Shown: one piece after another, positions 1 to 64,000 of the stretch
Layout of the letters: every line of letters starts with the position of its first letter
Position numbering within the stretch: the first letter of the stretch is position 1
IMG/VR virus record: IMGVR_UViG_3300036853_000446
Location: 124,001-188,000 of that record
DNA: 64,000 bases
Reading direction: 5' to 3' (one strand)
Program-made: the position numbers and the translations under genes
The notes under the pieces: generated by a model
What the model saw: only the letters and a program-made list of their open reading frames with translations
Told to the model about the DNA's origin: nothing
Database searches by the model: none

Positions 1-1892
1 AGGCGCAAACTCATTTCGGCTTCTGCATCCGTGAATGAAACCCTCGCGTCGTCGTCCACGCCGTAGATGCACACGCTCAGACAGTTTTCACGGATCGAGA
101 GAAGCTTCCCGACGTCGCCGTTGTAGATGCCCTTCTTGTAATCGTTCTTGATCACCATGAGGCGGTCCCCCACTCGAAAGTGCTGCTTCTCCCCTCGCCA
201 CTCGGCGGCGCCCGGTGGATTCAGCACCTGGCGCAGCGCAGCGTTGAGGGCGTCGACGCCGACGACGCCGCCGTATTTTGCCGAAAGGACCTGAAAGTTC
301 TCGTCCCGTCCCTTCAATTTCTCCGCCATGCGGACGATGCAGTTCTGAATCTGCTTGGCGTCGTTCATCGCGACGAATTTAAATTCGGAATCGCCCTTGG
401 GATCCCCGAGTTCGGGCATCTCGCCGTTATTGATTCGGTGGGAGTTGCTGACGATGCCCCCCTCGCTCGACTGCCTAAAGATCCGAGTCAGGTTGACTCG
501 CGGAAGGGAGTCGCACGCGGCCAGCTCTTTGAGGACGTTGCCCGGGCCAACGGACGGCAGCTGCGCGGAATCTCCCACGAGAACGAGGATGGTGTCGGGA
601 CGCAGCGACTCGAGGAGGCGGTAAATCAATTCCTGGTCGACCATGGAAACCTCGTCGACGATGACGGCGTCGATCACGAATCGGTTGTGGAAATCGAATT
701 TCCAAACCGATCCATCGTATCCGAGCGCCCTATGGATGGTGGACGCGGGGTAGCCCGTGATGCGTGAGAGGCGTTTCGAAGCGATGCCCGTGGGGGCCAT
801 GAGAACGAACGAGATACGGGACTCTTCGAAAAGTCGAACGAGCGCCCGCACGGAGGTCGACTTGCCGGTGCCGGGCAAGCCGGTGATGACGAGGACCCTC
901 GATTTCGACAGGCCTTGAACGACTCCCTTTTGAGCCTCGGACAATTCGAGCTGCGTCGTTCGCTGAAACTCTACCAGGAACGGACTCAGATCGACCGCCA
1001 ACGTGGCAGGACTGAGGAGTTCGGCGATTCGCTTTGCGGAGACCCGCTCGTATTCAAAATACTCCGGCAAGTAAACTCGAGACGCGCCGTCGACGATGAC
1101 AGCCCCCTGTTCTGCGAGCGCCTCGAGCGCTAACGAATAGTTTCCCAGGACCGGCTCCTCGCACGGAATGTCTGCAGCGACCTTCGGGATATCGCCGGGC
1201 CTGAGGAACAAGTGCCCACTCCGAGTCGCATGATCGAGACTCCACAGGACAGCCCCGCCCACTCGCCGCGGATCCGACGCGCTGACGCCCACGCTCAGAG
1301 CGAATTCGTCCGCCTTTACAAAGCTGAAGCCCGGAAGCTGCATCAGCCGGTAGGGATTGTCCTTCAGGAGGCTCCCCGCGTCCGACCCGAATTTCTGCAC
1401 GGCAGCTTCGATGTCTGACGCCGGTATGCCTCTCAACAGATGCGAGAGCCCACATGTGGCGATCGCCTGCTCCCAGCCCAGCAGCGTCGCCTGGAGATCT
1501 GCCCGATTGCCCGCGCTGACCTCGGCCAGTACCGTTGCCGGCGTTTTCAAGGCTTCGATGACTTTAGTCTCGTAGCGCATGCAGATCGCGTGCACCGAGG
1601 CGCTGTCGGCACCTCGGATACAATTACTAAAGAAGATCTGGAAACCCGGTCGATGATTGAACCATGGCTCCCAGGTGTGGATCTTGAACTGTCGCCCGAA
1701 TTTCTTGTGCTGAGTCCAATCGCCCCAGAGATGAATCGGCGCGCCCGACATCAACCGGGTAATACCAAACAAGTGGCCACGCGCCGTCCACGACATCTTT
1801 CCTTCCACCATCTCGTCGAGGACGAGAACGACCACGAAGAAGGAACCGCTCTGAAAGATGACCTTTGCGACGGCGCCGCAGAGTTCCGTCAC
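1..1892 (-). CDS. recD2: RecD2-like SF1B helicase (C-terminus runs off window start)
   Basis: Hand translation: GTG start overlapping ligase stop; N-terminal WGDWTQHKKFGRQF and NPYRL..GFSFVKAD, Walker A GLPGTGKST, VIVDEVSM, GDSAQLPSVGPG, IFRQ. Confidence 0.92.
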   Translation of the reverse strand, partial: MTELCGAVAKVIFQSGSFFVVVLVLDEMVEGKMSWTARGHLFGITRLMSGAPIHLWGDWTQHKKFGRQFKIHTWEPWFNHRPGFQIFFSNCIRGADSASVHAICMRYETKVIEALKTPATVLAEVSAGNRADLQATLLGWEQAIATCGLSHLLRGIPASDIEAAVQKFGSDAGSLLKDNPYRLMQLPGFSFVKADEFALSVGVSASDPRRVGGAVLWSLDHATRSGHLFLRPGDIPKVAADIPCEEPVLGNYSLALEALAEQGAVIVDGASRVYLPEYFEYERVSAKRIAELLSPATLAVDLSPFLVEFQRTTQLELSEAQKGVVQGLSKSRVLVITGLPGTGKSTSVRALVRLFEESRISFVLMAPTGIASKRLSRITGYPASTIHRALGYDGSVWKFDFHNRFVIDAVIVDEVSMVDQELIYRLLESLRPDTILVLVGDSAQLPSVGPGNVLKELAACDSLPRVNLTRIFRQSSEGGIVSNSHRINNGEMPELGDPKGDSEFKFVAMNDAKQIQNCIVRMAEKLKGRDENFQVLSAKYGGVVGVDALNAALRQVLNPPGAAEWRGEKQHFRVGDRLMVIKNDYKKGIYNGDVGKLLSIRENCLSVCIYGVDDDARVSFTDAEAEMSLR

Positions 1893-3802
1893 GCGAGCAT
1901 GTCCAGGAATTGGTTCTCGGAGATGCAGGCAGTCCCATTCTTACGAGCGGCCAAAGCCTTGCCGGAGGTCGACTCGGGGTCGGACGTGACGAGGAAAGTC
2001 AGACCGGCGCCGACGGATTTCTTCACCTGGCCGCCCGCGTCCTTGACCATCTTCTCGAGAACGGGCCGCTTCTCGCTCATCCGCCCCGTAAAGCAGAACG
2101 ACTTGCCCGTGAGCGCGCCCTTCGACGGAGGCTTGATGGCCAACCCCGCCCGCTGCATCTCCCGCAAGAGAGTCTGGTTGCGCGCGAGCCACCCGACGAA
2201 GGATTGCGCCCTCTTGGGCCCCACGCCGCCGATCTTCTCGAGCTGCTCGACCGTGGCCACCGAGAGCGCCTCGAGCGAGTCGTAGCCAGCCCCGACGATG
2301 ACCTCCAACGTCGAGGTCGCACACAATGGGATGCCGAGCGCCCCGAGGAAGCTCTCGAGGGGCAGCGGCACGACGCTCCACAGCTGCTCTCGGGCCTTCC
2401 GTGCGGAAGCCGGGCCCATCCGCTCCAAAGCGGCCAAAGCCTGCTCCGAGAGGCCATAGAGGCCCGCCACGGTGGTTGCCAGGCCCTCTTGGACGACCTT
2501 CTCGATGAGAACGTCGCCCCACTCGAGGATACCCAGCTCCTTTACCCACCGCTTGAGCCGACCCTCCACCTGGGCGGGGCACTCCGCCGTATTCGGGCAG
2601 ACGAGATACTCGCCCTCCCACTCCGTCGGCGACCCGCATTCCGGGCACTGCGCCGGAGCAGGCGTCGTCTCGGCCTTGGGGTTATCGACGGCGACGATTC
2701 TCGGAATCACGTCGTTCGATCGCGTAATCGTGACCCGAGCCCCGATATAGAACCCGATCTGCCGAATATAGGCCCAGTTGTAGAGGCTCGCGCGACGCAC
2801 CGACGCCCCCAGCAGATTGACGGGGCGGACCTCTGCAACCGGAGTGATGCGACCTTGACCCCCGACTTGAGCGACGAGCCCCGTCGACGTCGTCGAGCGC
2901 GTGATGGGAGAGAACTTGAAGGCCACCGCTCCCCGCGGCCGCCCGTGAAGCTCCCCGAGCGAGGCCTGGTAGGCCAGGTCGTTGAAACGCACGACGAGGC
3001 CGTCGATCTCGTACGGGAGTTCGTCCCGGAGCGTCTGCTGATAGTCGACCCACAAATCCTGCGGCGTCTTGGCGCCAGGGACCATCGCCGTGACATACCA
3101 GTGGGGGTGTTTGAAGCCGTACCGCTCGAGCCACAGGAACTGGTCGGCGTCCTTGCCAAAATCGGGGCCATATACTTGGTAGAAATAGACATTCAGGTGC
3201 TCGCACCCTTTCCCGTCCAGACGCTTTGCCGTCCCCGCGGCGGTATTGCGCGCGTTCGAATTTGTCGGGAAATGCCGCGCCAGATCAGCCTTGTGCAGGA
3301 TAATCTCGCCACGCAGCGTGACCGGGCCGTCGTATTCCAGCCGCTTCAGAATGCCTTGCATGCGCGCGACGTTCGGCGTGATGGCCTCCCCCACGACACC
3401 GTCGCCTCGGGTGACGGCCTGCTGCAGACGACCCTTGTCAAAGGTTACGCTGATCGAGATCCCGTCGAGCTTCTCCGTGACGAGCAATTCCTCGAACGGA
3501 AGTCCGTCCATCGCTAGGCGGCTATGACTCGAGCGGCTGTGACTCGTAACCCAACCCGTGATCGCGTCGACGGACTGAATCTTGTCCAGGCTGCCCATCG
3601 GAATCGAATGCGGCGTCTTGGGCCACGCCGAGTCGGCCGGAACGGCGGCGCCGACGGCCGTTACTGCCGGCGAGTCAGCCTCTCGGGCAACGAGTTCGTC
3701 AACCAGCTCGTCGAACCGGGCGTCGTCCATGAGCGGGTGGCCATTGTAGTAGGCCTCCCTTGCTTCCTGGATTTGAGTCTCGAGGGCGATCGGACTAGCC
3801 AT
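1889..3802 (-). CDS. ligA: NAD-dependent DNA ligase
   Basis: EKLDG adenylation motif, TRGDG, LRGE, YEIDGLV, Zn finger CPECG..CPNTAEC, HhH, BRCT; start set at MASPIAL. Confidence 0.97.
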   Translation of the reverse strand: MASPIALETQIQEAREAYYNGHPLMDDARFDELVDELVAREADSPAVTAVGAAVPADSAWPKTPHSIPMGSLDKIQSVDAITGWVTSHSRSSHSRLAMDGLPFEELLVTEKLDGISISVTFDKGRLQQAVTRGDGVVGEAITPNVARMQGILKRLEYDGPVTLRGEIILHKADLARHFPTNSNARNTAAGTAKRLDGKGCEHLNVYFYQVYGPDFGKDADQFLWLERYGFKHPHWYVTAMVPGAKTPQDLWVDYQQTLRDELPYEIDGLVVRFNDLAYQASLGELHGRPRGAVAFKFSPITRSTTSTGLVAQVGGQGRITPVAEVRPVNLLGASVRRASLYNWAYIRQIGFYIGARVTITRSNDVIPRIVAVDNPKAETTPAPAQCPECGSPTEWEGEYLVCPNTAECPAQVEGRLKRWVKELGILEWGDVLIEKVVQEGLATTVAGLYGLSEQALAALERMGPASARKAREQLWSVVPLPLESFLGALGIPLCATSTLEVIVGAGYDSLEALSVATVEQLEKIGGVGPKRAQSFVGWLARNQTLLREMQRAGLAIKPPSKGALTGKSFCFTGRMSEKRPVLEKMVKDAGGQVKKSVGAGLTFLVTSDPESTSGKALAARKNGTACISENQFLDMLA

Positions 3803-4079
3803 GGCTCGACCCGCCTTTCGACAAATCCTCGAACGTAACCGCGTGGACCTCTTGGGCCTCGTCCGCATTGATGCGCTCGGCGTGAGCCTCGAGCGCGCCA
3901 GCGAACGCGATGGTGAACCGCACGGCATGCCCGACGTACTCGGGCAAGATGTCCTCCAGACGGACCACCTTGCCTTCCTCCGTGTCGTCGTCCGCGCAGT
4001 GAATCTGATAGGTGTCGTCGAGTGGGTCGCGCTCGAGGACACCCTCGAGCAGCTCGCCCAAGCCGAGAATCTTGGTCAT
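3795..4079 (-). CDS. hypothetical protein
   Basis: Co-directional ORF overlapping ligA start; CGGTGTA motif 11 nt upstream. Confidence 0.7.
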   Translation of the reverse strand: MTKILGLGELLEGVLERDPLDDTYQIHCADDDTEEGKVVRLEDILPEYVGHAVRFTIAFAGALEAHAERINADEAQEVHAVTFEDLSKGGSSHG

Positions 4080-4169
4080 CGGTGCGCAGTACACCGGAGA
4101 CGAGGCACCTTCCTGTTCAGCGCCGCGGGTTTAGCTTCGTGGAACGCGCCGCTACGGATTCACCCTCAT

Positions 4170-4724
4170 TTAGGTGCGGATAACACGGAGAGCGTCGAGT
4201 TGCTTCATTGTAGCATTCAGGTCTTCATACATGCGAATCGTCTGAGACGACGCACCCTGTGCGCGCAGAATGGTATCATGGTTGACGCCCTCGCCAAGAG
4301 CGGGCGAGGGGTCCTTCCATTCTGGCAACTCATGCGCCACGTCGATCATCCGCGAAACGTCGTGAAATCGATACTTGTGATGCACCTTCTCGAGAAGCTC
4401 GACGTCGTAATCCGATAGCTCGCTATCGCCAGGCTCCTGACCCGTCAGCATCACGTCGCATTCGTCGGTGCGAAAACACGCATTCCACGACTCAGATTGG
4501 GGTGCCTTGCCATCGATGTAGTCGAGGACCGTACTCGGTACAGGTCCGTTCTTTAGGTTGACCACCGAGCCGCCCGTGATGGGCATCCCCGTTTCCAACA
4601 GTGATTGGCGGTCGGCAAGGTGCAGTAATCCGAGCAGCTTCGTACGGTTCAGACGGCCGCCGGCCTTACACAGAAGGACCCCCGCGGCTTGCGCCGTTCG
4701 AAGCGGTTGAAAACGGAACTGCAT
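4170..4724 (-). CDS. Panacea/SocA-like (DUF4065) antitoxin-domain protein
   Basis: TKLLGLLHLADRQSLLETGMPITG..KNGPV, ELPEW motifs; SD GGGAGG. Confidence 0.8.
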   Translation of the reverse strand: MQFRFQPLRTAQAAGVLLCKAGGRLNRTKLLGLLHLADRQSLLETGMPITGGSVVNLKNGPVPSTVLDYIDGKAPQSESWNACFRTDECDVMLTGQEPGDSELSDYDVELLEKVHHKYRFHDVSRMIDVAHELPEWKDPSPALGEGVNHDTILRAQGASSQTIRMYEDLNATMKQLDALRVIRT

Positions 4725-4825
4725 GAAACCTCCCGTGTAATCTATGCGGTTTCGAAGGGAGCACAATGACCAAGCAGACGACGAAGCCATGCCCGCCGGT
4801 TCGGCCAGCCCTTTCCGCGCCGATG

Positions 4826-5032
4826 TCATTCAGCGAGCCGACGAAACAGCTCGGCATGCACGCAGAAGATCTTCTCTTTGGCGGCTTCAAAACGCGCCCG
4901 TTTCACAGCGTCCGCCCGGCTCGACTCCTCGTCGGATGGCTCGACCGGGCGCAGATTCGCGCCCCGGTCAGAGACCACGTGTGCGACCCCGAGCGAGCCA
5001 GGATCGGTGGGGGGTCGACTCGACGGTTTCAA
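4826..5032 (-). CDS. small hypothetical protein
   Basis: TTG start overlapping upstream stop (TTGA). Confidence 0.4.
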   Translation of the reverse strand: MKPSSRPPTDPGSLGVAHVVSDRGANLRPVEPSDEESSRADAVKRARFEAAKEKIFCVHAELFRRLAE

Positions 5033-5271
5033 GTCTTCCGCCTCAGCGCATTCAAAATGTGCATCACGTCGTTCCCGGTGGCGCCCGAGTAGAGGCGCCG
5101 CCCCGAGCGCGCGAGTTCTTGATCGCCTCCCACGGACTGACTCAGGAACGGATACGACGTCTCGTCTCCGCGCGAGATGTCCCATCCCTTGATTGCCCGC
5201 CACACGGCCTCGAATTGCGGCGACGCCAGGTCGGCTTGCGTTGGATCCGGGTATTCCGTTGAATCACTCAT
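5029..5271 (-). CDS. hypothetical protein
   Basis: MSDSTEYP start with GAAAGGAAAG SD; CGGTGTA motif upstream. Confidence 0.65.
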   Translation of the reverse strand: MSDSTEYPDPTQADLASPQFEAVWRAIKGWDISRGDETSYPFLSQSVGGDQELARSGRRLYSGATGNDVMHILNALRRKT

Positions 5272-5323
5272 ATCTTTCCTTTCAAATAAACAGACTTGTC
5301 GTTCGTTGTACACCGGGTTCGCC

Positions 5324-7279
5324 CTAACGCACCGGGCAGACCCCGTTCTGGCATTCGTCGAGACCTTGCAGCGTCTCCATGTCCCCCGCGTGCACGAGCG
5401 GGTGGTCGTGTCGAATGGTCCGGTACAGCGCCCCGTACGTCCCCTCGTCGATAGCCTCATAGGGCGCCTGGGCGTAGCCGTGGGCCTTGGGCAGGCAAGA
5501 GGTGCTCTTGAGCTGCGGGACAAATTCCTTCAGGCACGCGGCCAGTTCGTCTCGCTCCGTCTCGGCGTCAAAGTTCAGCGTGGCGGACACGGCATTGTCC
5601 GCCCAATACCGCTGGACGTATGCCTGTCGCTCGAACTGACCTCGCAACGTCTCCGACCCCTTCGAGCCACGCGCGTGAGGGGCTCGCATCGGGAATGAGA
5701 AAACCCAAGTATGCCCACTCGTATCGTAGACATCCTCCTCGAACGGCACACGGGCCTCGATCATGGCCGCGGCCATAGGGTCATTCTTCGCAATGCGCGT
5801 CCGTCGAATGTAAAACGGGGCGTGCGGCGCGTGAATGCCCGGAGAGCTGCCATTCAGTAGCGATATCGTTCCACTCGGCTTCGTCGTGGTGATGGCGTTG
5901 GGACGATTGACGCGGAGTTCGTCGGCGTATGAGTTCGCCTCCGCTCGACAAGCCGAAAACCACTCACTCAACATCTCGGGGGACGAGTCGAAATCGCAGA
6001 CTCCCCCAAGCCCCACGCCGAGCCGCATGTTCTTCCGGCGAATGGCGTCCGACTGCTCGTCCAACAAGGGGGCGAGCCGCTGGCGCATCGCGTACCTCGT
6101 CTGGAGTCGGAAGGCGAGCGTCCCATCCGTGTCGGAATTGAACTTAGCCGGGAATATTTCAGCCAGGTTGCAGCTCTCCCTGTCATGGAGGGGTAGCTCA
6201 CCACAGGGGTTTATGCCCGTCGCGCCCGGGTCTGTCTCCCAAATCTTGGCGAGGTTCAGAATGCCGGGTTCGCCGAATTTGATGTTGTCCTCGACCAGGC
6301 TCGCCCAGTCAAAGTTCGCGATCTCATCGTTCGACCTGAACACGATGCTGTTGTTGCTCGTGTGGCGATGACTGATGACGGCCCCGTAGTCCTTCTTCGC
6401 GTCCCTGAACTCCCGATCGGTTGCGTCCCCGAGGACAATCAAAGCAGATCTGCGTACATTGCCGCTCTTGATGCACAGGCCGATGTGGTTGGTGATATCC
6501 AGGCACTCGACGCTACCGAGGCGACGCCCCTCTGCCCCTCGGATGATGTTCCACGTTGCCCTCAGGAGGTTGGACAAAGGCCCCGGGCCGCACGCAATGC
6601 CGCCAAACGTCTTGATGGCAGCTCCCCGCCGCCGAACGCCCGAGACGTCGATGACGAGGTCGCAACCCTCGTACGCGGCGATCAGGGTACGGCGCAGCGA
6701 CTCAATCCAACCTTCTCGGGAGTCCGCGACGCGATACGTAGGCGTCGAGCCATTGAGATAGCCGGGGCCCTCCGGCTTGACCTCGAGCACGTTCTCGTGT
6801 GAGCCGTCGCACCAGACGGCAAAGCGCGCCGCGGCCCGCTCGACAACCGGCAGCGAATCGATGCTCCCCAGACCGACCCCAACGCCACCCCCGAGCATGA
6901 GTTGGTCGGCAACCCAGCACCAATCCAAGTAATTGTTGAGCGTCGTACTCCAGCAGTTATACCTCGCCGCCGCCGGGATGCCCTCCACCCCGCCCGTCCA
7001 AAGACCCCGCCCCGGGGGCAAAGCCTGCCCAGTCCAGAACAGATGAAAAAGCAGCTCGGCTTCCCTCCGATGCACCCCGGGAGCCTCCGAGGCGTTGCCT
7101 TCGATGACTCGCCGGATCGTACCGGTCCACGTCTCGACGTTCCCGCGGCAATACTTCGTGAGATACGTGGAGCGCGCGAGCAACGATTCGAACGGATCCC
7201 CCTTCTTTCTGTACGGCGACAGGAAATCCTCACTCAATCGGAACCGAGTTGCTCGGGGTGCTGTAACGACAATCTCCAT
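5324..7279 (-). CDS. nrdJ: Class II (adenosylcobalamin-dependent) monomeric ribonucleotide reductase
   Basis: PPGRGLW, YNC, GINPCGE, TKPSGTISLL, C-terminal CQNGVCP. Confidence 0.93.
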   Translation of the reverse strand: MEIVVTAPRATRFRLSEDFLSPYRKKGDPFESLLARSTYLTKYCRGNVETWTGTIRRVIEGNASEAPGVHRREAELLFHLFWTGQALPPGRGLWTGGVEGIPAAARYNCWSTTLNNYLDWCWVADQLMLGGGVGVGLGSIDSLPVVERAAARFAVWCDGSHENVLEVKPEGPGYLNGSTPTYRVADSREGWIESLRRTLIAAYEGCDLVIDVSGVRRRGAAIKTFGGIACGPGPLSNLLRATWNIIRGAEGRRLGSVECLDITNHIGLCIKSGNVRRSALIVLGDATDREFRDAKKDYGAVISHRHTSNNSIVFRSNDEIANFDWASLVEDNIKFGEPGILNLAKIWETDPGATGINPCGELPLHDRESCNLAEIFPAKFNSDTDGTLAFRLQTRYAMRQRLAPLLDEQSDAIRRKNMRLGVGLGGVCDFDSSPEMLSEWFSACRAEANSYADELRVNRPNAITTTKPSGTISLLNGSSPGIHAPHAPFYIRRTRIAKNDPMAAAMIEARVPFEEDVYDTSGHTWVFSFPMRAPHARGSKGSETLRGQFERQAYVQRYWADNAVSATLNFDAETERDELAACLKEFVPQLKSTSCLPKAHGYAQAPYEAIDEGTYGALYRTIRHDHPLVHAGDMETLQGLDECQNGVCPVR

Positions 7280-7289
7280 GGGAATCCTC

Positions 7290-8261
7290 TCACGCGGCTA
7301 AAGACAGGACAGCAAGCTCGACCAAGGTGCGTTTGGACGGGGCAGCCCCTTTAATCTGGACTTCTAGATCACATAGATTCTTCATATGGTTCAGGAGCTG
7401 AGCCGCGGTGTGCTTCTGCACCGAGACCAACTCCCGTTGCACTCGATACGGGTGCAAGCCCAAGGCACTGGCGATCGCCTCCGGGCGCTGCTGCCGATCG
7501 AGTAAACTTCGCATCAGCAGCGTCTGCTCGAGCTGCTTCATCATGGACGCGACGATGGGAACGAGCGCCTCATCGCCCCGGTCTTGAAAGAGCATCGAGA
7601 CGGCCTGCATCGCGCGCTTTGGGTCCTTTGCAAAAGCCGCCTCCGAGACGTCCCACGGCGCCACGGCAACGCGCTTGGCGCATAAAGACAGGACGAGATC
7701 CTTCGAGATTTGGCCACCCTTCTCGACCAAGAAGGACGCCTTTCGCATCTCGTTGACCATGCAGTCCGTGCGCTCCCCGTGAACCTTGAAAAGCACGTCG
7801 AACGCGACATCAGCCAGGATCAGTCCGAGCAGAGAGGCCTCCTTTACGATGCGCTCTCTAATCTTCTCCTTCTCCCACGGCTTGAAGCGCAGATGCTCCA
7901 CGACGCGACCCAGCTTCCCGACATCGGCCCAGCCCTTGGCGAGACGCGCCGAACGGCAAATGGCAACGAGAAGGGCCGATTGATCCTGCGGGGCGCGTTC
8001 GGCAAAATATGCCTCGAGCGCCCCGTTCACCTTGACCTTATCGGCGTTGTCGACGACCACGACAATGCCGCCATCGTCAGAGATGGGCAGGTCCCCCAGA
8101 GCCGAGACGATGCCGTCTTCGGTCACGCTCTCGCCGTCGAGACAGGTCACGAATCGATCGCGCCACCGGAGTGCGCGAGTCAGCTCTCGATCGAGGAGGT
8201 AGGTCTCCTCGCCGTAGAAGACGTTGAAGACATGGAAGATACGCGACTGCTTGCTGGCCAC
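7290..8261 (-). CDS. holA: DNA polymerase III delta subunit-like (clamp loader)
   Basis: FYGEETYLLD N-terminus, LGLHPYRVQ, LCDLEVQIKG typical of HolA. Confidence 0.85.
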   Translation of the reverse strand: MASKQSRIFHVFNVFYGEETYLLDRELTRALRWRDRFVTCLDGESVTEDGIVSALGDLPISDDGGIVVVVDNADKVKVNGALEAYFAERAPQDQSALLVAICRSARLAKGWADVGKLGRVVEHLRFKPWEKEKIRERIVKEASLLGLILADVAFDVLFKVHGERTDCMVNEMRKASFLVEKGGQISKDLVLSLCAKRVAVAPWDVSEAAFAKDPKRAMQAVSMLFQDRGDEALVPIVASMMKQLEQTLLMRSLLDRQQRPEAIASALGLHPYRVQRELVSVQKHTAAQLLNHMKNLCDLEVQIKGAAPSKRTLVELAVLSLAA

Positions 8262-8273
8262 GGTTCGATCCCC

Positions 8274-9194
8274 TCAACCGCAGACTGAGGCCAGCGCGGC
8301 CTTCAGATGAAATGAGAGATTGATGGAAGACTGCGCGCGCTCTCGCAAGCTCCTCAACTCGGCGAGCAGTCCGTGCACCGCAAACCTTTTGAGCTGAGTT
8401 TGCAGACGACGAAGTGCATCGATGGCGTCCACGTTCATGACCTTGTTCGGAGCCACATCAATCACCGCGAGGTCCTGGAGCAGTTGCCGCAGGAAGCGGA
8501 TCGCCAGAGGCAGATCGGTCACGTCGTTCACTGCTGAAAACGTGCCGAACAAGTCTTTCGTCGCGGCCAAACTCAGAATGCCGATCATCTCATCTCTCAT
8601 GGTCAACTGACCGGACACGAGGCACCGTATGGCGCGTCCCAGCGAGCCCTCAGCGATACGCGCACACACAAGTGCTTTCGTCTCATCATCCGTGTATTGC
8701 CGCAGTTTGGACAGAATCAGTTCCTCAGGGATTCTTCGGTAGGAAACGACAGCGCATCGAGAACGGATCGTCGGAATCACGGTCTCGAGCTGCTCACTGA
8801 GCAAGAAGAAGCGCACCTTGGCGGGAGGCTCTTCCAGCACTTTCAACAAAGCATTTGCGGCCGCGCTCGTGAGCCTGTTCGCGCCGTCGATGACGAAGAA
8901 TTTCCACGGCGCCCATGACGGCAACGTTTGGGTCTCGTCGATCAAGCCCCTGATGGAATCAACCTTGATGTCCTTGTCATCTTCCACTTCAACAACACGG
9001 AAATCGGGGTGATGCCCGGCTTCCAACGCATAGTGCTGGCTCTCCTCGAAGACCGTTTTTGCAGCCTCGACGATCGACAGCCGCCGGCCCGTCCCCTCTT
9101 CGCCGATCAGAAGAAGCGGGAGCGCAAATGTCCCCTCGGCTACCTGTCGAAGGTAGAAGACTCCTTCAGGTTGTCCGAGCACTGACTCCAGCAC
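8274..9194 (-). CDS. holB: DNA polymerase III delta-prime subunit-like
   Basis: GEEGTGR, HPDF, AANALLKVLEEPP, TIRSRC. Confidence 0.9.
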   Translation of the reverse strand: MLESVLGQPEGVFYLRQVAEGTFALPLLLIGEEGTGRRLSIVEAAKTVFEESQHYALEAGHHPDFRVVEVEDDKDIKVDSIRGLIDETQTLPSWAPWKFFVIDGANRLTSAAANALLKVLEEPPAKVRFFLLSEQLETVIPTIRSRCAVVSYRRIPEELILSKLRQYTDDETKALVCARIAEGSLGRAIRCLVSGQLTMRDEMIGILSLAATKDLFGTFSAVNDVTDLPLAIRFLRQLLQDLAVIDVAPNKVMNVDAIDALRRLQTQLKRFAVHGLLAELRSLRERAQSSINLSFHLKAALASVCG

Positions 9195-9355
9195 AATCAG
9201 CCTCCAATGAATCGTCGACACCGGATGGTTCGACGCGGACGAGCATCACGACGCGGCGATACGCCCCGCGGATCTCACGGACGAAGCGATACGGCTCGCG
9301 GCCGCTCGGGTGCATGGCTTTGCTCGTACACCGAGCGAAGCACCTTCATCGCGAA

Positions 9356-10189
9356 TCAGGTGCTGAATGTTGCGGCGACGCGCCCCTGCTCGACGAGAAA
9401 ATCGTGAATGATCGAGTATGGCTTATCGCACTGCAGCTTGCGCTCGAGCGTCATGCGCAAGGCCAACGCAAACTGAGACTCGACCTTTTCCGCATCGCGG
9501 CACATGAACCAGTAGTTCGACCCCGTAAAATTCTTCACGTAGTCTAAGACGACCGCCTCGGGCACCAAAGCGCTGCGGAGCCACATATAGATGGCCAGGT
9601 TCATCGTGTAACCACGCACCTCCCAATGCGTGCGCCCCTTCGATGCCCACGGCCCGAGGCACACGAGACCAGCGAGCAACACGAACGTCCACCAGCCCGC
9701 GATGAAGATCGAGAGCGCCAACGAGCCCAGAGTAACGAGACCCAAAAAGATCCAGAAGAGAATGCCCGGTCTCGTATCTCTCGCCCCTCGAAGCAATGCC
9801 AGGATGATATACCCGACGAGGAACGCCGCAATGGGCAGGGGGCTCCCGACGACCGCGTGAAGGATGAAGAATGGGATGGCCCAGATTTGAGGTGCCGCAT
9901 AACCGAGTTGAAACCGCGCGCCCGCTTCACGTGAGTCATACATGTGCACGAACTCGTGCGAAAGCGTGACGATGCTCCGGTCAGGCTGTCCGTCGTAACG
10001 TAACCGCGACGGAAAGTAGGCAGTTGACCCGAGAGTTGTCGTGAACACGGTCATGAACGTCGGATTGATTGGACGCATGAGCAGGCCGAGCGCGCGCATG
10101 AGCAACGATTCATCCTTGAACCGGACTTTGAAGGACGGGATCTCCTTCTCTAGCTTTTGCTCGAGCGCCCGGAGGGTTTCCAAGCTCAT
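9356..10189 (-). CDS. Putative HExxH zinc peptidase with inserted membrane segments
   Basis: SHEFVH motif, three to four hydrophobic helices, distal WEVRGY. Confidence 0.6.
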   Translation of the reverse strand: MSLETLRALEQKLEKEIPSFKVRFKDESLLMRALGLLMRPINPTFMTVFTTTLGSTAYFPSRLRYDGQPDRSIVTLSHEFVHMYDSREAGARFQLGYAAPQIWAIPFFILHAVVGSPLPIAAFLVGYIILALLRGARDTRPGILFWIFLGLVTLGSLALSIFIAGWWTFVLLAGLVCLGPWASKGRTHWEVRGYTMNLAIYMWLRSALVPEAVVLDYVKNFTGSNYWFMCRDAEKVESQFALALRMTLERKLQCDKPYSIIHDFLVEQGRVAATFST

Positions 10190-10219
10190 AGAGTCTCCAA
10201 GCTCACAGCGTCTCCAAAC

Positions 10220-10405
10220 TCATAGATGCTGCATGTCCATCTTTCCGCCGACCCGAACTGTGCGCGAGGTGTTGCATTTCACGCAACGATAGAGGCGCGT
10301 CCCCGGCGCGTAGGCGACCTCAACCACCTGAATCGAGTCGCATTTCGGGTTTGTGCACTTCATGAAAACTGGTTTTGGATCGGCGGCGGCTTTGGGAGCT
10401 GTCAT
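10220..10405 (-). CDS. small Zn-ribbon protein
   Basis: CTNPKC and CVKC pairs. Confidence 0.6.
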   Translation of the reverse strand: MTAPKAAADPKPVFMKCTNPKCDSIQVVEVAYAPGTRLYRCVKCNTSRTVRVGGKMDMQHL

Positions 10406-10782
10406 GTGGGCACCTTGTCTGTAAAGAGAAGCCCGAGAATTCCTTGGACTCTGAGATAGAGTGGGTCTCGGGCGTCGACGGTCGAAGACGAAAACCGCAC
10501 CGTGTCGAGAGGCCGCACGGCAGACTCCACGGGCACGAGGCGACTCGTGAGTGTCTCGTCTTTGATGAATGGCAGAATGCGCGCCCAGTCGCTCCGCGGG
10601 ACGGTGACGTTCATGCCGCGCCCGTTGATCTGCACGTAGGCGGAGCCCGCGAGTCGAATGACTCGAGTCGTCGCGTGCCCACGCATCAGAGACGTAAGGG
10701 CTCGCGCCAAGTCTCGCAAGTCGACGTCGAGTATCTGGGACGGCAGCTTGCGCCCCTGAACTCTCGTGAGGCCGTTATCCAC
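10402..10782 (-). CDS. hypothetical protein
   Basis: ATGA overlap with downstream gene. Confidence 0.6.
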   Translation of the reverse strand: MDNGLTRVQGRKLPSQILDVDLRDLARALTSLMRGHATTRVIRLAGSAYVQINGRGMNVTVPRSDWARILPFIKDETLTSRLVPVESAVRPLDTVRFSSSTVDARDPLYLRVQGILGLLFTDKVPT

Positions 10783-10808
10783 CTCCTACGCGGGCGATAG
10801 AAGGAAAG

Positions 10809-12404
<1,596 letters not shown>

Positions 12405-12794
12405 TCAATTTCCCTTCCGAGTACATGGAATGCCATACACCGCCGCGACCTCCACGGGATCGAGGTCCTCGGGATCAGCTATTGTTGACTGCGCGTAACG
12501 GGAAACAGACACCATCGTGGGCCTTGGAGACGAGAAATCCCAACGCGAGCCGGGCGGCGGGGGCGGATGGCCTTTCAACCACAGGTGGCCATAGACGGCG
12601 TAAAGAGCCATCCGTCTATCGACGTGTTCGACCGCGTGCAGAACGTCTTGCGTGGGCTCGACAGATTCGACGCGCGCAAACCACCCGCCATCCAGCCATT
12701 CGCAGACGAATCTCGAACGTTCGGGTATATGAGCGACAATCGCGCGCTCGATTTCGTCGTCGGTCCAAGAGAGGAGTTCGTCAGGCGGTTGCAA
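12405..12794 (-). CDS. hypothetical protein
   Basis: Abuts groEL start; co-directional. Confidence 0.6.
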
Positions 12795-12819
12795 GGCTCA
12801 AAGAGCTGAACCACAAATG

Positions 12820-12856
12820 AAAAAAGCCCCGAGAGGCGTTTCCGTCCCTCGGGGTC
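12820..12856 (-). terminator. Rho-independent terminator after vWA gene
   Basis: CCCCGAG/CTCGGGG stem followed by a T-tract on the minus strand. Confidence 0.75.
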
Positions 12857-12888
12857 TGTGACAGGATCCTGGTTTGTCCGTGGTTTCT

Positions 12889-14400
12889 TTACTTGCCCGA
12901 CGCGGCGGGCTCCACTTCTACGCTCGGGTCTTTGGTCGCGGGCGTCGGGATGACGACGTTGGTCGCAGGGTTCGGCCCGACGAGAGGCTCGGAAGTTGAC
13001 TCGCTCGTGAAGGCCGTCGAATACGCCGCCTGCGCCGAATTCCCGAAGGCCCCATTGCACGTTGCCTTCATGTTCTGGAGTTCGACCTGTGCGACCGAGT
13101 CGTAGCTCGCGACGCCCGCGGAGCGGAGAATACCCTGGCCCATGCTCTTGAGGTATCCTCGGCTCCCGGTGTAGCTCGCTGCATTGCCCATGAAATCGGC
13201 CATGTTGGAGGCCACGTGGGCCTCTGCCACAAGACCTTTGAGCTGCAGGCCTCGCGAGAAATCTGCCAGCTTCGACTGAGCCACCCGATAATCTCCACGA
13301 TTGGCGTCGGCTTCGGCCTCGCGCTGCACGACCGCGAGCTGGTGCAAGGAGACGATTTCGTCGACCGTAGGGGTAGGCGCTTTCTGCGCTTCGTCGGGAC
13401 TCACGAACCGCATCTTGGCGGCCGCCGTCGCCTCCTCCGAAGCCTTTTCCCCCTCCTGCGTGATCCGGCGACAAGTCGCCTTCACGTTGAAGAGCGTGAA
13501 ATCCCGCGGCAGCGCCTTGTCCTGCTTCTTGACGCTGCACTCGAGCACGATGTGCCGCGTCTCTTCGGCCAAAATATCGCCAACCTCGATCGTGACCTCG
13601 GTGATCTCCGCGACACTGGTGACGCCCGTGACACCGGCGGCCGGCGCCTTGTCGGGCCCGAGCAGAGTCACGACCTTCTCGACGGTGTGGCCGTTGCGTG
13701 GCTCGATGACGAGACGGAGGTCCGAGGCGTAGGTCGAGAGCAGGCCACCCAACTCCCGCCCAAACGCCGCCAGAGCGTCGTCCGCATTCTGCACGTAGGC
13801 GTAGTTTCCCTTGCCGAGCTGGCTGAGTTCGGTCAGCAAGTCTTGATCGCACGTGGTTCCCTCTCCGTACCCGAAGAAGCTCATCGAGTGCGAGCCCACG
13901 TGTTTTGCCACGAGACCCTTGATGCTGGTCGCATCGGTGACGCCCGATGTCGGCTGCCCGTCGGTAAAGAAAATCGCTCGCTGCAGAACGTTCGGCGGCA
14001 AGTCGAGGTCGCCGATCTTCGCGAGTGACGACACGATGCTGTCCGAAAAGTTCGTCCCCGCGCTGGCCCACAACTCGTCAATCGCCTTCAGCAGGCGCGT
14101 CTTGAGTTCGGGCGTCACGGGGCCCGGCTTGACCATGGTGCAGACCTGGGAATTGAACGTGATGAGGCCCGAATAGTCCCCCACCTTGAGTTGCTCGACG
14201 AGCTTTCTGCACGCCTGCTTGGCATACTCGAGCTTCCGTCCCTGCATGCTGCCCGAGACGTCGACAACGGGCAGAATGCAGATCCTCGGCCGCCGACTGA
14301 CCCAGTCGATGGCCGGCGCCTCGACGGTCAAGAGCAGATGAACCGTGTTGTCCTTCTCGTGATCAACCGTCTCGTAATCGAACTGCGCTGACAATTTCAT
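12889..14400 (-). CDS. von Willebrand factor A domain protein
   Basis: MIDAS DVSGSM, AGTN, FFTDG, FFGYG. Confidence 0.9.
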   Translation of the reverse strand: MKLSAQFDYETVDHEKDNTVHLLLTVEAPAIDWVSRRPRICILPVVDVSGSMQGRKLEYAKQACRKLVEQLKVGDYSGLITFNSQVCTMVKPGPVTPELKTRLLKAIDELWASAGTNFSDSIVSSLAKIGDLDLPPNVLQRAIFFTDGQPTSGVTDATSIKGLVAKHVGSHSMSFFGYGEGTTCDQDLLTELSQLGKGNYAYVQNADDALAAFGRELGGLLSTYASDLRLVIEPRNGHTVEKVVTLLGPDKAPAAGVTGVTSVAEITEVTIEVGDILAEETRHIVLECSVKKQDKALPRDFTLFNVKATCRRITQEGEKASEEATAAAKMRFVSPDEAQKAPTPTVDEIVSLHQLAVVQREAEADANRGDYRVAQSKLADFSRGLQLKGLVAEAHVASNMADFMGNAASYTGSRGYLKSMGQGILRSAGVASYDSVAQVELQNMKATCNGAFGNSAQAAYSTAFTSESTSEPLVGPNPATNVVIPTPATKDPSVEVEPAASGK

Positions 14401-14641
14401 TGTTTGATTCTCCCAAATCGAGTGGCGTCCTCGACGCGGAACCTAGGACAGAGGTTCCCAAATCTCAGACTCATTCAATTCCGTCCTCAGCGTCCCAAAC
14501 CCCCGAGAGGGCGCGGACTAACCTGTACACCCGCAACACGGAGTCCGTCTTGCGGGCACACGACGAAGAATCCAAACCCATGACGGCGCGATTCCCCATG
14601 ACGTACGGTAACGGTCAGGCGACGAGGCGTCAAGACGCACG

Positions 14642-14920
14642 ATGACCGTCGATGAACGAGCCCTTTACGAAGCTGAGCGATGGTTTCGAGCCAAACTGCG
14701 CGGAGACAGCGCGCTCGTGGAGAGCGAGATCGGTCTCTTCACCGTGATGGCCGAGCGACAGGTCGCGAGCACGGATTTCTACATCCCCCGGGAACCGTCG
14801 ACGCAAGGGTACCTCGACCCTTTCGCAGACAGCCCGCTCATCACGCTGCCGCCGCCTTCGAGCGCCGCTCAGCGGGACTGGATCCAGCTGTCGAAAGCCT
14901 CGCTGCGACCGAGGCGCTGA
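14642..14920 (+). CDS. hypothetical protein
   Basis: ORF converging on bidirectional terminator. Confidence 0.55.
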   Translation: MTVDERALYEAERWFRAKLRGDSALVESEIGLFTVMAERQVASTDFYIPREPSTQGYLDPFADSPLITLPPPSSAAQRDWIQLSKASLRPRR

Positions 14921-14933
14921 AACGACAAAACGC

Positions 14934-14977
14934 AAAAAGGTCGGTCCCCGTTCTTTTTCGAGAGGACCGGCCTTTTT
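14934..14977. terminator. Bidirectional terminator
   Basis: AAAAAGGTCGGTCC...GGACCGGCCTTTTT between convergent ORFs. Confidence 0.75.
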
Positions 14978-14996
14978 GGAAATTGCTGGAAGAACG

Positions 14997-15581
14997 TCAC
15001 GCAGCGAGATACGGCAGCCATTCCGCCGGAGCATTGGACAACTGGATCATCGGCTCACTCATGGGAAGCGTCCGGGGACGCAACGGCGCATTCAGCAGCC
15101 GCAACCCCGCTTGAGCCGGCGTTCGATTTGCCTTTGCAGAATTACAGGGCCAGCACGACGCCACGACATTTTCCCAAACAGTCCTCCCACCTTGAGAACG
15201 TGGCACCACGTGATCATAGTTCAACTTCGACGCAGGAAATCGAAGCCCACAGTACTGGCAGCGATGCTTATCCCGCGCGTAAACGTTGACCTTGCTGAAC
15301 TTGACTCCCGTCTTTACTGGCTTGATATGCCGCATGAGCACGGCCACCGCGGGCACCTTGACCTCGATCGATTCGACGTCGGTCCCGATCACCTGCCGCA
15401 GCGCGAGCGCCAGTTCAGGAAACGACCGTAACGTCCCGCGATCGATGTGGGCGAGAATCTCATCGTACTGAGCCACGACCTGGATCTTGCCGCCAAACAT
15501 GCGGGTCACGGCCTCCTTCCAATCGACAACTTCATGCGGCGTGAACGACTGATTGAGTATAAGCGTTTGCGTAAAAGACAT
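14997..15581 (-). CDS. HNH endonuclease (McrA-like)
   Basis: TLILNQSF, VYARDKHRCQYCG, DHVVPRSQGG..WENVVASCWPCN. Confidence 0.92.
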   Translation of the reverse strand: MSFTQTLILNQSFTPHEVVDWKEAVTRMFGGKIQVVAQYDEILAHIDRGTLRSFPELALALRQVIGTDVESIEVKVPAVAVLMRHIKPVKTGVKFSKVNVYARDKHRCQYCGLRFPASKLNYDHVVPRSQGGRTVWENVVASCWPCNSAKANRTPAQAGLRLLNAPLRPRTLPMSEPMIQLSNAPAEWLPYLAA

Positions 15582-15615
15582 TGAGGCACCTTCCATGACG
15601 AGGGCCACCAATGTC

Positions 15616-16197
15616 TCAACGATGGGTGGGTTGATGCACCTGTCGAGGAATGGAGCCCAAAGTTTCGACCAGAGCCTTGTTGGCCTGGCGCTTGGCAGGG
15701 TCGAGATTCTTCGACACCTTCTGATAGTAGGGATGCTCGAGCCACTCCGCGTACGGCGTGTTGCCCCTAATTTTATTGCACTTTTTGCACGACGAAAGAA
15801 GGTTGTCTTTTGTACTCGGGCCTCCATGCTCCCAAAGGATGAGATGGTCGACGGTGAGGGGCACGTGGTCATTCCCACAATATTCGCAGCTAAATTTGGC
15901 GCGCCGGTACACCTCCCACGCCACGCCCTGCGAGATGTGGCGTTGACTCTTCCGGACGATTGCCTTGGTAATGGTGCCGTCAGAAGCCTTCGACAGGACC
16001 TGCGTCTCGAGCAGATCCGTCTGCCGGAGAAACCGCGTCCAGTCGTCGAGGTTCATGTCGAGATTCACGACGGGAAGCCCATCGGCATTCTCATCAGGGA
16101 ACAGGGCGAGATACACCTTGCCGCCACCGATGTATGCGACGCCGGCCATCAGGATCGTGTGCCCGAACTCGAGCAGCCCGATTTCATCAATTCGCAT
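15616..16197 (-). CDS. HNH endonuclease with N-terminal extension
   Basis: CEYCG..TVDHL..HGG..NLLSSCKKCN. Confidence 0.85.
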   Translation of the reverse strand: MRIDEIGLLEFGHTILMAGVAYIGGGKVYLALFPDENADGLPVVNLDMNLDDWTRFLRQTDLLETQVLSKASDGTITKAIVRKSQRHISQGVAWEVYRRAKFSCEYCGNDHVPLTVDHLILWEHGGPSTKDNLLSSCKKCNKIRGNTPYAEWLEHPYYQKVSKNLDPAKRQANKALVETLGSIPRQVHQPTHR

Positions 16198-16248
16198 CCG
16201 CTCCCACCCTTTCAAGATTTAGCTCCCGCAAAGTCTCCATCATTCTTG

Positions 16249-16331
16249 TACTCGGAAGAGGACTCGAACCTCCACGTCTCTAAGGACACTGGAACCTAAA
16301 TCCAGAGCGTCTACCATTCCGCCACCCGAGT
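16249..16331 (-). tRNA. trnL: tRNA-Leu(TAG)
   Basis: Cloverleaf, CTGGA-TT TAG GT-TCCAG, long variable arm. Confidence 0.9.
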
Positions 16332-16539
16332 ATTTTGGGAAGATCAAACAAGTACCGAGTACATACTCACTCATCCGACGCCGACTTTATCGCTGCGGTA
16401 ACTTCAGCAATTTGACCCGCTAAGCGCTTATCACTGCGTCTCATTACGTACGAAGTAGCTCCAATGCCTCTCGACACTGCCATGCTGCGCTCGATCTTCC
16501 CACGGTGCGAGGGCCCGAAGGCCCGTCACCGCTTCGACG

Positions 16540-17049
16540 CTAATCAAAAAGAGAAGCGTCTAAGTCCTCCATGTCGACCTTGTGGGCGTTGCCCACGGCG
16601 ATGACCTCCCGCAGCAAGGCAAGCTCGCGATCGATCTGCTCCGTCCGGGCGCTCGCGTCATCGATCGAAATCTGCCGCTCTTGCCGCACGACGCCCGGGT
16701 CTTGCGTGCGCTCGTCGTCGAAGAGTCCCCGCTCTTTGATGGTCGCGGCGCTGCGCCACGTTTTCTCGATGCGCCCGAGGCCACCGATTCGCTTGACGCA
16801 TTCGAGCAGAGTCACTCGCCCCTTGCCCGGTACCTCGACACGCACCGCCAGATTGTAGCGCGTTTGCGCAACCTGAAGGATCGAGATATTCTCTTCCGCA
16901 TCTCGAACCCTCTTGATCACCTGGTCCGGCGTCGCCTTGACCTCGTCCGGAAACTTCTTCAACGAATCCTTGAACTGACTCGCCGCCGTCTCGCGCCGCA
17001 GCGTCTGTCGACGCAGGGCTTCACGCAGCTTATACCCTGTTACTTCCAT
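16540..17049 (-). CDS. Coiled-coil protein, DIP1984-like
   Basis: KLREAL N-terminus, Q..QTRYN..V pattern; family assignment from memory; CGGTGTA upstream. Confidence 0.6.
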   Translation of the reverse strand: MEVTGYKLREALRRQTLRRETAASQFKDSLKKFPDEVKATPDQVIKRVRDAEENISILQVAQTRYNLAVRVEVPGKGRVTLLECVKRIGGLGRIEKTWRSAATIKERGLFDDERTQDPGVVRQERQISIDDASARTEQIDRELALLREVIAVGNAHKVDMEDLDASLFD

Positions 17050-17151
17050 AATTTCCTCTCCACGAACCGGGGCTCTCGATCTGCAATACACCGGCGGAGG
17101 GGGAGTCCAGATCCCCCTCCGCCGATTTGTTCCGAAGCCCAGCGCGAGCCC

Positions 17152-17985
17152 CTAAACTCCGAACTCGCCCCGGCGCTCCGTGACGAACCCGACATAGAAG
17201 GCAGCATCCCGATGGGCCTCGACTCGGCCCTCGACGACGGCCTTTTCGATGGCGGCCTTGAGGTCCCCGAGCCGCTTGCTCGGGGCGATACCGAACGCCG
17301 CCATGAGAGCGTCACCGAGTCCCTTCGGCAGGGGTGGCACGATGGCATCCCGGGCCGCGATGTCCTTGGCCCGCTCCGCCAATTGATGAAGCCTCTCATG
17401 ATGCTTCTCGCGCTTGTGGGCGTGTTTGGTCGTGATATCGGCACGTGCCACGAGAAGGACCCGGTCGAAATGCTCGCCCAATTCCTTCTGCAGCCGACGC
17501 ACGGCGCTGTCGGTCCAATCGGACTGGTAGGCCTCGACCAGGCCAAGGCTCCGCACGACGGCGTGGGCCTCATGCAGCACGTCAGCATCGACGAGCCTCG
17601 TCCGAGCTAAAGCCCGCCGGAGCAGGCTCGCGCTCACGAACTCGTGCTGGTGAAAGCTCACCTTCCCCGTCGCGCGGGAAAGCGTCGAAACCTTTCCCAC
17701 GTCGTGAAAGAGCGCCGCCCACCGGAGGCTCGGCTGAGCCTTGGTTTGCCTCACCACCTGCTTCGTGTGGGCCCAGAGGTCCTTGTGCCCCTGGCCCTGG
17801 CCGCCGAAGCCGACCATCGCCTGGACTTCCGGCAGCGTCTCGCCGAGCACGCCCGAGGTCTGAAGCGACTCGAGCCCCTCGTCGACGTGCGTGCCCATCA
17901 AGACGCGAGTCCATAGCTCGCGCGCAGATCCCCGGACGGATCCGTGGCGCGCTTCCGACACCAATACGGCTTCCTCTAAAGTCAT
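17152..17985 (-). CDS. HD-domain protein resembling the C-terminal part of CCA-adding enzyme, without the NTase head
   Basis: HKDLWAHT, LRWAALFHDVGK, SFHQHE, WTDSAVRR, RADITT. Confidence 0.85.
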   Translation of the reverse strand: MTLEEAVLVSEARHGSVRGSARELWTRVLMGTHVDEGLESLQTSGVLGETLPEVQAMVGFGGQGQGHKDLWAHTKQVVRQTKAQPSLRWAALFHDVGKVSTLSRATGKVSFHQHEFVSASLLRRALARTRLVDADVLHEAHAVVRSLGLVEAYQSDWTDSAVRRLQKELGEHFDRVLLVARADITTKHAHKREKHHERLHQLAERAKDIAARDAIVPPLPKGLGDALMAAFGIAPSKRLGDLKAAIEKAVVEGRVEAHRDAAFYVGFVTERRGEFGV

Positions 17986-18010
17986 GGGGATCTCCTGTCG
18001 TGTATTGTGT

Positions 18011-18096
18011 TGGTACCCGAGGAGGGATTCGAACCCTCAATGCCTCGCGGCACCGCATTTTAAGTGCAGGTGGCTATTCCGTTCGCCTACTCGGGC
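18011..18096 (-). tRNA. trnL: tRNA-Leu(TAA), encoded CCA
   Basis: CTGCA-CT TAA AA-TGCGG, TTCGAAT. Confidence 0.88.
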
Positions 18097-18165
18097 AAAG
18101 TTTGCTTCGTCTCTACGCCACGTAACGCTTCCTCTTGTGAGCCATCACGTTGAAAGGAGATGCGG

Positions 18166-18672
18166 ATGACACTGACCCATGATTATGACCGCCGCTGGCT
18201 AAAGACGGCTGCGGCACGCCTTCCTGGCAGCCTATTTTATCACGGAACAGCAAGTGACTTTGATGCGTTTGACCTATCTGCTTCCGGCGCACGTGACTTC
18301 GGAGACTTTGGGTTCGGAGTATATTTGACCCCCAGTACTACGATGGCTCGAGGATATGCCTATGCCAGCGCAAAGCGGACACACGGTGAACCTAAAGTCC
18401 TCACCGTCAGTGTGCGTCTCCACAACACAGCTGATTTTGACGACCCGAAACTACAGAGCCAGATCGCTGAAACGCTGGCTATTCCATTTCCTCACAAGGC
18501 GTTGACAACCGGTACACGACAGACACGCCCTCGCTCTGAGGCAATAGCTATCACGGACTACGTGCGCGCTTTGGGTTATGACAGTGGCCTCGCACGCAAT
18601 GGAAAGGAACTCGTTGTCTATGATCCCCGCGCGATAACGATTGAGTCCGTGCAACCGGCGTCCGAAGCCTAG
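18166..18672 (+). CDS. ADP-ribosyltransferase-like protein with HDYDRR leader
   Basis: YHGT, GFGVYLT, A..YA, GYDSG, ELVVYDP. Confidence 0.75.
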   Translation: MTLTHDYDRRWLKTAAARLPGSLFYHGTASDFDAFDLSASGARDFGDFGFGVYLTPSTTMARGYAYASAKRTHGEPKVLTVSVRLHNTADFDDPKLQSQIAETLAIPFPHKALTTGTRQTRPRSEAIAITDYVRALGYDSGLARNGKELVVYDPRAITIESVQPASEA

Positions 18673-18679
18673 GGAGCAA

Positions 18680-18710
18680 CGGCTATGCCATTCGCCTACC
18701 CGGGCAAAGT
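18680..18710 (-). pseudogene. 5-prime fragment of a tRNA-Leu (duplicate of the 18011-18096 start)
   Basis: ggctatgccattcgcctacccgggcaaagtt vs ggctattccgttcgcctactcgggcaaagtt. Confidence 0.7.
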
Positions 18711-18767
18711 TCTATCGAAACACAGCCGTGCACTGATTACCGCCGCGCGGTGTAAGGGCCTTGTCAG

Positions 18768-19538
18768 ATGCCTCGTGATCGACTCCGCCCATTCTTCTGC
18801 TATTTCGGTGGCAAGTGGCGTGAGGCTTTGAAAAGCTATCCTGAACCTCGATACGGGACCATCATCGAGCCCTTCGCGGGTGCGGCGGGATTTGCGGCGC
18901 GCTACGCAACTCGCAAAGTAATCCTGTGCGAGATTGACCCCATCATCGCAGCAGTATGGCGGTACCTAATCAAGGTGACGGCCAAAGAGATCTTATCTCT
19001 GCCCGATCTCGTATCGGAAGAGACAGTGGACAATTTGATAGTCAGTCAGGAGGCCAAATGGTTGATTGGCTTTTGGCTCAATAAGGGCACTTCAGGTCCT
19101 CGCAAGAGTCCCTCGACATGGATGCGATCGAATGTTCGGCCGAAGTCATACTGGGGCGCTCATATTCGACAGATCCTGGCATCGCAGGTTGATTCCATCC
19201 GGCACTGGGAAATCCACAACTGCAGCTACGTTGATTGCCCGACCCCACTCGAAGCAACTTGGTTCGTCGACCCTCCCTACGAGGTCGCGGGGCAAGCCTA
19301 CAGATTTGGCTCCAAACAGATCGACTATCAGCATCTCGGTGATTGGTGCCAAACAAGACCCGGACAAGTCATCGTTTGCGAGAACGAAGGAGCAACCTGG
19401 CTTCCTTTTCAGGACCTCGCAAGTGTGAAGGCGAGCCCCAGATCCATTGCGCCAAACCGCCGCTCCAAGGAGGTTTGTTGGTTGAGCACGTTTGAAGAGG
19501 ATGCATACCTGCAAGCCTTCATGCGAGGCGTCGTATGA
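18768..19538 (+). CDS. Dam-like N6-adenine DNA methyltransferase
   Basis: YFGGK, EPFAG, FVDPPY. Confidence 0.85.
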   Translation: MPRDRLRPFFCYFGGKWREALKSYPEPRYGTIIEPFAGAAGFAARYATRKVILCEIDPIIAAVWRYLIKVTAKEILSLPDLVSEETVDNLIVSQEAKWLIGFWLNKGTSGPRKSPSTWMRSNVRPKSYWGAHIRQILASQVDSIRHWEIHNCSYVDCPTPLEATWFVDPPYEVAGQAYRFGSKQIDYQHLGDWCQTRPGQVIVCENEGATWLPFQDLASVKASPRSIAPNRRSKEVCWLSTFEEDAYLQAFMRGVV

Positions 19539-19550
19539 ATACGGTGGCCT

Positions 19551-21851
19551 TCAAATCGCCACCTCGATTTCCTTCATCGTAACCGTCCCTTGAATGTCTT
19601 TGCCGTCGAGCCCTTGGATCGTAAGGCTGTTTTCATCGAGGCTGGTGAACTCCGTGAACCAGATTTGACCGACGATGACTGCCATTCGAATCTGGCTCAC
19701 CTGATGAAGCAGGTCTCGCACTCTGCTCTTCGCATCCGCTGCCTGCCCCTCGAGCCACGCCTTGAAGGCCTTTTCCGGATCGGCGGCCTTCGCGTACACG
19801 CTGGAGGCGAGGAAGTCGTCGACCTCGTTCACGAAAGGCGCCATGAGTGACGAGCTGGCCGTATGCTTGCCCGACGCGATCCGCGTCTGGACGTCCTTCA
19901 GGGTCGGCAACGTGCTGAGGCCTTTGAGCGCGACGTGCAGCTCTTTACCGATGTAGACGTCCTGAGCCTTGGCTTGCTTGCCCTTGGGTCCAAACCCGCT
20001 GTAGTCGGTGATGCCCTGTTCCTTGAGCCACTCGGCGCCGTCCGCGCCGTACAGGACCTTGAAGCCGTCGCTCGCCCGCCTCTCGAACCGGTCCTTCAGA
20101 TAGGTGTTGTAAACCTTCTGTCCAGCCCTCGCGATCGTCAGCTCGTATTCGAGTTCGAAGAACCGCTTGGCGCTAGTCGCTTGCACCATGGCGCGGTTGA
20201 TGATCGGCAGCTCGCGGAGATTTATCGAGAGGACACCGGGCGACACGACCTGAACCGCAGTGGCGGGGATCTTTGCCTTCTTCAGCTTTTGCACCGTGTC
20301 GTCGGTGAGCTTCAACGGCAGCGTCTCGACATTGACCAAGCCGTCACGGATGATCGCGTAGTTTCGATAGGTAAACGTCGGGAAGACGTCGGGGACCTTG
20401 GGAAGCTCACCCCCTTTGCGGTCCTTCAGATTGACGGTGCCCTCGCGTCGCACCTGCACCGAGACATTCGGCCGTTCCTCGTTATAGATGAGCGCGCCGA
20501 CGGGCACCCCGTCGGGCATGGGCGTGGCTTCGAACTTCAGAGGCGCAATTCCCGTCTCGATGTCCGCAAGTCGTGTCTTCAGGTTATCGAGAAGGATGCC
20601 CTTGGCGACTTTCATCTCGCGCCTGATCTCGTCGACCTCCTTCTGTTCCTCCGCGGTCAGACCCGCGTCCTGGACCCGCTGACGGCCGATCCGATTGTAT
20701 TTGAACAGGTCCGAGTCGAGCAGCAGCCGGTTTCCTTCGTCCTCGCTGATGATCCTGAGCAGATCGAGCACCGTGAAAGCATTCTCGTCGGGAACCGCCT
20801 CGGCGTCATAACCCTGCTGGTACCGGAGCCACGGGTCGAAGCAGGCGAGCGTTGCCTCCTCGACAAACGCGGCGTACTTCTGCTTTCCGAAACAACCCGA
20901 CCAAAGTCTGATGAGCCGCACATCGCCGATGGTCTTCAGCAGCTTGAGCACGACGTCTGTCGCCATGCGCTGGCCGTAGAGGGCCACTGCCGCGTAAGCT
21001 GCGGCGATACTGCTCTCGTAGGTGGCGTGGGCGAAGTCAATCCTCACTGGCTCCCCCTTCCCCTCCACCGCAGGTGACAGGTACCAAACCTCGTCGACCT
21101 GCTGAGGTACCGTGACCTTGCCGCCCTCGACCTTGAAGGTCAGCAACGTCGCCCCGTCGATCGCAAACGCAAACCCCTTGATTGCGTCGGCGTCCAAGTC
21201 GACCTCGATTCGCTTTGCCCCGAGCGGACGCTTCTGCATCGCGGCCTCAAAGGCGGGCTCGTACTTCTTGAAATCCTCGTTGAGGATGAGCGCGCCGCCC
21301 GCCGTCTCCGCCATGGAGACCATGAGCGGGTGGTTGCAATAGTAGCCGTACTCGACGAACGTGGCCGACGCGACCACGGGCACGACGTCCTCGACCGCCT
21401 TCAGGATCTGCGCCTGCGACCACTGGTTGTCATGTCCATCGGACATAAAGAAAAGCGAGCAGACGCCCTTTAGGCCGGCAGCGACCCGCTTCACCTCCTC
21501 CAGGGGCTCCTTGAACCCCGTGAGCCCCACCGGCTTGAGCCAGCGGTCAATCGCCTTGTTGATGTCGCTCAGGTCCTTCAGGCTGGCAACGGGCTCGCCC
21601 TTGACCAAAGTGCCGAATTCGCCCTTACCCGAGAACCAAATCAGGCTGAGGGTGTCCCCCTCGGCAATGAGCCGAGGGAGCTTGTCCTTGAGCTGCGTGC
21701 GGATGAGTGGCAGATCCCCGTACATGCTGCCGGAAACATCGATCGCGACCAAATGGTTGGTCGGTTGCGGTGCGAGCTTCGCGCTGGCGGATCGAGGGAC
21801 CGCAACCGACACCAATTCGAATGGGCTGACCGAGTAGGCTGTCTTGGACAT
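19551..21851 (-). CDS. Large vWA-domain protein
   Basis: AIDVSGSM, FMSDG; long C-terminal region unassigned. Confidence 0.8.
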   Translation of the reverse strand: MSKTAYSVSPFELVSVAVPRSASAKLAPQPTNHLVAIDVSGSMYGDLPLIRTQLKDKLPRLIAEGDTLSLIWFSGKGEFGTLVKGEPVASLKDLSDINKAIDRWLKPVGLTGFKEPLEEVKRVAAGLKGVCSLFFMSDGHDNQWSQAQILKAVEDVVPVVASATFVEYGYYCNHPLMVSMAETAGGALILNEDFKKYEPAFEAAMQKRPLGAKRIEVDLDADAIKGFAFAIDGATLLTFKVEGGKVTVPQQVDEVWYLSPAVEGKGEPVRIDFAHATYESSIAAAYAAVALYGQRMATDVVLKLLKTIGDVRLIRLWSGCFGKQKYAAFVEEATLACFDPWLRYQQGYDAEAVPDENAFTVLDLLRIISEDEGNRLLLDSDLFKYNRIGRQRVQDAGLTAEEQKEVDEIRREMKVAKGILLDNLKTRLADIETGIAPLKFEATPMPDGVPVGALIYNEERPNVSVQVRREGTVNLKDRKGGELPKVPDVFPTFTYRNYAIIRDGLVNVETLPLKLTDDTVQKLKKAKIPATAVQVVSPGVLSINLRELPIINRAMVQATSAKRFFELEYELTIARAGQKVYNTYLKDRFERRASDGFKVLYGADGAEWLKEQGITDYSGFGPKGKQAKAQDVYIGKELHVALKGLSTLPTLKDVQTRIASGKHTASSSLMAPFVNEVDDFLASSVYAKAADPEKAFKAWLEGQAADAKSRVRDLLHQVSQIRMAVIVGQIWFTEFTSLDENSLTIQGLDGKDIQGTVTMKEIEVAI

Positions 21852-21904
21852 GAGCCCCCGGTACACCGGAGGCCCATGCCCTCTGTTCGATCCCCCCTAC
21901 GCCT

Positions 21905-22120
21905 TCAGTGGCGTCGAGATCGACGCAGCGTTGCCAGCGAGATGACGTGCCATCTGCTCTCGCAATCCTCGACGCCTTCCTTAAACTTCAAGTAACTCGC
22001 CTGCTCTTGAGGCGTCAGCAAACGCCCGTTACGGGTCCCGTCGGTAGTGCGGAGCGAGCACATGTGGCAATGCCCCTTGATTCCGCCCCGGCGACGGCGT
22101 CTGCGCTTGTAATGAGCCAT
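21905..22120 (-). CDS. small basic hypothetical protein
   Basis: SD AAGGAAAGGGA; CHMC. Confidence 0.45.
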   Translation of the reverse strand: MAHYKRRRRRRGGIKGHCHMCSLRTTDGTRNGRLLTPQEQASYLKFKEGVEDCESRWHVISLATLRRSRRH

Positions 22121-22263
22121 TCGAGATCCCTTTCCTTACCGGCGTCACCGGCGTGGTTGGGATCTCGTCTCGGCAAACCGAGCATATGGCGAATGGGCGA
22201 GACATTTAGCGGAAGCATACGAGTGCGTCCGGAGGAATCAAGTTCTGAGGTCCCGGTTCCGGT

Positions 22264-22893
22264 TCAGTGGATGAGCTTCGCGATGTCCTGCCAGGTTTCG
22301 AGTTCTGCTCTCCAACGCCCGATATCTTCTTCGGTCGTACGATTCTCGCCGTTGATGGTGATGCTGATCCCACCCGCTGCCGCCCGAGCCAAGTACTTGA
22401 GCTTCAACTTGGCGACGTCGCGGAGGATCCCGAAATCGGCCTGAGGAAAATCCTTAATAAACTCCAGGACTTCAGACTCCTTCGAATACATGCCAAGCCC
22501 TGCCCACTGAACGTGCTTCTGGGAATCGAGGTACATGACGCCCGCTAGGTCCATGTACGTGCTGGCCTTCGGCTTGTTCCATCGCCCCGTCTTCGGATTT
22601 TCCGTCTGGCTCATGAAGCGGAAGCCCTTTTTCGGCTTCATTTCGAGCCAGTACCGGATCTTGCACCGCAGCTTGAAGCTGTACGGGTAGTCGTCGACGT
22701 TGTACGCCGTCTGCTCGCTGTCGTGGCCGTAGAGCGGCGTGCCACGACTCGCCACCCTTGCTCCCGCGACGCGCTCGGCCAGACCGAGAAGCTCGCTCGC
22801 GAGTCGCTGCCGCTCGGGATGGCGAGTCTGAGCGTACGCGAGGATTTCGTGAAGCTCACGGGTCAGGTGCTCGGGGCTGGCAATTTTCTGCAT
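22264..22893 (-). CDS. KIASP-leader protein
   Basis: MQKIASPEHLTRELHEILAYAQ..PER..LA..L..LAERVA. Confidence 0.8.
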   Translation of the reverse strand: MQKIASPEHLTRELHEILAYAQTRHPERQRLASELLGLAERVAGARVASRGTPLYGHDSEQTAYNVDDYPYSFKLRCKIRYWLEMKPKKGFRFMSQTENPKTGRWNKPKASTYMDLAGVMYLDSQKHVQWAGLGMYSKESEVLEFIKDFPQADFGILRDVAKLKLKYLARAAAGGISITINGENRTTEEDIGRWRAELETWQDIAKLIH

Positions 22894-22994
22894 CGGTGAT
22901 CTCGCTCTCCTCGTAACGGAGACCATCAAACGAAAACTGCCCGGTGCTGCCTGCCCGTCCGACGAGCACGCAGGTCGACGGCACCGCTCCCAAC

Positions 22995-23324
22995 CTAAAG
23001 CAGATTTGCGCCGCTGGATGCAGCTGCCTCGACGGGATGACCTTCGAAATAGAAGGAGACCGTACCCGGCGCGTTGGATTGAATCCGAGTCAGCCCCAGG
23101 CGGAGCAGGCTCTTCATGTCGTCGCCCATCACGGAAAGGTTGTTGTTCACCTTCGCCGTGAGCATGTGAATCTGATCCTGGACGAAATATTTGTGCTCGA
23201 GAATCTTCGTTGGCGCCAGGTTGCTCACGAAACGCCCGAGGTGGCTGAGCTTTGGTGGAAGCGGATAGTCTCCGCTCCCGTAGGAATTGTCTGCTGCCGC
23301 GATGCGCTCGTAGGAGTAGGTCAT
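22995..23324 (-). CDS. hypothetical protein with YSYER leader variant
   Basis: MTYSYERIAAA; TCGTTTTATCG 13 nt upstream. Confidence 0.7.
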   Translation of the reverse strand: MTYSYERIAAADNSYGSGDYPLPPKLSHLGRFVSNLAPTKILEHKYFVQDQIHMLTAKVNNNLSVMGDDMKSLLRLGLTRIQSNAPGTVSFYFEGHPVEAAASSGANLL

Positions 23325-23347
23325 GTCCTGCAGCTCCGATAAAACGA

Positions 23348-24010
23348 TCAGTGGTAGTCGACCTTCACACCGAGGGTCGCCCATGTCTTGCGAAACATGT
23401 CCAGGCTAATGAAGCGCCGCGCCCGCTCGTGGTTATCCCGCATCCAAGCGTAGAAGGTCTGCGCGTCCCGCTTCTTCTGCGGGTGGTAAGACGTGTCTTG
23501 GAAGAAGCCCGGCTTTCCGGGCGGCCCCTCCATGGCATGGTGATCGGTGATCCGGAAATCCAAGGGAGACGACACGACTTCGATGTAGCCCTTGTCACGT
23601 TGCGGGATCCGGAACTCGAAACTCTCCCCGTTCGGCTCGACGTCGATCGCCCTCAGGTCGGTCATCTCGATGGATATCTCCGTCGGAAAGTCCACTTGAA
23701 CGTCTGTGATAAACCGACAAATCGCGTCGAACCCGCCGCGGGACCCCTCGTCTACGAAAAACCCGCCCATACGCGCAAACCACTCATCGTGTTTGCCCTG
23801 ATACGAGTACGTCAACATAACCGTCATCTCGCGGCATTTCTTCCCGCGCTTCCCGGCATCCGTCAGGTCTGTGACGCGGAGCGAGTCGCTGTACCGGTGA
23901 ACCCGCACCTGGTCGTTCTGAAAGGTCTTGCCGAGCGGCAAACTGCCGGCCGTCAGGTAACGGCGGGCAACACGGTACCGCTGGACGACGCGGGCGACGA
24001 GAGAGGCCAT
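23348..24010 (-). CDS. hypothetical protein with RVV.RY / VARRYL leader
   Basis: MASLVARVVQRYRVARRYLTAG. Confidence 0.75.
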   Translation of the reverse strand: MASLVARVVQRYRVARRYLTAGSLPLGKTFQNDQVRVHRYSDSLRVTDLTDAGKRGKKCREMTVMLTYSYQGKHDEWFARMGGFFVDEGSRGGFDAICRFITDVQVDFPTEISIEMTDLRAIDVEPNGESFEFRIPQRDKGYIEVVSSPLDFRITDHHAMEGPPGKPGFFQDTSYHPQKKRDAQTFYAWMRDNHERARRFISLDMFRKTWATLGVKVDYH

Positions 24011-24042
24011 AACGGTCATGGGACGACAATAGAAAAAATCGG

Positions 24043-24111
24043 GGCTGCGGCGGGGAATCGAACCCCTCAAACCCCCTTCACAGAGGGGCCCACTTCCAAA
24101 GTAACCGCAGC
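24043..24111 (-). tRNA. trnH: tRNA-His(GTG), shortened D-arm
   Basis: GCTGCGG/CCGCAGC acceptor, CCCCT-CT GTG AA-GGGGG, TTCGATT. Confidence 0.6.
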
Positions 24112-24121
24112 ATACACCGAG

Positions 24122-24194
24122 TCAGAGTGGGAAGACTCGAACTTCCAACCCCTTGGCCCCCAGCCAAGTGCTCTGCCAATTGAGCTACACCCTG
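24122..24194 (-). tRNA. trnP: tRNA-Pro(GGG)
   Basis: CTTGG-CT GGG GG-CCAAG. Confidence 0.9.
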
Positions 24195-24306
24195 AGAATC
24201 CCATGCAGCCGCCGTTGAAGGCCGTCTGCATGGGTGGGATCGTCGTTCTTGGGCGCGACGATCCAGCGAGCCGTACGGGGATGGACCCAAGTCCATACGG
24301 CTCTCG

Positions 24307-24391
24307 AGGAAGGCGGAGGTATCGATCCCCAGACCCTTGCGAGTCCCCTTCGTTCAGCAAACGAGGCCAGCACCTTGCTGGTTCACCTTCC
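24307..24391 (-). tRNA. trnS: tRNA-Ser(GCT), A54 T-loop
   Basis: CTCGT-TT GCT GA-ACGAA, long variable arm, ATCGATA loop. Confidence 0.75.
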
Positions 24392-24409
24392 GAATGTCCT
24401 TCACCTTCG

Positions 24410-24482
24410 CGCCCCCGGCAGGACTCGAACCTGCGTCACCGAGCTTCGGAAACTCGTGCCTCATCCACTAGGCTACGGAGGC
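24410..24482 (-). tRNA. trnR: tRNA-Arg(CCG)
   Basis: CGAGT-TT CCG AA-GCTCG. Confidence 0.9.
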
Positions 24483-24571
24483 ATTGTGAAACGAAGGATC
24501 GAACTCCGACCTCTGCATTCCAACTGAAATACGGCCCCTCCTTGCGGATCTTCTTTTGAAGAACCGCGTGC

Positions 24572-24901
24572 ATGATCCACGACTACCAGCGACGCACGTC
24601 CGGTCAGCAACGATACGATGCACTCATCAGACAAATCGTCTCCGAGGTAGACGACGTCACCGAACCGGTCAAGCGGGTTGTCACGAAACTTCCAAGGCTC
24701 ATCGACACATTGGAAGAACTGGTCGAAAACGACGACGAGCTGAGGTCAACAGATCCCCGGGGTGGCAAACGGTACGGAATCGATCAGGTTCTCACGGAAA
24801 TGCGTAAGAGGCTCGAAGCGGTCAAGGATGCAACGACCGACCTCGAATGGGCGTACGACGAGCTAAACAATCGCTTCCAAAAGAACGTCCCGCGCACCTA
24901 A
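24572..24901 (+). CDS. helical protein with HDYQRR leader
   Basis: MIHDYQRR; TCTTTTGAAG 11 nt upstream. Confidence 0.75.
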   Translation: MIHDYQRRTSGQQRYDALIRQIVSEVDDVTEPVKRVVTKLPRLIDTLEELVENDDELRSTDPRGGKRYGIDQVLTEMRKRLEAVKDATTDLEWAYDELNNRFQKNVPRT

Positions 24902-24910
24902 CCAAGTCAG

Positions 24911-24982
24911 CGTCCCCGGAAGGAGTCGAACCTTCGTCGTGCCTTTAGGAAAGGCCCACTCTATCCATTGAGCTACGGGAAC
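24911..24982 (-). tRNA. trnR: tRNA-Arg(CCT)
   Basis: GGCCT-TT CCT AA-AGGCA. Confidence 0.85.
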
Positions 24983-24988
24983 AAAGCG

Positions 24989-25075
24989 CAGAGAGCTGAG
25001 GTAACGATCCCCACACCCTTACGAGTGCCAATCCGCGTCCGACGGATGCCCGAACCTCTCGGGGGTTAACTCTCC
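24989..25075 (-). tRNA. trnS: tRNA-Ser(GGA), atypical (C33, ATCGTTA T-loop)
   Basis: ATCCG-TC GGA CG-CGGAT, long variable arm. Confidence 0.6.
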
Positions 25076-25081
25076 AAACAG

Positions 25082-25154
25082 TCTGGGCGGCCCGACTTGA
25101 ACGGGCAACCTCCGCGCCCCAAACGCGGCACTCTACCAATTGAGCTACGCCCAG
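25082..25154 (-). tRNA. trnP: tRNA-Pro(TGG)
   Basis: CCGCG-TT TGG GG-CGCGG. Confidence 0.92.
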
Positions 25155-25168
25155 ATTAAACTTCGGCC

Positions 25169-25534
25169 ATGGCTGGCGACCGATTCATCTACTTCGAAGA
25201 TCGTGTGCCGACACACGAGGAGATCCGCACAATCCTCGAGAACTACCTCGGCGGCTGTGGCACCGTCACCGAGCCCCAACCGAACTGGTGGATGATCGAC
25301 CTGCCCGGTCGCAACACCTCGACCTTCAAGGGGATCCAAGGAAGCGGGCCCGACGTCTTCACGGACCCCGACTTTGACGTGCGGTGGATCGAGGTCATCT
25401 TCCAGCGAACCGCCGGGCTCCCGCCTTCGCTCGACGTCCTGACCCGCCACGCCGACAGCTTCACGGGTGACGTCGCCAGCTCGTTGGCGCGCACGTTTGC
25501 GGCCTTCTTCCGCGGACGGCTCGAAGACACCTGA
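25169..25534 (+). CDS. hypothetical protein
   Basis: Clean ORF between tRNA and convergent gene. Confidence 0.65.
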   Translation: MAGDRFIYFEDRVPTHEEIRTILENYLGGCGTVTEPQPNWWMIDLPGRNTSTFKGIQGSGPDVFTDPDFDVRWIEVIFQRTAGLPPSLDVLTRHADSFTGDVASSLARTFAAFFRGRLEDT

Positions 25535-25606
25535 GTCAATGACTCGCCTTCCTCTCGAAAAGGAGGACCCGCTCGAGAAAGACCCGCCTGAGGAATATGT
25601 GCAGTC

Positions 25607-26140
25607 TCACTGGTTATCGTACCGGCAGCTCGCGCAATCGGAGTCGCGCGGCTCATCTTCGATGCTGCCACAGCTGCACCCCGTCCAGCGGCCATGTGAG
25701 TGTGACCGTGAACCAGATGAACCCGATGAGCCAGACGAGCCCCCCGTGCCGACAGTGAATAGCCAGACGCTACGGTCGGTCCAGATCAAACGACCCAGTG
25801 TCACCTTCGAAGTCTGACCGCTCTTCTTGCGTACCGTGACTTGGTCCCCGGGACTACCAACGCTCGTCAGCCGAACGCCCCACGATCCGTCACGCAGCTT
25901 GGCCCACGTGGCATCTTCGCCGCCTCGACCAAGCTTGGTCATCCGCCGAATCTCGGCCTCGCTCGGCTCCGGGCCCTCGACGTAAGGGCCCTTCGATGCC
26001 ACCTCGTCCTGTGCCATCAGATCGTCAGCAAGGCGCCCGAGCTTCCTTGCCAGCTTGACCCTCGACGGGCTCGACGATTGGCAATAGGCGAGAATGCTCT
26101 TCAAACCGTCCTGCAGGTGCCGTGGCGAGCGGATCTTCAT
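25607..26140 (-). CDS. KIASP-leader protein, GS-linker and Cys-rich tail
   Basis: MKIRSPRHLQDGLKSILAY..PSR..LA..L..LA; C-terminal CSCG..CASC. Confidence 0.8.
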   Translation of the reverse strand: MKIRSPRHLQDGLKSILAYCQSSSPSRVKLARKLGRLADDLMAQDEVASKGPYVEGPEPSEAEIRRMTKLGRGGEDATWAKLRDGSWGVRLTSVGSPGDQVTVRKKSGQTSKVTLGRLIWTDRSVWLFTVGTGGSSGSSGSSGSRSHSHGRWTGCSCGSIEDEPRDSDCASCRYDNQ

Positions 26141-26215
26141 AATCCATGGCGTGCATCAAAAGAAATCTCGCGGAGAGAGACCGATTTGGAAGCGGAGCAT
26201 CCGGAGATTTCGAAG

Positions 26216-26428
26216 CTAGAACAGCCACATCGAATGGGAGATGGCCAGCATCCCGCATCTCGAGCACGAGGCGGACGACATTGCGCCTCCGTCTTCGTAG
26301 ATCTCCTCCACGCCCTCCCCGTCCCAAACGTGCCCGCAGGGACCACCTTTCGAGCATTCGCAAGCGCACTTCGCGTTGCCGGCGCCGCACGAGTGGATCA
26401 GCACGGGATCTTCAGTCGAATCTGCCAT
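26216..26428 (-). CDS. small Cys-rich protein
   Basis: Seven Cys plus His; CGGTGTA 10 nt upstream. Confidence 0.6.
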   Translation of the reverse strand: MADSTEDPVLIHSCGAGNAKCACECSKGGPCGHVWDGEGVEEIYEDGGAMSSASCSRCGMLAISHSMWLF

Positions 26429-26482
26429 GTGAGGATGTACACCGCGTCCCGCCGGTAATCCATTTGTCGTTCCATACGGATC

Positions 26483-26644
26483 ATGCTCATTGCAGTCATC
26501 CCGCTGGTTTTCACAATCGTTGGCCTGCTCATGTGGGTGCTCGCCTCGAACCCCCTCATCAAAGAAGCCGGCAGAATCATCTTCTTCGCCGCCTTTCTCG
26601 CGCTGATGTTTGCGTTCTCGAGCAAGACGCTGAGCGTCGGCTAA
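26483..26644 (+). CDS. 53-aa two-TM membrane protein (below ORF-track cutoff)
   Basis: MLIAVIPLVFTIVGLLMWVLASNPLIKEAGRIIFFAAFLALMFAFSSKTLSVG; TCCATTTGTCG upstream. Confidence 0.6.
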   Translation: MLIAVIPLVFTIVGLLMWVLASNPLIKEAGRIIFFAAFLALMFAFSSKTLSVG

Positions 26645-26711
26645 CCGGGCTCTGCTGACACCGCACGCGCGCCACATCACGGGTATCGCGCAGCGGGTCG
26701 CGGAACACGAG

Positions 26712-26784
26712 TCAAGATGGGGAGACTTGAACTCCCAACCCCTCCGCCCCGAACGGAGCGCTCTGCCAATTGAGCTACATCTTG
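26712..26784 (-). tRNA. trnP: tRNA-Pro(CGG)
   Basis: CTCCG-TT CGG GG-CGGAG. Confidence 0.92.
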
Positions 26785-26785
26785 G

Positions 26786-26858
26786 CGTCCCCGGAAGGAC
26801 TCGAACCTTCAATCGCCGGTTCCGCAAACCGGTGCTCTATCCATTGAGCTACGGGGAC
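26786..26858 (-). tRNA. trnR: tRNA-Arg(GCG)
   Basis: CCGGT-TT GCG GA-ACCGG; A20 in D-loop. Confidence 0.9.
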
Positions 26859-26864
26859 AAATCG

Positions 26865-26947
26865 TGCTGTCGAGAGGACTTGAACCTCCAAGGAGTTGCC
26901 CCCACCCGTACCTCAAACGAGCGCGTCTGCCTTTCCGCCACGACAGC
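26865..26947 (-). tRNA. trnL: tRNA-Leu(GAG)
   Basis: CTCGT-TT GAG GT-ACGGG, long variable arm. Confidence 0.88.
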
Positions 26948-26978
26948 ATAAACTTTTGATTGCCCACCACCGGGCAAG

Positions 26979-27527
26979 ATGAAGATGCATGACGCCCTCC
27001 TCGAGGACCTCCTGGACCACCGGCTCAACCCTTGTTACGACAAGATCCCCGGTTCTCCCTCGTATGTCCTGATTGACGACAACGCCGTAGAGATCAAGGC
27101 CCCCGTCCGCGTGTTTGTTCCGATGACAGAGGTCACCGACGACGTCGAGGAAAGAACGCTGCTTCTGATCAAGATGGCTGCCGAGAACGGAAGCATCGGC
27201 ATCGAGTGGGATGGATCGTTTCTATCGATCCACAATCATTTCGACACCGTGCATCTACCCTTCGACGTGGTCGTAAAGAATCCTGAGACCAAGATTGATC
27301 TCCCTCCAGACATCAAATACATCAAGCACCGAGATGTGACAGCCGACCGCTTTTACTGTCTCACGCGCAGCGATTTACTCGGGCGACTTCCGCGGTGCCC
27401 CGGCACTATCGCGCACGGTCTCAAGAGCCCAGACAAGCTCGGCTTTCTGATATTTAACCCGAAAGGGATCTTGACCGTCTTCTTCGAGCCGCAAGCGAAA
27501 GCCGTCGATATTCAGGCTCAGGCGTGA
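26979..27527 (+). CDS. hypothetical protein
   Basis: Clean 182-aa ORF between tRNAs. Confidence 0.6.
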   Translation: MKMHDALLEDLLDHRLNPCYDKIPGSPSYVLIDDNAVEIKAPVRVFVPMTEVTDDVEERTLLLIKMAAENGSIGIEWDGSFLSIHNHFDTVHLPFDVVVKNPETKIDLPPDIKYIKHRDVTADRFYCLTRSDLLGRLPRCPGTIAHGLKSPDKLGFLIFNPKGILTVFFEPQAKAVDIQAQA

Positions 27528-27537
27528 GCAAGAGAGG

Positions 27538-27619
27538 CGGAAGGCGGAGGAATCGAACCACGTAGCTTTCACTACCCCCAGTTTTCAGGACTGGTTTACC
27601 ACCGCTGGCGGCGCCTTCC
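27538..27619 (-). tRNA. trnS: tRNA-Ser(TGA), C33
   Basis: CCAGT-CC TGA AA-ACTGG, long variable arm. Confidence 0.7.
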
Positions 27620-27674
27620 ATAGACTCTGTGCGCTGCATTCGTCTGCCGGAACTATTTGTCGCCCGGCATCTGT

Positions 27675-28376
27675 ATGACAGCCATACTGCGCGACAAGAC
27701 GACCGTTACGGATGTCAGGCTTGCGCGGCTTCGACAATTCGACGAGCGTTCCAAAGGCTACCCCATCCGCGACATGGTGAAAGGCAGGCTACCCCGCAGC
27801 TTTACCTGGGCCTGTTCACAGCACCTCGACCAAGGCCAAGAAGGCGCATGTGTTGGCTTCGCGCTCGCTCACGATCTCATCGCCAAGCCCGCCCCTGTCA
27901 GAGGCATCACCGCGGAGTTCGCGCGCGAGAAGATTTACTGGCAAGCGCAGCGGGACGATCAGTGGGAAGGCGGCGCTTATCCCGGTGCCACGCCCCAATA
28001 CGAGGGGACCAGCGTCCTCGACGGCGTCAAGGCCATTCAGAAACTGGGCTACATCACGGGGTACCGGTGGGCGTTTAGCCTCGACGACGTCGTCAAGACC
28101 GTCAGCCATTTCGGCCCGATGGTCCTCGGCGTCAACTGGTACGACGGGATGTTCGACACCCACTCTTGTGGGTACCTGCATCTCGCCGGTGCTCTCGCAG
28201 GCGGCCACGCGATTCTCTGCAAAGGCGTCAACATCGCCGCGCGATTCTTCATCCTTCACAACTCGTGGGGATCGAAGTGGGGCGTCAAAGGCGATGCCAA
28301 GATCTCCTGGGAGGACGTCGAGCGTCTTCTCCACGAGGGCGGCGAAGCCTGCGTCCCGGTGCGACGAGCCACTTAG
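27675..28376 (+). CDS. Papain-like (C1) cysteine peptidase
   Basis: DQGQEGACVGF, GGHAIL, HNSWG. Confidence 0.9.
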   Translation: MTAILRDKTTVTDVRLARLRQFDERSKGYPIRDMVKGRLPRSFTWACSQHLDQGQEGACVGFALAHDLIAKPAPVRGITAEFAREKIYWQAQRDDQWEGGAYPGATPQYEGTSVLDGVKAIQKLGYITGYRWAFSLDDVVKTVSHFGPMVLGVNWYDGMFDTHSCGYLHLAGALAGGHAILCKGVNIAARFFILHNSWGSKWGVKGDAKISWEDVERLLHEGGEACVPVRRAT

Positions 28377-28450
28377 TACAGGGCGCCGGATTCGAACCGC
28401 GCCACCACGGCGCTGTCATCGCCAGCCAGTCTCTAGACTGGATGCCCTGC
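28377..28450 (-). tRNA. Atypical tRNA-Val(GAC)-like
   Basis: GCAGGGC/GCCCTGT acceptor, TGGCG-AT GAC AG-CGCCG, palindromic D-arm CCAGTCT-AG-AGACTGG. Confidence 0.5.
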
Positions 28451-28456
28451 AAGAAG

Positions 28457-28531
28457 CGCCCCCGGGAGGATTCGAACCCCCAACCTTGGCGATAGAAGCG
28501 CCTTGCTCGATCCAAATTGAGCTACGAGGGC
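28457..28531 (-). tRNA. trnR: tRNA-Arg(TCT)
   Basis: AGGCG-CT TCT AT-CGCCA. Confidence 0.87.
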
Positions 28532-28540
28532 AGATCGATT

Positions 28541-28990
28541 CTACGGCACGGTCACGCAGCGCACCTCGAGGCGCGCCTCATCAAACATCGCCTTTGCGGT
28601 TCGAAAGCCCTCCCCCCAGACCGGGTCGTCAAAATCAGGAGGGCTCGTGACGAGCGCCTTGATCCCGACCTGAACGATACCTCGCGCGCAGTCCACGCAC
28701 GGGAACAGCGTCGAGACGTACAGGGTGCAACCGTCGAGGCTCACGCCAACCCGCGCCGCGTTAAAAATGGCGTTACGCTCGGCGTGCTCAGTCCAGGCGT
28801 ACTTGGCAGGTCGCTCGTGCCGAGCCTCGACGGTGTCGTCGATGCCTCGCGGGAAGCCGTTATAGCCCGTCGCGCGCACCTCCTGATGGGGCCCGACGAC
28901 AACGCAGCCGACCTGCCTCGAGCGATCCTTGCTCCACCCAGCCAGCTGCTGGGCAAGCGCCATGAACTTGCGGTCCCAATTCGGGGTCAC
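28541..28990 (-). CDS. dCMP deaminase
   Basis: SKD..VGC, GYNGFP, HAERNAI, PCVDC. Confidence 0.93.
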   Translation of the reverse strand: MTPNWDRKFMALAQQLAGWSKDRSRQVGCVVVGPHQEVRATGYNGFPRGIDDTVEARHERPAKYAWTEHAERNAIFNAARVGVSLDGCTLYVSTLFPCVDCARGIVQVGIKALVTSPPDFDDPVWGEGFRTAKAMFDEARLEVRCVTVP

Positions 28991-29014
28991 GGGACCTGTT
29001 ACACCGGCGCATCG

Positions 29015-29422
29015 TCAGATTTCGAGTTTCAGCTCCACGACCCCGAGCGCCCGCTGGGCCTCCTCAAAGACCGCCTTCACATCGGAGGTGGGGCCCTTCA
29101 ACTCGAAGTCGATATTGCATCGGCAGACGAAACGCCCTTCGATTGTACTGAACATCGGCTCCGATTTCGAGACCACGCGATGCCGATGTGACATCAACCC
29201 CAGGGTGAGAAACATTCCCGACAGCTCGTGAACGTCGTTCGAGACAAACCGCAACGTGTCCGAACAGGATTGAATGTTGCCCTGAACGGTGCCGGCCGCG
29301 GAGACCTCGAGCAAGTACCGGTCAGGACCCAACTTTTTGATGGTGAGTTCGTACGGGTCGAAACTGTTCCCGACCATCGCCAGCTTCCGGCTTGCTACCC
29401 TTCTGGCGATGTGACTCGTCAC
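29015..29422 (-). CDS. hypothetical protein with RRVASR leader
   Basis: MTSHIARRVASRKLA; TCTCTTGTGC 14 nt upstream. Confidence 0.7.
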   Translation of the reverse strand: MTSHIARRVASRKLAMVGNSFDPYELTIKKLGPDRYLLEVSAAGTVQGNIQSCSDTLRFVSNDVHELSGMFLTLGLMSHRHRVVSKSEPMFSTIEGRFVCRCNIDFELKGPTSDVKAVFEEAQRALGVVELKLEI

Positions 29423-29472
29423 GTGGGTAGACGCGGCACAAGAGAATCCTCAACGCGAATGTTTAAGAGGAG

Positions 29473-29543
29473 TGCCCCGGGCCCGAGTCGAACGGGCGCC
29501 TCTCGATTTTCGGACGAGTGCTCTACCACTGAGCTACCGAGGC
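29473..29543 (-). tRNA. trnF: tRNA-Phe(GAA), C33
   Basis: CTCGT-CC GAA AA-TCGAG. Confidence 0.88.
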
Positions 29544-29600
29544 CTTCTGCTTCGGATGCGACCGCCGAAGCTCGGCGAGATCTGACGCGAGCAAGAACGG

Positions 29601-29685
29601 TGGCTTCAGGAGGGACTCGAACCCTCAACGTCACGATGGACTCCGGATTTTGAATCCGGCGCGTCTGCCATTCCGCCACTGAGCC
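29601..29685 (-). tRNA. trnL: tRNA-Leu(CAA)
   Basis: CCGGA-TT CAA AA-TCCGG. Confidence 0.9.
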
Positions 29686-29718
29686 AAAACTATCGATTAA
29701 CGGTGTAACCAACACCCG

Positions 29719-30177
29719 ATGCCCATCAGCGACGACCTCCGCCAAGCCATGTCTGAAGGCAGGCTGGGTCGCGAGCACATCGTCTTCATAAATCCAGAAG
29801 ACTTCCGCCAACTGAGGACGGAGCTGATCGCTTTCGACGAAACGCCGGACAGAGCCACGATCTACGGATTCGAGGTCTTCGCTACCACCCTTCAAGATCG
29901 GGGGAGCATCCGCATCATTGAGCGGGCCGTCTTTGCTCCGATGACGCCCCTGAGAATGCCTCTGACGTCACCTCCCAGCATTGTCGTCCATCCCTCAAAC
30001 GTCGATGCATTACACACATCGGTCGACGGCTTCCGTCTGCCGATCGGCATCCTCACATCGGGCGCCTTTTCGAGCCCGATCTTCATCCCGGGCAGCGACC
30101 TCGGCGAGGTGCTCGTCGCCAAGGCAACGCCGGACCCGAAAACCCTCTGGGAGCTGCTCGATGAAGACGACGAGTGA
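29719..30177 (+). CDS. hypothetical protein
   Basis: CGGTGTA 12 nt upstream. Confidence 0.65.
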   Translation: MPISDDLRQAMSEGRLGREHIVFINPEDFRQLRTELIAFDETPDRATIYGFEVFATTLQDRGSIRIIERAVFAPMTPLRMPLTSPPSIVVHPSNVDALHTSVDGFRLPIGILTSGAFSSPIFIPGSDLGEVLVAKATPDPKTLWELLDEDDE

Positions 30178-30183
30178 ACAGAG

Positions 30184-30257
30184 TACGGGACCAGGGGCTC
30201 GAACCCTGAACCTTCGGTTTGTAGGACCGACGCTCGAACCAATTGAGCTAGCCCCGC
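30184..30257 (-). tRNA. trnV: tRNA-Val(TAC), C33
   Basis: TCGGT-CC TAC AA-ACCGA. Confidence 0.88.
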
Positions 30258-30265
30258 GTATAAAG

Positions 30266-30350
30266 TGCTCAGGAGAGGACTCGAACCTCCACGTCTCTAG
30301 GACACCGTCTTCTGAGAACGGCGCGTCTCGCCAAATTCCGCCACCTGAGC
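30266..30350 (-). tRNA. trnL: tRNA-Leu(CAG)
   Basis: CCGTT-CT CAG AA-GACGG. Confidence 0.9.
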
Positions 30351-30372
30351 ATTTCAAAAACAAAGAACGGCG

Positions 30373-30443
30373 TCGCGACGGGGGGATCTCGAACCCCAAC
30401 GCAGCAAAGGTTTATGGAGCCCACTGTTCCCTGAATCGTCGCG
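30373..30443 (-). pseudogene. Degenerate tRNA (CAT-like)
   Basis: Perfect CGCGACG/CGTCGCG acceptor and T-arm, but poor D and anticodon stems. Confidence 0.5.
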
Positions 30444-30453
30444 TTTTTGGGCA

Positions 30454-30528
30454 GAGCCCCCGGTCGGAATCGAACCGACGACTTCTCGCTTACAGGGCGA
30501 GCGCTCTTACCAGCTGAGCTAAAGGAGC
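30454..30528 (-). tRNA. trnT: tRNA-Thr(TGT), C33
   Basis: CTCGC-CC TGT AA-GCGAG. Confidence 0.87.
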
Positions 30529-30534
30529 ATGAAG

Positions 30535-30610
30535 AAGCGGGCCCAGGGAGTCGAACCGCTGGTGTCTTCGGGTTATGGGCCCGATGTAGAAGCCGTTTTA
30601 CGCGCCCGCT
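30535..30610 (-). tRNA. trnM: tRNA-Met(CAT), initiator-like, C33
   Basis: TCGGG-CC CAT AA-CCCGA (three G-C pairs); atypical D-arm. Confidence 0.65.
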
Positions 30611-30612
30611 AG

Positions 30613-30685
30613 AGCCGACAGCCAGAGTTGAACTGGCCTGGTCCTACTTACGAAGTAGGTGCATTCCCACGATTGCTATGTCGGC
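30613..30685 (-). tRNA. trnT: tRNA-Thr(CGT)
   Basis: CCTAC-TT CGT AA-GTAGG. Confidence 0.85.
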
Positions 30686-30691
30686 ATGTTT

Positions 30692-30767
30692 TGGAGCGAA
30701 CGAGGGGACTCGAACCCCCAACATCCACCTCGGCAAGGTGGCACTCTACCAGTTGAGTTACGTTCGC
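30692..30767 (-). tRNA. trnG: tRNA-Gly(GCC), encoded CCA
   Basis: CCACC-TT GCC GA-GGTGG. Confidence 0.93.
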
Positions 30768-30774
30768 AGAATCT

Positions 30775-31053
30775 TTAGTGGGCAGCCTCGATGCCCCCGA
30801 GCGCCCGCTCAAAGAGACTCTGGTAGCGGCGAAACAGCCCAGCGATGTCTTGGCAGTCGCTGTCAAACGACTTCGCCTCCTCAGGCAGCTCGACCTGCAT
30901 CCGAGTCTTCATCTCCTCGGCTTCGCCCGGCGCGAGGCCAGCATCCTCGATCAGGTGAAAGTCGTTGCAGCCAGGGTTGGCGAACTCGTCGCCGGCCCAG
31001 TCGAGCAGAACGACGAGCACTTTGAGGTCTGAAAGCTCGAGGTTGATTTGCAT
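30775..31053 (-). CDS. acidic hypothetical protein
   Basis: CGGTGTA 10 nt upstream. Confidence 0.65.
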   Translation of the reverse strand: MQINLELSDLKVLVVLLDWAGDEFANPGCNDFHLIEDAGLAPGEAEEMKTRMQVELPEEAKSFDSDCQDIAGLFRRYQSLFERALGGIEAAH

Positions 31054-31075
31054 CCCGAGCCATACACCGACGAGC

Positions 31076-31273
31076 TTAGCCCCCGAGCGCTCTCCTCACG
31101 TCGGCGGCAAGCCGTGATTCGGGAGAGTCTGCATGCAGCGGCTCCGAGAGGATCTGCTGCGCTCGGGCAATGCGCCCGGCCTGGTCGTCTATGATGCGGA
31201 GGGCTTTCGGGCCGTGCGACATCATCGCCCATGCTTCGCGCTCCTCGTCCGTCAATGTTTCGGTGTCGGCCAT
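31076..31273 (-). CDS. small hypothetical protein
   Basis: MADTET start with AGTAGGA SD. Confidence 0.5.
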   Translation of the reverse strand: MADTETLTDEEREAWAMMSHGPKALRIIDDQAGRIARAQQILSEPLHADSPESRLAADVRRALGG

Positions 31274-31294
31274 GTCAGTCCTACTCAACGGACA

Positions 31295-31882
31295 TCAAAT
31301 CCTCAGGACGAAAACCATGAGGGTGTTGTAAGCATCCGGCGCGAGCTTGAGAATGGCCATCATGGTTATTGCCGCCCCTTGCTCGTACGCATCAGCAGCC
31401 AGATTGGTGATGAGCCCATTCTTCGAGGCGTAAAGTTCGTCACCGGCGAAGTAGGTGAGCACCTCGCCGGAGTTTAGGTCGAACGTCTCCCACAACGAAT
31501 TCGCAAACGTGCCACCGTCCGCGTAATAGGATGCTTCGCCCGAAGCGATGCCCGGCGTGTTTTCGAACGGCACCCCGCGCGCGTCCGCAATGAAGAGCCC
31601 AAGGGGCCTGACTCTCGGATTGTACGCTGCTGGGGGACCGCCCACGGAGCCGTTGGCGACGTCAGGGCGTGTGCACGCAACCGTGCCACCGAGAACGCCG
31701 CGCGTCTTGACCCCCGATAATGTCGTCGAGACGTGGGTCAGGATATTAGGTGGGTTGGTCTGCGTCAGCGCGTCCGGCGTGTACGGCTCACCGGTGACGC
31801 GAATCCCAGAAATATAGAGCGGCTGGATGCGCCTCTGGGTTTCGGCGTAGTCTCCGGAGCTTTGACCGATTTGCAACGGCAT
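31295..31882 (-). CDS. Putative capsid decoration/cement-like structural protein
   Basis: PLGLF..FENTPGIASG..YET-like..TY..GDELYASKNGLIT beta-rich pattern; assignment by resemblance only. Confidence 0.55.
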   Translation of the reverse strand: MPLQIGQSSGDYAETQRRIQPLYISGIRVTGEPYTPDALTQTNPPNILTHVSTTLSGVKTRGVLGGTVACTRPDVANGSVGGPPAAYNPRVRPLGLFIADARGVPFENTPGIASGEASYYADGGTFANSLWETFDLNSGEVLTYFAGDELYASKNGLITNLAADAYEQGAAITMMAILKLAPDAYNTLMVFVLRI

Positions 31883-31915
31883 ACCCGTTGAACCGTCACA
31901 AATGAAAAAGCCAGG

Positions 31916-31992
31916 TGGTAGGCCCGCCCGGATTCGAACCGAGAACAACCCGGGTATGAGCCGGGGACTCTAACCGATTGAGCTACAGGCCC
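31916..31992 (-). tRNA. tRNA-Met/Ile2(CAT), encoded CCA
   Basis: CCCGG-CT CAT AC-CCGGG. Confidence 0.85.
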
Positions 31993-31998
31993 GAAATG

Positions 31999-32283
31999 TC
32001 AGATTGACTCTGTGCCGTCACGGTCATCTTTCTCGACTTGAGGATCTAGGGGCTCTTCGGCTTCTTCGTCGGCCTCATCCTCCTCCTCGTCCTCATCCTC
32101 CTCGTCTTCTTCATCATCATCCTCCTCGTCTTCATCTTCCTCGTCGCCGTCGTCCTCGTGATCCTTTTCCGCGGGCTCCGCGTCATCGTCGTCCTCATCG
32201 ATGGCATCGGGGTCGTCGAGTTCAAACTCCGGATCTGCGGCGGACTCGGTCTTTGGTGTGGCAAGCACTGAGGATTGCTTCAT
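31999..32283 (-). CDS. Extremely acidic low-complexity protein
   Basis: Long D/E runs (DDGDEEDEDEEDDDEEDEEDEDEEEDE). Confidence 0.65.
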   Translation of the reverse strand: MKQSSVLATPKTESAADPEFELDDPDAIDEDDDDAEPAEKDHEDDGDEEDEDEEDDDEEDEEDEDEEEDEADEEAEEPLDPQVEKDDRDGTESI

Positions 32284-32329
32284 TCCCCGCCCTTACGACC
32301 CGGAGACGGAAGACCTTAGACCGAAATTG

Positions 32330-32403
32330 TGGAACACCGGGGAGTCGAACCCACGCACAACCCGTTTATCAGACGAGTCAGGTCAACCGGACCGTCGTGT
32401 TCC
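32330..32403 (-). tRNA. trnI: tRNA-Ile(GAT), atypical D-arm
   Basis: CTCGT-CT GAT AA-ACGGG; GGAACAC/GTGTTCC. Confidence 0.7.
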
Positions 32404-32436
32404 TCTCGGCAGAAGGTGCTGGTGTATCTGCGACCG

Positions 32437-33378
32437 ATGATGACACCAGATGAAGCGCAGCGAGCGCTGTACGAGGCGGGATTCTACTCGCGGTGGGAGG
32501 ACAGGCGCCTCGTCGGCGGCACCCATTACAAGCCCGGCAATCCGGGCGTCTTCGAGGGCAAGACCTTCAGCGTCACGCTCCTACGGCTCGGGGTGTGCGA
32601 GGCACAGATGACGGATTTCGACCAACAGACGACCGTCCTCAGAGAGGGCGACCAGGGGCAACAAGATCTAGGCGGCATCGTCCAGCGAATCATTACGCTG
32701 CTCGGGCGTGACACGGGCGAGCCACCCAAGGTGCCCCTCTGGGCCGCCGTGCAGCTCGGCCAGGTTGCGCCCCACGTGACCTCGGAGGTCGAAGCCCTGA
32801 GCACGCTCCTGTGGCCCCTGGGGCTTCCGGAGGTCACGCAAGAGCCGCCACTCGCGGGACTCTCCGAAGAACAGCGACTCGCGCTTCCCGCTCCGAATGC
32901 GGCGACACGGACCTCGAGCCACGACACCTGGCGGCCTCCCGTCGTTGGCGACACTGCCAAAGCGGAGGCTCGTGAAGCGTCGCCCAGTACCCGGCGGCGC
33001 TCGTACGGAAGCGGGCCCATTCTAAACAGCCCGCACCTCATGCGGACCTTTCATTGGGCTCCGCTCGTTGCAAAAGCCAACTGGTCGACGAGGCTTCGCC
33101 CCGTCAAGTGTTTCAAGCCTCTGGCAATGCCTTACGAAACGGACCTGATCCGGTTCATGAGCACGACGCGCCAGATTCTCGACGTCCTCCCCGAATGGCT
33201 CGAACTCATCGTCTTCTCGACGGAGCCCGTCGACGGAAAGCTCACCGCCTGCTTTCTCGCGAGCAAGGCCGACCCTCCCGAGATCGCGAAGCCCGAATGG
33301 CTCGTCGCTCTTGCCTCCGAAGGCGAACGCTTGTTCCAAAGCACCGAAGCCAAACTGTCCGGCATCAGCCGCCGATAA
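32437..33378 (+). CDS. hypothetical protein
   Basis: TGGTGTA 11 nt upstream of ATG. Confidence 0.65.
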   Translation: MMTPDEAQRALYEAGFYSRWEDRRLVGGTHYKPGNPGVFEGKTFSVTLLRLGVCEAQMTDFDQQTTVLREGDQGQQDLGGIVQRIITLLGRDTGEPPKVPLWAAVQLGQVAPHVTSEVEALSTLLWPLGLPEVTQEPPLAGLSEEQRLALPAPNAATRTSSHDTWRPPVVGDTAKAEAREASPSTRRRSYGSGPILNSPHLMRTFHWAPLVAKANWSTRLRPVKCFKPLAMPYETDLIRFMSTTRQILDVLPEWLELIVFSTEPVDGKLTACFLASKADPPEIAKPEWLVALASEGERLFQSTEAKLSGISRR

Positions 33379-33401
33379 ATCTCTTATCCCCATTCGATTT
33401 C

Positions 33402-34325
33402 ATGCGCATCGCCAACACCCGAGATTTTCAGGTTGCCCTCCTGCAGGTGATCCGTCACGCGAACCAACCGCATCCTTCCCGCGGCGCGATTGCCGAACGA
33501 CTCGAAAGTCTAGGTGAGCGGCTCGGCGCACGGAAGGCGCCCGCAAAAGAGCCCAAGGCTCCAGGCTCACGGTTACGGAAGAAGAAAGACGCGCCGCCGA
33601 TAGGGCGCCAAGTCCTGGTGAACATCGCTCAGAAAGAAGCGCAGCAGCTCGACTATCTGAAGATGACGCTCGCGGGGGCCGTCTCCGAAGTAAAGAAAGA
33701 GGTCAAGGAGATTCGGGAGGGGATCGAACGGCTCCAAGAGGATGCCAAGCTCGACGACAAGGAACTCTCCAAGGCTGACGTCGATGAGAAGTGGGCGGCC
33801 AATGACTACTTTTCGGGGATGCTCCTCGATTCGATCATCAACGCCGTGGATTTTCTGGCGGGCACGCTAGAGGACCACGAGAACATCACCCAAGAGACCG
33901 AGTTGGCCAAGGCCGTGCGGGACTTCCAGAAGAAGATTCCCGACGAGGGTACCTGGCCCAAGGGCAAGGGCGAGAAGCAATTCAACGAGGTCATCAAGGC
34001 GCTCAGTAGCGCCGCCGCCATGGTACCCACGGGGCTGAGCAAGCCGAGCGAGTTGACCAAGCTCCGCGAAGTCTTCGAAGGGATCGCCGACATAGCCAAG
34101 CTCATGACCGGCAAGTCCGTCAGCGTACCGAAGATCCCCAAAGCCCTTGACCCAGAAGACCCCCGACAGCTCGGCTTTGGCTTCTCAGCTTCCAGCCGCC
34201 GGATCGCCAGCACGGCTGAACTCAAGGGTCAGCTCGATGCGATCTGGCAGGCGTCCAGTGAGCCTCATCCGTCACGACAGGCGCTCGGCGCAGCGCTCTT
34301 CAACATCGCCAGTAGCCTCCGCTGA
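33402..34325 (+). CDS. Protein with KIASP-type module at both termini
   Basis: N: MRIANTRDFQVAL..HPSR; C: RRIASTAELKGQL..HPSRQALGAALFNIAS. Confidence 0.8.
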   Translation: MRIANTRDFQVALLQVIRHANQPHPSRGAIAERLESLGERLGARKAPAKEPKAPGSRLRKKKDAPPIGRQVLVNIAQKEAQQLDYLKMTLAGAVSEVKKEVKEIREGIERLQEDAKLDDKELSKADVDEKWAANDYFSGMLLDSIINAVDFLAGTLEDHENITQETELAKAVRDFQKKIPDEGTWPKGKGEKQFNEVIKALSSAAAMVPTGLSKPSELTKLREVFEGIADIAKLMTGKSVSVPKIPKALDPEDPRQLGFGFSASSRRIASTAELKGQLDAIWQASSEPHPSRQALGAALFNIASSLR

Positions 34326-34343
34326 ACGGAGGCTTCCACCCAA

Positions 34344-34416
34344 TGGCACGGCAGGGGGGAATCGAACCCGACCTTCTGGAGTTTTGGAGGCTCCATTACA
34401 ACCTTTGCTCTGCCGT
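34344..34416 (-). tRNA. trnW: tRNA-Trp(CCA), encoded CCA, atypical D-arm
   Basis: GGAGC-CT CCA AA-ACTCC; ACGGCAG/CTGCCGT G CCA. Confidence 0.7.
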
Positions 34417-34443
34417 ATGAAAACGAGAGTTTGACCTCGTTTG

Positions 34444-34515
34444 AGTCCCCGGTGGGAATCGAACCCACGCTCGCGGTTTTGCAGACCACAGCCTTGACCA
34501 CTTGGCTACGAGGAC
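34444..34515 (-). tRNA. trnC: tRNA-Cys(GCA)
   Basis: GTGGT-CT GCA AA-ACCGC; U73. Confidence 0.9.
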
Positions 34516-34519
34516 AGAA

Positions 34520-34801
34520 TCATTTCAACTTCGCGTCACACGGACCCGGAAGCACGGAGAACTCGCCGGAAACACCCGGGCTCGGGATCGTCGGTCGGCT
34601 CTCCTCATTCTTGAAATCCTCGTGATCCTTTTCGAGTGCCAGGAGGAGGTCTTCGACGTGGGGCCACATTGATTTGGCGTGCTCAATTGCACGATGCGGC
34701 GGCATGGTCTCCCCGAGATTTCTAAAGCAGTGCAGCGCGTAGAGCACACTCTTTCGCTCGTCCGCAGAGAGGGACGAGAACCACCGACCAACGTGCGTCA
34801 T
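34520..34801 (-). CDS. hypothetical protein
   Basis: MTHVGRWF start. Confidence 0.5.
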   Translation of the reverse strand: MTHVGRWFSSLSADERKSVLYALHCFRNLGETMPPHRAIEHAKSMWPHVEDLLLALEKDHEDFKNEESRPTIPSPGVSGEFSVLPGPCDAKLK

Positions 34802-34820
34802 GACCTGATCATCAGACACG

Positions 34821-35147
34821 TCATCGAATCTCCAGATCGACGTCCGGAGACTGTTCTGGACCCGGGCCCGGCATCGTCGGCGTGCTCGCGAGACATTCGC
34901 GTGCCGGCCGGAGCTGCTGACGCCGAACCCACGTGTTCCGGGCATCCGCAGACAACAGCTCGTCGAGCAGCCCACGAACGACGTGAAGGGACAGACTCTT
35001 CTCTGCGCCCGCCTTCTCGGCCGCGTCGAGGATGGTCCGCAGATGCATCCCGAAATGGAAGGCGTCGTCGCCGCGCAGGAAGAGGCCTGGCCAGTCCGAG
35101 CCGAACACGACGGACCCGGACTCGATGCGGGGCTCGGAATCACCCAC
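34821..35147 (-). CDS. hypothetical protein
   Basis: DWPGLFLRGDDAFHF segment; start uncertain. Confidence 0.55.
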   Translation of the reverse strand: MGDSEPRIESGSVVFGSDWPGLFLRGDDAFHFGMHLRTILDAAEKAGAEKSLSLHVVRGLLDELLSADARNTWVRRQQLRPARECLASTPTMPGPGPEQSPDVDLEIR

Positions 35148-35328
35148 GGTCGACCCCAGCGGCTTCCATCGCCTCATCGAAGGCCCTGCAGGCATCTAGG
35201 AAGGCCCGCGAGACTTGCACGAGCGGAAGGTCTTCCGGAAGGCTCTTCAGGATAAATTCGGCGCACTCCTCGTCAGACCAGGTGCGATTGTCCAGCGCCC
35301 GAAACTCTTCCAACGTCAATTTCTCCAT
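35140..35328 (-). CDS. small hypothetical protein
   Basis: CGGTGTA 14 nt upstream, GAAAGG SD. Confidence 0.6.
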   Translation of the reverse strand: MEKLTLEEFRALDNRTWSDEECAEFILKSLPEDLPLVQVSRAFLDACRAFDEAMEAAGVDRG

Positions 35329-35350
35329 GGTGCCTTTCACGTACACCGAG

Positions 35351-35423
35351 TGGAGCCGGGGAGCATCGAACTCCCAGCCTCTCGCTTGCAGGGCGAGCGC
35401 TCTCCCACTTGAGCTACGGCCCC
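35351..35423 (-). tRNA. trnA: tRNA-Ala(TGC), C33
   Basis: G3:U70; CTCGC-CC TGC AA-GCGAG. Confidence 0.9.
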
Positions 35424-35504
35424 GAAATGCTTTGCCAATTACCCGATGCGATAGCACCAGATCTCAAAAACTTCTTTTGATGTGATATCCTTTTCAGAGG
35501 AAGC

Positions 35505-36140
35505 ATGCACGACTACGATAGACGCAGACTCGCCGCGGCGGAGACCACCGAAACCGTTACAAACATCCACTGGATGTACGTGGAGCACGAGAAGATCGCG
35601 CAGCGCGCCCTGATCGACCATCAAGCAAGACTCGGCAAGATCGAAACGAAGACACTGATCCGGGAAAACGTAATACGCCTCACAGGCACCACGACGGACG
35701 GCAGGACCTTCCGGATTGAAACGACCTTCTTTGTCAAGGAGATGATCGTTCAGTCCGAGACGCGAACGATCGTCGAAGGGACCGTGTCCATGGGACCGGT
35801 CCCCGATGTACTTCCAAGAGTGGAAGCTTCCGTCTCGAAGCTCTTGCAGGGTTTGACGAGTCTTGGGCTCGAAAAGCGCGACTACTTCAACTTTGCGAAA
35901 GGATGGGCCCACATCGCCCACGACATTGAGGCTTGGCGTCGTGGTGATGTCGTGAACACAAAGGGTTTGCGGTCGAGCTTGAGCTATCTCGTAAAGGAAA
36001 CCAAAAACCTCACCGACAAGCTACGAAGCACGTTCCCGGCAGGCGAGTTGCCTAAAGAGCAGCGGCAGCTCATCGATCTACTCGAGGAGGCCAGCAAAGC
36101 CCTCGGGGCCGCCGCGCGTGGTATTCCAGATATTGGTTGA
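35505..36140 (+). CDS. hypothetical protein with HDYDRR leader
   Basis: MHDYDRRRLAAA; TCTTTTGATG upstream and AGAGGAAG SD. Confidence 0.8.
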   Translation: MHDYDRRRLAAAETTETVTNIHWMYVEHEKIAQRALIDHQARLGKIETKTLIRENVIRLTGTTTDGRTFRIETTFFVKEMIVQSETRTIVEGTVSMGPVPDVLPRVEASVSKLLQGLTSLGLEKRDYFNFAKGWAHIAHDIEAWRRGDVVNTKGLRSSLSYLVKETKNLTDKLRSTFPAGELPKEQRQLIDLLEEASKALGAAARGIPDIG

Positions 36141-36141
36141 T

Positions 36142-36170
36142 TGGTGGAGCCGAAGGGGATTTGAACCCCC
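36142..36170 (-). pseudogene. 3-prime fragment of tRNA-Ala (T-arm + CGGCTCCACCA)
   Basis: GGGGGTTCAAATCCCCTTCGGCTCCACCA directly after tRNA-Glu CCA. Confidence 0.7.
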
Positions 36171-36175
36171 AAACA

Positions 36176-36252
36176 TGGTGTCCCGTGCCGGATTCGAACC
36201 GACGTTACCGCCTTGAGAAGACAGCGTACTGGGCCATCTATACGAACGGGAC
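36176..36252 (-). tRNA. trnE: tRNA-Glu(CTC), encoded CCA
   Basis: CTGTC-TT CTC AA-GGCGG. Confidence 0.85.
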
Positions 36253-36312
36253 AAATAGAACGTGACCGATGCCAGCCGAGCGTGCAAGCTTCCGAGGAGC
36301 ACCAAGGTCATG

Positions 36313-36383
36313 CAGCCCCGCGGAGAATCGGACTCCGACTGCTCGCTTGAAAGGCGAGTCTCATACCCTTAGAGGACGGGGCC
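36313..36383 (-). tRNA. trnE: tRNA-Glu(TTC), TCCG T-loop
   Basis: CTCGC-CT TTC AA-GCGAG. Confidence 0.8.
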
Positions 36384-37556
36384 TTACAGAGAATCCATGA
36401 ACTGCTGCAGCGCCCGGGGGAGAGGCTTCCCGAGCACCACGGCCAGGAAGGACTCGGCAAAGTTTTCCTCCCACGATGTCGCCCCGTAGTCGGAAGCATA
36501 AACGCCGCTCTGATGCTCAGACACCGGAAACTCGACGTCGCCCGACACGTTCTTCATGGCGATCGCGTCGTGCAGGGCCTGCCAGACGCCGCTTTCCTTC
36601 TCGTCTCGGAATCGCTTGAGCAAGGGGATCTGCTTTCGCATCACCTCGCGCGGTGTTCTCTCCGCGTATTCACGGCTGCGCGGCGAGATGATGGTGTCCG
36701 GGTCATCCGGGTACTCCTCGCGCTGATGCAGCTCGAAGAGTTTCATGTATTCGTCGGCCGCCTTTTGACGCTCGGCCGGGGTAAACACGATCGTCTCGCC
36801 CTTCTCGTGAATCTTGTGGAAGCGTTCGAACTTCTCACCGCGGATGAATTTCGTGTGGTAGCGATGCCCGAATTCGTGGATGAGGGTCAGCACGCTGTTG
36901 CGTTCTGGCGTCGCGTACATGCTGAGCGTGATGGTGTCGGTCGCGTGGGCGTACGAGCCAGCCACGAGCCCACCCGAGCCAGGCCGCGGGTCATATGTGC
37001 CTGAAGGACGAAGGTCCTTGCGAATGAAGACCTTGCCGTAGAGAACCTCTGGGAACCTTCGGTGGACCAGTTCACTCGCTTTGTCGAGCGTCGCGACGGC
37101 TTCCGCCGTATCCGTTACGCCCTCTAGCGGGATGATCCGGAAAGGGCCGTGTTTGAACTCGTCGGCCTCGTCCCGCATCAGCTCCTGCACTTTAGGCAAG
37201 CCCTCGTCCAGCTGACGAAACCAATGATCAAACCACTGTTGGCCAATCGAGTAGAGGTCACGATGATGCTGAATGCCATAGATGGCATTGAACACTTCCT
37301 GAAGCTTTCCGACGAATTCCATGAAGAATTCCCTATCAGCGTGGTCGAGGTCAGGTAGCCATTCGGTGCGGACACTCAGGCGGTCACCGCCTAGGAAGAA
37401 CACCCCGAGGATCTTGCCAAAGGCACGAAACTCGTCCTCTGCCTGCTTCCACTTCTCGCCACGAATGAGGCGCTCGATTCCCTCGAGCATCGGGGCCAGT
37501 TGCGTCCGAGCGAGAAAACGTCGAACGACATTGGCGACCAGCGGTTCCAGCATCAT
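36384..37556 (-). CDS. Zincin metallopeptidase (anthrax-LF/MPTase-like) with V.RRFL leader
   Basis: LIHEFGHRYH, SDYGATSWEENFAESF; MLEPLVANVVRRFLAR. Confidence 0.8.
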   Translation of the reverse strand: MMLEPLVANVVRRFLARTQLAPMLEGIERLIRGEKWKQAEDEFRAFGKILGVFFLGGDRLSVRTEWLPDLDHADREFFMEFVGKLQEVFNAIYGIQHHRDLYSIGQQWFDHWFRQLDEGLPKVQELMRDEADEFKHGPFRIIPLEGVTDTAEAVATLDKASELVHRRFPEVLYGKVFIRKDLRPSGTYDPRPGSGGLVAGSYAHATDTITLSMYATPERNSVLTLIHEFGHRYHTKFIRGEKFERFHKIHEKGETIVFTPAERQKAADEYMKLFELHQREEYPDDPDTIISPRSREYAERTPREVMRKQIPLLKRFRDEKESGVWQALHDAIAMKNVSGDVEFPVSEHQSGVYASDYGATSWEENFAESFLAVVLGKPLPRALQQFMDSL

Positions 37557-37582
37557 TCAGGCTAATCCATTAAAAGAGGATG

Positions 37583-37653
37583 AGCCCCCACCGGGAATCG
37601 GACCCGGACCTGCCGAATACCAATCGACTGCTCGACCTTCGAGCTATGAGGGC
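37583..37653 (-). tRNA. trnT: tRNA-Thr(GGT), TCCG T-loop
   Basis: GTCGA-TT GGT AT-TCGGC. Confidence 0.85.
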
Positions 37654-37658
37654 AAGTG

Positions 37659-38099
37659 TCATCTGCCGAACGGGCGGTGCTTCTGCTTCCAGAGTGCCTC
37701 CGCCGCGTCGGTATGTGAGGTTGCCGGGCGGAACTTCTGCCCTGAAATGCGCTCCGCCCAGGCGTACATCGCGGTCGCGAGCCCCTGCCGGCGAAACTCG
37801 GGATCGACCTCGATGGCCCCCTCGAAATCTTTCTCCGATGGGTCGCCGTTCCAAGGCCCATAGAACAGGTCGCCCACGACGCGCTCCCCATCGTCTGATG
37901 GTACCGTCGCAAGGATACTAAAGTCGTCGAAATCCGAAGACGGTTTACGTCGCCAGTAGAGGGTAAAGTCTTTGAACGTTGTCTCGCGTATGAACTTCGA
38001 TTTCTCCCGAGGGAAGTCCTTCGTCTTGGCCCGCCACTTCTCGGGGTTGTCGCTGAGACTGGCGAGATATCGCTGGGCAACGCGCGACAGTGTCGACAT
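37659..38099 (-). CDS. GNAT acetyltransferase with RVAQRYL leader
   Basis: IEVDPEFRRQGLATAMY motif A; MSTLSRVAQRYLAS. Confidence 0.8.
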   Translation of the reverse strand: MSTLSRVAQRYLASLSDNPEKWRAKTKDFPREKSKFIRETTFKDFTLYWRRKPSSDFDDFSILATVPSDDGERVVGDLFYGPWNGDPSEKDFEGAIEVDPEFRRQGLATAMYAWAERISGQKFRPATSHTDAAEALWKQKHRPFGR

Positions 38100-38106
38100 G
38101 GGATCT

Positions 38107-38949
38107 TTAGGCGGGGACGGTCTCATCCGACCTGTTCTCGACGCCGAGTCGGTCCCATCTTACCGTGAAGCCGTGCCCCGGCTTGTACTCGAGATACTGT
38201 TTCGCCACAAGCCAGGCGAGCCTCAGGACGAGCGTGATGGGTAGCGCGGCGAACGTTCCGAAGCCGAGCTGCGCAAAAAGCCCGCCGATCGCCGACTCGG
38301 GCATCGACGCGAGCAACTCCACGAGCGAGATACCCCCGGTGAAGCCCGCGACGATGCCGGGAATGTCCCAGGTGATCTCCAGGACCGAGATCCAGACGTA
38401 GATGTAAATGGCCGCGTAAACGGGCCGCCTCAGGGTCGGGATGTGCTTCCGAAACAGGTTGTCGATCGTCTCCGCGCCTTCACGAATCTTCGACAGTGCG
38501 CGCTGCAGCCACGGCACATCTTTAACCAGACGGCGGATGAGGTCGGTCAGTCCGGGCATCTTGTGCTGGTCGATGAAGAAGAGACTCAAAGGCAAATGCG
38601 ACGTCGCCTTGTGCAGCACGCTCATCAGGGCGCGCTTACCCTCGGCCATGGCGTCCTTGATGCCCCTGACCAGATTGGGCAGGCTCGCGTCCTCCAGGCC
38701 GAGGCCGCGCTTGATGGCAGCCCACGCCTCGGGCGCGCGTTTGAAGAGCCCGACAAGGCGCGAGACAGCGCTCGTGATCCCGGCGACGACTTCTTTTGAC
38801 GACGCGGTACGGGTCTCCCAGGCGGCCTCGACGAGGGCAACGAGCGCCCCTCTCGGCGGCAGACGGGAGGCAACACGCCCCGTTGGATAGGCCCGTTCGA
38901 CGGCGAGCCGGATGAAATACCGGTCCCTGACTCTCAGGCTGATGTCCAC
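38107..38949 (-). CDS. hypothetical protein, hydrophobic C-terminus, RVRDRY leader
   Basis: MDISLRVRDRYFIRLA..GRVAS. Confidence 0.7.
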   Translation of the reverse strand: MDISLRVRDRYFIRLAVERAYPTGRVASRLPPRGALVALVEAAWETRTASSKEVVAGITSAVSRLVGLFKRAPEAWAAIKRGLGLEDASLPNLVRGIKDAMAEGKRALMSVLHKATSHLPLSLFFIDQHKMPGLTDLIRRLVKDVPWLQRALSKIREGAETIDNLFRKHIPTLRRPVYAAIYIYVWISVLEITWDIPGIVAGFTGGISLVELLASMPESAIGGLFAQLGFGTFAALPITLVLRLAWLVAKQYLEYKPGHGFTVRWDRLGVENRSDETVPA

Positions 38950-38998
38950 GTCAGTGGCCGGCGGATAAGTGAAAGCGGCGCCTCCGAATCGTGCGGAG

Positions 38999-39069
38999 CG
39001 CCCCGTATGGAAATCGAATCCATCTCATCCGCGAGACAGGCGGACTGCGACCCCAGTCGCATCACGGGC
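38999..39069 (-). tRNA. trnD: tRNA-Asp(GTC)
   Basis: TCCGC-CT GTC TC-GCGGA; ATGGA-TTCGATT-TCCAT; G73. Confidence 0.7.
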
Positions 39070-39205
39070 GAAACGTAGGCGAGAAGGAGGAAGTCAAAGG
39101 AGGCCGTCAACCGCGTCGCCGCCGCATACCTCAGTCAGTTCACGCTTTCGAGCGGTGGGCATGATTTTCGACGCCGAGCTTATCCATTTGTAACGGCCTC
39201 TTCTC

Positions 39206-39697
39206 GTGAACAAGATCGCGAGCGCCGGGGAGCTGCAGTCAGAGTTGAGACGGCTCCTGAACGAGGCGGTTGCACCGGGAGTCTCCCGCCGCGCAATGGC
39301 CGCCGAGCTGGTTGCGCTCGCCGGTCGGGTGGCGCGCGACAGGCCCTATCCCGAGCAGGACGTGCGCGGATCGGGCGAGTGGGCCGTCTATTTCGAGACC
39401 GAGGCACCGAAGACGATCCATCGGTGGAAATTTCACACCCAGGCGCAGGCGACGGACGAAGCCAAGAAAGCTCAGAAGGAGCAAGGCGGCTTCGTCACGG
39501 TCATGCGCAAGGGCCTCGACGTCGTCGAGGTGGGCCCCGGCGGCAAGGTCACGAAGAACGCCACGGTTCTGAACGTGGTGGCGCGCTACGTGGCTCGACA
39601 AATACCAACAATCAGAACAATTGCGGACAGCTCCGAATCCTGGGCTCGAACCAGGGACCTACGTGTTAACAGCACGTCGCTCTACCAACTGAGCTAA
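39206..39697 (+). CDS. KIASP-leader protein
   Basis: MNKIASAGELQSELRRLL..SRRAMAAELVALAGRVA; C-terminal NVVARYVAR. Confidence 0.8.
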   Translation: MNKIASAGELQSELRRLLNEAVAPGVSRRAMAAELVALAGRVARDRPYPEQDVRGSGEWAVYFETEAPKTIHRWKFHTQAQATDEAKKAQKEQGGFVTVMRKGLDVVEVGPGGKVTKNATVLNVVARYVARQIPTIRTIADSSESWARTRDLRVNSTSLYQLS

Positions 39698-39703
39698 TCC
39701 GGA
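39631..39703 (-). tRNA. trnN: tRNA-Asn(GTT)
   Basis: ACGTG-CT GTT AA-CACGT. Confidence 0.93.
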
Positions 39704-39717
39704 AAAAGGCCACCTCA

Positions 39718-39969
39718 TTGATGAATGGCGTCGAGTTGCAGAACCTCGGAACCGCTCGTGTCGAAGTAGGCGACGGACTCAAAATCGCCTCGATCGCAGA
39801 TATTGCAGCAACTGATGGTCATCTCAACTGCCAAGGGCGGGTCGTACTTGGCGCGCTCCACCCGAAGCGCGTTTCCGCACCCTTCACACCTGATGTGGAT
39901 GTGCGTTCTCGACGCTGACTCTCTCGCCGAGGCGGTCTCCGCTTTCGTCATGTCGGCGAGGCGCTTCAT
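39718..39969 (-). CDS. small Zn-finger protein
   Basis: CEGC, CNIC; TGGTGTA 12 nt upstream. Confidence 0.6.
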
Positions 39970-39989
39970 TTGGTGAAGATTACACCAGG

Positions 39990-40260
39990 TGCTGCGGCTC
40001 GTCATCACGACGATTAGGTGTGATGCGGGGCCCCCACGGCCAAGATCTTCCGACCCTGGACGTGAGGACCCCGCCTCACGGACAAACCAGGAGAGGTGTC
40101 CACTGTTCTTCCACCGACTGCCAATCGGTGCCCGGACGACCGGGGGCCGAGACGGCCAGAGCCCGCGCCATTGCGGGGGTGTGCATCTCGCGTTTCTCCG
40201 GGGCCTAAACCCCGGCGAACGTGGCACCAAGTCCTGTTCAAATTTTCAAAGATCAAAACC
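39990..40260 (-). ncRNA. Candidate multi-hairpin ncRNA within tRNA array
   Basis: Five consecutive hairpins between 40062 and 40157; no credible ORF. Confidence 0.35.
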
Positions 40261-40276
40261 CATGAAGGGTTCGAAG

Positions 40277-40347
40277 TTCAGGCACTAGGATTCGGACCTA
40301 GATATCGGCTTTCAGAGAGCCGCGTCTTACCGTTGGACGATGCCTGA
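40277..40347 (-). tRNA. trnQ: tRNA-Gln(CTG), TCCG T-loop
   Basis: CGGCT-CT CTG AA-AGCCG. Confidence 0.87.
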
Positions 40348-40352
40348 ATAGG

Positions 40353-40424
40353 TTCGGGAACTCGGAATCGAACTGAGATTCACGGCTTCAAAGGCCGGTG
40401 TCCTACCAATTGGACGATTCCCGA
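40353..40424 (-). tRNA. trnQ: tRNA-Gln(TTG)
   Basis: CCGGC-CT TTG AA-GCCGT. Confidence 0.87.
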
Positions 40425-40495
40425 ATGACATTAGTTGCACCACTGCAACACTGACTTTAGATACACGTTTCTCTGACGCCGACGATCGTCGGCAG

Positions 40496-40566
40496 TGGTT
40501 CCCCAGAGGATCGAACTCTGATCGATCGGTTAAGGGCCGATTGCTCTACCGTTGAGCTAGGAAACC
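40496..40566 (-). tRNA. trnK: tRNA-Lys(CTT), C33
   Basis: ATCGG-CC CTT AA-CCGAT. Confidence 0.88.
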
Positions 40567-40577
40567 GCTTGATGCGG

Positions 40578-40650
40578 TGGGTGCGGCGAGCCACGATCTC
40601 GCATCGTTCGGTTTAAAGGACCGACGCTCTGCCAATTGAGCTACACACCC
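40578..40650 (-). tRNA. trnK: tRNA-Lys(TTT), C33, ATCGTGG T-loop
   Basis: TCGGT-CC TTT AA-ACCGA. Confidence 0.82.
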
Positions 40651-40731
40651 ATGAGGGTTGCGATAGCTAGGCTTGCGTTTGAGACGCCATCGTTGAGTCA
40701 TGATCGAAGACCCCTTTCCTTGTTTGGGGTG

Positions 40732-40816
40732 TGAGTCCGTGAAGAATTGAACTTCTTAGGCCTAAAGCCGCGACGTTTACAGCGTCGCCCGTGTCCCAGC
40801 ACGCTCATCCGGACCC
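40732..40816 (-). tRNA. trnY: tRNA-Tyr(GTA)
   Basis: GCGACG-CT GTA AA-CGTCGC, long variable arm. Confidence 0.75.
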
Positions 40817-40892
40817 AATGATTTCAGCTTGTTTGATGCTGCTTCGTTCAAACTCAGATGTGAGGGCGCCTTCGAATTGCGCCCCAGAAACG

Positions 40893-40925
40893 AAAAACCC
40901 GCCACTTCTTCAGAAGGGCGGGTTC
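40893..40925 (-). terminator. Terminator upstream of tRNA array
   Basis: AACCCGCC/GGCGGGTT stem followed by TTTTT on the minus strand. Confidence 0.6.
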
Positions 40926-41420
40926 GGGTTGGTCTCTTCGACCAGATCCTACTACCGCCCTACGTACCCATCTCCTGGCTCGGACCCGCGAAATTGCGAA
41001 TGGAGACGGGGCTTTCATGCTTCGGCGTACGGCCGTCCGCGCACAAATCGCGACCAGCGAGGTCTGCGCCGACGCCATACACGCTATACCCTTGTGCACA
41101 CCACGACTCGCCAGCCGCGAGGGCTGTTCCGAGTATTGGTGATTTGGGGGCGAGGGCGAACATGGGAGGTCTCGTTGACGGTATGTATCGGATCGAGAGG
41201 GGTCGAGAGAATGAGTCTCGGTCCCCGCGCATATGTCTTACGGCCACGAAAGGGAGCTTGCAAGGGGGAAAATGGATTTTGTTTTGCTCTCGTCCTGAGC
41301 CACCGAACACCTTAGCCACCGAACAACGGCTGACCGATCACATCGCCCACCGTGGTCAGGCGGAGGGCACTCATGCTCAGATCGAAATCATGCGTCAGCA
41401 CCGGACGGAGGCCATCCGGG

Positions 41421-42065
41421 TCAGATGCTCGCCTGTGTGATGAGCATCTCGCCGTCGAAGCCCGTCTCGGTCACGTTGCCCGTCGTGAGGTAGAGTGGCT
41501 GGAAGGGAACCCACGGCGCGAGCGGGACCGTGACGAGGCTCGACTCCGGCATGGCGACGTCGTTCATGGTCACCGACACGTGGTGCACGCCGCTGATCGG
41601 ACGGGCGGCTCCCCACGCGACCGTCATGTGGATGAGCGCGCCCTGAGCGAAGCCCGCCATGGTCGTAGCGGCCCACGCGGCGACGGTTATCCCGCCCACG
41701 TCGTGGACGCTACCGACGGCCTGACCCGCGGCGTTGACCCCGAGCGTAATCAAAGGTGCGACGGTCGTTGCATAGGCCGACTGCGCGATCACGATACTGT
41801 GAGCGCCACTGCCCATCGTGAACCAGACGTCGAGCGTACCGCGCGCCGCGCCCACTCTCGGACCCACCTGAGGGTCGACCAGGTTGAAGCGCCCGTTGCC
41901 CCTTGCCACGAACGACTGCCCCGCGAGAATCGGGTACGACCGCAAAGGTGCCATCGAGTTGCCGCGCCACGAGGCCGCGCTCGCGGTGATACTCGCGACG
42001 GGGGTGCCCTGCCGGAAGTCCACTAAGCGGCCGGGGATCGAGGGGGAAACGGTCGAGGTGATCAT
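41421..42065 (-). CDS. Beta-rich LamG/ConA-like putative structural protein
   Basis: GTLDVWF, IHMTVAW, VSVTMND, FDGEM pattern. Confidence 0.5.
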   Translation of the reverse strand: MITSTVSPSIPGRLVDFRQGTPVASITASAASWRGNSMAPLRSYPILAGQSFVARGNGRFNLVDPQVGPRVGAARGTLDVWFTMGSGAHSIVIAQSAYATTVAPLITLGVNAAGQAVGSVHDVGGITVAAWAATTMAGFAQGALIHMTVAWGAARPISGVHHVSVTMNDVAMPESSLVTVPLAPWVPFQPLYLTTGNVTETGFDGEMLITQASI

Positions 42066-42100
42066 GCGCTGAGCGAGCGGACAAAAGGAAAGCGCACCGC

Positions 42101-42808
42101 TTACGACGCTACTTCCCATCTGTCCGTACTCAGATAGTCGTTTAGGCGGAACCGGAACATGGGGTAATCCCCATCTTTGGCGCCGATGAACGACGACGAC
42201 GTGACCTTTGTGACAAGCCAGATGCTGCCATTCCCGACGCCCTCACTATACCAAGAGGCATCGACGCATTTAACCTTCATCCCTGGAGTCAGCTTCGGCT
42301 TGTCCACCAGGCCACTCCACTCAAAATACTCCGGTAACTGCTGGCGAATTTCCTTCTCCAACTGGTCCTTCGTGTAACTTCGGCCGCCGGTTGCCCTCGC
42401 GAGAGCGCCACTCCACTCGGGCACTTCAAACAGAGGGACGATAAACGCGACGTCTTCTTCATACCAGTAATAACCCCCCTTTAGTTCGCCGATGCGGCGC
42501 GCAGCCGGACTCAACAACTTACGGGCGACGCCGCTAGCGACACCAAGGCCGCCGTGGCCTGGGGTGCTCACCCACCGGACGCCGCGCGCGATCTCGTCAA
42601 CGGTCTGAGCGGCGCCCCACGGTGTTGATGGCCCGGAGCCGTCAGGGAACTGCTTGCTCGCGGCTTCGACATCATGCCCGGCGACACGGTAACTCAGATG
42701 CCTCAAAGCAGCAGCCAAACGCGCTCGTGACGGATTGGGGGTGCGAGCGAGCCTAATGACCGCGGCTAGCTCAGCTTGAAGCTCAATTGCGTTACTGATC
42801 TTCTGCAT
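42101..42808 (-). CDS. KIASP-leader protein
   Basis: MQKISNAIELQAEL..NPSRARLAAALRHLSYRVA; cargo TPWGAAQ..WYEED. Confidence 0.8.
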   Translation of the reverse strand: MQKISNAIELQAELAAVIRLARTPNPSRARLAAALRHLSYRVAGHDVEAASKQFPDGSGPSTPWGAAQTVDEIARGVRWVSTPGHGGLGVASGVARKLLSPAARRIGELKGGYYWYEEDVAFIVPLFEVPEWSGALARATGGRSYTKDQLEKEIRQQLPEYFEWSGLVDKPKLTPGMKVKCVDASWYSEGVGNGSIWLVTKVTSSSFIGAKDGDYPMFRFRLNDYLSTDRWEVAS

Positions 42809-42871
42809 TTTGAGGAGAGCCCTTTCCCATCCAACGGAACATCAATGGATTCACAGACCGAAAGTGAATCC

Positions 42872-43165
42872 ATGATTACGCCGTCCCTCTTCACGGTGGG
42901 AGAACTGGTGAAATGGTTCGTCTATATCCTCGAGAGCGAGACGACCGCGCTCACATACACGGGGGCAACCACGAACTTCCCCCGACGGCTCCGGCAACAC
43001 AACGGCGAACTGATCGGCGGGGCCCGCTCGACCTTTCGGGGCCGCCCGTGGAAGCTCTTCCATCTCGAAGGGCCGATGGGAAAGTTCGAAGCGCTTCAGC
43101 GCGAGTACGCGATCAAACGGATGTCGAGGGCAAAAAAGCTCGCGCTCGGACCGCCCGAAGGCTGA
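42872..43165 (+). CDS. GIY-YIG (SLX1-like) nuclease
   Basis: FVYILES..TYTGAT..RRLRQHNGE..GGAR..RPWKL. Confidence 0.88.
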   Translation: MITPSLFTVGELVKWFVYILESETTALTYTGATTNFPRRLRQHNGELIGGARSTFRGRPWKLFHLEGPMGKFEALQREYAIKRMSRAKKLALGPPEG

Positions 43166-43182
43166 CGGTACGGCTACAAAAC

Positions 43183-43548
43183 CTACGCCCTCGGCTTGAT
43201 CTTCATCAGAGCCTGGTGAAAGTCATCGGCTGCGTGCTGGATGATTATGGCCGCCGGGACGTGATCACGGCTGATCTTCTGCACGCCGAGCGCCAGCCAA
43301 CCCAGGCACTCATAGATGTTGTTGGCCGTCTGATCCCCCTTGGCCGCCTTCTTGAGGTCGGCGACGGCCTTCTCGATATCCGCCAGTGCATCCTTCGGCG
43401 GCGCCGGTTCGTCGACCGCAGCCACGACGCGGTTGGCCAAGCCCTCGAGGAGGACGGCAATCTTCCTTCGGGAGCAACCGTCGGTGACCTGCGCGAGGAC
43501 CCGTCGAATTTCGGTCTGCAATTGTTGAGGTGTTGCGATCTCGGGCAT
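43183..43548 (-). CDS. KIASP-leader protein
   Basis: MPEIATPQQLQTEIRRVLA..SRRKIAVLLEGLANRVVAA. Confidence 0.78.
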   Translation of the reverse strand: MPEIATPQQLQTEIRRVLAQVTDGCSRRKIAVLLEGLANRVVAAVDEPAPPKDALADIEKAVADLKKAAKGDQTANNIYECLGWLALGVQKISRDHVPAAIIIQHAADDFHQALMKIKPRA

Positions 43549-43651
43549 TGGCGAATTCCTCAACGATCCAACGTCAATCAAAGGTTCCTCGACGACTTGC
43601 GATCCTCGCAGATCGACCTTGTCGGGACCCTCGAGAAAAGCCAGCCGCGTG

Positions 43652-43996
43652 TCACGCCACGTGCCGCGGTCGATCGGGACGACGGATCTTCGTGGGCCCG
43701 ATCAATTTGTTTCGAGCGTCGAGCCGAGCCAGCACGTCAGCAACGGGGTCCCTGACGGCCAACTCCGCCCGAGAAGCGAGCCGGGCCCGAATCCGCGCCT
43801 CCCTGCGCCCGCATTCCTCCGTCTTCGCGTAAGCATCGTCCTGCCTCAACCGGCGCATCCCCTCTCGGCTGCTTTTTCGGGAGCACAGCCGGCAACGGCT
43901 CTGGAGCCCCGAGGGACGGTCCCGACGGGCATTGAAGTCCTCTGCTGGGAGGTCCTCGAGACAGCGAGAGCAGCGCGGCACCGGTAGACGATACAC
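43652..43996 (-). CDS. Zn-finger protein (endonuclease VII N-terminal-like)
   Basis: CSRC..F..R..R.SGLQSRCRLC; no catalytic domain seen. Confidence 0.55.
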   Translation of the reverse strand: MYRLPVPRCSRCLEDLPAEDFNARRDRPSGLQSRCRLCSRKSSREGMRRLRQDDAYAKTEECGRREARIRARLASRAELAVRDPVADVLARLDARNKLIGPTKIRRPDRPRHVA

Positions 43997-44452
43997 CTCT
44001 CGAGTTCACCACGATATCGAGAGGGGATGTTCAGGAGGTCGGTCACGACCTCACACGACCCCGCACCGCTGGAGGTAGGGGCGGACACCTATCCTTGAAG
44101 AAAGGGTGCTCTTCAACGTTTCACGATTCACAACAAGTTACTCACAGTGACACCACACCCACACTGGGGTCTCACGGTCAAATCGCGCTCACCGAGAATC
44201 CTCAACCTTTGGGTTAACACCAGGTGCGAAAAACGCCCTCACCGTGGAGAGAACCTCCAAATAGGTCAGGCCGCGTCGCGTGACGCTGTCATCGGCTCAT
44301 CCAGTAGCCATCGATGCCGGTCGTTCTCTCATGACCGTGTTCGTCGAGATAGGAGAAGTACCGAGCCTTTACCTCGAGAACGGTCTGTCGCTCGACGTGG
44401 ACTTTGCCCGGGTCGCCGTGGCCATGCCGGTAGTCGCTCTACAGGTTCACGA

Positions 44453-44794
44453 TCAGCCTTTGCTTTTCTTGACCTTAACGATGTTCTTCTCGCTGGCGAT
44501 GTCGGGGGTGCCATGACGACCGCCCATGTTGAGGACCCATCCAGCGGGACCCTTCATCACGGCCTTGCCCGTATGTTCCTTGCCAAAGCGGTCGACGATC
44601 GTCACCCGATCGCCCCGGCCGATGCTGTCAACCAGGGCCTCGGGATCGTCGGAGGCTTCCTTGCCGATGACCTCATTCGCCAGGCGTTGTAGCTCGGAAG
44701 CGATCCGGGATCGGGATGGCCTCGCCGAGCGGGCATACGCGAGCAAGTCGTGAAGATCAGACTGGAGTTCCTGAGGTGAAGCGATCTTGTTCAT
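44453..44794 (-). CDS. KIASP-leader protein with small SH3-like cargo
   Basis: MNKIASPQELQSDLHDLLAYARSARPSRSRIASELQRLA; GDRVTIVDRFG. Confidence 0.82.
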   Translation of the reverse strand: MNKIASPQELQSDLHDLLAYARSARPSRSRIASELQRLANEVIGKEASDDPEALVDSIGRGDRVTIVDRFGKEHTGKAVMKGPAGWVLNMGGRHGTPDIASEKNIVKVKKSKG

Positions 44795-44993
44795 GTGATG
44801 ATGACCCTCAGACCTTCTGAGACCACAAATGAAATCTGCGCCTCATAGGGCGCCCGAGCCAAGTCGGATGAAGTCTCTTGGCGCTGAACTACTTGGACCG
44901 AAGCCAGTCCAACTTCTCTTCGTCGCCAGGGGTCGGCGTTCGCGCTCGTCCTTTCACAGTCAGGCCTGAAGACCGTAAGATGAAACCGGTCCG

Positions 44994-45749
44994 TCAACCA
45001 CGGTCCATCTCGGTTTCCAATCGCTTGATGAAGTCCGCAGTAGGCATCCCGCGGATGTCCAGAAACAGCGAATCTTCGTTCAGGTAGACCGCTTGTGCCT
45101 TAAACCAGACGGTGTTGTCGCGGTCGTTCCGTCGCTTTGCCCACGGCACCTTCAAGTTCGGCTTCACCTGCCAACCGTGTTGAGGCAGCTCTTGCAGGAT
45201 ACGGGCGCGGGCATCCGGATACTTCTCGTGGCGGAGGTCGCCGGGCAGGCTCTGCTTGCGATCCTTCTCTACGCGGCGACGCTCGGGTCCCAGTTCTTTC
45301 GCACGGTCCCGAATCTTCTGCCCGTCAGCCCGCTCCTGCTCCCTCTGGCGCTTCATCGACTCGATCTGCTGCTCGAGCACTCGCTCGGCGCGTTGCCGTT
45401 CACGCTCGTCGTCCCGATCCTTCTCCTCGAGCACCTCGGGAATCTCGAACTTGGCGACGAAGGCGGCATCCAGGATCTGTGCAGCGTCGCCGTTTCCGTG
45501 ATTTTGCGCCTTCTGGACGGCTCTCCACCGAGCGGCGTCTACTTCGTCGGGACTAGGCCGAGCCCCGGATGGGAAGCCGAGAAGCTTGAGGGCCACCTCG
45601 TATTTTTGATGGTGAGTGCTCGCAAGCCTACTGGCCAAGCTCCGCAGATGTGTGGCGATCCTTTTCCGCGAAGGGGTGCCTGTCCGCGTATACGCAAGAA
45701 CGGCTCGAAGTTCGTCCTGCAGCTCGGTAGGGGATGCAATTTTCTTCAT
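44994..45749 (-). CDS. KIASP-leader protein with degenerate J-like segment
   Basis: MKKIASPTELQDELRAVLAY..PSRKRIA; LKLLGFPSGARPSPDEV without HPD. Confidence 0.8.
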   Translation of the reverse strand: MKKIASPTELQDELRAVLAYTRTGTPSRKRIATHLRSLASRLASTHHQKYEVALKLLGFPSGARPSPDEVDAARWRAVQKAQNHGNGDAAQILDAAFVAKFEIPEVLEEKDRDDERERQRAERVLEQQIESMKRQREQERADGQKIRDRAKELGPERRRVEKDRKQSLPGDLRHEKYPDARARILQELPQHGWQVKPNLKVPWAKRRNDRDNTVWFKAQAVYLNEDSLFLDIRGMPTADFIKRLETEMDRG

Positions 45750-45788
45750 GAGACTCCTCTCTCCCGAGGTCCACAAATCGAATAATCG

Positions 45789-46445
45789 TTGATTCCGCTG
45801 GCTTGGTGGATGATCCCGGCCCAGGTCCAAACCCAGCTCGAGGCCGCGAGCGTCGCCGTTCGGCGCCAAGCCCATGGTCGACGGCGCGCCTCGAAGGCCT
45901 TCTCGTCGGCCATCTGCGGCGACGAATGGGACGGCTTCATCGAGCAGTGGGCGCCCGTCTGCTACGCCTTCGTGGCGGAGGCCCTGGGCCCTTACGCGAC
46001 CGAGCCCGCTTCCCAGGTTCTAGCCCTGAGTGACGCCTCGCACTCAGCCGGTGCCAATGCCTCGTTCGAACTGGGGTCCGGCCAGGTCCGACTCTCACCG
46101 AGCATCGTGCGGGGCAAGCCGGGGATCACGCTCGAGAAGCTCACACACGAGTTTACCCACGGGGCGCTCGCCGCCTTCCCCGAGGGTGACATGTTCTATG
46201 AGGAGGGATTTTGTGACTACTCCGTCTGGGTCATGGCCCACGCACCCATCTGGGGGATGCACCGCCAGGACATGATCGACGCCGCGGCGTTCAACATCGC
46301 GTGCCGCCGGGATCGAGCCATGCGAGATCTGTCGGACTACGACCGGAAGCGGTGGGCGGGCGGCGTCTTCTGCTCGGCGATGCATGGGCCCTGGATTATC
46401 GCCAAGCTCAAGATGCGCAAACTCGAGGGAACCCTCTACTGGTGA
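45789..46445 (+). CDS. Putative HExxH metallopeptidase
   Basis: THEFTHG..EEGFCDY. Confidence 0.65.
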   Translation: MIPLAWWMIPAQVQTQLEAASVAVRRQAHGRRRASKAFSSAICGDEWDGFIEQWAPVCYAFVAEALGPYATEPASQVLALSDASHSAGANASFELGSGQVRLSPSIVRGKPGITLEKLTHEFTHGALAAFPEGDMFYEEGFCDYSVWVMAHAPIWGMHRQDMIDAAAFNIACRRDRAMRDLSDYDRKRWAGGVFCSAMHGPWIIAKLKMRKLEGTLYW

Positions 46446-46456
46446 GAACCTCAGTT

Positions 46457-46711
46457 ATGCACAGCTACGACTACGACCGTCGCGTTTGGCCCAGGCTCGC
46501 TTCTACCGAATGGTCATGGAAGCCCGTATCTGGACCGCCCGGCACGGGGTACGTTACGAGCAATGGCCGCGCAGTTCTCCACAAGCAGGGTCGAGATTGG
46601 TTCCTCACCCTCGACGGTAAAGACCACCCGATCCACTCCCGCAAACCGGGCTTTGATCACGCCGAGACGATCCTACAGCGCGAGCTTGGACGTGGCTACG
46701 ACCGCCACTGA
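46457..46711 (+). CDS. small protein with YDYDRR leader
   Basis: MHSYDYDRRVWPRLAS. Confidence 0.72.
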   Translation: MHSYDYDRRVWPRLASTEWSWKPVSGPPGTGYVTSNGRAVLHKQGRDWFLTLDGKDHPIHSRKPGFDHAETILQRELGRGYDRH

Positions 46712-47078
46712 TCGCGAGCACATATCCCGGATTTTACTCATCGATGACGAGGATCTCATCGTGCGAGCCGTGCGTCGGATGCTCGAGGCCGAGACTCAAT
46801 TCGAGATCTGCTCCGCCTGTGACGGTGAGACCGGCCTCGTGGCATTTGAAACGGAGCCCCCGTTCGACGTCCTGATCACGGACATCCATCTACCGGATAT
46901 GTCTGGCACCACGCTAGCTCGAAAGCTTCGCATTCTGAAGCCGGACCTGAAGATCATTTTCATGTCGGGCGCCATCCCAACCGATATCGATCCGTCGGCG
47001 GGAACCCTAACGAAGCCCTTCCGCCACGATGACCTGATGCACGCTTTGGAAAACGCTTTGGAGTCAAGACGTCTCTAG
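46692..47078 (+). CDS. Single-domain CheY-like response regulator receiver
   Basis: ILLIDDE, LITDIHLPDMSG, IIFMSG, TKPF; start uncertain. Confidence 0.88.
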   Translation: MATTATDREHISRILLIDDEDLIVRAVRRMLEAETQFEICSACDGETGLVAFETEPPFDVLITDIHLPDMSGTTLARKLRILKPDLKIIFMSGAIPTDIDPSAGTLTKPFRHDDLMHALENALESRRL

Positions 47079-48077
47079 GTATCGGGCCGCCACGCGCCGA
47101 CTCGCGTTCGTGCGACGGTCGATCAAGGTGGCCGCGTGCTCGAACGTGCTCGCGTCCCATTCGTCCCAGTGGGGTAAACTCGCCAAGGCCACCTTACGGC
47201 TTCTCAAGACCTCGAGGACCTGTTCCACGGCATCCTCGACCGTGGCACTGATGCCCTTCACGTCGCAGTCCGTGGAGAACTGCGCGTAGAAATCTCGGAA
47301 AGAGTCAATTATATCGCGGCATTTGAAGACGGCATCTTCTAGGCGCGACGGGACCACCGCGGCGTCGTCATCGCTACTGACCGAAAGGGCGAGCAGCTCG
47401 TTGAGGCGTCCCGACTCTTTATCGAGTTCCTTGTACACGTCCATATACTTGCCGAACTCCACGCAAAGGCTTGTCAGACCCACGACGCTGATCAGCTTTT
47501 TTGCCGCGGTCGTGCGTTTGCTCAAACCTTTCAGTTTGGAACTCGCCCGTGACGCCTGCTCCAAGACGGCTTTTGAGCCTCGGACGATGTCCTGCATGCG
47601 CCGCTGTCTCTTGCCGGTCGTCGTCTTGACGGCCAACTCCGCAAAGTCGTGCAGCTCGTCCACGGTGTCAGCAAAGTCGTCCTTGAGATATTCACGCAGA
47701 TCGACCCGCCAGGAAAGATAGAGATGGCTGATTTCTCTGACCGTCCTCTCGAAAGCGGTCGTGGCACGTTGCTTGGCCTCTTTGATGGTGGCCAAGTCGA
47801 TGCGCCGCTGACTCGTGTCCGTCCCCACCTCCGTACGGTCGTTGACCCGCTTGCCCTCGAGGACCTCTTTGGCCACGTTGATCTCGACCATCATCGTTGG
47901 GCTCCCACCGCGGTCGGGATGGTGCTCTTTAGCTTTCGATTTCCACGCCTTGTTGATCTCGGCATCCGAGGGGCTCGAGCCAGGCGGGAAGCCGAGCACG
48001 TCCTTGGCCTCCTCGAGCGTCATTGCCGTCCGGAGCCATCGGGCGGCGGTCTGGTAAGCGTCATGGCGGTGTGGCAT
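47064..48077 (-). CDS. DnaJ J-domain protein with AARWL leader and RVAARYL tail
   Basis: AKDVLGF..INKAWKSKAKEHHPDRGG. Confidence 0.85.
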   Translation of the reverse strand: MPHRHDAYQTAARWLRTAMTLEEAKDVLGFPPGSSPSDAEINKAWKSKAKEHHPDRGGSPTMMVEINVAKEVLEGKRVNDRTEVGTDTSQRRIDLATIKEAKQRATTAFERTVREISHLYLSWRVDLREYLKDDFADTVDELHDFAELAVKTTTGKRQRRMQDIVRGSKAVLEQASRASSKLKGLSKRTTAAKKLISVVGLTSLCVEFGKYMDVYKELDKESGRLNELLALSVSSDDDAAVVPSRLEDAVFKCRDIIDSFRDFYAQFSTDCDVKGISATVEDAVEQVLEVLRSRKVALASLPHWDEWDASTFEHAATLIDRRTNASRRVAARYLETS

Positions 48078-48185
48078 GGATCCTCGTAAGGACACGGCCT
48101 ATAAGAGGTTCCGACGCTCAGAACCCTGGGGACGGCGCCTCCACGGCTCTAGCTTTTCGCGTCCACGGCCGGCGTGCAGGTCGCC

Positions 48186-48530
48186 TCAACGCTTCAAGCT
48201 CAACACGAGCCTCAACCCCGAATCCAGATCTTGAATCTGACGCTTTGGCAGTGTCCCGATCCGCTTGTCAAAGAGCGACTTGTCGATGGTCATGACCTGG
48301 CACACCAGGATGACGGAGTCCTTCTTCAGACCACTCGTTTTCGTGTCGAGTCGGACATTGCCCACAGCAAGAGCGCGCTGCAGATTGGACGTGATGGGAG
48401 CAACCATCACGGTCGAAAGGCGACTGTCGGTCAATAAATCATCCTGCACTATGACAACCGGACGTTCGAACGCGGGAGCCGACCCTTTGGGCTCGCCGAG
48501 ATCGACATACCAGATCTCACCACGCTTCAT
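48186..48530 (-). CDS. mazF: MazF/PemK-family endoribonuclease toxin
   Basis: KRGEIWYVDL..RPVVIVQ..VAPITS..CQVMTIDK. Confidence 0.92.
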   Translation of the reverse strand: MKRGEIWYVDLGEPKGSAPAFERPVVIVQDDLLTDSRLSTVMVAPITSNLQRALAVGNVRLDTKTSGLKKDSVILVCQVMTIDKSLFDKRIGTLPKRQIQDLDSGLRLVLSLKR

Positions 48531-48766
48531 TCCTCGGTCCAATCGACCGCCAGCAAGGCCTTGCGGGCAGCTTGGCGCCGCAGCTCGTCCTCGTCGCCGT
48601 CCGCAAATGCCGCGTCATAGGACGCCTTGACGCTCGCTTCGAGGCTGGTCGCCAGGTACGCTTTGACCGCCCGCGTGAAGAACTCGCTCCGAGACATGCC
48701 GAGCTGCGCAGCGGTCGCTTCCGCTTCCTCGAATACCTCGTCCGGAATCGAGATTGCAGTCTTCAT
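48527..48766 (-). CDS. Ribbon-helix-helix antitoxin
   Basis: MKTAISIPDEVF..LGMSRSEFF; ATGA overlap with toxin. Confidence 0.88.
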   Translation of the reverse strand: MKTAISIPDEVFEEAEATAAQLGMSRSEFFTRAVKAYLATSLEASVKASYDAAFADGDEDELRRQAARKALLAVDWTEE

Positions 48767-48773
48767 CGACCGA

Positions 48774-48791
48774 GTATAACTCCAGTTATAC
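48774..48791. promoter_or_regulatory. TA operator palindrome
   Basis: GTATAAC-TCCA-GTTATAC just upstream of antitoxin start. Confidence 0.75.
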
Positions 48792-48864
48792 CTCCCGTCA
48801 AGGCGGGCGACGCTGCCAAAAGCGGCCCACCGAGGCTTGAGCCCAACGTGAGGCTCTCCTTGCC

Positions 48865-51843
48865 TCACTCTCCGCGGCCCATGGCGAAATCATGCAGGTC
48901 TTCCGCGTCCTTCTTCTCCTGGTCCTGCCGCATGACGATCTCGAGGCGCCGCACGGCCTCCGCGTGGTTCGTCGGGTCGCGCTCCATGCCGATGAAATGC
49001 ATCCCCTCGAGCACGGCCGCGTGGAGCGTAGTACCCGAGCCGGCGTACATGTCCAGCACCGTGCCGCCTTTTTGTGTGACGAGCTTGACCAACCATCTGA
49101 TGAGCGCCAAGGGCTTCAACGTGGGGTGTTGAATTTCGAACTCGCCGCAGCCGGCTTCTTTACGGTTGGCCTTCGGAATATAGCGGAATGGCACGCCGCC
49201 CTGCGCGTCGAACTGAGTAAAGAACCGATCCACGCCGCCCTCGTCCGTGAGCCGGGTTCCGGCTTTGAACTGAAAATCAGCCATGTCCGTTCCCCTTTCC
49301 GCTAAGCCCTTGTTTTCAGTCGAGCCACCATTCGGGTGATGTCCTGACTCGACCCCCTGCTCCCGTAGCGCCCTGACGGGGCATCCTTCCACGCAAATCC
49401 AGTCTTCTACCGTTTCCAGGCCGTCGGGACCCGCGTAGCGCTGACTAGGCGTTTCCTTGGGCTGCCACCCGTCGTCGTTCATTATTCCGAGGGCCTCTAA
49501 CCGCCGCTTGCCACCGGGTGGGGTTTTGACGTCCTTCAGCCCGACGCGCTCACAGCCCGGGGCGTGAATGAACACAGCGTTCGGAGGCCATCTGCCTTTG
49601 CTAGCATCCTCGTCGGATTTGTCGGCCTCGAACTGGGTGAAGAAGCGAGAAGCACCGCCGGCATCCTGGTACGTGACATGATCATGCGCAGCCTGTGCAC
49701 CATCTGAGAAGGCGCCATTCTTCCCCTCGTAATTGAAATCGACGTGAACTTCCGAGGGGTCGTTGTTTGGGGAAGTGTATGAGCTGCGACGCTCGCCGCT
49801 CTGATCGTCGAGGGCCTTCACCGGACATCCTTCCACGCAGATCCAGTCGGCCACTTCCTCCTTCCCATCGAATCCAGCGTAACCGAGTTCGTCGCCTTCG
49901 ATGATGTTGTCCCCGTGCCACCCCCCTGTGTAGCCTGCCTTTGTACGGCCTTTACCCGTACAAAGAGACTTAGTGGTCACACGCTTAATGCCGACGCGCT
50001 GGCACCCCGCTCGACCTTCAACGTCTGGGACGTGTTCGAATACGGCGTTCGAAGGCCACCTGCCTTTGCTCTGGTCCTCGTCGGGTTTGTCGGCTTCGAT
50101 TTGGGTAAAAAACCGCGAGGCGCCCCCCTCATCGTCGTAGAGGGGGCCCTGGGTGTTGTGACCGAGATCCCCTCGTGTGTAACCACCACCACGGCTGTAC
50201 GTGGTTGGATAGTTGCCCGAGGATCGCCGATTACCGCTCTGATCGTCGAGGGCCTTCACCGGACATCCTTCCACGCATTCCCAGGCCTCCGTCTCTTCAA
50301 GGCCGTCCGAACCAACGTGGCTCGTTGTCTGCTGGTACTCAAAGCTCCCGTAGACGACCCTCGAGGGGGCCACATACTTCTTGTCCGGTACAGGTTCGCC
50401 TTTGGCTGCCGCCGCATGTGAACCTTTGATCCTCTTCGACCCGATGCGCTGGCAACCCGGGCGTCCGTCAGCATCGGGGACGTGCTCGAGCAGGACGTTG
50501 CTCGGCCACCTACCTTTGCTCGCATCCTGAGAATCTGCCTCGATCTGCGTGAAGAACCGCGAGGCCCCGCCGGCATCCGCGTAGACTTTGCTCAGGTGCG
50601 TTCGCTCCCCGAGGAACGTGGACGTAGGGTTCATCTCCGTGCCCGGGTGCTCGTGGCTCACGTCCGGGTCCGCGCGCCCCGTCAGCGTGCTCGGCCGATC
50701 GCCGCTCATGGCGTCTAGGGCACGTACAGGGCATCCTTCGGCGCATTCCCAGGCCTCGACCGTTTCGTTGCCGTCGTCATCGCCATAGCCACCACCACGT
50801 TCCTGAACCTGTGGCTGCCAGCCATCGTCGTTCATTTTGCCCAACGCACTATGCCGACGAGTTCCCTGCATGATGGCCGCAACCTTTTTTGACCCGACAC
50901 GCTGGCAACTCTCGGAATGTTCGAGCACGACGTTGCTCGGCCACCTTCCGCCGGCCTTGACCTCGTTGGCGCCGCTGAGGTCGCTGTCGTTCTTCCACGA
51001 TTTATCCCGGCTGCCGCCCTTCTCACGGATGGCATCGACGCCCTTCTTGTGGGTCTCGAAATCTTCCTGCGAGGCGTGCCGCACGCGGGTGGCGTCGATG
51101 TTGAGCCCGCCCGTCCCGTGCTTCAGGACGTTCGACGCGAGCGTGCCCTCGAGCGGCTTGCGGAAGACCAAAATTGGCTCAAATGCAGGCTTGAGTCCAC
51201 TCCCCCACCCAGACCAATGTTTGGCCTCGTCGGATGCTGGCGCGTACTGGTGGTGATATTTCTCGACCTGCTCTGGGTCCTTCATCCAAGGCCGAGAGAA
51301 CCCCACAGCGTGAGGGCCCGATTCGGAGAGATTTACGACGCTAGAGTTGTTACCCCGATCAGCAAATTCCTCGTGACCCGGCTTGATCCCAACCAGCTGC
51401 GTGCGCGTCTTCCCGAACCGATTGTCGATGCCTTTGCTTATATCATGGCTCTTTGGCATGCCCTGACCCTGAATCCATTGCAATATCGGATAGTTACGAC
51501 CGATCGTGTCGCGGCATTCGAACCCCGCCATTCGAAGCCCGATGCTAATCAGGTCGAACGTTCTTGTTCCTCCGAACGAGAGCACGTGACCGCCGGGCTT
51601 GAGCACGCGGTAGACCTCGCGCCAAACGGCAACGCTCGGAATGCTCCATTTTTGGCCCATGAAGTCATTTCCAGTGTCGAGCGTGCATCCGAGCACGTAC
51701 GCAAAGATGTCCTCCGGCGACGGGTCCTTGTTCCCGAGCCCATATGGCGGATCTACAACGGTGGCATCTATTGAATCCGAAGGAAGGTCACGGAGAAGGT
51801 CGAGACAATCACCGAGAAGAATCTGATCGAGAGGGAGGTCCAC
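48865..51843 (-). CDS. Beta-class N4/N6 DNA methyltransferase, 992 aa, with internal repeats
   Basis: DPPYG N-terminal; HPTLKP..LDMYAGSGTT C-terminal. Confidence 0.9.
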   Translation of the reverse strand: MDLPLDQILLGDCLDLLRDLPSDSIDATVVDPPYGLGNKDPSPEDIFAYVLGCTLDTGNDFMGQKWSIPSVAVWREVYRVLKPGGHVLSFGGTRTFDLISIGLRMAGFECRDTIGRNYPILQWIQGQGMPKSHDISKGIDNRFGKTRTQLVGIKPGHEEFADRGNNSSVVNLSESGPHAVGFSRPWMKDPEQVEKYHHQYAPASDEAKHWSGWGSGLKPAFEPILVFRKPLEGTLASNVLKHGTGGLNIDATRVRHASQEDFETHKKGVDAIREKGGSRDKSWKNDSDLSGANEVKAGGRWPSNVVLEHSESCQRVGSKKVAAIMQGTRRHSALGKMNDDGWQPQVQERGGGYGDDDGNETVEAWECAEGCPVRALDAMSGDRPSTLTGRADPDVSHEHPGTEMNPTSTFLGERTHLSKVYADAGGASRFFTQIEADSQDASKGRWPSNVLLEHVPDADGRPGCQRIGSKRIKGSHAAAAKGEPVPDKKYVAPSRVVYGSFEYQQTTSHVGSDGLEETEAWECVEGCPVKALDDQSGNRRSSGNYPTTYSRGGGYTRGDLGHNTQGPLYDDEGGASRFFTQIEADKPDEDQSKGRWPSNAVFEHVPDVEGRAGCQRVGIKRVTTKSLCTGKGRTKAGYTGGWHGDNIIEGDELGYAGFDGKEEVADWICVEGCPVKALDDQSGERRSSYTSPNNDPSEVHVDFNYEGKNGAFSDGAQAAHDHVTYQDAGGASRFFTQFEADKSDEDASKGRWPPNAVFIHAPGCERVGLKDVKTPPGGKRRLEALGIMNDDGWQPKETPSQRYAGPDGLETVEDWICVEGCPVRALREQGVESGHHPNGGSTENKGLAERGTDMADFQFKAGTRLTDEGGVDRFFTQFDAQGGVPFRYIPKANRKEAGCGEFEIQHPTLKPLALIRWLVKLVTQKGGTVLDMYAGSGTTLHAAVLEGMHFIGMERDPTNHAEAVRRLEIVMRQDQEKKDAEDLHDFAMGRGE
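49200..50950 (-). repeat. Four tandem ~140-150 aa modules in the methyltransferase
   Basis: GRWP(S/P)N x4, WxCxEGCPV x4, GGASRFF x3 plus GGVDRFF. Confidence 0.9.
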
Positions 51844-51880
51844 CCCGGCTCATACACCGGCGGGCGCGCGCCACCGTTCG

Positions 51881-52072
51881 TCAGACTTCCGATTCGACTT
51901 TTCGTTTGCCCCTGCGCGACCCAAGGCGATCGATGATGCGAACCGCCATGACGCCGAAGGCGAAGCCGTAGAGGCTCGTGACCCCGATGGCCGCCACCGT
52001 CTGGTAGTCACCGGTGCCGATGAAGTACCCGACGTTGGCCGTGAAGCTCGCGATGTAGCCGACCTTGAGCAT
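51881..52072 (-). CDS. small membrane protein
   Basis: Two hydrophobic segments, basic tail; start uncertain. Confidence 0.45.
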   Translation of the reverse strand: MLKVGYIASFTANVGYFIGTGDYQTVAAIGVTSLYGFAFGVMAVRIIDRLGSRRGKRKVESEV

Positions 52073-52215
52073 CGAGACCGGCGGCGGCGCTCGAAGCCAC
52101 GACCACCGGCGGACCTTCAGCTCCCCGGGCTTCTTCGTCTCCTTGGCGCGCCGTCTCACCCGGAGGCTGAGGGGCACGCGCAAGGGGCTTCCACGGCGGC
52201 TCCAGCGATGCACCC

Positions 52216-52557
52216 CTACTCCGAAAGGCTCAGGTGCGCGCGCAGAAACCGACCCAGCTCGCTCTCAGCGCCAGGCTCGTCCAACGCAATGACCCGCTCG
52301 ACGAACTCATCGGAGCCGAGTCTCGCAAAGAGCAGCCTCACCTCGCGGGCTCCGAGGTCAAACCTGGCTGAGCCCTCCCACTGCGGGGCGGACCACTCGG
52401 CTCGGACGTACCCTTCCGGCGTCGGGTACACGTACGGCGTCGGCAGCTTCTCCCGGTCGACCACAGCGCCGAGCTGCTCGCCAACCCAGGCGAGCTGACC
52501 GCGGTCGTAGACGCTGCCGTCGCCGTCGAGCCACCCGGGCTCGAGCACAGCCAGCAT
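52216..52557 (-). CDS. hypothetical protein
   Basis: GWLDGDG..VYPTPEGYVRAEW; start uncertain. Confidence 0.5.
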   Translation of the reverse strand: MLAVLEPGWLDGDGSVYDRGQLAWVGEQLGAVVDREKLPTPYVYPTPEGYVRAEWSAPQWEGSARFDLGAREVRLLFARLGSDEFVERVIALDEPGAESELGRFLRAHLSLSE

Positions 52558-52624
52558 TTCGAGCTGCTGAGGAATGGGAATTCTACAGCCTTGCCGGTGA
52601 GCCGGGGCATGGTATTCCTTCATC

Positions 52625-52897
52625 ATGGCCAGGAATACCCCGTTTCCCACAACGGCGGAGCAAAGATTGAGACTCCCCGGGTTCGTCGCCGACATGCTGT
52701 CGGCGGGGCTCGATGAGGACCTCATCACCAAGGCCTCCGAGCTGGCGAACGTCGACCAGGGGATTTTTGAACTCTTCGAGTTGTGGACGGAATCCGAAGC
52801 CGACCCGGCCGAGCGGGCTCTCATCGTTGCCGACATGCAGGACCTGCTCGACGCACAGTCCCGCCCGATCGCGATCTGGAGCCTAGCGGCGGAATGA
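52625..52897 (+). CDS. hypothetical protein
   Basis: ATGA overlap with next gene. Confidence 0.55.
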   Translation: MARNTPFPTTAEQRLRLPGFVADMLSAGLDEDLITKASELANVDQGIFELFELWTESEADPAERALIVADMQDLLDAQSRPIAIWSLAAE

Positions 52898-53481
52898 GTA
52901 TAGTCGCCGCCACGATGGCGCGCGATCGGCAGAATCCTGGGCCCGTGATGAACCGTAAAGAGCGGCGGCGACTCAAGGTCACCCACGGGCAGCAGCTCGA
53001 CCGGATGCTGGCCGAACGAAAGTGTGCGGCGTGCACGGGATGCTGCACGGTGCTGGCCATTGAGGAACTCGATAAACCTGCGGGTGTTCCCTGTCAGCAC
53101 CTCAGTAGCGACGGCGGGGGCTGCGGCATCTACGAGACCAGGCCCAAAGCCTGTCGCGAGTACGACTGTGGTTGGCGGCTAGGTGTCGGCACGCTCGAGC
53201 AGAGGCCCGACCGCATGGGCGTCGTGATGAGCCCGATCGCCCCGGGCTTACCGGGCCACCCGGGTGCAGTCGTGCACGAGCTGTGGCCGGACGCTTTCGA
53301 CGATGCCCAGGCGTTTTTGGCAGACGTGGCGCGGGGCTTGGTTCTGCTTCTCATCCGCGATGATCTCATCAAACGAGTGATGGGACCCGAGGACAGGATT
53401 CACGGCATGAAGTCCGAGATGGAAGTGCTTCGTCGATTGAACGCAGAGACGCGGGCGGCTAAAGGGCTCGGCACCAAGTAG
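52894..53481 (+). CDS. YkgJ-family CxxCxxCC Zn/Fe-chelating protein
   Basis: CAACTGCC..CQHL..CGIYETRPKAC..YDC. Confidence 0.85.
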   Translation: MSIVAATMARDRQNPGPVMNRKERRRLKVTHGQQLDRMLAERKCAACTGCCTVLAIEELDKPAGVPCQHLSSDGGGCGIYETRPKACREYDCGWRLGVGTLEQRPDRMGVVMSPIAPGLPGHPGAVVHELWPDAFDDAQAFLADVARGLVLLLIRDDLIKRVMGPEDRIHGMKSEMEVLRRLNAETRAAKGLGTK

Positions 53482-53530
53482 GGCGCGCCAGGATAATGTC
53501 TCTATCAGGCGTCACCTTGTCGAGAAGGTG

Positions 53531-54826
53531 ATGAACAGAAAGGCAATGGCATTGAAGGTCGCGCGGGCGTGGTTGCGACGTGCTGCGGTCGTGCCCGATG
53601 ACCTCTTTGATCGATATTCACATCAATTGAAGGGGATCCTTTCCGGTCCCACCTCAGGGCCACGCAGCGTCGCACAGATGATTCGCAAGGGCATCGAGCC
53701 GTTGTTCCATCAGTTCGTGCATGATCTCCGCGAGACTGGGCTTACACGAAACCTCCTCGCGCATGTCGTTCGCAATCTCAATGCCGACCTGAAGATCCTG
53801 AAAGAGATTGAGACGAACCTCGAAAACCTGCACATCGCAATGACCTGCCCGCAGGGTGACGACAAATATTTGCCCGAGCACGAGATCAAGTGCCGCCTTG
53901 CCAGTGTGTTGAAAGATTGGTTCGACAACAGCGTCAAAACAATCGACCAAGCCCTTTTAGAGAACTGGTCGGTACGCTCCATAGGTGCAACCGGCCTCGT
54001 TGACCAGATCCTGAAGCAGGCCAGCCCGAAAGAATTGTCGATGCTCGGGGCTGTTGCGAACGGAGATGAGTCGACGGAGGTCCTTCAGCAACTGCGCGCC
54101 TTCAACGTGCGCGCTGTCGACCCCCTCGCCAAGAAACTCGTCATCAAAAACTGGCTCGGCGACGACAATTGGTGGCTCGGCCTGTTTGACCAAGTGAAGC
54201 GTAATCTCACCCACGAATCCGCCACCGATAGACCCGATGAGCAATTCGACCTTCACGGGATGAAGGTCGTCGTCGACGACGATACGGTGAACGCGGCTGA
54301 TATCCGTGCCTATGTTAAATACTTCGATATCGCCTATCAGAGCCTGAAGTCGAGGCGACTCCACTCGGCGTGGTACGGCGACATACTGATCGATTGCAAA
54401 GGCTGCGGGGGAGTCATCGATACGGGCGCAAATATTGGTGGCCACTTCAACGTCGGAAAGGATCAGGTCACGATCTTTGCTCGACCCGGCCCGACGATCA
54501 GCTACATTGTGGTACATGAGCTTGGACACCGGTACTGGTTCAAGAGCTTGTCGCGAGGCCAGCGCGGCAAGTTCGAATCCCTCGTAAAGGTGAAGGGCGA
54601 CGGCGCCAAGCCGGTCCTTCCCGTCTCTGACTACGGTGCTTCAAACATCGACGAAGCGTTTGCCGAGGCATTCGCCTGGTATGTCCTCCGCCGGAAGATG
54701 AACGCCGATCAAGAGGCTTCATTCAAGGCGGTCCTGCTCGACAAGGATCGCCGCTCCGTCACGTCCAAAACGGCGTCGAGATCGACGAGCGCCGCAAGAC
54801 GAGTCAGACGACCTCGATCTTCCTGA
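53531..54826 (+). CDS. Zincin metallopeptidase (LF/MPTase-like) with KVARAWL leader
   Basis: VVHELGHRYW, SDYGASNIDEAFAEAF. Confidence 0.8.
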   Translation: MNRKAMALKVARAWLRRAAVVPDDLFDRYSHQLKGILSGPTSGPRSVAQMIRKGIEPLFHQFVHDLRETGLTRNLLAHVVRNLNADLKILKEIETNLENLHIAMTCPQGDDKYLPEHEIKCRLASVLKDWFDNSVKTIDQALLENWSVRSIGATGLVDQILKQASPKELSMLGAVANGDESTEVLQQLRAFNVRAVDPLAKKLVIKNWLGDDNWWLGLFDQVKRNLTHESATDRPDEQFDLHGMKVVVDDDTVNAADIRAYVKYFDIAYQSLKSRRLHSAWYGDILIDCKGCGGVIDTGANIGGHFNVGKDQVTIFARPGPTISYIVVHELGHRYWFKSLSRGQRGKFESLVKVKGDGAKPVLPVSDYGASNIDEAFAEAFAWYVLRRKMNADQEASFKAVLLDKDRRSVTSKTASRSTSAARRVRRPRSS

Positions 54827-55604
54827 CCTTCACATTCCGTGGGTTGAACACGGCGATCTCCGGCACGCCTTGGACGAGGTTGGTGCCGTAGAAAAAGACC
54901 GAGTCATACCCTTTTGATCGCGCTTTACGAGCCTGGCTCGTGCTCTTCGTGACCAGCGGATTGCTGACAGTCACCGCCACCGTATAGACCTTCGGGCGGT
55001 ACGTTTTAGAATCCAGGCCGAGCGCGTCGAGGTTGTCATAAACATAGTCGGGAGCGCCCGTAGAGGAATTCATCAACTCGTCGAGCACCGAGTCCGTCTC
55101 GGACCCGAGGGGCTTCACTTTGCTGCCGATGATGTATGCGGCCAGGTCGCTCACGGCGTTGGGGTCGACGCCGAGGTAGTCCTCGAAGCCGACGAGGTCG
55201 ACATGTCCCTCTCCCGGGCCCGGATTCTCTCGCCAGAAACCGGCATCCTGGAGGGCGCGCGTCCACCCGCCGTCTCCGTGCTCGACGAGCATCTCGAGGA
55301 ATCTGCCGGCGGCCGGTTTCCTCCGCTTCAGGTCCGCGACGATCGTGGGCGAGAAGCCTATGTTACGGTTCGCGTAGGCGTACTCGCCGGCAACCCGCTT
55401 GCTCGGGGTCAGGAAGATCCCTCTGCCGTAATAGCTGTCGACCAGTTCGTCGCGGCTCTGACCCATGTCGAAGCTGCGAAAGAGCCGCGTCGTGCCGTGG
55501 TAAAGGGTCACCGGATGGCCCGTGCGAAGGCCCTCCAGATGGTACTCGACGAGAGGATCTACGGTCTCGCGCGCGACCCGGCGATCGTAATCGTAGGCCA
55601 GCAC
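54804..55604 (-). CDS. ADP-ribosyltransferase-like protein with YDYDRR leader
   Basis: LYHGT, GRGIFLT, A.EYA, GYDSV, EIAVFNP. Confidence 0.75.
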   Translation of the reverse strand: MLAYDYDRRVARETVDPLVEYHLEGLRTGHPVTLYHGTTRLFRSFDMGQSRDELVDSYYGRGIFLTPSKRVAGEYAYANRNIGFSPTIVADLKRRKPAAGRFLEMLVEHGDGGWTRALQDAGFWRENPGPGEGHVDLVGFEDYLGVDPNAVSDLAAYIIGSKVKPLGSETDSVLDELMNSSTGAPDYVYDNLDALGLDSKTYRPKVYTVAVTVSNPLVTKSTSQARKARSKGYDSVFFYGTNLVQGVPEIAVFNPRNVKVRKIEVV

Positions 55605-55608
55605 GGCT

Positions 55609-56577
55609 TCAAACCAAGAGCTGGAGAAGGTCCCGCTCCGATGGCAAGAGCAGCACCTTGCCGAGCGCCCCGCGGTCGACGGCGAGCTTCAGACGCTCGA
55701 TGACCTCGTCGTCCAGATACTGCTTCGCCAGGTTCCGCATGAGGCTACGGCGCTCGCCGTTCTTGTTGAGCCAAGCGAGATACCGCGATCGATTCATCCC
55801 GCCTTCGCCCCCGCTCCGATGACTCGCGTCGTTCCAGGCCGCGATAATCTGCTCCTCCGTCATGCCGCCGGCTTTGCCCTCGATATAGATCCAGGCCCAG
55901 GGCTCGCCTGCCGGGCCGAGCAACAGGGGGTTGCTCTTGAACTTCCGCTCGATCTCGTTCCACAGGGCCCTGTCGTCCGGTCTCGGTTCGTGCTCGTGGT
56001 GCACGCTGTCGCCGAATTCCGGGTCGTCACGGATCTCCTGCCGTCGTGACCGGCTGATGAGGACGTCCTTGATGCGCATCGTAAATCCGTTGGCCATGTA
56101 GTGAATGGCCTGGCCCACGTTGTTATCCCCGGAGAGCGCGTGTCTCTGAAGCATCGCCGTATAATTGTTCCAGGCCTCCTCCACGACGGGCAGCGGGATC
56201 TTCCGCTTGCCGGCCATCGAGAGACTAAAGATGCGCGAGCCAATGGCATTAGCGATCGGCCTGAGCTTCGACAGCGTGTTGTGTTTGATGAAGGGTCGCA
56301 GCTCTTCGATGGTCTTGCCTTCGATATCGCCCGGCGTGCCCGCCTCCTCCATGCTGATGAGCGCCTGCAGCCCGATCGACAGGTTCATGTCGTCCCGGGT
56401 GAAGGCCCGTCGGATGAACGCTCGTCGGGTGAGAGCCTTGTGGGTGGATACCTCCCGGGTCGAGGCCTCTCGCAGGAACGCCTGAACGATGCTGGCGATC
56501 CGGACTCGCACCGGCACGGCGGCCAGAATCGTTCGAGATAGCTGCAGGGCGTCGGAGGCGAGCGCTTGGCGGGTCAT
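55609..56577 (-). CDS. Possible divergent sigma-factor-like protein with RIAS..FLREAS N-terminus
   Basis: Region-2-like VEEAW..AIHYM...RIKDVL..RSRR; region-4-like GMTEEQII; weak resemblance. Confidence 0.45.
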   Translation of the reverse strand: MTRQALASDALQLSRTILAAVPVRVRIASIVQAFLREASTREVSTHKALTRRAFIRRAFTRDDMNLSIGLQALISMEEAGTPGDIEGKTIEELRPFIKHNTLSKLRPIANAIGSRIFSLSMAGKRKIPLPVVEEAWNNYTAMLQRHALSGDNNVGQAIHYMANGFTMRIKDVLISRSRRQEIRDDPEFGDSVHHEHEPRPDDRALWNEIERKFKSNPLLLGPAGEPWAWIYIEGKAGGMTEEQIIAAWNDASHRSGGEGGMNRSRYLAWLNKNGERRSLMRNLAKQYLDDEVIERLKLAVDRGALGKVLLLPSERDLLQLLV

Positions 56578-56601
56578 GCCATCAGCGCTCCAACAAAGAC
56601 T

Positions 56602-57720
56602 TTACGCGAGCTGAGACTGCTGCTGCTCCTGCTCTTTGGCCCGGCGTTTGATGTCGACCAAACTCTCTGCGGAGATTGCCTCACTCGCCAGCGTGTCTTC
56701 CCACGCGAGGTCAGCGTCATCCCGGCGAAGCGTCCGCACTCGTTGGTTGTCTTGAATGCAGGCGCCGTCGTTCAAGACGATCTCTTTATTGGATTTACGA
56801 TCGAGGGTCCGGAACAGGTTCCGCAGGTTATTCTCTACGATGCGCTGAAAATAGCGGGCAAAATTGACCTCCGTGACGCAGGCCGACGGCAGCACCCGAA
56901 CGCCGCGCTCTTTGAAATACCCGGACTCGTCGAGGACTCGAATATCGTCGCTGCGGTAGACGGCGTCGAGGGTCGTCGAGGCCCCCTTCACGGGGTTGGG
57001 CGCCTTGTCATAAGTCGCCATCATGGCTTGCCACTCGGGCCAATCGATACCGAGAAAGTCGAGCACCTCCTCCGTATCGAGCTGTGCGGGCAGGCGCTTG
57101 GCCGCCGATCGCATGAACTTCATGACAATATTGCCGCCAAAGATCTTGGTCCAATTGTCGCTGATCGCATCCTCGAGGGTCGTCCCGTATTTGAGGCGAT
57201 AACCGATGATCTTGGCGAGCTTTCCCGCGTATCTGGCCTCGAGTTGCGTCGGGGTTTGCGGCAGGTGCAGTGGCACATCGAACACGAAACCCTGCTCGAG
57301 TTCTTCGACAAGTTTCTTCGTCTCGGCAACGATAAAAACATCCAACCCGGGTATCACCGATTTCAGGAAGCCCTTCTTGGCCGCCCGAATAAACACCAGC
57401 TCCCGGGACTCGAGAAGGAGATCGACATCAGAGAAACGATACCTGCTCGAGCTGAGCGAGTGCGAGCCCTCGACGGGTACCGAGAGGGCCTCCCAGCGCC
57501 AGCGAATTGTGTTTGACCAGGTCGAGAGGGTGATCCCGAGATAGGCGATGGCCTGATCGCGCGTAATGATCTCCGGGCGCCGAAACGTGCGAAGCACCCC
57601 TCGGTACCAGAGATGGTGGGCGATCTGCCACGTGCGCCAAACGTCGCAGGCGGCCGCCTTCTCGATGGTCGCCCCGTAGAGCCTCAACAACTCATCAACG
57701 TCCCTCGGCAGACCGCGCAT
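56602..57720 (-). CDS. Hypothetical regulator: two HTH-like repeats and sigma2-like segments
   Basis: DQAIAYLGITLSTW and EEVLDFLGIDWPEW; FARYFQRIVENNLRNLFR. Confidence 0.5.
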   Translation of the reverse strand: MRGLPRDVDELLRLYGATIEKAAACDVWRTWQIAHHLWYRGVLRTFRRPEIITRDQAIAYLGITLSTWSNTIRWRWEALSVPVEGSHSLSSSRYRFSDVDLLLESRELVFIRAAKKGFLKSVIPGLDVFIVAETKKLVEELEQGFVFDVPLHLPQTPTQLEARYAGKLAKIIGYRLKYGTTLEDAISDNWTKIFGGNIVMKFMRSAAKRLPAQLDTEEVLDFLGIDWPEWQAMMATYDKAPNPVKGASTTLDAVYRSDDIRVLDESGYFKERGVRVLPSACVTEVNFARYFQRIVENNLRNLFRTLDRKSNKEIVLNDGACIQDNQRVRTLRRDDADLAWEDTLASEAISAESLVDIKRRAKEQEQQQSQLA

Positions 57721-57883
57721 CGGTGAATGACCTCCCGTGGGTGGTGTACCAACCCACATGTTCTTCACCCCTCCGAGCCCCACGACGATGTCCTTCGACC
57801 GTCGCGTTCCCACTTGTCACCGGGATGATGGTGAGCACCACACGTATCCGAACTCGTCGGAGCCCGTCAACACAAACTCGAGC

Positions 57884-58447
57884 ATGAGTGAAATCGACAA
57901 GGTCATGGCAGAGGGACGCGCACTCACGCGATCACTCGCGGTGATCGAAACAGGGGCCTCGATCGCGGACGCACGACTCTCCTGTTTGGTTTGCCTCGAG
58001 CAGCATGTTGCCAACAGTGTGGAAACCATTGCGATCGACTGTGCGCTTCGGAAGATCTGTGGATTGGCTTCGACAACATACAAAGACGCACACCTCTCCG
58101 AGGCGCCCACCTCTTTGGAAGAGTTTCTCCTCCACGAGGGAGTGGTTCGTTGGCTCGAGTGGGCGACCAATGAACCGTCGACCCTCATGTTGGTCGAGCC
58201 CCAGGGAACCCGGAGCGTCAGTGTGTTGGACCGAATGGCCCTGACGCAGTGGATCGAGGGCGTGGAGCATCTGCGGCGCGGCAACGAAACGGAGGCGCAG
58301 CGGTATTTCCGCCGCGCCGTCACGCTCGGACGATCCTACGGGACGCCGAGCAACCCGGTCATCCAGTGGACGTACGCCGCGAGTTTCTTCCCCGAGCTTG
58401 ATTCCAACCCTCAGGACAGTTCTCCACAGACTGTGGGGGACTTGTGA
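57884..58447 (+). CDS. hypothetical protein
   Basis: MSEIDK start; alternative ATG at 57758 lies 10 nt after TGGTGTA. Confidence 0.6.
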   Translation: MSEIDKVMAEGRALTRSLAVIETGASIADARLSCLVCLEQHVANSVETIAIDCALRKICGLASTTYKDAHLSEAPTSLEEFLLHEGVVRWLEWATNEPSTLMLVEPQGTRSVSVLDRMALTQWIEGVEHLRRGNETEAQRYFRRAVTLGRSYGTPSNPVIQWTYAASFFPELDSNPQDSSPQTVGDL

Positions 58448-58502
58448 TCTCACGTCTGGTCGATCTTTAGGTCCCAAGTCTTTAGGGACTTAGATCTCTA
58501 GA

Positions 58503-59036
58503 TCACTCGGCAGCCTCGGCGTAGCTCACTGTCGACTCGGCGTTTGAGACGTTGAGATCACGCCGTGCAACGCGCCGCCGTCTCTGAGCTTCGGCGTTTT
58601 GTCGACGGCGCTTTTCGAGACGCTCCGGGTCGGCTTTGATCTTCGCCCAACGGCTGGCGTCATATCCCGTTTCGCGAGCCCACTTGCGCTTGTTGATCTT
58701 GTCGAAAGGCTCAAAGCCGAAAAGGCATCTGCCCAGCGAACCGAGATCTTTTGCGAGAAGCCGCCCCTGTCGATAAGCCTTCACTTTCTGCCAGGCGATA
58801 TCCTTTTCCTCTTCGGTCGCGATCCGTGTCAAACCCAAATAGTATCCGCTGATTTCGTACCAGATCTCGACGGGAAGCTCGATGAGCGGGGTGTCCCTGA
58901 ACAAACTCTCGAGGCGCGCGATTTGCTTCGTCTGCCGTTCCGCTCTCGGGGTCTGGCTGTCCTGGACGACAAATCGTGGGGTGCCCATGAATCTTCGAGG
59001 TTGTCGCTCGGTTTTTGGAGTAGGCTTCGATCGCAT
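58503..59036 (-). CDS. basic hypothetical protein next to repeat region
   Basis: Arg/Lys-rich C-terminus. Confidence 0.6.
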   Translation of the reverse strand: MRSKPTPKTERQPRRFMGTPRFVVQDSQTPRAERQTKQIARLESLFRDTPLIELPVEIWYEISGYYLGLTRIATEEEKDIAWQKVKAYRQGRLLAKDLGSLGRCLFGFEPFDKINKRKWARETGYDASRWAKIKADPERLEKRRRQNAEAQRRRRVARRDLNVSNAESTVSYAEAAE

Positions 59037-59077
59037 TGTTCGTTCCTCGAACCGGCGGTCCCGCAAAGGCCGCCGGT

Positions 59078-59296
59078 TCACTTTTGTGATTGGTGTTTCT
59101 GTCCACGGAGATCCGTCGTCATGTGCGCCCGCACGCCGTCAGGCCCAACTGCAGCGAGCTGACGGAGGCCCATCCGAAACGCGAGACGAGCGAGACGGTG
59201 CCGGTGAAGGTAGGGGTGTTCGTCGGCGAGCTGGTCCATCAGTCGCGTCAGCTCAGCGTCGAGCTTCAGCGATTGGCGTTCGGTGGAAGTGCGCAT
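59078..59296 (-). CDS. RHH-like DNA-binding protein
   Basis: QSLKLDAEL..LMDQL..RHRLARLAF; CGGTGTA 11 nt upstream. Confidence 0.6.
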   Translation of the reverse strand: MRTSTERQSLKLDAELTRLMDQLADEHPYLHRHRLARLAFRMGLRQLAAVGPDGVRAHMTTDLRGQKHQSQK

Positions 59297-59559
59297 GTCC
59301 ACCGGTTACACCGAGTCCGCGGACCATTCTTTCGAGCACACGCACTTCGATAAACCCGAACGCCCATCTCCTCAGAGGTGTGTGGACGTCATGGGACGCC
59401 GCGCTCGACTGAACATCACCGGAGGCCACCCGGTCCCCTGGGTACGTCATCGAGCCGATCCGTTATCGACGAGGCCGGTCAATCACCATGTCGACGAGCT
59501 GGCACGGCCAAAACGGATTTTCTCCAGCCTCTTCAGCCGGCATTTCCCGGCCACTCGGC

Positions 59560-60263
59560 TGTCATCCCACCCATTAGATCCGTTTGTGTCGACAAAATGG
59601 AAAACGACAAAGAGGGAGAGTACCTGTGGGATGACACAGTAGGGATGACAGGGGAATGACAGGGGCGGATTGGAGGCCACCAAGATCATCTATGACGGGG
59701 GGATGACAACCAGTTGACCGGTATAAATGGGGGACAAATTGGATTGGATCGCGATCTGCTGAGGTGTGTCAAAACCAGTTGACCGGTGTGAATGGAGGTT
59801 TGGATTGGATCAGATCTGTAGAGGTGTGTCCAACCAATTAACCGGTAGGAAATGGGGTTTGGGTTGGACCACGATCCGCTGAGTCATACACAGTCAGCCT
59901 CATTGTCATCCCTACTCCATCATCCCGCATGTATCCCTCTTTGGTTATCGGGATGACACGGAGGACGGGAAGAACAGACGGAAGGAGCCCAAGGTATTGT
60001 CAACCAGTTGACCGGTGTGAGTGGTGTTTGGAAGGGATCGGATCGCGATCTGCATGCCCTACCAACCTCTCTGTCATCCCTACTCCATCATCCCGCATGT
60101 ATCTCTCTTTGGTTATCGGGATGACACGGAGGACGGCTGCGCCGCAGAAGGGAACGGAGGACAAAAGGCGGGTGGACGGACGACGCGAGCCCGAAGGAGC
60201 GAGCGGAGGGTGCTCTCAGACAAAAATCGGGCCCGTAGCGAGCCCGAAGGAGCGAGCGGAGGG
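59560..60263. repeat. Non-coding multi-family repeat region, origin-like
   Basis: AACCAGTTGACCGGT-type units x4; 65-bp direct repeat x2; GGGATGACA in both orientations; 26-bp direct repeat x2. Confidence 0.85.
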
Positions 60264-60527
60264 CGGTGGGTAGGGACCCGGCGCGCGCCCACATCACCAT
60301 ACACGGCCACGTCATGCGCGTCCGAGCCACACGGTGTCGCTCCGCCCCGGGATGCCATGTTGCCGGGCCGTAGCGACCCTCAGGCGCGTCTTTGACGGTG
60401 CCGCTCGCCGGAGACCCGGCGAAGGCCTCAGAGGCGCTCAGCTCTCCGCTTCCGGGCGAAGCCGCCCAACCGATCTTGGACGGAGATGTTCAGGGTTGAC
60501 CTGCGAGCCTGACAGGCTCAGGGTCTG

Positions 60528-60722
60528 ATGATGTCATCGCGTCAATCCGAGACCCCATTCGATCCGAAAGCTCGAGCCGCTGAGAAGCAGGCGTCAAGAG
60601 ACCGGGATGCGGCTGACTTGGCGTCCGGGGCAAAGACTCGTGAACAGCTATGGCGGGAGAACACATTGCTGCCAGCCCGGATGACGTCGTTCGACATTCG
60701 CTCGATTCCAGTTCCGGACTGA
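60528..60722 (+). CDS. small hypothetical protein
   Basis: ORF after repeat region. Confidence 0.5.
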   Translation: MMSSRQSETPFDPKARAAEKQASRDRDAADLASGAKTREQLWRENTLLPARMTSFDIRSIPVPD

Positions 60723-60773
60723 GCGCCGAGCGGCAGTGAGCAAGACCAAAGGTTTGTGGTAGGCTCGCGCCCA

Positions 60774-61097
60774 ATGATCTCGACGACGCGCCTCAAGCTC
60801 GACGACGTGAATGGACGACCGATGGTGCTCTTGAGCGACGTGCCGAGCCCTCTCCGAATCGGGGACCCATTGGGGCTGCGCTTCCGGATCGCGCGCCAGA
60901 ACGGCACCCGTCACGAGGTCCTCGACGTCAACGGGCAGTTCCGGGTGAGCGCCGTCGGCTTCGACCTCTCGGTGACGCCCCGCCGGCAGCTCCTGACGGT
61001 CGAGGCAATCGGCAAGCCGCCGACGTGGGTCAGCGTGAAGAAGCCGCCCTCTAGGGCCCCTCTAGGGCCCGCAATCAGCCCCCGCACCCCGGTATGA
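60774..61097 (+). CDS. beta-rich hypothetical protein
   Basis: Clean ORF. Confidence 0.6.
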   Translation: MISTTRLKLDDVNGRPMVLLSDVPSPLRIGDPLGLRFRIARQNGTRHEVLDVNGQFRVSAVGFDLSVTPRRQLLTVEAIGKPPTWVSVKKPPSRAPLGPAISPRTPV

Positions 61098-61103
61098 GGC
61101 GGC

Positions 61104-61493
61104 TCAGGCCCCCGAGCTACCGAGATCGGCGGTCAGCTTCCGGCTCGAGCGCAAGGACCCGTAGGCCAGAGCGATCTCCGACCGGATGAAGGCGACCGCC
61201 AGCATCAGGTCCTGAGGAGCAAAGCGCCGAACCGTGGCCTCGACCGGTTCGTCACCGGTCGTTGGGGATTCGCCCACGGCAAACCGGGCAATGGGCGCCC
61301 AACTGTGGACCACGATCATGTCCTGATGGGTGTCGCGCCCGAACATCACGACGTGCCGCAGACCCTCTGCCTCCAGGTGCGGGTACGTGACCAGGGCGGC
61401 CCAGCGCTTGTCCCCGGCGAAGTATGGGTACGTCTGTATTCGGATGTCATACATCTGAGACTTCTCGTCGAACTGCGCGAAGTCAGGCTCCAT
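61104..61493 (-). CDS. hypothetical protein
   Basis: MEPDFAQ start. Confidence 0.55.
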   Translation of the reverse strand: MEPDFAQFDEKSQMYDIRIQTYPYFAGDKRWAALVTYPHLEAEGLRHVVMFGRDTHQDMIVVHSWAPIARFAVGESPTTGDEPVEATVRRFAPQDLMLAVAFIRSEIALAYGSLRSSRKLTADLGSSGA

Positions 61494-61644
61494 GGTCCCG
61501 AGCACGCTGAGGAGCGGCAAGGCGTACCGATCGAGTCCAAAGGTAGGGTCAGCTAATCCAGAAGTCCGGGTCATACTTCTCAATACGGACGAGGGGATCA
61601 TTTTGACTCTACATTCGAAACGGGTCGCCGCTAAAGTCGCGACC

Positions 61645-62478
61645 ATGCCTGTCCCTCTCCCCGAGCTGCCCGCATCCCCTACGGTCGAAACGAGTCGAGA
61701 TTTTCTCGAAACCATCGACGGCGTCGCGGAGCGGGAAGCGCTCGCCGAACGGCTCATCAACGCCCACTCGAGGAGTGAGGTTGGCCTCGAGCGGGTGGCA
61801 GAGGCCGTCCTGTACGCCGAGCGACTCACGATTCCGCACGCGCCCGATCTCGGCGTGCTGGAGCGCATCCGAGCCCGTCATCGAGACGCCGCCATCGCAT
61901 GGGAAGCCGACATCCTCGAGCATTTCGAGCACCCCACCTTCCGCATGTTCGACAGCCTGTGGCAACTCCAATTCGGATTCACCTGCGAGTGCACCGAAGG
62001 TCCTGTTTTGCAGCGACCCGTCTCGATGGCTGCCCTCGAATTTCTCTCGCGGGCGGTTCAGGCTCTCATTGGAAGCCTGCCGCGGGTTGCTCTCGAGCCG
62101 CCTGGGTGGTTCCTCGCGCTGGACGAGCGAAATTACCCGTCCGTGGCAACCAAGTCGTTCCGCAGGAAGGAGAAGGGGGCGTGGCTTCGCGCCCGAGCCC
62201 TCCTGCATCAGATGCTCACGCGCGAGCAGCGCTGGAGTCTTCGGGCCTCGGGCGGCTTCCAAGTCCAGGGGCAAGACGGGCGCACCTACGAGGTCAGCAA
62301 GACCGCGGTGCGGCTCATCGTGGATGGGAAACCGCGCGTTTCCTACTGCATCCACCCTAAAGAGCGTTTGCCAGCCTATGACGTCATGCTGGCGCAGAAG
62401 CTTTTACTCGAGAGCAACGTCCAGCATTTTCTCGCTACCGCCAACGCGCGCGACCTCGACGCCGCTCGAGCTGGATGA
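61645..62478 (+). CDS. hypothetical protein
   Basis: C-terminal A..LL..L..Q..F.V..GRTY..CIHP..LP..DVMLAQKL.LE..FL..AN pattern. Confidence 0.65.
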   Translation: MPVPLPELPASPTVETSRDFLETIDGVAEREALAERLINAHSRSEVGLERVAEAVLYAERLTIPHAPDLGVLERIRARHRDAAIAWEADILEHFEHPTFRMFDSLWQLQFGFTCECTEGPVLQRPVSMAALEFLSRAVQALIGSLPRVALEPPGWFLALDERNYPSVATKSFRRKEKGAWLRARALLHQMLTREQRWSLRASGGFQVQGQDGRTYEVSKTAVRLIVDGKPRVSYCIHPKERLPAYDVMLAQKLLLESNVQHFLATANARDLDAARAG

Positions 62479-62637
62479 TGGCCCAGCATTTGCTTTAATG
62501 ACTCCACGTTTGAATCACCGGCGCCCCTCGTCTTGATCAAGAAGGGTGAACCGCCCTATCTGATCGGCGGCAATACGCGGCTGATGGCGTCGCGCGCGTT
62601 CGGAGCCAAGCCGAAGGTCTTAATGATTCGAGTCTAA
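62479..62637 (+). pseudogene. ParB/sulfiredoxin-like C-terminal fragment
   Basis: PAPLVL..YLIGGNTRLMA.R..G.KPKV; in frame after previous TGA, no start before the PAPLVL..GGNTRL motif. Confidence 0.5.
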
Positions 62638-62650
62638 ACCTCATGAGCCC

Positions 62651-63763
62651 CTACTTCCTTTTGGTCGGCTCGGGCTTTTTGGCGTCGGCTTCCACAGCGA
62701 GGGTTTCGGCAGCGGTCGAAATCGAAGCGGCGGCCTGTGCAATCGAATCGGCGGCCTGTGCAATAGACTCTGCCGCCTCGGTGCGGCCCGCTATATTGTC
62801 CGCTCGAGGTGGCTTGTTCGCCTTGAGCTTGGCTGTAGCAGGGCCCACTTTCACTTTAGCGGGGCCCACTAAGGTTGGCTCCGCCCTTATGACGGACGTC
62901 ACCGCGACAGGTTCCACTGTGATCGGCTTTACCACCTTGGCGGGCTCAGTCCTTATGGTCGGCGCCACTGCGGCGGGCGCCACTGCGACGGGCTCCACTG
63001 CGACGGGCTTGACCACCTTGGTGGGCTCTGCCCTTATGGTCGGCTCCACCACGGCGGGCTCCACTGCGACGGGCTCAACCACGGCGGGCTCCCGGGTCCA
63101 GCCTCCGGAAATCTGTAGCGAGGCATCTTCCTCGTTGTCCTGATTCCAACGACGGAGCACGGCGTTCGACAGCTTGACGGTTTCCGCGTGGATACTGTCC
63201 TCGACGTTCTGGGACCACGTGCCCAGGATGGCCAATCCAATGATGGACACGATTGCCGTGAACAAGCCGAACGCGGTGCAGTTCATGGCTTCGGAGATAC
63301 CCTCAGCGAGGATCCTCGATTTTTGCGTGTAGTCTACGCTCTCGGCACCCACGGAACCAAACGATTTTATGAGCCCCAGGATGGTCCCAAAGAGTCCGGA
63401 AAGCATTGCGAGATTCGCATAGAGGGCGAGGTACCGCACGCCCCGATGGATGAGCGGCAGCTCGTACAGCGCCACCTCGTCCATCCCCGCTTCGAAGGCT
63501 TTGATTCCGCGGGAGGCTCTCGCGAGTCCGCCGCGGGTGATGCGCCCAAGGGGCGTCTTGGCGGCTGCAGCAAGTCGAATGGCTCGGCTCCAGTCGCCGG
63601 CCTCGACGAGCTTCGTAATCGTTGCCGTAAAAACGTTGACCTCCTGATATGCCGAGAACAAGTAGAGGGTCTTCCAACAGAAGCCGTAAGCCACGGCGCC
63701 GAGCCAGAAAAGAATGGGCCACATCGCCCAGCCTCCCGCCCTGAAATGCTCGAGGAGGGTCAT
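62651..63763 (-). CDS. MotA/TolQ/ExbB proton-channel protein with repetitive Pro/Val/Ala tail
   Basis: GGWAMWPI, GLFGTILGLIKSF, GISEAMNCTAFGL; ~25-aa EP-rich repeats. Confidence 0.9.
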   Translation of the reverse strand: MTLLEHFRAGGWAMWPILFWLGAVAYGFCWKTLYLFSAYQEVNVFTATITKLVEAGDWSRAIRLAAAAKTPLGRITRGGLARASRGIKAFEAGMDEVALYELPLIHRGVRYLALYANLAMLSGLFGTILGLIKSFGSVGAESVDYTQKSRILAEGISEAMNCTAFGLFTAIVSIIGLAILGTWSQNVEDSIHAETVKLSNAVLRRWNQDNEEDASLQISGGWTREPAVVEPVAVEPAVVEPTIRAEPTKVVKPVAVEPVAVAPAAVAPTIRTEPAKVVKPITVEPVAVTSVIRAEPTLVGPAKVKVGPATAKLKANKPPRADNIAGRTEAAESIAQAADSIAQAAASISTAAETLAVEADAKKPEPTKRK

Positions 63764-63984
63764 ATCTCGAGAGCGTCCAGAAGCTCGCGGGCAAGATCCG
63801 CGTCGTCGACCGGCGAGGGCCGGGTATCGTAACCGCTTTCATGAAGCCGCGAGCCCACGGCGCCCCGGGCGTTGTCCCCCGTGTAGTGGCCCTCGTAGAG
63901 CAAGGGCTCTCCGACGATCGTGTGAAACCTGACCTGGCAGAAACGCATTTTCGGGAAGACCCGCACTGGGATCTGCGCCGTCAC
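63760..63984 (-). CDS. small hypothetical protein
   Basis: ATGA overlap with TolQ-like gene. Confidence 0.5.
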   Translation of the reverse strand: MTAQIPVRVFPKMRFCQVRFHTIVGEPLLYEGHYTGDNARGAVGSRLHESGYDTRPSPVDDADLARELLDALEI

Positions 63985-64000
63985 CTCCAGCGTGAACTGA

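Follow-up and report, generated by a model that had tools for sequence, protein, structure and literature searches.

A short DYDRR leader on unrelated genes of an uncultured huge phage: a candidate address tag for injected effectors

Why should genes whose products share nothing else begin with the same few residues? The question arises in a stretch of 64,000 nucleotides (the window), part of a 407,634-bp metagenomic contig of an uncultured phage, in which six genes open with peptides of the form M-x-Y/H-D/S-Y-D-R-R. A sequence-only reading of the window had placed this leader at six N-termini without giving their strands, and all six were found there, those at 55604 and 23324 being the high-end starts of minus-strand genes. 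In a six-frame translation of the window, [HY]DY[DQ]RR matched five times against 0.003 expected, and this strict pattern occurred in none of 200 dinucleotide shuffles; a broader regular expression gave six matches in the window against ~0.3 expected, the sixth being the variant YSYERI. All six copies begin one to four codons after the start codon (within the first five residues), in keeping with the claim that the leader lies in the first seven, and only 2.8% of protein positions are that near a start. Equal frequency at internal positions, which the reading had named as adverse to a leader, was not seen: the window holds no internal copy. On the source contig, the stretches next to the window, 5.8 kb on its left side and 9.7 kb on its right side, carry no leader either.

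Two of the tagged genes encode ADP-ribosyltransferases (ARTs), as the sequence-only reading had proposed. ART1 (168 aa, 18166..18672, plus strand) carries the leader MTLTHDYDRR (18166-18195), and its ART domain begins at YHGT, residue 25; ART2 (266 aa, GTG start, 54804..55604, minus strand) carries (M)LAYDYDRR (55578-55604). Both match PF18760 (ART-PolyVal; E 4.4e-10 for ART1 and 3.2e-11 for ART2), the pair scoring 40.9 and 44.6 bits against a gathering threshold of 31.2, and at the H-Y-E positions, alignment A1 shows no variation in H26 or E148 and hardly any in Y53. Homologues of ART1 in other metagenomes start MSPYDYDRRR, MPHDYDRRR and MKTYSYDRRY. By BLASTP, the bodies of the tagged proteins are unrelated save for the two ARTs, again as claimed.

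The remaining cargo is more varied. One 109-aa protein (24572..24901, plus strand; leader MIHDYQRR, 24572-24595) is called coding by a codon-usage model, sits among tRNA genes of the opposite strand and had no match in a family search. Another protein of 109 aa (22995..23324, minus strand) has the variant leader MTYSYERI (23301-23324), which falls inside the range of the family elsewhere (MTYLYERTAAK, MSYIYELRSAK, MKTYSYDRRY). A basic 84-aa protein (pI 9.5; 46457..46711, plus strand; leader MHSYDYDRR(VWPRLAS), 46457-46504) has a body 62% identical to that of a protein from a 437-kb relative, which starts MTWSWKP and lacks the leader. The 211-aa product of a gene called by JGI (35505..36140, plus strand) starts MHDYDRRR, with the leader MHDYDRR at 35505-35525; this peptide is invariant in 9 of 13 homologues whose bodies are 35-67% identical, and it is the best-conserved part of the family. 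Its AF2 model is confident (pLDDT 87.8) and gives a body of a four-strand sheet and four helices, a fold for which no PDB match was found, with residues 1-27 as coil (pLDDT 54-64); the leader is thus predicted to be a flexible extension ahead of a folded body. In a Pfam-type search the window cargo genes were single-domain, with ART-PolyVal and a weak ParB_N match among the cargo domain types, and other cargo has GNAT or ankyrin domains. From these assignments the tagged cargo appears effector-like, and part of its domain types are those of polyvalent proteins. The neighbourhood of the tagged genes in the window is a tRNA/accessory region; several of these genes run antisense to the tRNAs, and they are not close to recognisable structural genes.

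Across 68 instances the leader consensus is M-[ATSP]-[YH]-[DST]-Y-D-R-R-[AV]-A-[AK], and roughly half of the leaders have Tyr as their third residue; the leader measures 8-16 residues and the conserved peptide itself 6-8. Conservation at the nucleotide level, against which the sequence-only reading had set a protein motif, was not found, and synonymous variation proved free: identical leader residues used the same codon in 21 of 50 pairs, compared with 21.4 expected from genome codon usage, and Arg in the leaders is encoded by five different codons. Since leader codons are as free as codon usage in the genome, selection acts on the peptide. The DNA flanking the six leaders differs from copy to copy, and the peptide is kept across contigs of 51-64% GC with differing codons. 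The DYDRR leader is real, selected as protein and almost always placed at the extreme N-terminus.

The leader is also a separable module: on orthologous cargo, other leaders can stand in its place. Orthologues of ART1 and ART2 begin with it on many other contigs, some as large as 659 kb. ART2 has 222 homologues, and of the 120 listed, ~50 bear the DYDRR leader, with two further leaders on ~40 and ~10; the class switches at least 19 times on the tree of ART2 bodies. A class 2 leader, which takes the place of DYDRR on ART2 orthologues, is present in the window on several minus-strand genes: that of a 390-aa protein (36384..37556; MMLEPLVANVVRRF), whose orthologue in the complete 485-kb relative LR745208 opens with MSQVPQADRVASRFLQ and is 28.6% identical to it over 367 aa; that of a 146-aa GNAT acetyltransferase (37659..38099; MSTLSRVAQRYL; PF00583 at 26.5 bits, the cut-off being 20.7); and that of a 223-aa protein (23348..24019; MTVMASLVARVVQRY) with a body homologue in LR745208. 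The N-terminal domain of the fusion protein P0129 (GNAT-leader-ART2) shares 50% identity with the GNAT protein of the window, and fusion proteins of relatives such as P0129 keep one leader at the domain junction.

This clade has at least three classes of leader (YxYDRR, RVAARF-type and a 27-aa LRSKLIRLAH... form, class 3), and a further leader, MNWLQKIS, belongs to another lineage. Because the window phage carries at least two classes together, a single receptor does not explain them. In LR745208 the class 3 leader stands on 9-11 unrelated genes, and unbiased clustering of that genome's N-termini returned it as the only family with unrelated bodies. On a 522-kb contig, nine consecutive genes have MNWLQK-like starts. 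Judged from these N-termini, short shared leaders appear to be a general phenomenon among these phages. A 45-aa N-terminal module of the window ("KIASP") was considered as a homologue of the class 3 leader and found unsupported (hhalign E 0.085). Among cultured relatives with proteomics, none was found to bear the leaders; in 50,697 phage records, ART2, the 211-aa cargo and the class 3 leader matched LR745208 only, or nothing. A literature search found no paper with DYDRR in a phage context and none with MNWLQK, and the DYDRR leader seems to be undescribed.

What might such a tag do? The reading to which we give an even chance is that DYDRR targets effectors for injection to the capsid or virion; it draws on the sequences and on analogy with phage T4. 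The leader would be a modular N-terminal address tag on otherwise unrelated small proteins, recruiting them to the assembling procapsid or virion, and the tagged cargo, including the two H-Y-E-type ADP-ribosyltransferases, would enter the next host together with the DNA. The tag's binding partner would presumably be a head-assembly component, with the cargo packaged and then injected. Its job would be that of the T4 capsid-targeting sequence (CTS, MKTYQEFIAE) for the internal proteins IPI-III and for Alt, an ADP-ribosyltransferase that is packaged by a CTS-type propeptide.

The closest link between the two settings comes from Ackermannviridae, in which the ART-PolyVal homologue has a T4-type CTS at the leader position (MKTFLQYLQE or MKTFLEFYRE). 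In the T4-related Dickeya phage LIMEstone1, this homologous ART (PF18760) is ORF173, which starts MKTFLQYLQE and was detected in virions by ESI-MS/MS through one peptide; ORF080 (MKPFIQYFNE) and ORF082 (MSKPSFLQFMQE), with leaders similar to that of ORF173, were also found in virions by the same method. A virion ART homologue with a CTS-type leader counts in favour of targeting. Both the T4 and LIMEstone1 leaders and DYDRR are short N-terminal peptides on unrelated, mostly small and non-essential-looking proteins, in both the leader is a separable module with tagged genes sometimes in tandem, and the cargo of both includes an ADP-ribosyltransferase, that of LIMEstone1 being a true PF18760 homologue. 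Like a CTS of 10-20 residues, DYDRR is shared by genes (six here) whose bodies are unrelated bar the two ARTs.

The likeness has limits. The DYDRR consensus has no resemblance in sequence to the T4 CTS, the T4-like form being confined to the Ackermannviridae homologues. The T4 CTS is followed by an L/I-x-E cleavage site, whereas no [LIA]-x-E-type or other site is conserved between leader and body in the DYDRR proteins: A-x-E or S-x-E follows four window leaders (AAAE, VARE, ASTE, IVSE) but is missing in ART1 and its orthologues (the orthologues having just 6-10 residues between leader and body) and is unconserved among ART2 orthologues. Unlike the T4 CTS, several leader classes coexist and swap in the DYDRR group, and T4-type gp21, gp22 and gp23 genes are undetectable in LR745208. 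The sequence-only reading had likened the leader to the T4 CTS in size; as a functional analogy this likeness stands, better supported now through the CTS-bearing ART of LIMEstone1 and through leader swapping; as a relationship of sequence it fails.

Gene context points both ways. In L128 a gene starting MSHDYDRRQ... begins 86 nt after the major capsid gene, and in LR745208 a gene with the class 3 leader has a scaffold-like gene on one side and the major capsid gene on the other. These placements within head clusters count for targeting, although both are lineage-specific insertions missing from most of ~190 other capsid loci, and the location of the window's own tagged genes, away from structural genes, counts against it, as do the two or more leader classes that the window phage carries at once. 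A tblastn search with LIMEstone1 gp13-gp23 found no T4-type head genes in the window or LR745208 at E 1e-3. Since gp20-gp23 are not detectable by BLAST in LR745208, a T4-like core cannot be assumed; the capsid protein of this relative matches phrog_2522 and Bacillus phage G gp27. Shared motifs upstream of leader genes gave no clear late-promoter signal. In a discriminative k-mer comparison, CTATC was enriched before the class 3 genes of LR745208 (5 of 9, against 29 of 610); the same k-mer stands before an RNA ligase and before a homing endonuclease as well and tells nothing on timing.

Modularity and conservation would speak just as well for a docking peptide that binds some other partner, such as a phage chaperone, a host complex on which all of these effectors act, the lumen of the tail or a phage compartment inside the cell. 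The phage encodes a GroEL-like chaperonin and a DnaJ-domain protein, both in the window; several leader classes per genome would fit several destinations or partners; and the tagged genes of the window are not clustered with structural ones. We nevertheless consider docking elsewhere rather unlikely, as it leaves unexplained both the CTS-type leader on a virion-found ART homologue of T4-like phages and the tagged genes beside capsid genes. An N-terminal degron or protease site, timing the activity or removal of potentially toxic effectors, is improbable. ART cargo could harm the phage's own programme, and a peptide at the extreme N-terminus, often with Tyr at residue 3 and predicted by AF2 to be flexible and exposed, would suit such a role, but bacterial N-degron rules are unmatched (position 1 does not hold the destabilising residue, and upstream cleavage is not conserved). 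Chemically unlike leaders, namely the amphipathic RVAARF helix, the 27-aa form and MNWLQKIS, moreover replace DYDRR on the same cargo, and fusion proteins retain internal copies where their domains join.

Readings that place the signal in DNA, or in the membrane, fare worse. Genes may have been captured behind an existing start region, or the leader may reflect an mRNA or DNA element such as an initiation region, repressor site or recombination site. In T-even phages, CTS-coding DNA flanks hypervariable internal-protein loci, which counts for gene birth or shuffling of this kind, as does an exact 10-mer, CTTCTTTTGA, upstream of two of the six tagged genes. Free codon choice, unlike flanks and the persistence of the peptide across contigs of differing GC largely refute it, however, and we regard it as very improbable; the 10-mer was rejected, being unenriched: the window has 5 matches where 2.8 would be expected. 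Scarcely credible, finally, is a Tat- or Sec-type export signal. RR is followed by Ala-rich residues in some copies, and DRRWLKTAAA resembles S/T-R-R-x-F-L-K, but there is no hydrophobic h-region (RRRLAAAETTETV, RRTSGQQRYD and RRVARETVDP are charged), the catalytic domain of ART1 orthologues starts 6-10 residues after RR, and the cargo consists of cytoplasm-acting enzyme types. A Tat signal in particular was rejected on the charged or polar residues after RR and the start of the catalytic domain within 6-20 residues.

Delivery to a virion by short tags, the reading we prefer, has partial parallels elsewhere. Encapsulin cargo-loading peptides are short linear peptides that steer unrelated cargo into a shell of HK97-type fold, though they are usually C-terminal, have another consensus and serve a cellular nanocompartment. 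In phiKZ-like giant phages (SPN3US, phiKZ), which package many proteins for ejection as proposed here, N-terminal propeptides of ejection or inner-body proteins have been proposed to target the prohead, and paralogues share N-termini (PMC5694885). Those propeptides are mostly of 80-130 residues and are cut at A/S/G-x-E by a T4-like protease, whereas DYDRR leaders are far shorter and have no conserved site; the Bacillus phage G-like capsid protein of the complete relative also sets the DYDRR lineage apart from a phiKZ-like setting. Polyvalent proteins, predicted to be delivered with the DNA and bearing ART-PolyVal and ParB-like domains (Iyer et al. 2017; PMC5512222), share this effector repertoire, and relatives of the window phage have fusions such as GNAT-leader-ART2 and ART-GNAT. 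A polyvalent protein, however, joins 2 to 15 domains in one giant polypeptide, often with MuF or portal anchors, while the window has single-domain genes with their own short leaders, among which no MuF domain was seen.

If virion targeting is right, sequence alone would list the proteins delivered into the host by an uncultured huge phage (first-minute weapons, ARTs and acetyltransferases among them, most of unknown fold), and the leader would help to pick out effectors from hundreds of huge-phage genomes. The CTS principle would then have arisen or diversified, in the form of several interchangeable tags, in lineages without detectable T4-type head genes, and there would be a short peptide to try as a loading tag for large capsids. 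More speculatively, and on balance doubtfully, huge phages may use combinatorial, interchangeable address tags that sort effectors to distinct virion slots or destinations, the evolution of their large and fast-changing arsenal being driven by tag swapping and by gene fusion or fission (split polyvalent proteins); such tags would be transplantable handles for foreign proteins in very large capsids. Even if the destination differs, a peptide better kept than the proteins that bear it would mark an unrecognised sorting or recognition step in huge-phage infection.

Six genes of the window begin with a short DYDRR-type leader. A six-frame search for [HY]DY[DQ]RR returned exactly five matches, at the starts of genes at 18166 (+, MTLTHDYDRR), 24572 (+, MIHDYQRR), 35505 (+, MHDYDRRR), 46457 (+, MHSYDYDRR) and 55604 (-, LAYDYDRR, GTG start); the sixth gene, at 23324 (-), carries a variant outside the strict motif (MTYSYERI). 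Composition alone predicts 0.003 strict copies in the window, and the strict motif was present in 0 of 200 dinucleotide-preserving shuffles. A deliberately broad expression ([YHF].Y[DEQ][RY][RTI]) recovered the same six sites against ~0.3 expected. The sequence-only reading had placed this leader at the extreme N-terminus of otherwise unrelated proteins, and both points held: every copy lies 1–4 codons past the start codon, as close as only 2.8% of predicted-proteome residues, and none of the window matches is internal, contrary to the equal internal frequency that would have counted against the proposal. Two of the tagged proteins, ADP-ribosyltransferases at 18166 (ART1) and 55604 (ART2), matched PF18760 (ART-PolyVal) above the Pfam threshold, and BLASTP detected no similarity among the six bodies beyond this pair.

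Synonymous codons vary within the motif (CAT/CAC, GAT/GAC, TAT/TAC, and CGC/CGA/AGA/CGT/CGG for Arg), with the same codon in 21 of 50 identical-residue pairs compared to 21.4 expected from window codon usage. Since codon choice is free, selective constraint acts on the peptide and not on DNA or RNA, which settles in favor of a protein motif the codon-usage question raised in the earlier reading.

The leader recurs well beyond the window. ART1 homologues from other metagenomes begin with MSPYDYDRRR, MPHDYDRRR, MKTYSYDRRY, (V)TRGYDYR or MYTASYDYR, and the 211-aa cargo encoded at 35505 has 13 homologues, nine of which retain MHDYDRR unchanged ahead of bodies that are 35–67% identical (more distant homologues begin with MSYSYDRTAAK, MSYDYDRTAAD or MTYTYDRTAAT). 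The leader is thus kept across contigs more strongly than its cargo. The pattern M-A-Y-S-Y-D-R-R matched two contigs in an IMG/VR scan (233 and 380 kb), in each case N-terminally on a further 133-aa cargo. Capsid-gene loci of related contigs, 826 kb in all, contained the strict pattern once, again N-terminally. In a 437-kb relative, three small tagged genes in tandem (MNAYSYDRT, MSKYDYDRR, MGYDYDRR) adjoin a methyltransferase and a tRNA array (26 tRNAs), as in the window. Across 68 instances the consensus is M-[ATSP]-[YH]-[DST]-Y-D-R-R-[AV]-A-[AK], with the central Tyr at residue 4–8 in 60. No Pfam family covers any of the leaders, and in full-text literature searches DYDRR turned up in no phage paper and MNWLQK, the core of a leader in another lineage, in no paper of any kind.

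The leader is a swappable module. The 222 ART2 homologues occur on contigs as long as 659 kb; in the 120 of them that were listed, the segment preceding the conserved LDLSxYGLEGL...LYHGT body fell into discrete leader classes. Roughly 50 of these carried the YxYDRR leader, at times tandemly duplicated (e.g., MAYSYDRRGYSYDRR), ~40 an amphipathic ..RVAARF/Y..AK leader (class 2), and ~10 SLRSRVIRLAHxxPxLRPxLLPLLKTA. Leader class changed at least 19 times on a tree of ART2 bodies only (99 tips), versus ~40 with shuffled labels. Class 2 also heads at least three other window genes, including a GNAT acetyltransferase (37659–38099) and a 390-aa gene (36384–37556) whose orthologue in LR745208 is likewise class 2. 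The 84-aa basic protein encoded at 46457 has an orthologue in the 437-kb relative that lacks the 16-residue leader, its first residues (MTWSWKP) already belonging to the body. Fusion proteins retain a single leader at the domain junction: two ART2 homologues (P0034 and P0038) consist of a 135-aa domain, AYSYDRR and ART2, while in a third (P0129) a class 2 leader connects an upstream GNAT domain, which shares 50% identity with the separate GNAT of the window, to ART2. In an AlphaFold2 model of the 211-aa protein (pLDDT 87.8), residues 1–27 form a low-confidence coil followed by a compact sheet-plus-helix body, for which a search of the PDB gave no match. Such leader swapping has not been previously described.

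Shared N-terminal leaders are a general phenomenon in huge phages, and two further lineages have their own. Among complete genomes of the phage collection only LR745208.1 (485 kb) is related; it was found through ART2 (58% identity) and contains no YxYDRR leader. Clustering the N-termini of all 619 of its predicted proteins, without prior assumptions, yielded exactly one family in which N-termini resemble each other while bodies are unrelated (0 of 36 body pairs similar): nine genes, scattered round the genome, with the 27-aa class 3 leader MTTLRSKLIRLAHxNPxLRPxLLPLLKEA, which tblastn placed at 11 sites. The remaining N-terminal families were ordinary paralogues. Low-GC relatives of ART1 instead carry MNWLQK[IL]S, and the 522-kb contig NPIG01000001.1 (locus L010, 9561–19293) encodes nine consecutive + strand genes with MNWLQK(I/V)(S/A) or close variants (MNWLVT, MSWLKK, MNWLIN); here, too, synonymous codons vary. 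An ART, a GNAT-like protein and a 760-aa helicase-like protein are among the products of this array, which resembles a set of split polyvalent-protein modules. The MNWLQK motif also recurs within or near the C-termini of some larger array products. Recognizable cargo domains are effector-like (ART, ART+GNAT, an ankyrin-repeat protein and a weak ParB_N match).

In T4, the internal proteins and the Alt ADP-ribosyltransferase reach the prohead core through propeptides of 10–20 residues (PMC5694885; PMC5512222), and ART domains of the polyvalent type occur in proteins for which injection together with DNA is predicted (PMC5512222). ART-PolyVal homologues of Ackermannviridae begin with MKTFLEFYRE (Kuttervirus aagejoakim) or MKTFLQYLQE (LIMEstone1 ORF173), with the shared YHG[ST] catalytic start immediately after; for comparison, T4 has MKTYQEFIAE as its capsid targeting sequence. 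Virion ESI-MS/MS gave ORF173 the status of a "confirmed structural protein" (one peptide). Two further confirmed virion proteins of LIMEstone1, with function unassigned, carry leaders of that type (ORF080, MKPFIQYFNE; ORF082, MSKPSFLQFMQE), and ORF079 also has one like it. The same cargo family thus sits behind a packaging tag in a lineage where the mechanism is known, and we consider this comparison the strongest pointer to capsid or virion targeting. The likeness lies in a short shared N-terminal tag, a position that DYDRR or its alternates occupy in huge phages; however, the DYDRR leader is unrelated in sequence to that of T4, and no conserved cleavage site follows it in ART1 and ART2 orthologues. 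LR745208 has no detectable T4-type head genes.

Tagged genes also occur, as sporadic insertions, in two head clusters. In one related locus (L128), an 82-aa gene starting MSHDYDRRQ begins 86 nt downstream of the major capsid gene, in the same orientation. In LR745208, a KE-rich scaffold-like gene and the capsid gene flank a 134-aa class 3-tagged gene, which is situated downstream of terminase and portal. The gene after the tagged one in L128 (7505–8170, +) has an internal class 2-like RVAARYL and ends in ...FSYDRR, just before a 557-aa gene.

Together, the T4/LIMEstone1 comparison and these two head clusters lead us to prefer a putative capsid or virion targeting tag for injected effectors as the best explanation of the leader, with confidence about evenly balanced. 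Against it, the tagged genes of the window lie in a tRNA/accessory region, a single genome carries several leader classes side by side, and motifs shared upstream of tagged genes yielded no clear signal of a late promoter. A tag for docking to another partner or compartment is a less likely but credible reading, and a degron or processing tag is improbable. A relic of nucleic-acid function or gene capture is very improbable, being contradicted by the free codon use, and a Tat-type signal, contradicted by the leader sequences themselves, is the most remote. If the leader does target capsids or virions, the concept is already known from the capsid targeting sequence; the different phage lineage and the leader sequences would be new.

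The window (GC ~60%) covers positions 124,001–188,000 of a 407,634-bp metagenomic contig (JGI 3300036853 Ga0376046_0000005, IMGVR_UViG_3300036853_000446) and has no DNA-level similarity to any phage record; only 11 of its 79 genes have an LR745208 homologue. Its 30 tRNA genes, all on the - strand, span ~24 kb (16248–40650), interleaved with protein genes of both strands, and three DYDRR genes are antisense to tRNAs. Other genes encode a chaperonin, a DnaJ-domain protein, DNA polymerase III delta/delta', a class II RNR and LigA. The strongest codon bias belongs to a 771-aa vWA-domain protein (19551–21866, -; phrog_2426, E 3.6e-176), whose LIMEstone1 homologue (ORF108) was found in virions by MS. 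A PemK/MazF-like toxin (48186–48766, -) has a small antitoxin-like gene upstream, as judged by eye from N-termini; a SocA_Panacea-domain protein (4170–4724, -) and a 992-aa N6/N4 methyltransferase (48865–51843, -) are also encoded, the latter near leader-tagged genes, an arrangement shared with the 437-kb relative.

The LR745208 major capsid protein (291 aa, phrog_2522) is 37% identical to gp27 of Bacillus phage G and 48% identical to its Tunturiibacter phage Tunturi_5 counterpart. Protein identity to it is at least 89% in the best 80 of 496 IMG/VR major capsid loci, in which GC ranges from 33% to 65%; such conservation is unusually strong for a phage capsid protein. In LR745208 and relatives, a conserved gene for a 207–228-aa product directly precedes the capsid gene; a 195-aa window protein (31295–31882, -) is 37% identical to this product and has no capsid gene after it.

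Many confidently coding window genes, several leader-tagged ones included, lack a recognizable Shine-Dalgarno sequence (RBS score 0, home-made gene caller). In LR745208, CTATC (often CCTATC) occurs 12–45 nt upstream of 5 of 9 class 3 genes versus 29 of 610 others, among them genes for a virion structural protein, an RNA ligase and a homing endonuclease. The motif possibly serves as a promoter or as an initiation element of non-Shine-Dalgarno type. Finally, six window genes with unrelated bodies (22264–22893, 42101–42808, 43183–43548, 44453–44794 and 44994–45749, all -, and 33402–34325, +) share an N-terminal module of approximately 45 residues, M.KIASP.ELQ.EL..VLAYART..PSR.RIA..L..LA.RVA. It has no Pfam family, and its hhalign match to the 27-aa class 3 leader was not significant. 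One of the bodies is DUF7007; counting this longer module, the window phage has three shared N-termini.

What the first reader, a model, noticed from the sequence alone, without database searches (positions are those of the whole stretch)
22264..45749. A ~43-aa KIASP-ELQ-PSR helical module in 8 genes (9 copies)
Consensus M-x-[KR]IASPxELQxELxx[ILV]LAYAxxxxPSRxx[LI]AxxLxxLAxR[VL]A at starts 22893(-), 26140(-), 33402(+), 39206(+), 42808(-), 43548(-), 44794(-) and 45749(-). The sequences after it are unrelated. The 33402 protein has a second copy at its C-terminus (RRIASTAELKGQL..HPSRQALGAAL), so the module acts as a position-independent domain. I do not recognise it as a named family.
Basis: seen in the sequence. 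Interest (0 to 1): 0.88.

Follow-up and report, generated by a model that had tools for sequence, protein, structure and literature searches.

The report
Shared helical tag on huge-phage proteins
A lineage of uncultivated huge phages attaches the same 44-residue two-helix module, usually at the N-terminus, to hundreds of otherwise unrelated small proteins; it matches no named family and most likely works as a common docking or address tag whose destination (perhaps the capsid) is still unknown.

Summary
All eight genes and nine copies sit at the stated coordinates. Each copy scores 25-68 bits against a profile built from the other eight; shuffled copies score at most 13 bits. The regions after the module are unrelated to one another.

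The window is part of a 407-kb huge-phage contig of the Bacillus-phage-G / Tunturi-5 capsid lineage. At least three more module genes lie elsewhere in that genome.

A profile search of 1.84 billion proteins finds 667 clusters. All those examined are metagenomic, nearly all carry the module at residues 1-45, and their cargoes are extremely diverse. Pfam, NCBIfam, PHROGs, PDB, BFVD, cultured phages and 185k bacterial genomes give no match.

AlphaFold predicts a confident helix-loop-helix on a flexible linker. Natural tandem and both-ends versions exist.

Orthologous cargoes in related phages carry a different short N-terminal tag (YSYDR) or none, so the module behaves as a swappable label.

The best reading is a shared docking or address domain, possibly for loading proteins into the procapsid. 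The function itself is not shown.

The parts
22264..22893 (-). Module gene 1 (209 aa). The module is residues 1-45 (nt 22759-22893). The cargo is a clade-wide conserved 'PLY' domain. The gene lies just upstream of the 771-aa VWA protein gene at 19551-21866.
   Evidence: 63 bits leave-one-out. The cargo has 337 homologs; of the 120 listed, 17 carry the module, 6 carry the YSYDR tag, and most have another N-terminus. Synteny with the VWA gene is conserved in L082.
25607..26140 (-). Module gene 2 (177 aa). The module is residues 1-44 (nt 26009-26140). The cargo has a small beta-rich region and a Cys-rich tail.
   Evidence: 43.8 bits leave-one-out. No Pfam or PDB match to the cargo.
33402..34325 (+). 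Bivalent member (307 aa). N-terminal module at nt 33402-33533 and C-terminal module at nt 34191-34322. They are joined by disordered linkers to an all-helical core that includes a 51-residue helix.
   Evidence: two domains, 66.5 and 62.2 bits. AF2 model. Ortholog P0002 (51% identity) keeps both modules.
39206..39697 (+). Module gene 4 (163 aa, GTG start). The module is nt 39206-39340.
   Evidence: 43.9 bits.
42101..42808 (-). Module gene 5 (235 aa). The module is nt 42674-42808. The cargo is DUF7007 (PF22653, residues 61-165).
   Evidence: 49.7 bits. Orthologs P0158-P0160 keep the module. Seven of the ~200-aa orthologs among P0162-P0171 (P0162-P0168, P0171) replace it with the short YSYDR tag.
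43183..43548 (-). Module gene 6 (121 aa). The module is nt 43414-43548. The cargo is small and helical.
   Evidence: 33 bits.
44453..44794 (-). Module gene 7 (113 aa). The module is nt 44660-44794. The cargo is small and beta-rich.
   Evidence: 65.5 bits.
44994..45749 (-). Module gene 8 (251 aa). The module is nt 45615-45749. The cargo has a charged coiled-coil-like middle and a C-terminal domain.
   Evidence: 68.1 bits. No Pfam or PDB match.

Best explanation
The module is an autonomous helix-loop-helix domain of about 44 residues. Phages of one sub-lineage of the Phage-G/Tunturi-5-like huge phages graft it onto a hypervariable set of small soluble proteins. The attachment is through a flexible linker, usually at the N-terminus and sometimes at the C-terminus or in tandem.

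It acts as a common docking or address tag. Its conserved face is wider than a lone hairpin needs, and that face packs against another hairpin or against one conserved receptor. All tagged proteins of an infection are thereby brought to the same phage-built assembly. Members with two modules (33402-34325; P0156) act as cross-linkers or scaffold.

The favoured destination is the procapsid interior, so the cargoes would be packaged and delivered with the DNA. This would resemble the T4 capsid-targeting sequence on internal proteins and the helix-loop-helix by which the P22 scaffolding protein binds coat protein.

What is shown: the domain, its fold prediction, its architectures, its distribution, its tag-like swapping and its selection at the protein level. 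What is inferred: the binding, the common destination and the capsid.
For: 1. Family size and position. 667 protein clusters match at E<=1e-3 and 313 at E<=1e-10. Among the 150 best hits, 139 carry a single module starting within the first three residues. Conservation stops abruptly after R-V-A-[GA], and nothing is conserved beyond that point.

2. Cargo diversity. 136 cargoes fall into 111 BLAST clusters. They have no transmembrane segments, a median length of 91 aa, and almost no Pfam hits.

3. Tag swapping. Orthologs of two different cargoes carry the module, a ~10-residue YSYDR tag (sometimes duplicated), or neither. The two cargoes are DUF7007 (45-68% identity) and the 'PLY' protein (47-88% identity). 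An element that can be exchanged for a short peptide on the same domain behaves as a label, not as part of the cargo's fold.

4. Fold. A helical hairpin at pLDDT 93-97, flanked by disordered linkers. A natural tandem pair folds to four helices with pTM 0.69.

5. Conserved surface. On helix 1 the conserved arc spans about 200 degrees and includes polar E9, Q11 and E13. R28 is invariant and K3, I4, A5 and R41 are about 90-98% conserved over 204 unique modules.

6. No concerted evolution. Modules are no more alike within a genome (0.42) than between genomes (0.47). All paralogs are held to one consensus, as expected for one shared partner.

7. Multivalent forms. Both-ends proteins P0001 and P0002, tandem P0156, and P0049/L237.

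8. Capsid hint. In the 371-kb relative, a module gene lies between the portal-965aa-235aa genes and the head maturation protease. It starts 3 nt after the upstream stop codon and lies within a few bases of the protease match. In L082, L073, L088 and L102 a module gene lies 0.8-2.7 kb downstream of the major head protein.
Against: No binding partner or destination has been identified, and there are no proteomic or expression data.

Only 3 of 80 loci around the very conserved major head protein (1.07 Mb in total) contain a module gene. Most module genes, including all eight in the window, lie among small ORFans and not near recognised structural genes. The capsid link therefore rests on a few contexts.

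No conserved prohead-protease-type site ([LI]-x-E or [SAG]-x-E) marks the module boundary, and there is no enrichment of a repeated R-V-A after it. No similarity was found to the putative scaffold or to other head-operon proteins.

The packing of two hairpins is inferred only from pTM and from weak, non-significant four-helix-bundle matches.
Confidence: 0.45

Rival explanations
1. It is a plain self-association domain. Each protein uses the hairpin only to form its own dimer or tetramer (four-helix bundle), and there is no common destination or shared partner.
For: Two-helix hairpins of this size commonly dimerise. The tandem copy is predicted as four helices with pTM 0.69. The only weak sequence and fold matches are tetramerisation helices and generic four-helix bundles. 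The hydrophobic stripe is wider than a hairpin needs.
Against: On orthologous cargo the module is exchanged for a ~10-residue YSYDR peptide or for nothing, which is hard to reconcile with a structural oligomerisation role. At least 12 co-expressed paralogs per genome keep one consensus instead of diverging to avoid mixed oligomers. Conserved polar surface residues and both-ends proteins fit cross-linking or a shared partner better.
Confidence: 0.25
2. It is a ribbon-helix-helix-like DNA-binding dimer domain that anchors diverse cargoes to one DNA motif. Phage-G-type phages are known for lineage-specific expansions of small DNA-binding domains.
For: The layout is a short conserved N-terminal segment (K-I-A-S), a 15-residue helix, a turn, and an S-R N-cap starting a 16-residue helix, in about 45 residues. 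This resembles RHH proportions. Cargoes are mostly basic (median pI 8.7). Lineage-specific expansions of zinc ribbons and Myb-type HTH domains in phage G are reported in PMC7824862.
Against: No beta strand is predicted, even in the natural tandem copy where a ribbon could form. No RHH family appears in the Pfam scans of 158 members. No RHH protein appears in a PDB profile search at E<=10. There is no conserved Gly in the turn and only one hydrophobic residue in the would-be strand. The DNA motif upstream of module genes is a general promoter-like element also found before many untagged genes.
Confidence: 0.08
3. It is a handle for a phage-encoded chaperone, protease or VWA machine. It would be a client or degron tag that controls the folding, timing or turnover of accessory proteins.
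For: The same window encodes a GroEL-type chaperonin (10809-12404), a DnaJ-domain protein (47064-48095) and two VWA proteins (12889-14400, 19551-21866). One module gene is syntenic with the VWA gene in two phages.
Against: The VWA family (phrog_2426) occurs in hundreds of cultured phages that lack the module. In most relatives the gene upstream of the VWA gene has no module. Nothing links the chaperonin or DnaJ to the module beyond being in the same genome.
Confidence: 0.1
4. It is a recombination cassette junction. The conserved 5' end would persist because it mediates shuffling of downstream cargo, as in polymorphic toxin loci, and the peptide itself would have no function.
For: Conserved head, hypervariable tail, adjacent tandem genes (L199, L214, L237), and swapped N-termini among orthologs.
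Against: Third codon positions are saturated (31% identity) while amino acids are conserved, so there is no DNA homology to recombine on. The module is also conserved when it is C-terminal. A confident fold is predicted.
Confidence: 0.04

Closest known systems
T4 capsid-targeting sequence (CTS) on internal proteins IPI-III, Alt, gp67 and gp68
   Same: A shared N-terminal element sits on otherwise unrelated, hypervariable, often basic small proteins. The genes are scattered through accessory regions, with some inside the head operon between portal and protease, as in L070. The role is that of an address label.
   Different: The CTS is about 10 residues, strictly N-terminal, and removed by the prohead protease after [LI]-x-E. 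This module is a folded 44-residue hairpin, also occurs at C-termini and in tandem, and shows no conserved protease site. Packaging has not been demonstrated. There is no sequence similarity.
Helix-loop-helix coat-binding domain of the P22 scaffolding protein (and phi29-type scaffold hairpins)
   Same: It is a helix-loop-helix of about 40 residues with essential basic residues, on a flexible tether at the end of an elongated helical protein. In engineered P22 systems it has been used to load foreign cargo into procapsids. The bivalent 307-aa protein at 33402-34325 has a scaffold-like build.
   Different: There is no detectable sequence or Foldseek similarity. Here the hairpin is spread over dozens of different proteins per genome, not one scaffold. 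The putative scaffold gene of relatives (L082 4403-5725) lacks it.
Encapsulin cargo-loading peptides and bacterial-microcompartment encapsulation peptides
   Same: They are terminal, position-flexible (N or C), linker-tethered amphipathic elements that send diverse cargo into a protein shell. Encapsulin shells share the HK97 fold with phage capsids.
   Different: Those tags are short peptides or single helices, and their genes sit next to the shell gene. This is a two-helix domain in a phage, mostly far from the capsid gene.
Dockerin-type and docking-domain systems; N-terminal trafficking domains of polymorphic toxins (e.g. LXG/WXG100 hairpins)
   Same: One conserved small domain is fused to a highly variable set of C-terminal domains. 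Multivalent scaffold versions exist. Some of these domains are helical hairpins.
   Different: No cohesin-like receptor or secretion system has been identified. The cargoes are small ORFan domains, not recognisable toxins. The family is restricted to phage genomes.

Membership tests
Any named protein family (Pfam-A, NCBIfam, PHROGs) | Significant profile match over the module | tested here: not met
   No hit covers residues 1-45 in 8 window proteins (Pfam E<=1, PHROGs E<=0.01, NCBIfam E<=0.1). The same is true of 150 family representatives (Pfam).
T4-type capsid targeting sequence | Short (~10 aa), strictly N-terminal peptide | tested here: not met
   The module is a 44-residue folded hairpin. 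C-terminal and tandem copies exist.
T4-type capsid targeting sequence | Removal by the prohead protease at a conserved [LI]-x-E (or [SAG]-x-E) site at the end of the tag | tested here: not met
   The boundary is L-A-[DEN]-R-V-A-[GA], with no conserved Glu site and nothing conserved after it. Actual cleavage cannot be tested here.
T4-type capsid targeting sequence | Tagged proteins are present inside the virion | not testable with these tools
   The phages are uncultivated and no proteome exists. There is only gene-context evidence: L070 between portal and protease, and L073/L082/L088/L102 downstream of the major head protein.
Scaffolding-protein coat-binding helix-loop-helix (P22 type) | Helix-loop-helix of about 40 residues with conserved basic residues on a flexible tether | tested here: met
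   AF2 gives H6-20 and H27-42 at pLDDT 93-97, followed by a disordered linker. R28 is invariant and R41 is 89% conserved.
Scaffolding-protein coat-binding helix-loop-helix (P22 type) | Homology to, or location in, the scaffold gene of the head operon | tested here: not met
   hhalign of the module against the L082 440-aa and 206-aa head-operon proteins gives no alignment. There is no PDB sequence or fold match.
Scaffolding-protein coat-binding helix-loop-helix (P22 type) | Binds the interior of the procapsid | not testable with these tools
   This needs co-expression with the coat protein, or multimer structure prediction, which was not available here.
Ribbon-helix-helix superfamily | N-terminal beta strand pairing in a dimer, G-x-[STN] turn, and profile similarity to RHH families | tested here: not met
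   No strand appears in the monomer or in the natural tandem model. The turn has no conserved Gly. No RHH hit appears in Pfam or in the PDB profile search. A monomer model cannot fully exclude a ribbon.
WXG100/LXG-type secretion hairpins | A ~100-residue hairpin with a W-x-G turn, encoded with a type VII secretion system | tested here: not met
   The hairpin is 44 residues with a P-S-R turn. There are no Pfam WXG/LXG hits. The family was not found in 185k bacterial or archaeal genomes by pattern scan.

The most novel reading that the evidence does not exclude
Phage-G-like huge phages run a cargo-addressing system with several interchangeable tags: the 44-residue KIASP hairpin and the ~10-residue YSYDR peptide. 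The tags route a fast-evolving repertoire of small proteins into one phage-built compartment, most plausibly the capsid for co-injection with the DNA. Bivalent hairpin proteins would act as the internal scaffold. This would be a previously unknown, domain-based protein-loading code in tailed phages.
Probability: 0.25. Interest if true: 0.85.

Novelty: new variant of a known kind. Interest (0 to 1): 0.68.

Why it matters
Huge phages carry hundreds of small genes of unknown function. A shared tag that marks dozens of them per genome sorts this material into one functional class: proteins that go to the same place or bind the same partner. It also gives a direct experimental handle. Tagging a reporter would show where the tag sends it, and pulling on the tag would identify what it binds.

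If the destination is the capsid, the tagged set would be the phage's injected arsenal, and the hairpin could become a tool for loading foreign proteins into large capsids. If the module is only an assembly domain, it is still a large protein domain family, not found in any library searched here, of at least 667 clusters at 50% identity.

Tried and rejected
1. DNA repeat or recombination cassette: rejected, because third codon positions are saturated.

2. Module-specific operator. The motif wTCCwTTTG[AT]T ends 12-33 nt upstream of 7 of 8 module genes. It also precedes many untagged genes (27 hits against 9.7 expected), so it is a general promoter-like element.

3. Second R-V-A as a cleavage repeat after the module: no enrichment (4/136 against 2.5% background).

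4. General linkage to the head operon: only 3 of 80 major-head-protein loci carry a module gene.

5. Concerted evolution within genomes: absent.

6. RHH fold: not supported.

7. Similarity to putative scaffold or head proteins: none.

8. Fold searches of the tandem and bivalent models against PDB and BFVD: nothing below E 0.4.

9. Cultured phages: tblastn with P0017 and with the bivalent protein found nothing.

10. GTDB genomes: 8 pattern hits, none a true module.

11. Literature string search for KIASP, YSYDR and YDYDRR: nothing relevant.

The word-indexed protein search on residues 1-46 found only 2 proteins. The degenerate DNA patterns catch only about a third of copies, so copy numbers per genome are lower bounds.
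Full report
**Observation.** A profile built from the nine copies scores them at 66-78 bits against the six-frame translation of the window. The next best segment reaches 6 bits. In a leave-one-out test every copy scores 25-68 bits against a profile of the others, and the best of 1000 shuffles of that copy scores at most 13.2 bits.

Between copies, amino-acid identity averages 38%. First and second codon positions are 54% identical and third positions 31%. The similarity is therefore kept by selection on the protein and is not a DNA repeat. The sequences downstream of the module are unrelated (best BLASTP E = 0.44).

**Where the window comes from.** The chaperonin gene at 10809-12404 is 100% identical to IMGVR_UViG_3300036853_000446, a 407,634-bp viral contig. 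Window coordinate + 124,000 gives the contig coordinate. The window also encodes:
- a RecD2-like helicase
- an NAD-dependent ligase
- a B12-dependent ribonucleotide reductase
- a clamp-loader delta-like protein
- a GroEL-type chaperonin
- a DnaJ-domain protein
- two VWA proteins
- a large DNA methyltransferase.

Relatives of this phage share a 293-aa major head protein. It is 91-98% identical in the 80 best of 532 related IMG/VR stretches, many on contigs of 230-530 kb. It is 83% identical to an uncultured 485-kb phage, 48% to Tunturiibacter phage Tunturi_5 and 38% to Bacillus phage G. Tunturi_5 is a 309-kb myovirus of an acidobacterial host with 58% GC (PMC11924767).

**Extent of the family.** A profile of the nine copies was searched against 1.84 billion representative proteins. 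It finds 667 at E<=1e-3 and 313 at E<=1e-10. Among the best 150:
- 139 carry a single module starting within the first three residues
- four carry two copies
- the few "internal" ones are mostly mis-called starts.

All members looked up are metagenomic and unnamed, or "hypothetical protein". Degenerate DNA patterns for K-I-A-S-P-Q-[DE]-L-Q found true modules in only a handful of IMG/VR contigs. These are the 407-kb contig itself, a 371-kb contig, a 241-kb contig, a 93-kb contig and a 7-kb fragment.

One of the loci, L074, lies at contig position 233,830-246,580. It holds three more module genes, so this genome has at least 11 module genes and 12 copies. The patterns catch only about a third of copies. 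The same pattern found 44 true loci in JGI and ENA metagenomes and none in 185,579 bacterial and archaeal species genomes. Cultured phages have no match.

**Anatomy.** Over 204 unique modules, M1 and R28 are invariant. The most conserved other positions are K3 (0.90), I4 (0.98), A5 (0.97), L10 (0.96), E13 (0.88), L14 (0.92), P26 (0.98), S27 (0.88), A32 (0.94), L35 (0.93), L38 (0.98) and R41 (0.89). Conservation ends sharply after L-A-x-R-V-A-[GA], and the next residues show no preference.

AlphaFold2 with a 150-sequence alignment gives helices 6-20 and 27-42 at pLDDT 93-97, followed by a low-confidence linker. On a helical wheel the conserved arc of helix 1 spans about 200 degrees and includes polar E9, Q11 and E13. 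The conserved arc of helix 2 spans about 140 degrees, plus R41. That is more conserved surface than a lone hairpin needs.

A natural tandem pair (the C-terminus of P0156) folds into four helices with mean pLDDT 82 and pTM 0.69, with no beta strand. Its best fold matches are generic four-helix bundles, and none is significant.

The window's bivalent protein is predicted as N-module, disordered linker, all-helical core with a 51-residue helix, disordered linker, C-module. It also has no significant fold match.

**Cargo.** The 136 cargoes of the top hits fall into 111 BLAST clusters, 94 of them singletons. Median length is 91 residues, none has a membrane segment, and median pI is 8.7. Pfam recognises almost nothing. 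In the window, only DUF7007 in the 42101-42808 protein is recognised. The PDB holds no relatives of the four cargoes tested.

**The module behaves as a swappable label.** This is the most informative result. The DUF7007 cargo of 42101-42808 has orthologs of 63-68% identity that keep the module (P0158-P0160). It also has orthologs of 45-51% identity and about 200 residues. Seven of these (P0162-P0168, P0171) begin with a short motif, M-(x)-Y-S-Y-D-R-[RT]-x-A-A.

The cargo of 22264-22893 belongs to a protein conserved across the whole lineage, with 337 homologs on contigs up to 461 kb. Of the 120 listed, 17 start with the module and 6 with the YSYDR motif, twice as a tandem repeat. Most of the rest start with a third kind of N-terminus, M-T-K-T-P-A-Q-L-D-R-E-I.

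The YSYDR-type tag also opens five otherwise unrelated ORFs in the window (18160+, 23324-, 35505+, about 46457+, 55604-) and ORFs in other loci of the lineage. Two different N-terminal elements, each spread over unrelated proteins, thus replace one another on the same cargo. That is what address or docking tags do, and it is not expected of an integral part of a fold.

**Paralog history.** Modules within one genome are no more alike (0.42) than modules of different genomes (0.47), and the nearest neighbour of each copy is usually in another genome. The paralogs are old, and all are held to one consensus. This fits a single conserved partner, or a common co-assembly, better than independent self-association.

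**Context.** Most module genes sit among small ORFans. Seven of the eight in the window are preceded at 12-33 nt by the motif wTCCwTTTG[AT]T. The motif also precedes many untagged genes: 27 hits at >=11 bits against 9.7 +/- 3.0 in shuffles, including the operon with the chaperonin and the DnaJ gene. Related forms precede head-block genes in L082. It is therefore a general promoter-like element of these phages and says nothing specific about the module.

Some members are in head-morphogenesis operons:
- **371-kb phage (L070).** The gene order is terminase, portal, 965 aa, 235 aa, module gene, head maturation protease. The module gene starts 3 nt after the preceding stop codon and lies within a few bases of the protease match.
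- **L082, L073, L088 and L102.** A module gene lies 0.8-2.7 kb downstream of the major head protein.
- **Caveat.** Only 3 of 80 major-head-protein loci (1.07 Mb) have a module gene at all.
- **Conserved synteny.** The window gene 22264-22893 keeps its position upstream of a 771-aa VWA protein that is 47% identical to its L082 counterpart. In most relatives the gene at that position has no module.

**Interpretation.** The following are shown:
- a new, widespread, phage-restricted helix-loop-helix domain
- its tethering by flexible linkers to hypervariable soluble cargo
- its independence of position
- natural multivalent forms
- its interchangeability with a short peptide tag.

The function is inferred. 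I take it to be a shared docking or address domain that brings all tagged proteins to one assembly, with bivalent members as cross-linkers. The procapsid is the favoured destination. The reasons are the few operon contexts and the precedents of the T4 capsid-targeting sequence and the P22 scaffolding helix-loop-helix. This step is weakly supported.

The rivals are plain self-oligomerisation, an RHH-like DNA-binding dimer, a chaperone/protease/VWA client tag, and a recombination junction. Each is weighed in its own section of this report. The RHH and recombination readings are disfavoured by direct tests.

**Novelty.** No library searched contains the module, and the literature searches found no description of it. 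The general idea of a conserved tag on variable cargo is known from several systems. I therefore rate this a new variant of a known kind. It would rank higher if the multi-tag loading system is confirmed.

Noticed in passing
window ORF starts 18160(+), 23324(-), 35505(+), ~46457(+), 55604(-); also L079 19857(-), L095 6304(+), L096 6273(+), L182 600(+): A second, short N-terminal tag of the form [YH]-[SD]-Y-[DE]-R-[RT], usually followed by an Ala-rich stretch, opens unrelated proteins. It replaces the KIASP module on orthologs of two cargoes, sometimes as a tandem repeat.
   Followed up: partly
window, 10-nt motif positions include 22925-22934(-), 26155-26164(-), 39182-39191(+), 42841-42850(-), 44825-44834(-), 45773-45782(-), 12813(-), 18138(+), 26467(+), 31898(-), 35481(+), 42081(-), 48101(-): A promoter-like motif wTCCwTTTG[AT]T ends 6-33 nt before start codons, often exactly 15-16 nt. 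There are 27 hits against 9.7 expected. It precedes both tagged and untagged genes, and similar motifs occur in related phages (L068, L073, L082). It implies very short leaders and many single-gene transcription units.
   Followed up: partly
L082 6467-7348 and loci L084-L163: The 293-aa major head protein of this lineage is 91-98% identical in the 80 best of 532 related IMG/VR stretches, on contigs up to 529 kb. Neighbouring proteins (protease 64-75%, VWA 47%) diverge normally. This is unusually strong conservation for a capsid protein.
   Followed up: no
window 31295-31948(-): This is a homolog (47% identity) of the 206-aa gene that lies between the putative scaffold and the major head protein in L082 and L073. 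Here it sits alone among the tagged small genes, away from any recognised head gene.
   Followed up: no
window 19551-21866(-) and 12889-14400(-): There are two VWA-domain proteins. The 771-aa one (phrog_2426) is 47% identical to its L082 counterpart and about 35% identical to a conserved hypothetical protein in about 500 cultured phage records, for example Serratia, Aeromonas, Dickeya, Klebsiella and Salmonella phages.
   Followed up: partly
window 18160-18672(+) and 54804-55604(-): These two proteins are paralogous over their first ~80 residues (37% identity). Both begin with the DYDRR tag and share a Y-H-G-T motif. Their function is unknown.
   Followed up: no
window 10402-12794(-), 47064-48095(-): The phage encodes a GroEL-type chaperonin flanked by small genes of 126 and 129 aa, and a DnaJ-domain protein, so it carries protein-folding functions. 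The nearest chaperonin relative is only 47% identical.
   Followed up: no
window 27657-28376(+), 15616-16215(-), 48865-51843(-): Other annotated genes are a papain-like cysteine protease domain, an HNH endonuclease, and a 992-aa DNA methyltransferase with a weak 4Fe-4S cluster motif match.
   Followed up: no
homologs of the 22264-22893 cargo (P0203-P0246 etc.): Most orthologs of this lineage-wide protein start with a single amphipathic helix, M-T-K-T-P-A-Q-L-D-R-E-I-A-E-A-L-A. Its pattern (L..E[IL]...LA) resembles helix 1 of the module, so it may be a half-module or an ancestral form. It was not found on any other protein in the 1.5 Mb of fetched loci.
   Followed up: partly
L199, L214, L237 (metagenome contigs); metagenome loci such as L176, L180, L183, L204, L214: Module genes often occur as adjacent pairs. 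A sub-family has a longer loop in which K-P-D-R replaces P-S-R, and the invariant Arg is kept.
   Followed up: no

Follow-up and report, generated by a model that had tools for sequence, protein, structure and literature searches.

Why should unrelated proteins of one phage begin or end with almost the same short peptide? This question is raised by a 64,000-nt window (the whole stretch of DNA that was analysed), which is part of a 407,634-bp IMG/VR phage record with 60% GC. The peptide, hereafter the tag, has the core R-V-A/V-x-R-Y/F and the consensus [LS]-[AS]-x-[RK]-[VI]-[AV]-x-R-[YF]-[LKR]. It was compared between this genome, two relatives, G001 (52% GC) and G002 (48% GC), and two control phages sharing the capsid protein family, Tunturiibacter phage Tunturi_5 (58% GC) and Bacillus phage G.

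Six-frame translation of the 407,634 bp yields six matches to RVA.RYL, versus 0.0097 expected from amino-acid composition. All six are in long minus-strand ORFs, four at residues 5-15 and two only 3-6 residues from the stop. RVA.RYL ranks first among 1800 versions with its residues in permuted order (6 matches; runner-up 2; mean 0.023). The broader pattern [RK][VI][AV].[RK][YFW] occurs 11/4/3 times in the N-terminal 25 residues, the C-terminal 25 residues and the interior of the proteins of this genome (31-fold, p=5e-9), and the corresponding counts are 8/0/4 in G001 and 13/0/5 in G002. They are 0/0/0 in Tunturi_5 and 0/1/6 in phage G; the tag is absent from both. Related patterns are enriched 16-31-fold within the first 25 residues in this genome, G001 and G002, and an unsupervised reduced-alphabet scan placed [RK][VI]A.[RK] at the top of 1000 N-terminal patterns. 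With a matrix trained on G002 tags only and a threshold of 14, nine sites are found here, six N-terminal, three C-terminal and none interior. Finally, all synonymous codons are in use at every tag position, which argues for selection on the peptide. The tag is far above chance, under protein-level selection and clade-specific. It occurs at either protein end or at domain junctions; C-terminal instances number 4-8, and some further copies are internal in fusion proteins, where the tag is placed at the junctions between domains. An earlier note had proposed an amphipathic tag at N- and C-termini, with the reservation that it might not exceed the Arg/Ala-rich background. A portable tag at both kinds of terminus in unrelated proteins is genuine (six RVA.RYL against 0.01 expected) and, from the enrichment counts, the permutations and the control genomes, it does exceed that background.

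The ten peptides quoted in the earlier note were all found where it had placed them. Each site was graded by its matrix score:

23948-24004, minus strand: tandem double tag, RVVQRY then RVARRYL, residues 6-24 of a 223-aa ORFan (gene 23348-24019); scores 24.2 and 23.1, strong
29375-29413, minus strand: candidate N-terminal tag HIARRVASRKLAM, gene 29015-29422; score 11.9, moderate, without the aromatic residue
37506-37544, minus strand: N-terminal tag PLVANVVRRFLAR, residues 5-17 of a 390-aa protein (gene 36384-37556); score 11.5, moderate
38058-38096, minus strand: N-terminal tag STLSRVAQRYLAS, residues 2-14 of a GNAT acetyltransferase (gene 37659-38099); score 27.2, strong
38902-38937, minus strand: instance LRVRDRYFIRLA, N-terminus of gene 38107-38949; score 8.3, weak
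39572-39598, plus strand: NVVARYVAR, 32 residues before the stop of a KIASP-like gene (39206-39697); score 10.6, not terminal
47070-47108, minus strand: C-terminal tag NASRRVAARYLET, ending one residue before the last residue of a J-domain protein (gene 47064-48077); score 24.7, strong
48024-48050, minus strand: tag-like TAARWLRTA, N-terminus of the same J-domain protein (gene 47064-48077); score 1.3, weak
53552-53587, plus strand: degenerate N-terminal tag LKVARAWLRRAA, zincin-like paralogue (gene ~53528 to 54826); score 5.3, weak
56461-56502, minus strand: instance RIASIVQAFLREAS, residues 26-39 of gene 55609-56577; score 7.4, weak, without both core Arg

Half of the ten are thus solid or moderate, and the other half weak. 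The tandem-tagged ORFan has no match in Pfam or PHROG. The tag of the GNAT protein is kept in two orthologues; a third has no N-terminal tag and its C-terminal end is the tag-like AAVLGRFLR. The gene carrying PLVANVVRRFLAR is a paralogue of tagged genes at genome positions 352924-355160, and this form matches the G001 tags SLVANVVERYK and PLVAAVVRRYK. A paralogue of the J-domain protein (genome 383241-384332) has its tag at the N-terminus instead of the C-terminus; TAARWLRTA, which alone is not significant, occupies the place of SRVATRYRV in that paralogue. HIARRVASRKLAM lies within the protein only if the GTG at 29422 is the start, whereas the gene caller favoured the ATG at 29377. LKVARAWLRRAA has Ala in place of the second Arg and stands directly before a segment homologous to the N-termini of two zincin-like paralogues. 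The first of these (325352-327019) has the C-terminal tag KVAERYL; the second (327049-328749) has a C-terminal TVVDRWL, which the genome-wide regex patterns do not match. LRVRDRYFIRLA has RYFIRLA in common with the N-terminus of genome gene 226531-228165. The relevance of NVVARYVAR is doubtful.

The best explanation of these properties is a short linear peptide of about ten residues that is portable, serves for docking and is predicted to fold as a short, flexible helix. For the topoisomerase, the AF2 model gives pLDDT values of 33-58 to the tags (residues 3-11 and 257-270) and above 80 to the core. The terminal tags are thus predicted as short, low-confidence helices that are detached from the well-predicted core and not packed against it. 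Hydrophobic residues are paired at every fourth position (LV..VV..YL), and tags are often tandem or present at both protein ends. Within a 19-member family whose full-length identity falls to about 30%, the tag is the best-conserved N-terminal segment. A twin-arginine (Tat) signal peptide (S/T-R-R-x-F-L-K, h-region, AxA) was considered and rejected: the RR pair is not conserved, the tag is not followed by a hydrophobic stretch, and there are C-terminal copies.

A second terminal element, KIASP, is a distinct 44-residue N-terminal helix-loop-helix, confidently predicted. At least 14 proteins of this genome begin with it at residue 1, and so do 690 protein clusters in public data. Copies in the window are as follows:

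22744-22893, minus strand: KIASP copy
25994-26143, minus strand: KIASP copy
39206-39355, plus strand: KIASP copy
42659-42808, minus strand: KIASP copy
43399-43548, minus strand: KIASP copy
44645-44794, minus strand: KIASP N-terminal module ending L-A-x-[ER]-V, 113-aa gene 44453-44794
45600-45749, minus strand: KIASP copy

Conservation of KIASP ends sharply at L-A-x-R-V-A-[GA], and this end at RVA[GA] would be compatible with a processing site. It had been suggested that the tag resembles the last KIASP helix and may be the minimal recognition element. The resemblance stands, but it is limited to the six residues L-A-x-R-V-A; KIASP is a distinct hairpin from which the invariant R-[YF] of the tag is missing, and none of 150 representative KIASP proteins carries a tag. 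This lack of overlap fits a view of the two as possible alternative labels and does not demonstrate a shared recognition element. A Foldseek search of the PDB with the KIASP model gave no significant match (best E ~2), and no genomic link was seen between KIASP genes and tag genes except co-occurrence in the clade. Further terminal motifs occur: YDYDRR at N-termini, and C-terminal tails that read TLWDHL or LDRIL in relatives.

Which proteins carry the tag? In this genome, about 25 unrelated accessory proteins do so: a type IB topoisomerase (at both ends), GNAT, J-domain proteins, a 2H phosphoesterase, zincin-like proteins and ORFans. These carriers are single-domain proteins. None of the replication or tail proteins, terminase or portal identified in this genome is tagged. 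Many of the tagged genes are dispersed among tRNA genes and regions that look early, outside the head module.

As our leading but tentative reading, we infer that the tag may be a procapsid-targeting signal for packaged, co-injected effectors. This is suggested by gene order, since in four relatives (L031, L033, L034 and LR745208.1) the ORF with the tag-flanked topoisomerase has the portal gene on one side and the prohead protease gene on the other. In the present genome, this interval is occupied by an 868-aa protein, whose N-terminus shows the shared composite 'acidic stretch - SLNYK - tag' and which has another tag-like site at residue 583; in L031, a protein of this type and the topoisomerase are fused into one 1400-aa ORF. 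The scaffold position is taken by an acidic, disordered protein, residues 87-100 of which form a tag-like helix, and the large terminase is flanked by tagged genes. The G002 topoisomerase follows an LPD1 'large polyvalent protein-associated' domain in one fusion protein, and a tag marks their junction. Polyvalent proteins are usually anchored in the head by a MuF domain, and none was found. A prohead serine protease is encoded in this genome, and the link with the tag suggested for it would be compatible with gene order; no cleavage motif or consensus could be defined after the tags. Several points count against packaging. Tunturi_5 and phage G have homologous capsid protein, portal and protease without the tag; therefore, any receptor would need to be clade-specific. 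Many carriers lie outside the head module, as noted. A candidate alternative reader exists, the full-length ClpX of the clade, whose adjoining gene is tagged in five of seven genomes.

If the tag does direct proteins to the procapsid, several steps may be envisaged. During head assembly, it would dock on an internal procapsid component, which may be scaffold-like, portal-proximal, a protease extension or the capsid protein itself. The tagged enzymes (type IB topoisomerase, GNAT, 2H phosphoesterase, zincin-like peptidases, J-domain proteins and many ORFans) would thereby be packaged, later injected with the DNA, and would act ahead of phage gene expression. The tagged set might then be viewed as 'unbundled' polyvalent proteins, with its own label on each piece. 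Small hypervariable cargo would bear other labels, namely the KIASP hairpin and perhaps also the YDYDRR motif, comparable to the capsid-targeting sequence of T4 internal proteins.

Packaging labels have precedents in this T4 sequence (CTS) and in the N-terminal signal by which P1 DarB is packaged. In the T4 case (IPI-III, Alt) as in that of DarB, a short conserved terminal peptide is carried by unrelated or hypervariable proteins of one phage, and the cargo behind it is of the anti-defence or host-takeover kind. KIASP proteins likewise consist of a conserved leader then a hypervariable body, as with the CTS. However, there is no sequence similarity with either system, the present tag also occurs at C-termini and domain junctions, and carriers are far more numerous (about 25, plus at least 14 KIASP proteins). 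C-terminal tags have no known counterpart in T4, and no cleavage consensus is seen with the present tag. Cargo-loading peptides of encapsulins and encapsulation peptides of bacterial microcompartments (BMC) are also short N- or C-terminal peptides on unrelated enzymes; those of BMC are amphipathic helices attached by a linker, and the HK97 fold is common to encapsulin shells and the phage capsid protein. This is an analogy only, with no sequence similarity and no shell gene besides that of the phage capsid. Polyvalent proteins, which typically contain 2H, GNAT and metallopeptidase domains and are predicted to be packaged in capsids (PMC5512222), share with the carriers a repertoire of 2H phosphoesterase, GNAT, zincin-like peptidase and LPD1, the fused form in G002 and the site beside head genes in relatives (Iyer et al., 2017, PMC5512222). 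Here, in contrast, separate small genes prevail, each with its own terminal tag, without a MuF anchor, and tags have not been described for polyvalent proteins. The carriers resemble polyvalent components without being members of that class, because they are single-domain proteins in this genome; a polyvalent protein has 2-15 effector domains per polypeptide plus an LPD, a description that only the 955-aa LPD1-topoisomerase fusion of G002 answers.

The main rival, absent from the earlier note and in our view somewhat less likely, is that the tag is an XB-like anchor docking on the N-terminal zinc-binding domain of the phage-encoded (or host) ClpX. Tethering would serve either timed degradation, using host ClpP because the phage has none, or ClpX-driven unfolding and remodelling; in a variant, tagged or KIASP proteins would be adaptors delivering bound host targets to ClpXP. 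The phage does encode a full-length ClpX (NCBIfam equivalog NF003745, 437 bits vs a cut-off of 359), with a CxxC...CxxC zinc-binding domain (CSFC...CDGC) and an LGFG loop of the ClpP-docking type. It is conserved in G001-G004, G006 and G007 and is absent, like the tag, from Tunturi_5; in contrast, phage G has both ClpX and ClpP without the tag. In the five genomes out of seven mentioned above, it is the gene directly downstream of clpX that begins with a tag, and at least some of these genes are not orthologous by BLAST within G0-G2. In three of three complete genomes, about 9 kb separate clpX and the tagged topoisomerase cluster. A 2003 study by Flynn et al. is said to place ClpX recognition signals typically at the N- or C-terminus. 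The E. coli SspB tail is read as ...PALRVVK, and several tags read ALRVA, SLRVA or ERVVK. This tail is the ClpX-binding XB peptide, which functions whatever its position in the polypeptide (PMC12373786). The tag is likewise short, with an R-V-V/A core, and occurs at termini or elsewhere in the chain. Tandem or two-ended tags would suit dimeric zinc-binding domains. However, the likeness is confined to R-V-[VA] and a variable preceding residue: the K is not conserved in tags, nor is the residue aligned to the key XB leucine, and the invariant R-[YF] of the tag is missing from XB. Moreover, tag carriers are enzymes rather than dedicated adaptors, a degradation tag on late head-module proteins is hard to rationalise, and a degron has no need of a 44-residue KIASP hairpin.

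It seems improbable that the tag is a helix for self-association or hub binding, with no relation to capsids or ClpX. Such a helix might bring the tagged enzymes together in one complex or condensate, attach to a host hub such as DnaK, or bind the KIASP hairpin as an amphipathic helix binds its docking domain in an RIIa/AKAP-type pair. The four-residue spacing of hydrophobic pairs, the frequency of tandem or two-ended tags and the J-domain proteins among the carriers would agree with this, as would the helix-loop-helix of KIASP, a general architecture of docking and dimerisation domains. Nevertheless, KIASP has no significant structural match, clade co-occurrence alone links it to tag genes, the phage has no Hsp70, and the strict conservation of R, V, R and Y/F favours one specific pocket over generic helix bundling. 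A broader scheme appears quite improbable: the clade would run a private multi-label protein sorting, in which RVAxRY, the KIASP hairpin, YDYDRR and the relatives' C-terminal TLWDHL/LDRIL would each be read by a phage-encoded machine, tagged proteins being threaded unfolded into procapsids for injection or acting as natural adaptors that hand host proteins to ClpXP. Lastly, the view that the tag is non-functional and merely follows from base composition, a nucleotide-level signal at gene starts or paralogue ancestry, to which a 60% GC, Arg- and Ala-rich genome and the paralogues among the carriers might lend some credit, is effectively refuted by the matches and permutations of RVA.RYL, by equal enrichment at 48-52% GC and none in Tunturi_5 (58% GC), by the use of every synonymous codon, by tags at C-termini and internal junctions, and by carriers of plainly unrelated folds.

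The tag thus looks like an undescribed address label, with the procapsid or the phage's own ClpX as candidate readers. Terminal address peptides are known in T4 internal proteins, P1 DarB, encapsulins, microcompartments and ClpX substrates; we know of no description of one conserved peptide that dozens of unrelated proteins have in common throughout a clade of uncultured huge phages. Should the tag be a packaging label, sequence alone would predict which unknown genes encode injected first-strike effectors, a list including the topoisomerase, an Acb1-like phosphoesterase and J-domain proteins, and the tag would be a natural means of bringing foreign proteins into very large capsids. Should it instead be an anchor for ClpX, it would point to a programme of proteolysis or unfolding under phage control and to natural counterparts of engineered XB-based degraders. 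On either reading, the tag groups about 5-10% of the genes of an abundant phage lineage by a function that can be tested; for the capsid protein of this lineage, public data contain more than 2000 close homologues.

A defined subset of this phage's accessory proteins carries a terminal peptide that is clade-specific, selected at the protein level and independent of position. The consensus of the tag is [LS]-[AS]-x-[RK]-[VI]-[AV]-x-R-[YF]-[LKR]. N-terminal copies usually start at residues 3-12, and C-terminal copies end 1-12 residues before the stop. Tandem tags are found in the genes at 23348-24019 of the window and 354027-355160 of the genome, and other proteins are tagged at both ends. All ten peptides quoted in the earlier note were recovered from the sequence; when scored, three were strong and two moderate, the other five being weak or degenerate.

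The genome is a single contig of 407,634 bp with 60.5% GC, estimated by CheckV to be 86% complete for the IMG/VR record; the window covers its bases 124001-188000. The 139 bases at the start of the contig recur at its end, which suggests closure into a circle, although the record is listed as linear in IMG/VR. Among cultured phages, Tunturiibacter phage Tunturi_5 is nearest by capsid protein (49% identity), followed by Bacillus phage G (40%); by terminase, the closest sequences are LR745208.1 and uncultured IMG/VR contigs, 170-450 kb long. Between LR745208.1 and the present genome, the capsid proteins are 83% identical and the terminases only 45%. Gene calls came from a simple codon-bias caller. 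Two relatives were analysed whole, G001 (452 kb, 52% GC) and G002 (398 kb, 48% GC, with terminal repeats), and Tunturi_5 (58% GC) and phage G (30% GC) served as controls. A 992-aa ORF of the window (48865-51843, minus strand) matches phage DNA methyltransferases, with 33-40% identity to many actinophage methylases.

In a six-frame translation of the whole genome, RVA.RYL occurs six times, where amino-acid composition predicts 0.0097 occurrences. All six sites lie inside long ORFs, four of them 5-15 residues after the start and two 3-6 residues before the stop. Among 1800 patterns with the same residues in permuted order, this order ranks first, the runner-up having two matches. Within the 25 N-terminal residues, the relaxed pattern [RK][VI][AV].[RK][YFW] shows a 31-fold enrichment here, with 16-fold in G001 and 21-fold in G002 (p = 5e-9 to 8e-6). 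It is found at no N-terminus in phage G or in Tunturi_5, the GC content of which is nearly equal. Furthermore, a matrix built from G002 N-termini only retrieves here, at the strictest threshold, nine sites, of which six are N-terminal, three C-terminal and none interior; in the controls it finds interior matches or none, and no terminal site. In an unsupervised reduced-alphabet scan, [RK][VI]A.[RK] came first among 1000 N-terminal patterns. The earlier note had named a lack of enrichment over an Arg/Ala-rich background as what would refute the observation. The enrichment exceeds that background, and an artefact of GC or composition is set aside by the permutation ranking, by the enrichment at 48-52% GC and by the two control phages. 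The tag positions use every synonymous codon for Arg, Val, Ala and Tyr/Phe; therefore, it is the peptide, not a nucleotide signal, that is under selection, and an mRNA- or DNA-level element is dismissed.

According to family searches, the carriers belong to families unrelated to one another:

type IB topoisomerase, tags at both ends
GNAT acetyltransferase
two J-domain proteins, one with an N-terminal and one with a C-terminal tag
2H phosphoesterase with Acb1-like similarity
zincin-like protein family
many ORFans

Most carriers have no match in Pfam, PHROGs or NCBIfam, and BLAST between the families detects no similarity outside the tag, so that a simple paralogous N-terminus is rejected. The tag behaves like a module that can move: two GNAT orthologues retain it at the N-terminus, and a third lacks it there but ends in a tag-like peptide. 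In a 19-member family with full-length identity down to about 30%, it is the best-conserved stretch of the N-terminal region. The topoisomerase of G001 retains both flanking tags; in G002, in the related loci L031, L033 and L034 and in LR745208.1, the enzyme is part of longer ORFs and the same tags therefore fall at domain junctions. A search for related loci with the topoisomerase alone as query gave no match. The AlphaFold2 model of the topoisomerase has a confident core; each tag forms a short helix (pLDDT 33-58) that does not pack against it, as would be expected of a docking peptide.

The earlier note had also likened the tag to the last helix of the KIASP module. This module, an N-terminal helical hairpin, is real and does resemble the tag, with a likeness confined to L-A-x-R-V-A. 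It spans about 44 residues (M-x-K-I-A-S-P-x-[ED]-L … P-S-R … L-A-x-R-V-A) and opens at least 14 ORFs of this genome and eight of G002. Copies in the window are at:

22744-22893, KIASP module
25994-26143, KIASP module
39206-39355, KIASP module
42659-42808, KIASP module
43399-43548, KIASP module
44645-44794, KIASP module
45600-45749, KIASP module

A KIASP profile run against 1.84 billion representative proteins retrieved 690 clusters at 50% identity, 438 of them at E ≤ 1e-10; it has no match in Tunturi_5 or phage G. The module almost always occupies residues 1-47 of small proteins of 45-280 aa, in which conservation breaks off after R-V-A-[GA] and the rest is hypervariable. The tag is absent from all 150 representatives examined. 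KIASP has no Pfam family, nor any match in PHROGs or NCBIfam; AlphaFold2 gives a confident helix-loop-helix, for which Foldseek returns no significant structural neighbour. KIASP is a large unannotated family, with genomic context of a homologue drawn from contigs shorter than 3 kb only, and its proteins closely parallel the internal proteins of T4. Between 16248 and 40650 the window also has 30 minus-strand tRNA genes, interspersed with small ORFs, several of which bear the tag or KIASP.

We infer that one common partner reads the tag. Among the readings considered, targeting of injected effectors to the procapsid is ranked first, as a tentative proposal, because tagged proteins occur in the head module, because of the connection with polyvalent proteins and because of the parallel between KIASP and T4 internal proteins. 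PHROG searches place the head module on the minus strand; in genome coordinates, it and the terminase are as follows:

93672-95525, minus strand, portal
90952-93558, minus strand, 868-aa protein, after the portal
88287-89822, minus strand, prohead protease, after the 868-aa protein
86520-88163, minus strand, 547-aa highly acidic protein, predicted disordered, in the scaffold position
84874-85752, minus strand, HK97-type major capsid protein, 292 aa
99143-101152, large terminase

Between portal and prohead protease, L031, L033, L034 and LR745208.1 have an ORF that includes the tag-flanked topoisomerase; here the 868-aa protein takes this place. L031 joins the topoisomerase and a long C-terminal part in one 1400-aa ORF, the junction of which comprises, in order, a basic stretch, an acidic stretch, SLNYK and the tag; this composite also opens the 868-aa protein, both here and in the related locus L022. 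Another tag-like site lies in the interior of the 868-aa protein, following a lysine-rich block; residues 87-100 of the scaffold-position protein are a tag-like helix, and the large terminase is flanked by tagged genes. The genome scan found replication proteins, identifiable tail proteins, terminase and portal untagged. The 2H, GNAT and metallopeptidase repertoire of the carriers is that of phage polyvalent proteins, for which packaging and injection were predicted by Iyer et al. (PMC5512222), and in G002 an LPD1 'large polyvalent protein-associated' domain precedes the topoisomerase. MuF, the usual head anchor of such proteins, has no match in the family searches of this genome, nor do Terminase_6N, ClpP and Hsp70; a Peptidase_S77 search was likewise silent and is uninformative, its control being silent everywhere. 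The J-domain carriers might be co-injected to recruit host Hsp70. The prohead protease (511 aa) has a clade-specific C-terminal extension of about 215 residues (about 296-511), lacking in the homologues of Tunturi_5 (287 aa) and phage G (300 aa), and this extension is a candidate receptor for the tag.

A PDB sequence search with the protease and the scaffold-like protein found no match. The latter is of low complexity, with long poly-Asp/Glu and poly-Gln repeats and an Atlas model of pLDDT 0.44. The capsid protein is extraordinarily conserved, with more than 100 clusters at 84-93% identity and more than 2000 homologues at E<=1e-10.

A second reading, which we rank a little lower, is that the tag docks on the ClpX of the phage. 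A full-length ClpX is encoded at genome 366008-367258, minus strand (locus L017:18008-19258); it scores above both NCBIfam equivalog cut-offs and has a CxxC…CxxC zinc-binding domain and an LGFG loop of the ClpP-docking kind. ClpX is conserved across the clade, in G001-G004, G006 and G007; phage G also has it, with ClpP directly upstream, and Tunturi_5 lacks it. In five of seven clade genomes, the gene directly downstream of clpX starts with the tag, at least some of these tagged genes being non-orthologous as judged by BLAST among this genome, G001 and G002 only; in the three complete genomes, the distance from clpX to the tagged topoisomerase cluster is about 9 kb. In E. coli, SspB ends in …PALRVVK; this XB tail tethers it to the ClpX zinc-binding domain from any chain position, and alone causes ClpXP-dependent loss of a fused reporter (PMC12373786; PMC9963277). 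Several tags read ALRVA, SLRVA or ERVVK, to be compared with ALRVVK of SspB. However, the similarity is short, the position aligned with the XB leucine varies in tags, the invariant R-[YF] of the tag is not part of XB, and phage G has ClpX and ClpP but no tag. Procapsid targeting and ClpX docking could also be combined. A Tat signal, a PCNA/clamp-binding box and a membrane-targeting helix do not fit the sequence pattern and context, and phage-nucleus import is dismissed because the replication proteins are untagged and a scan of six large proteins, five of them among the seven largest, showed no RNA polymerase subunit.

Other terminal motifs were observed. In this genome, M-x(1-4)-[YH]-D-Y-D-R-R opens about 11 otherwise different proteins; its reduced-alphabet pattern has 15 N-terminal versus 14 interior matches (p=3.5e-8). 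Its genes include:

window 18166-18672, plus strand
window 35505-36140, plus strand
window 46457-46711, plus strand
window 54804-55604, minus strand
genome 89827-90183, minus strand, adjoining the prohead protease

In G002, 29 proteins end with [ST]-L-W-D-H-L plus 2-6 residues (p about 1e-21; synonymous codons vary; examples in L039-L058: 28824-29321, 36201-36884, 53219-61305), and about 12 proteins of G001 end with L-D-R-I-L and then an acidic/aromatic tail; these ends are further terminal labels in the clade. A short conserved module, approximately E-H-P-S-E-E-A-R-K-x-Y-L-K-E-H-P-K-A-D-P-x-x-H-T-V, follows tags or KIASP in several proteins:

this genome 238761-239423, after a KIASP module
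G001 195762-197114 and 30709-31320
G002 153317-154732 and 268949-271990 (three copies)

Finally, 31 proteins of phage G share a C-terminal I-N-Y-W-K-E-N-D-R-Y-L-A-K-I-L segment (examples in L121-L145: 26153-27432, 352560-357261); they are probably a paralogue family and not bearers of a portable tag, because many of the genes are in tandem and of similar length.

No match to the tag was found in Pfam, PHROGs, NCBIfam or the literature searched. As a kind of feature, terminal address peptides are already known. The sequence of this one, its use at both ends and at junctions and its spread over dozens of unrelated proteins appear to be undescribed, as does its coexistence with other terminal motifs in one clade.
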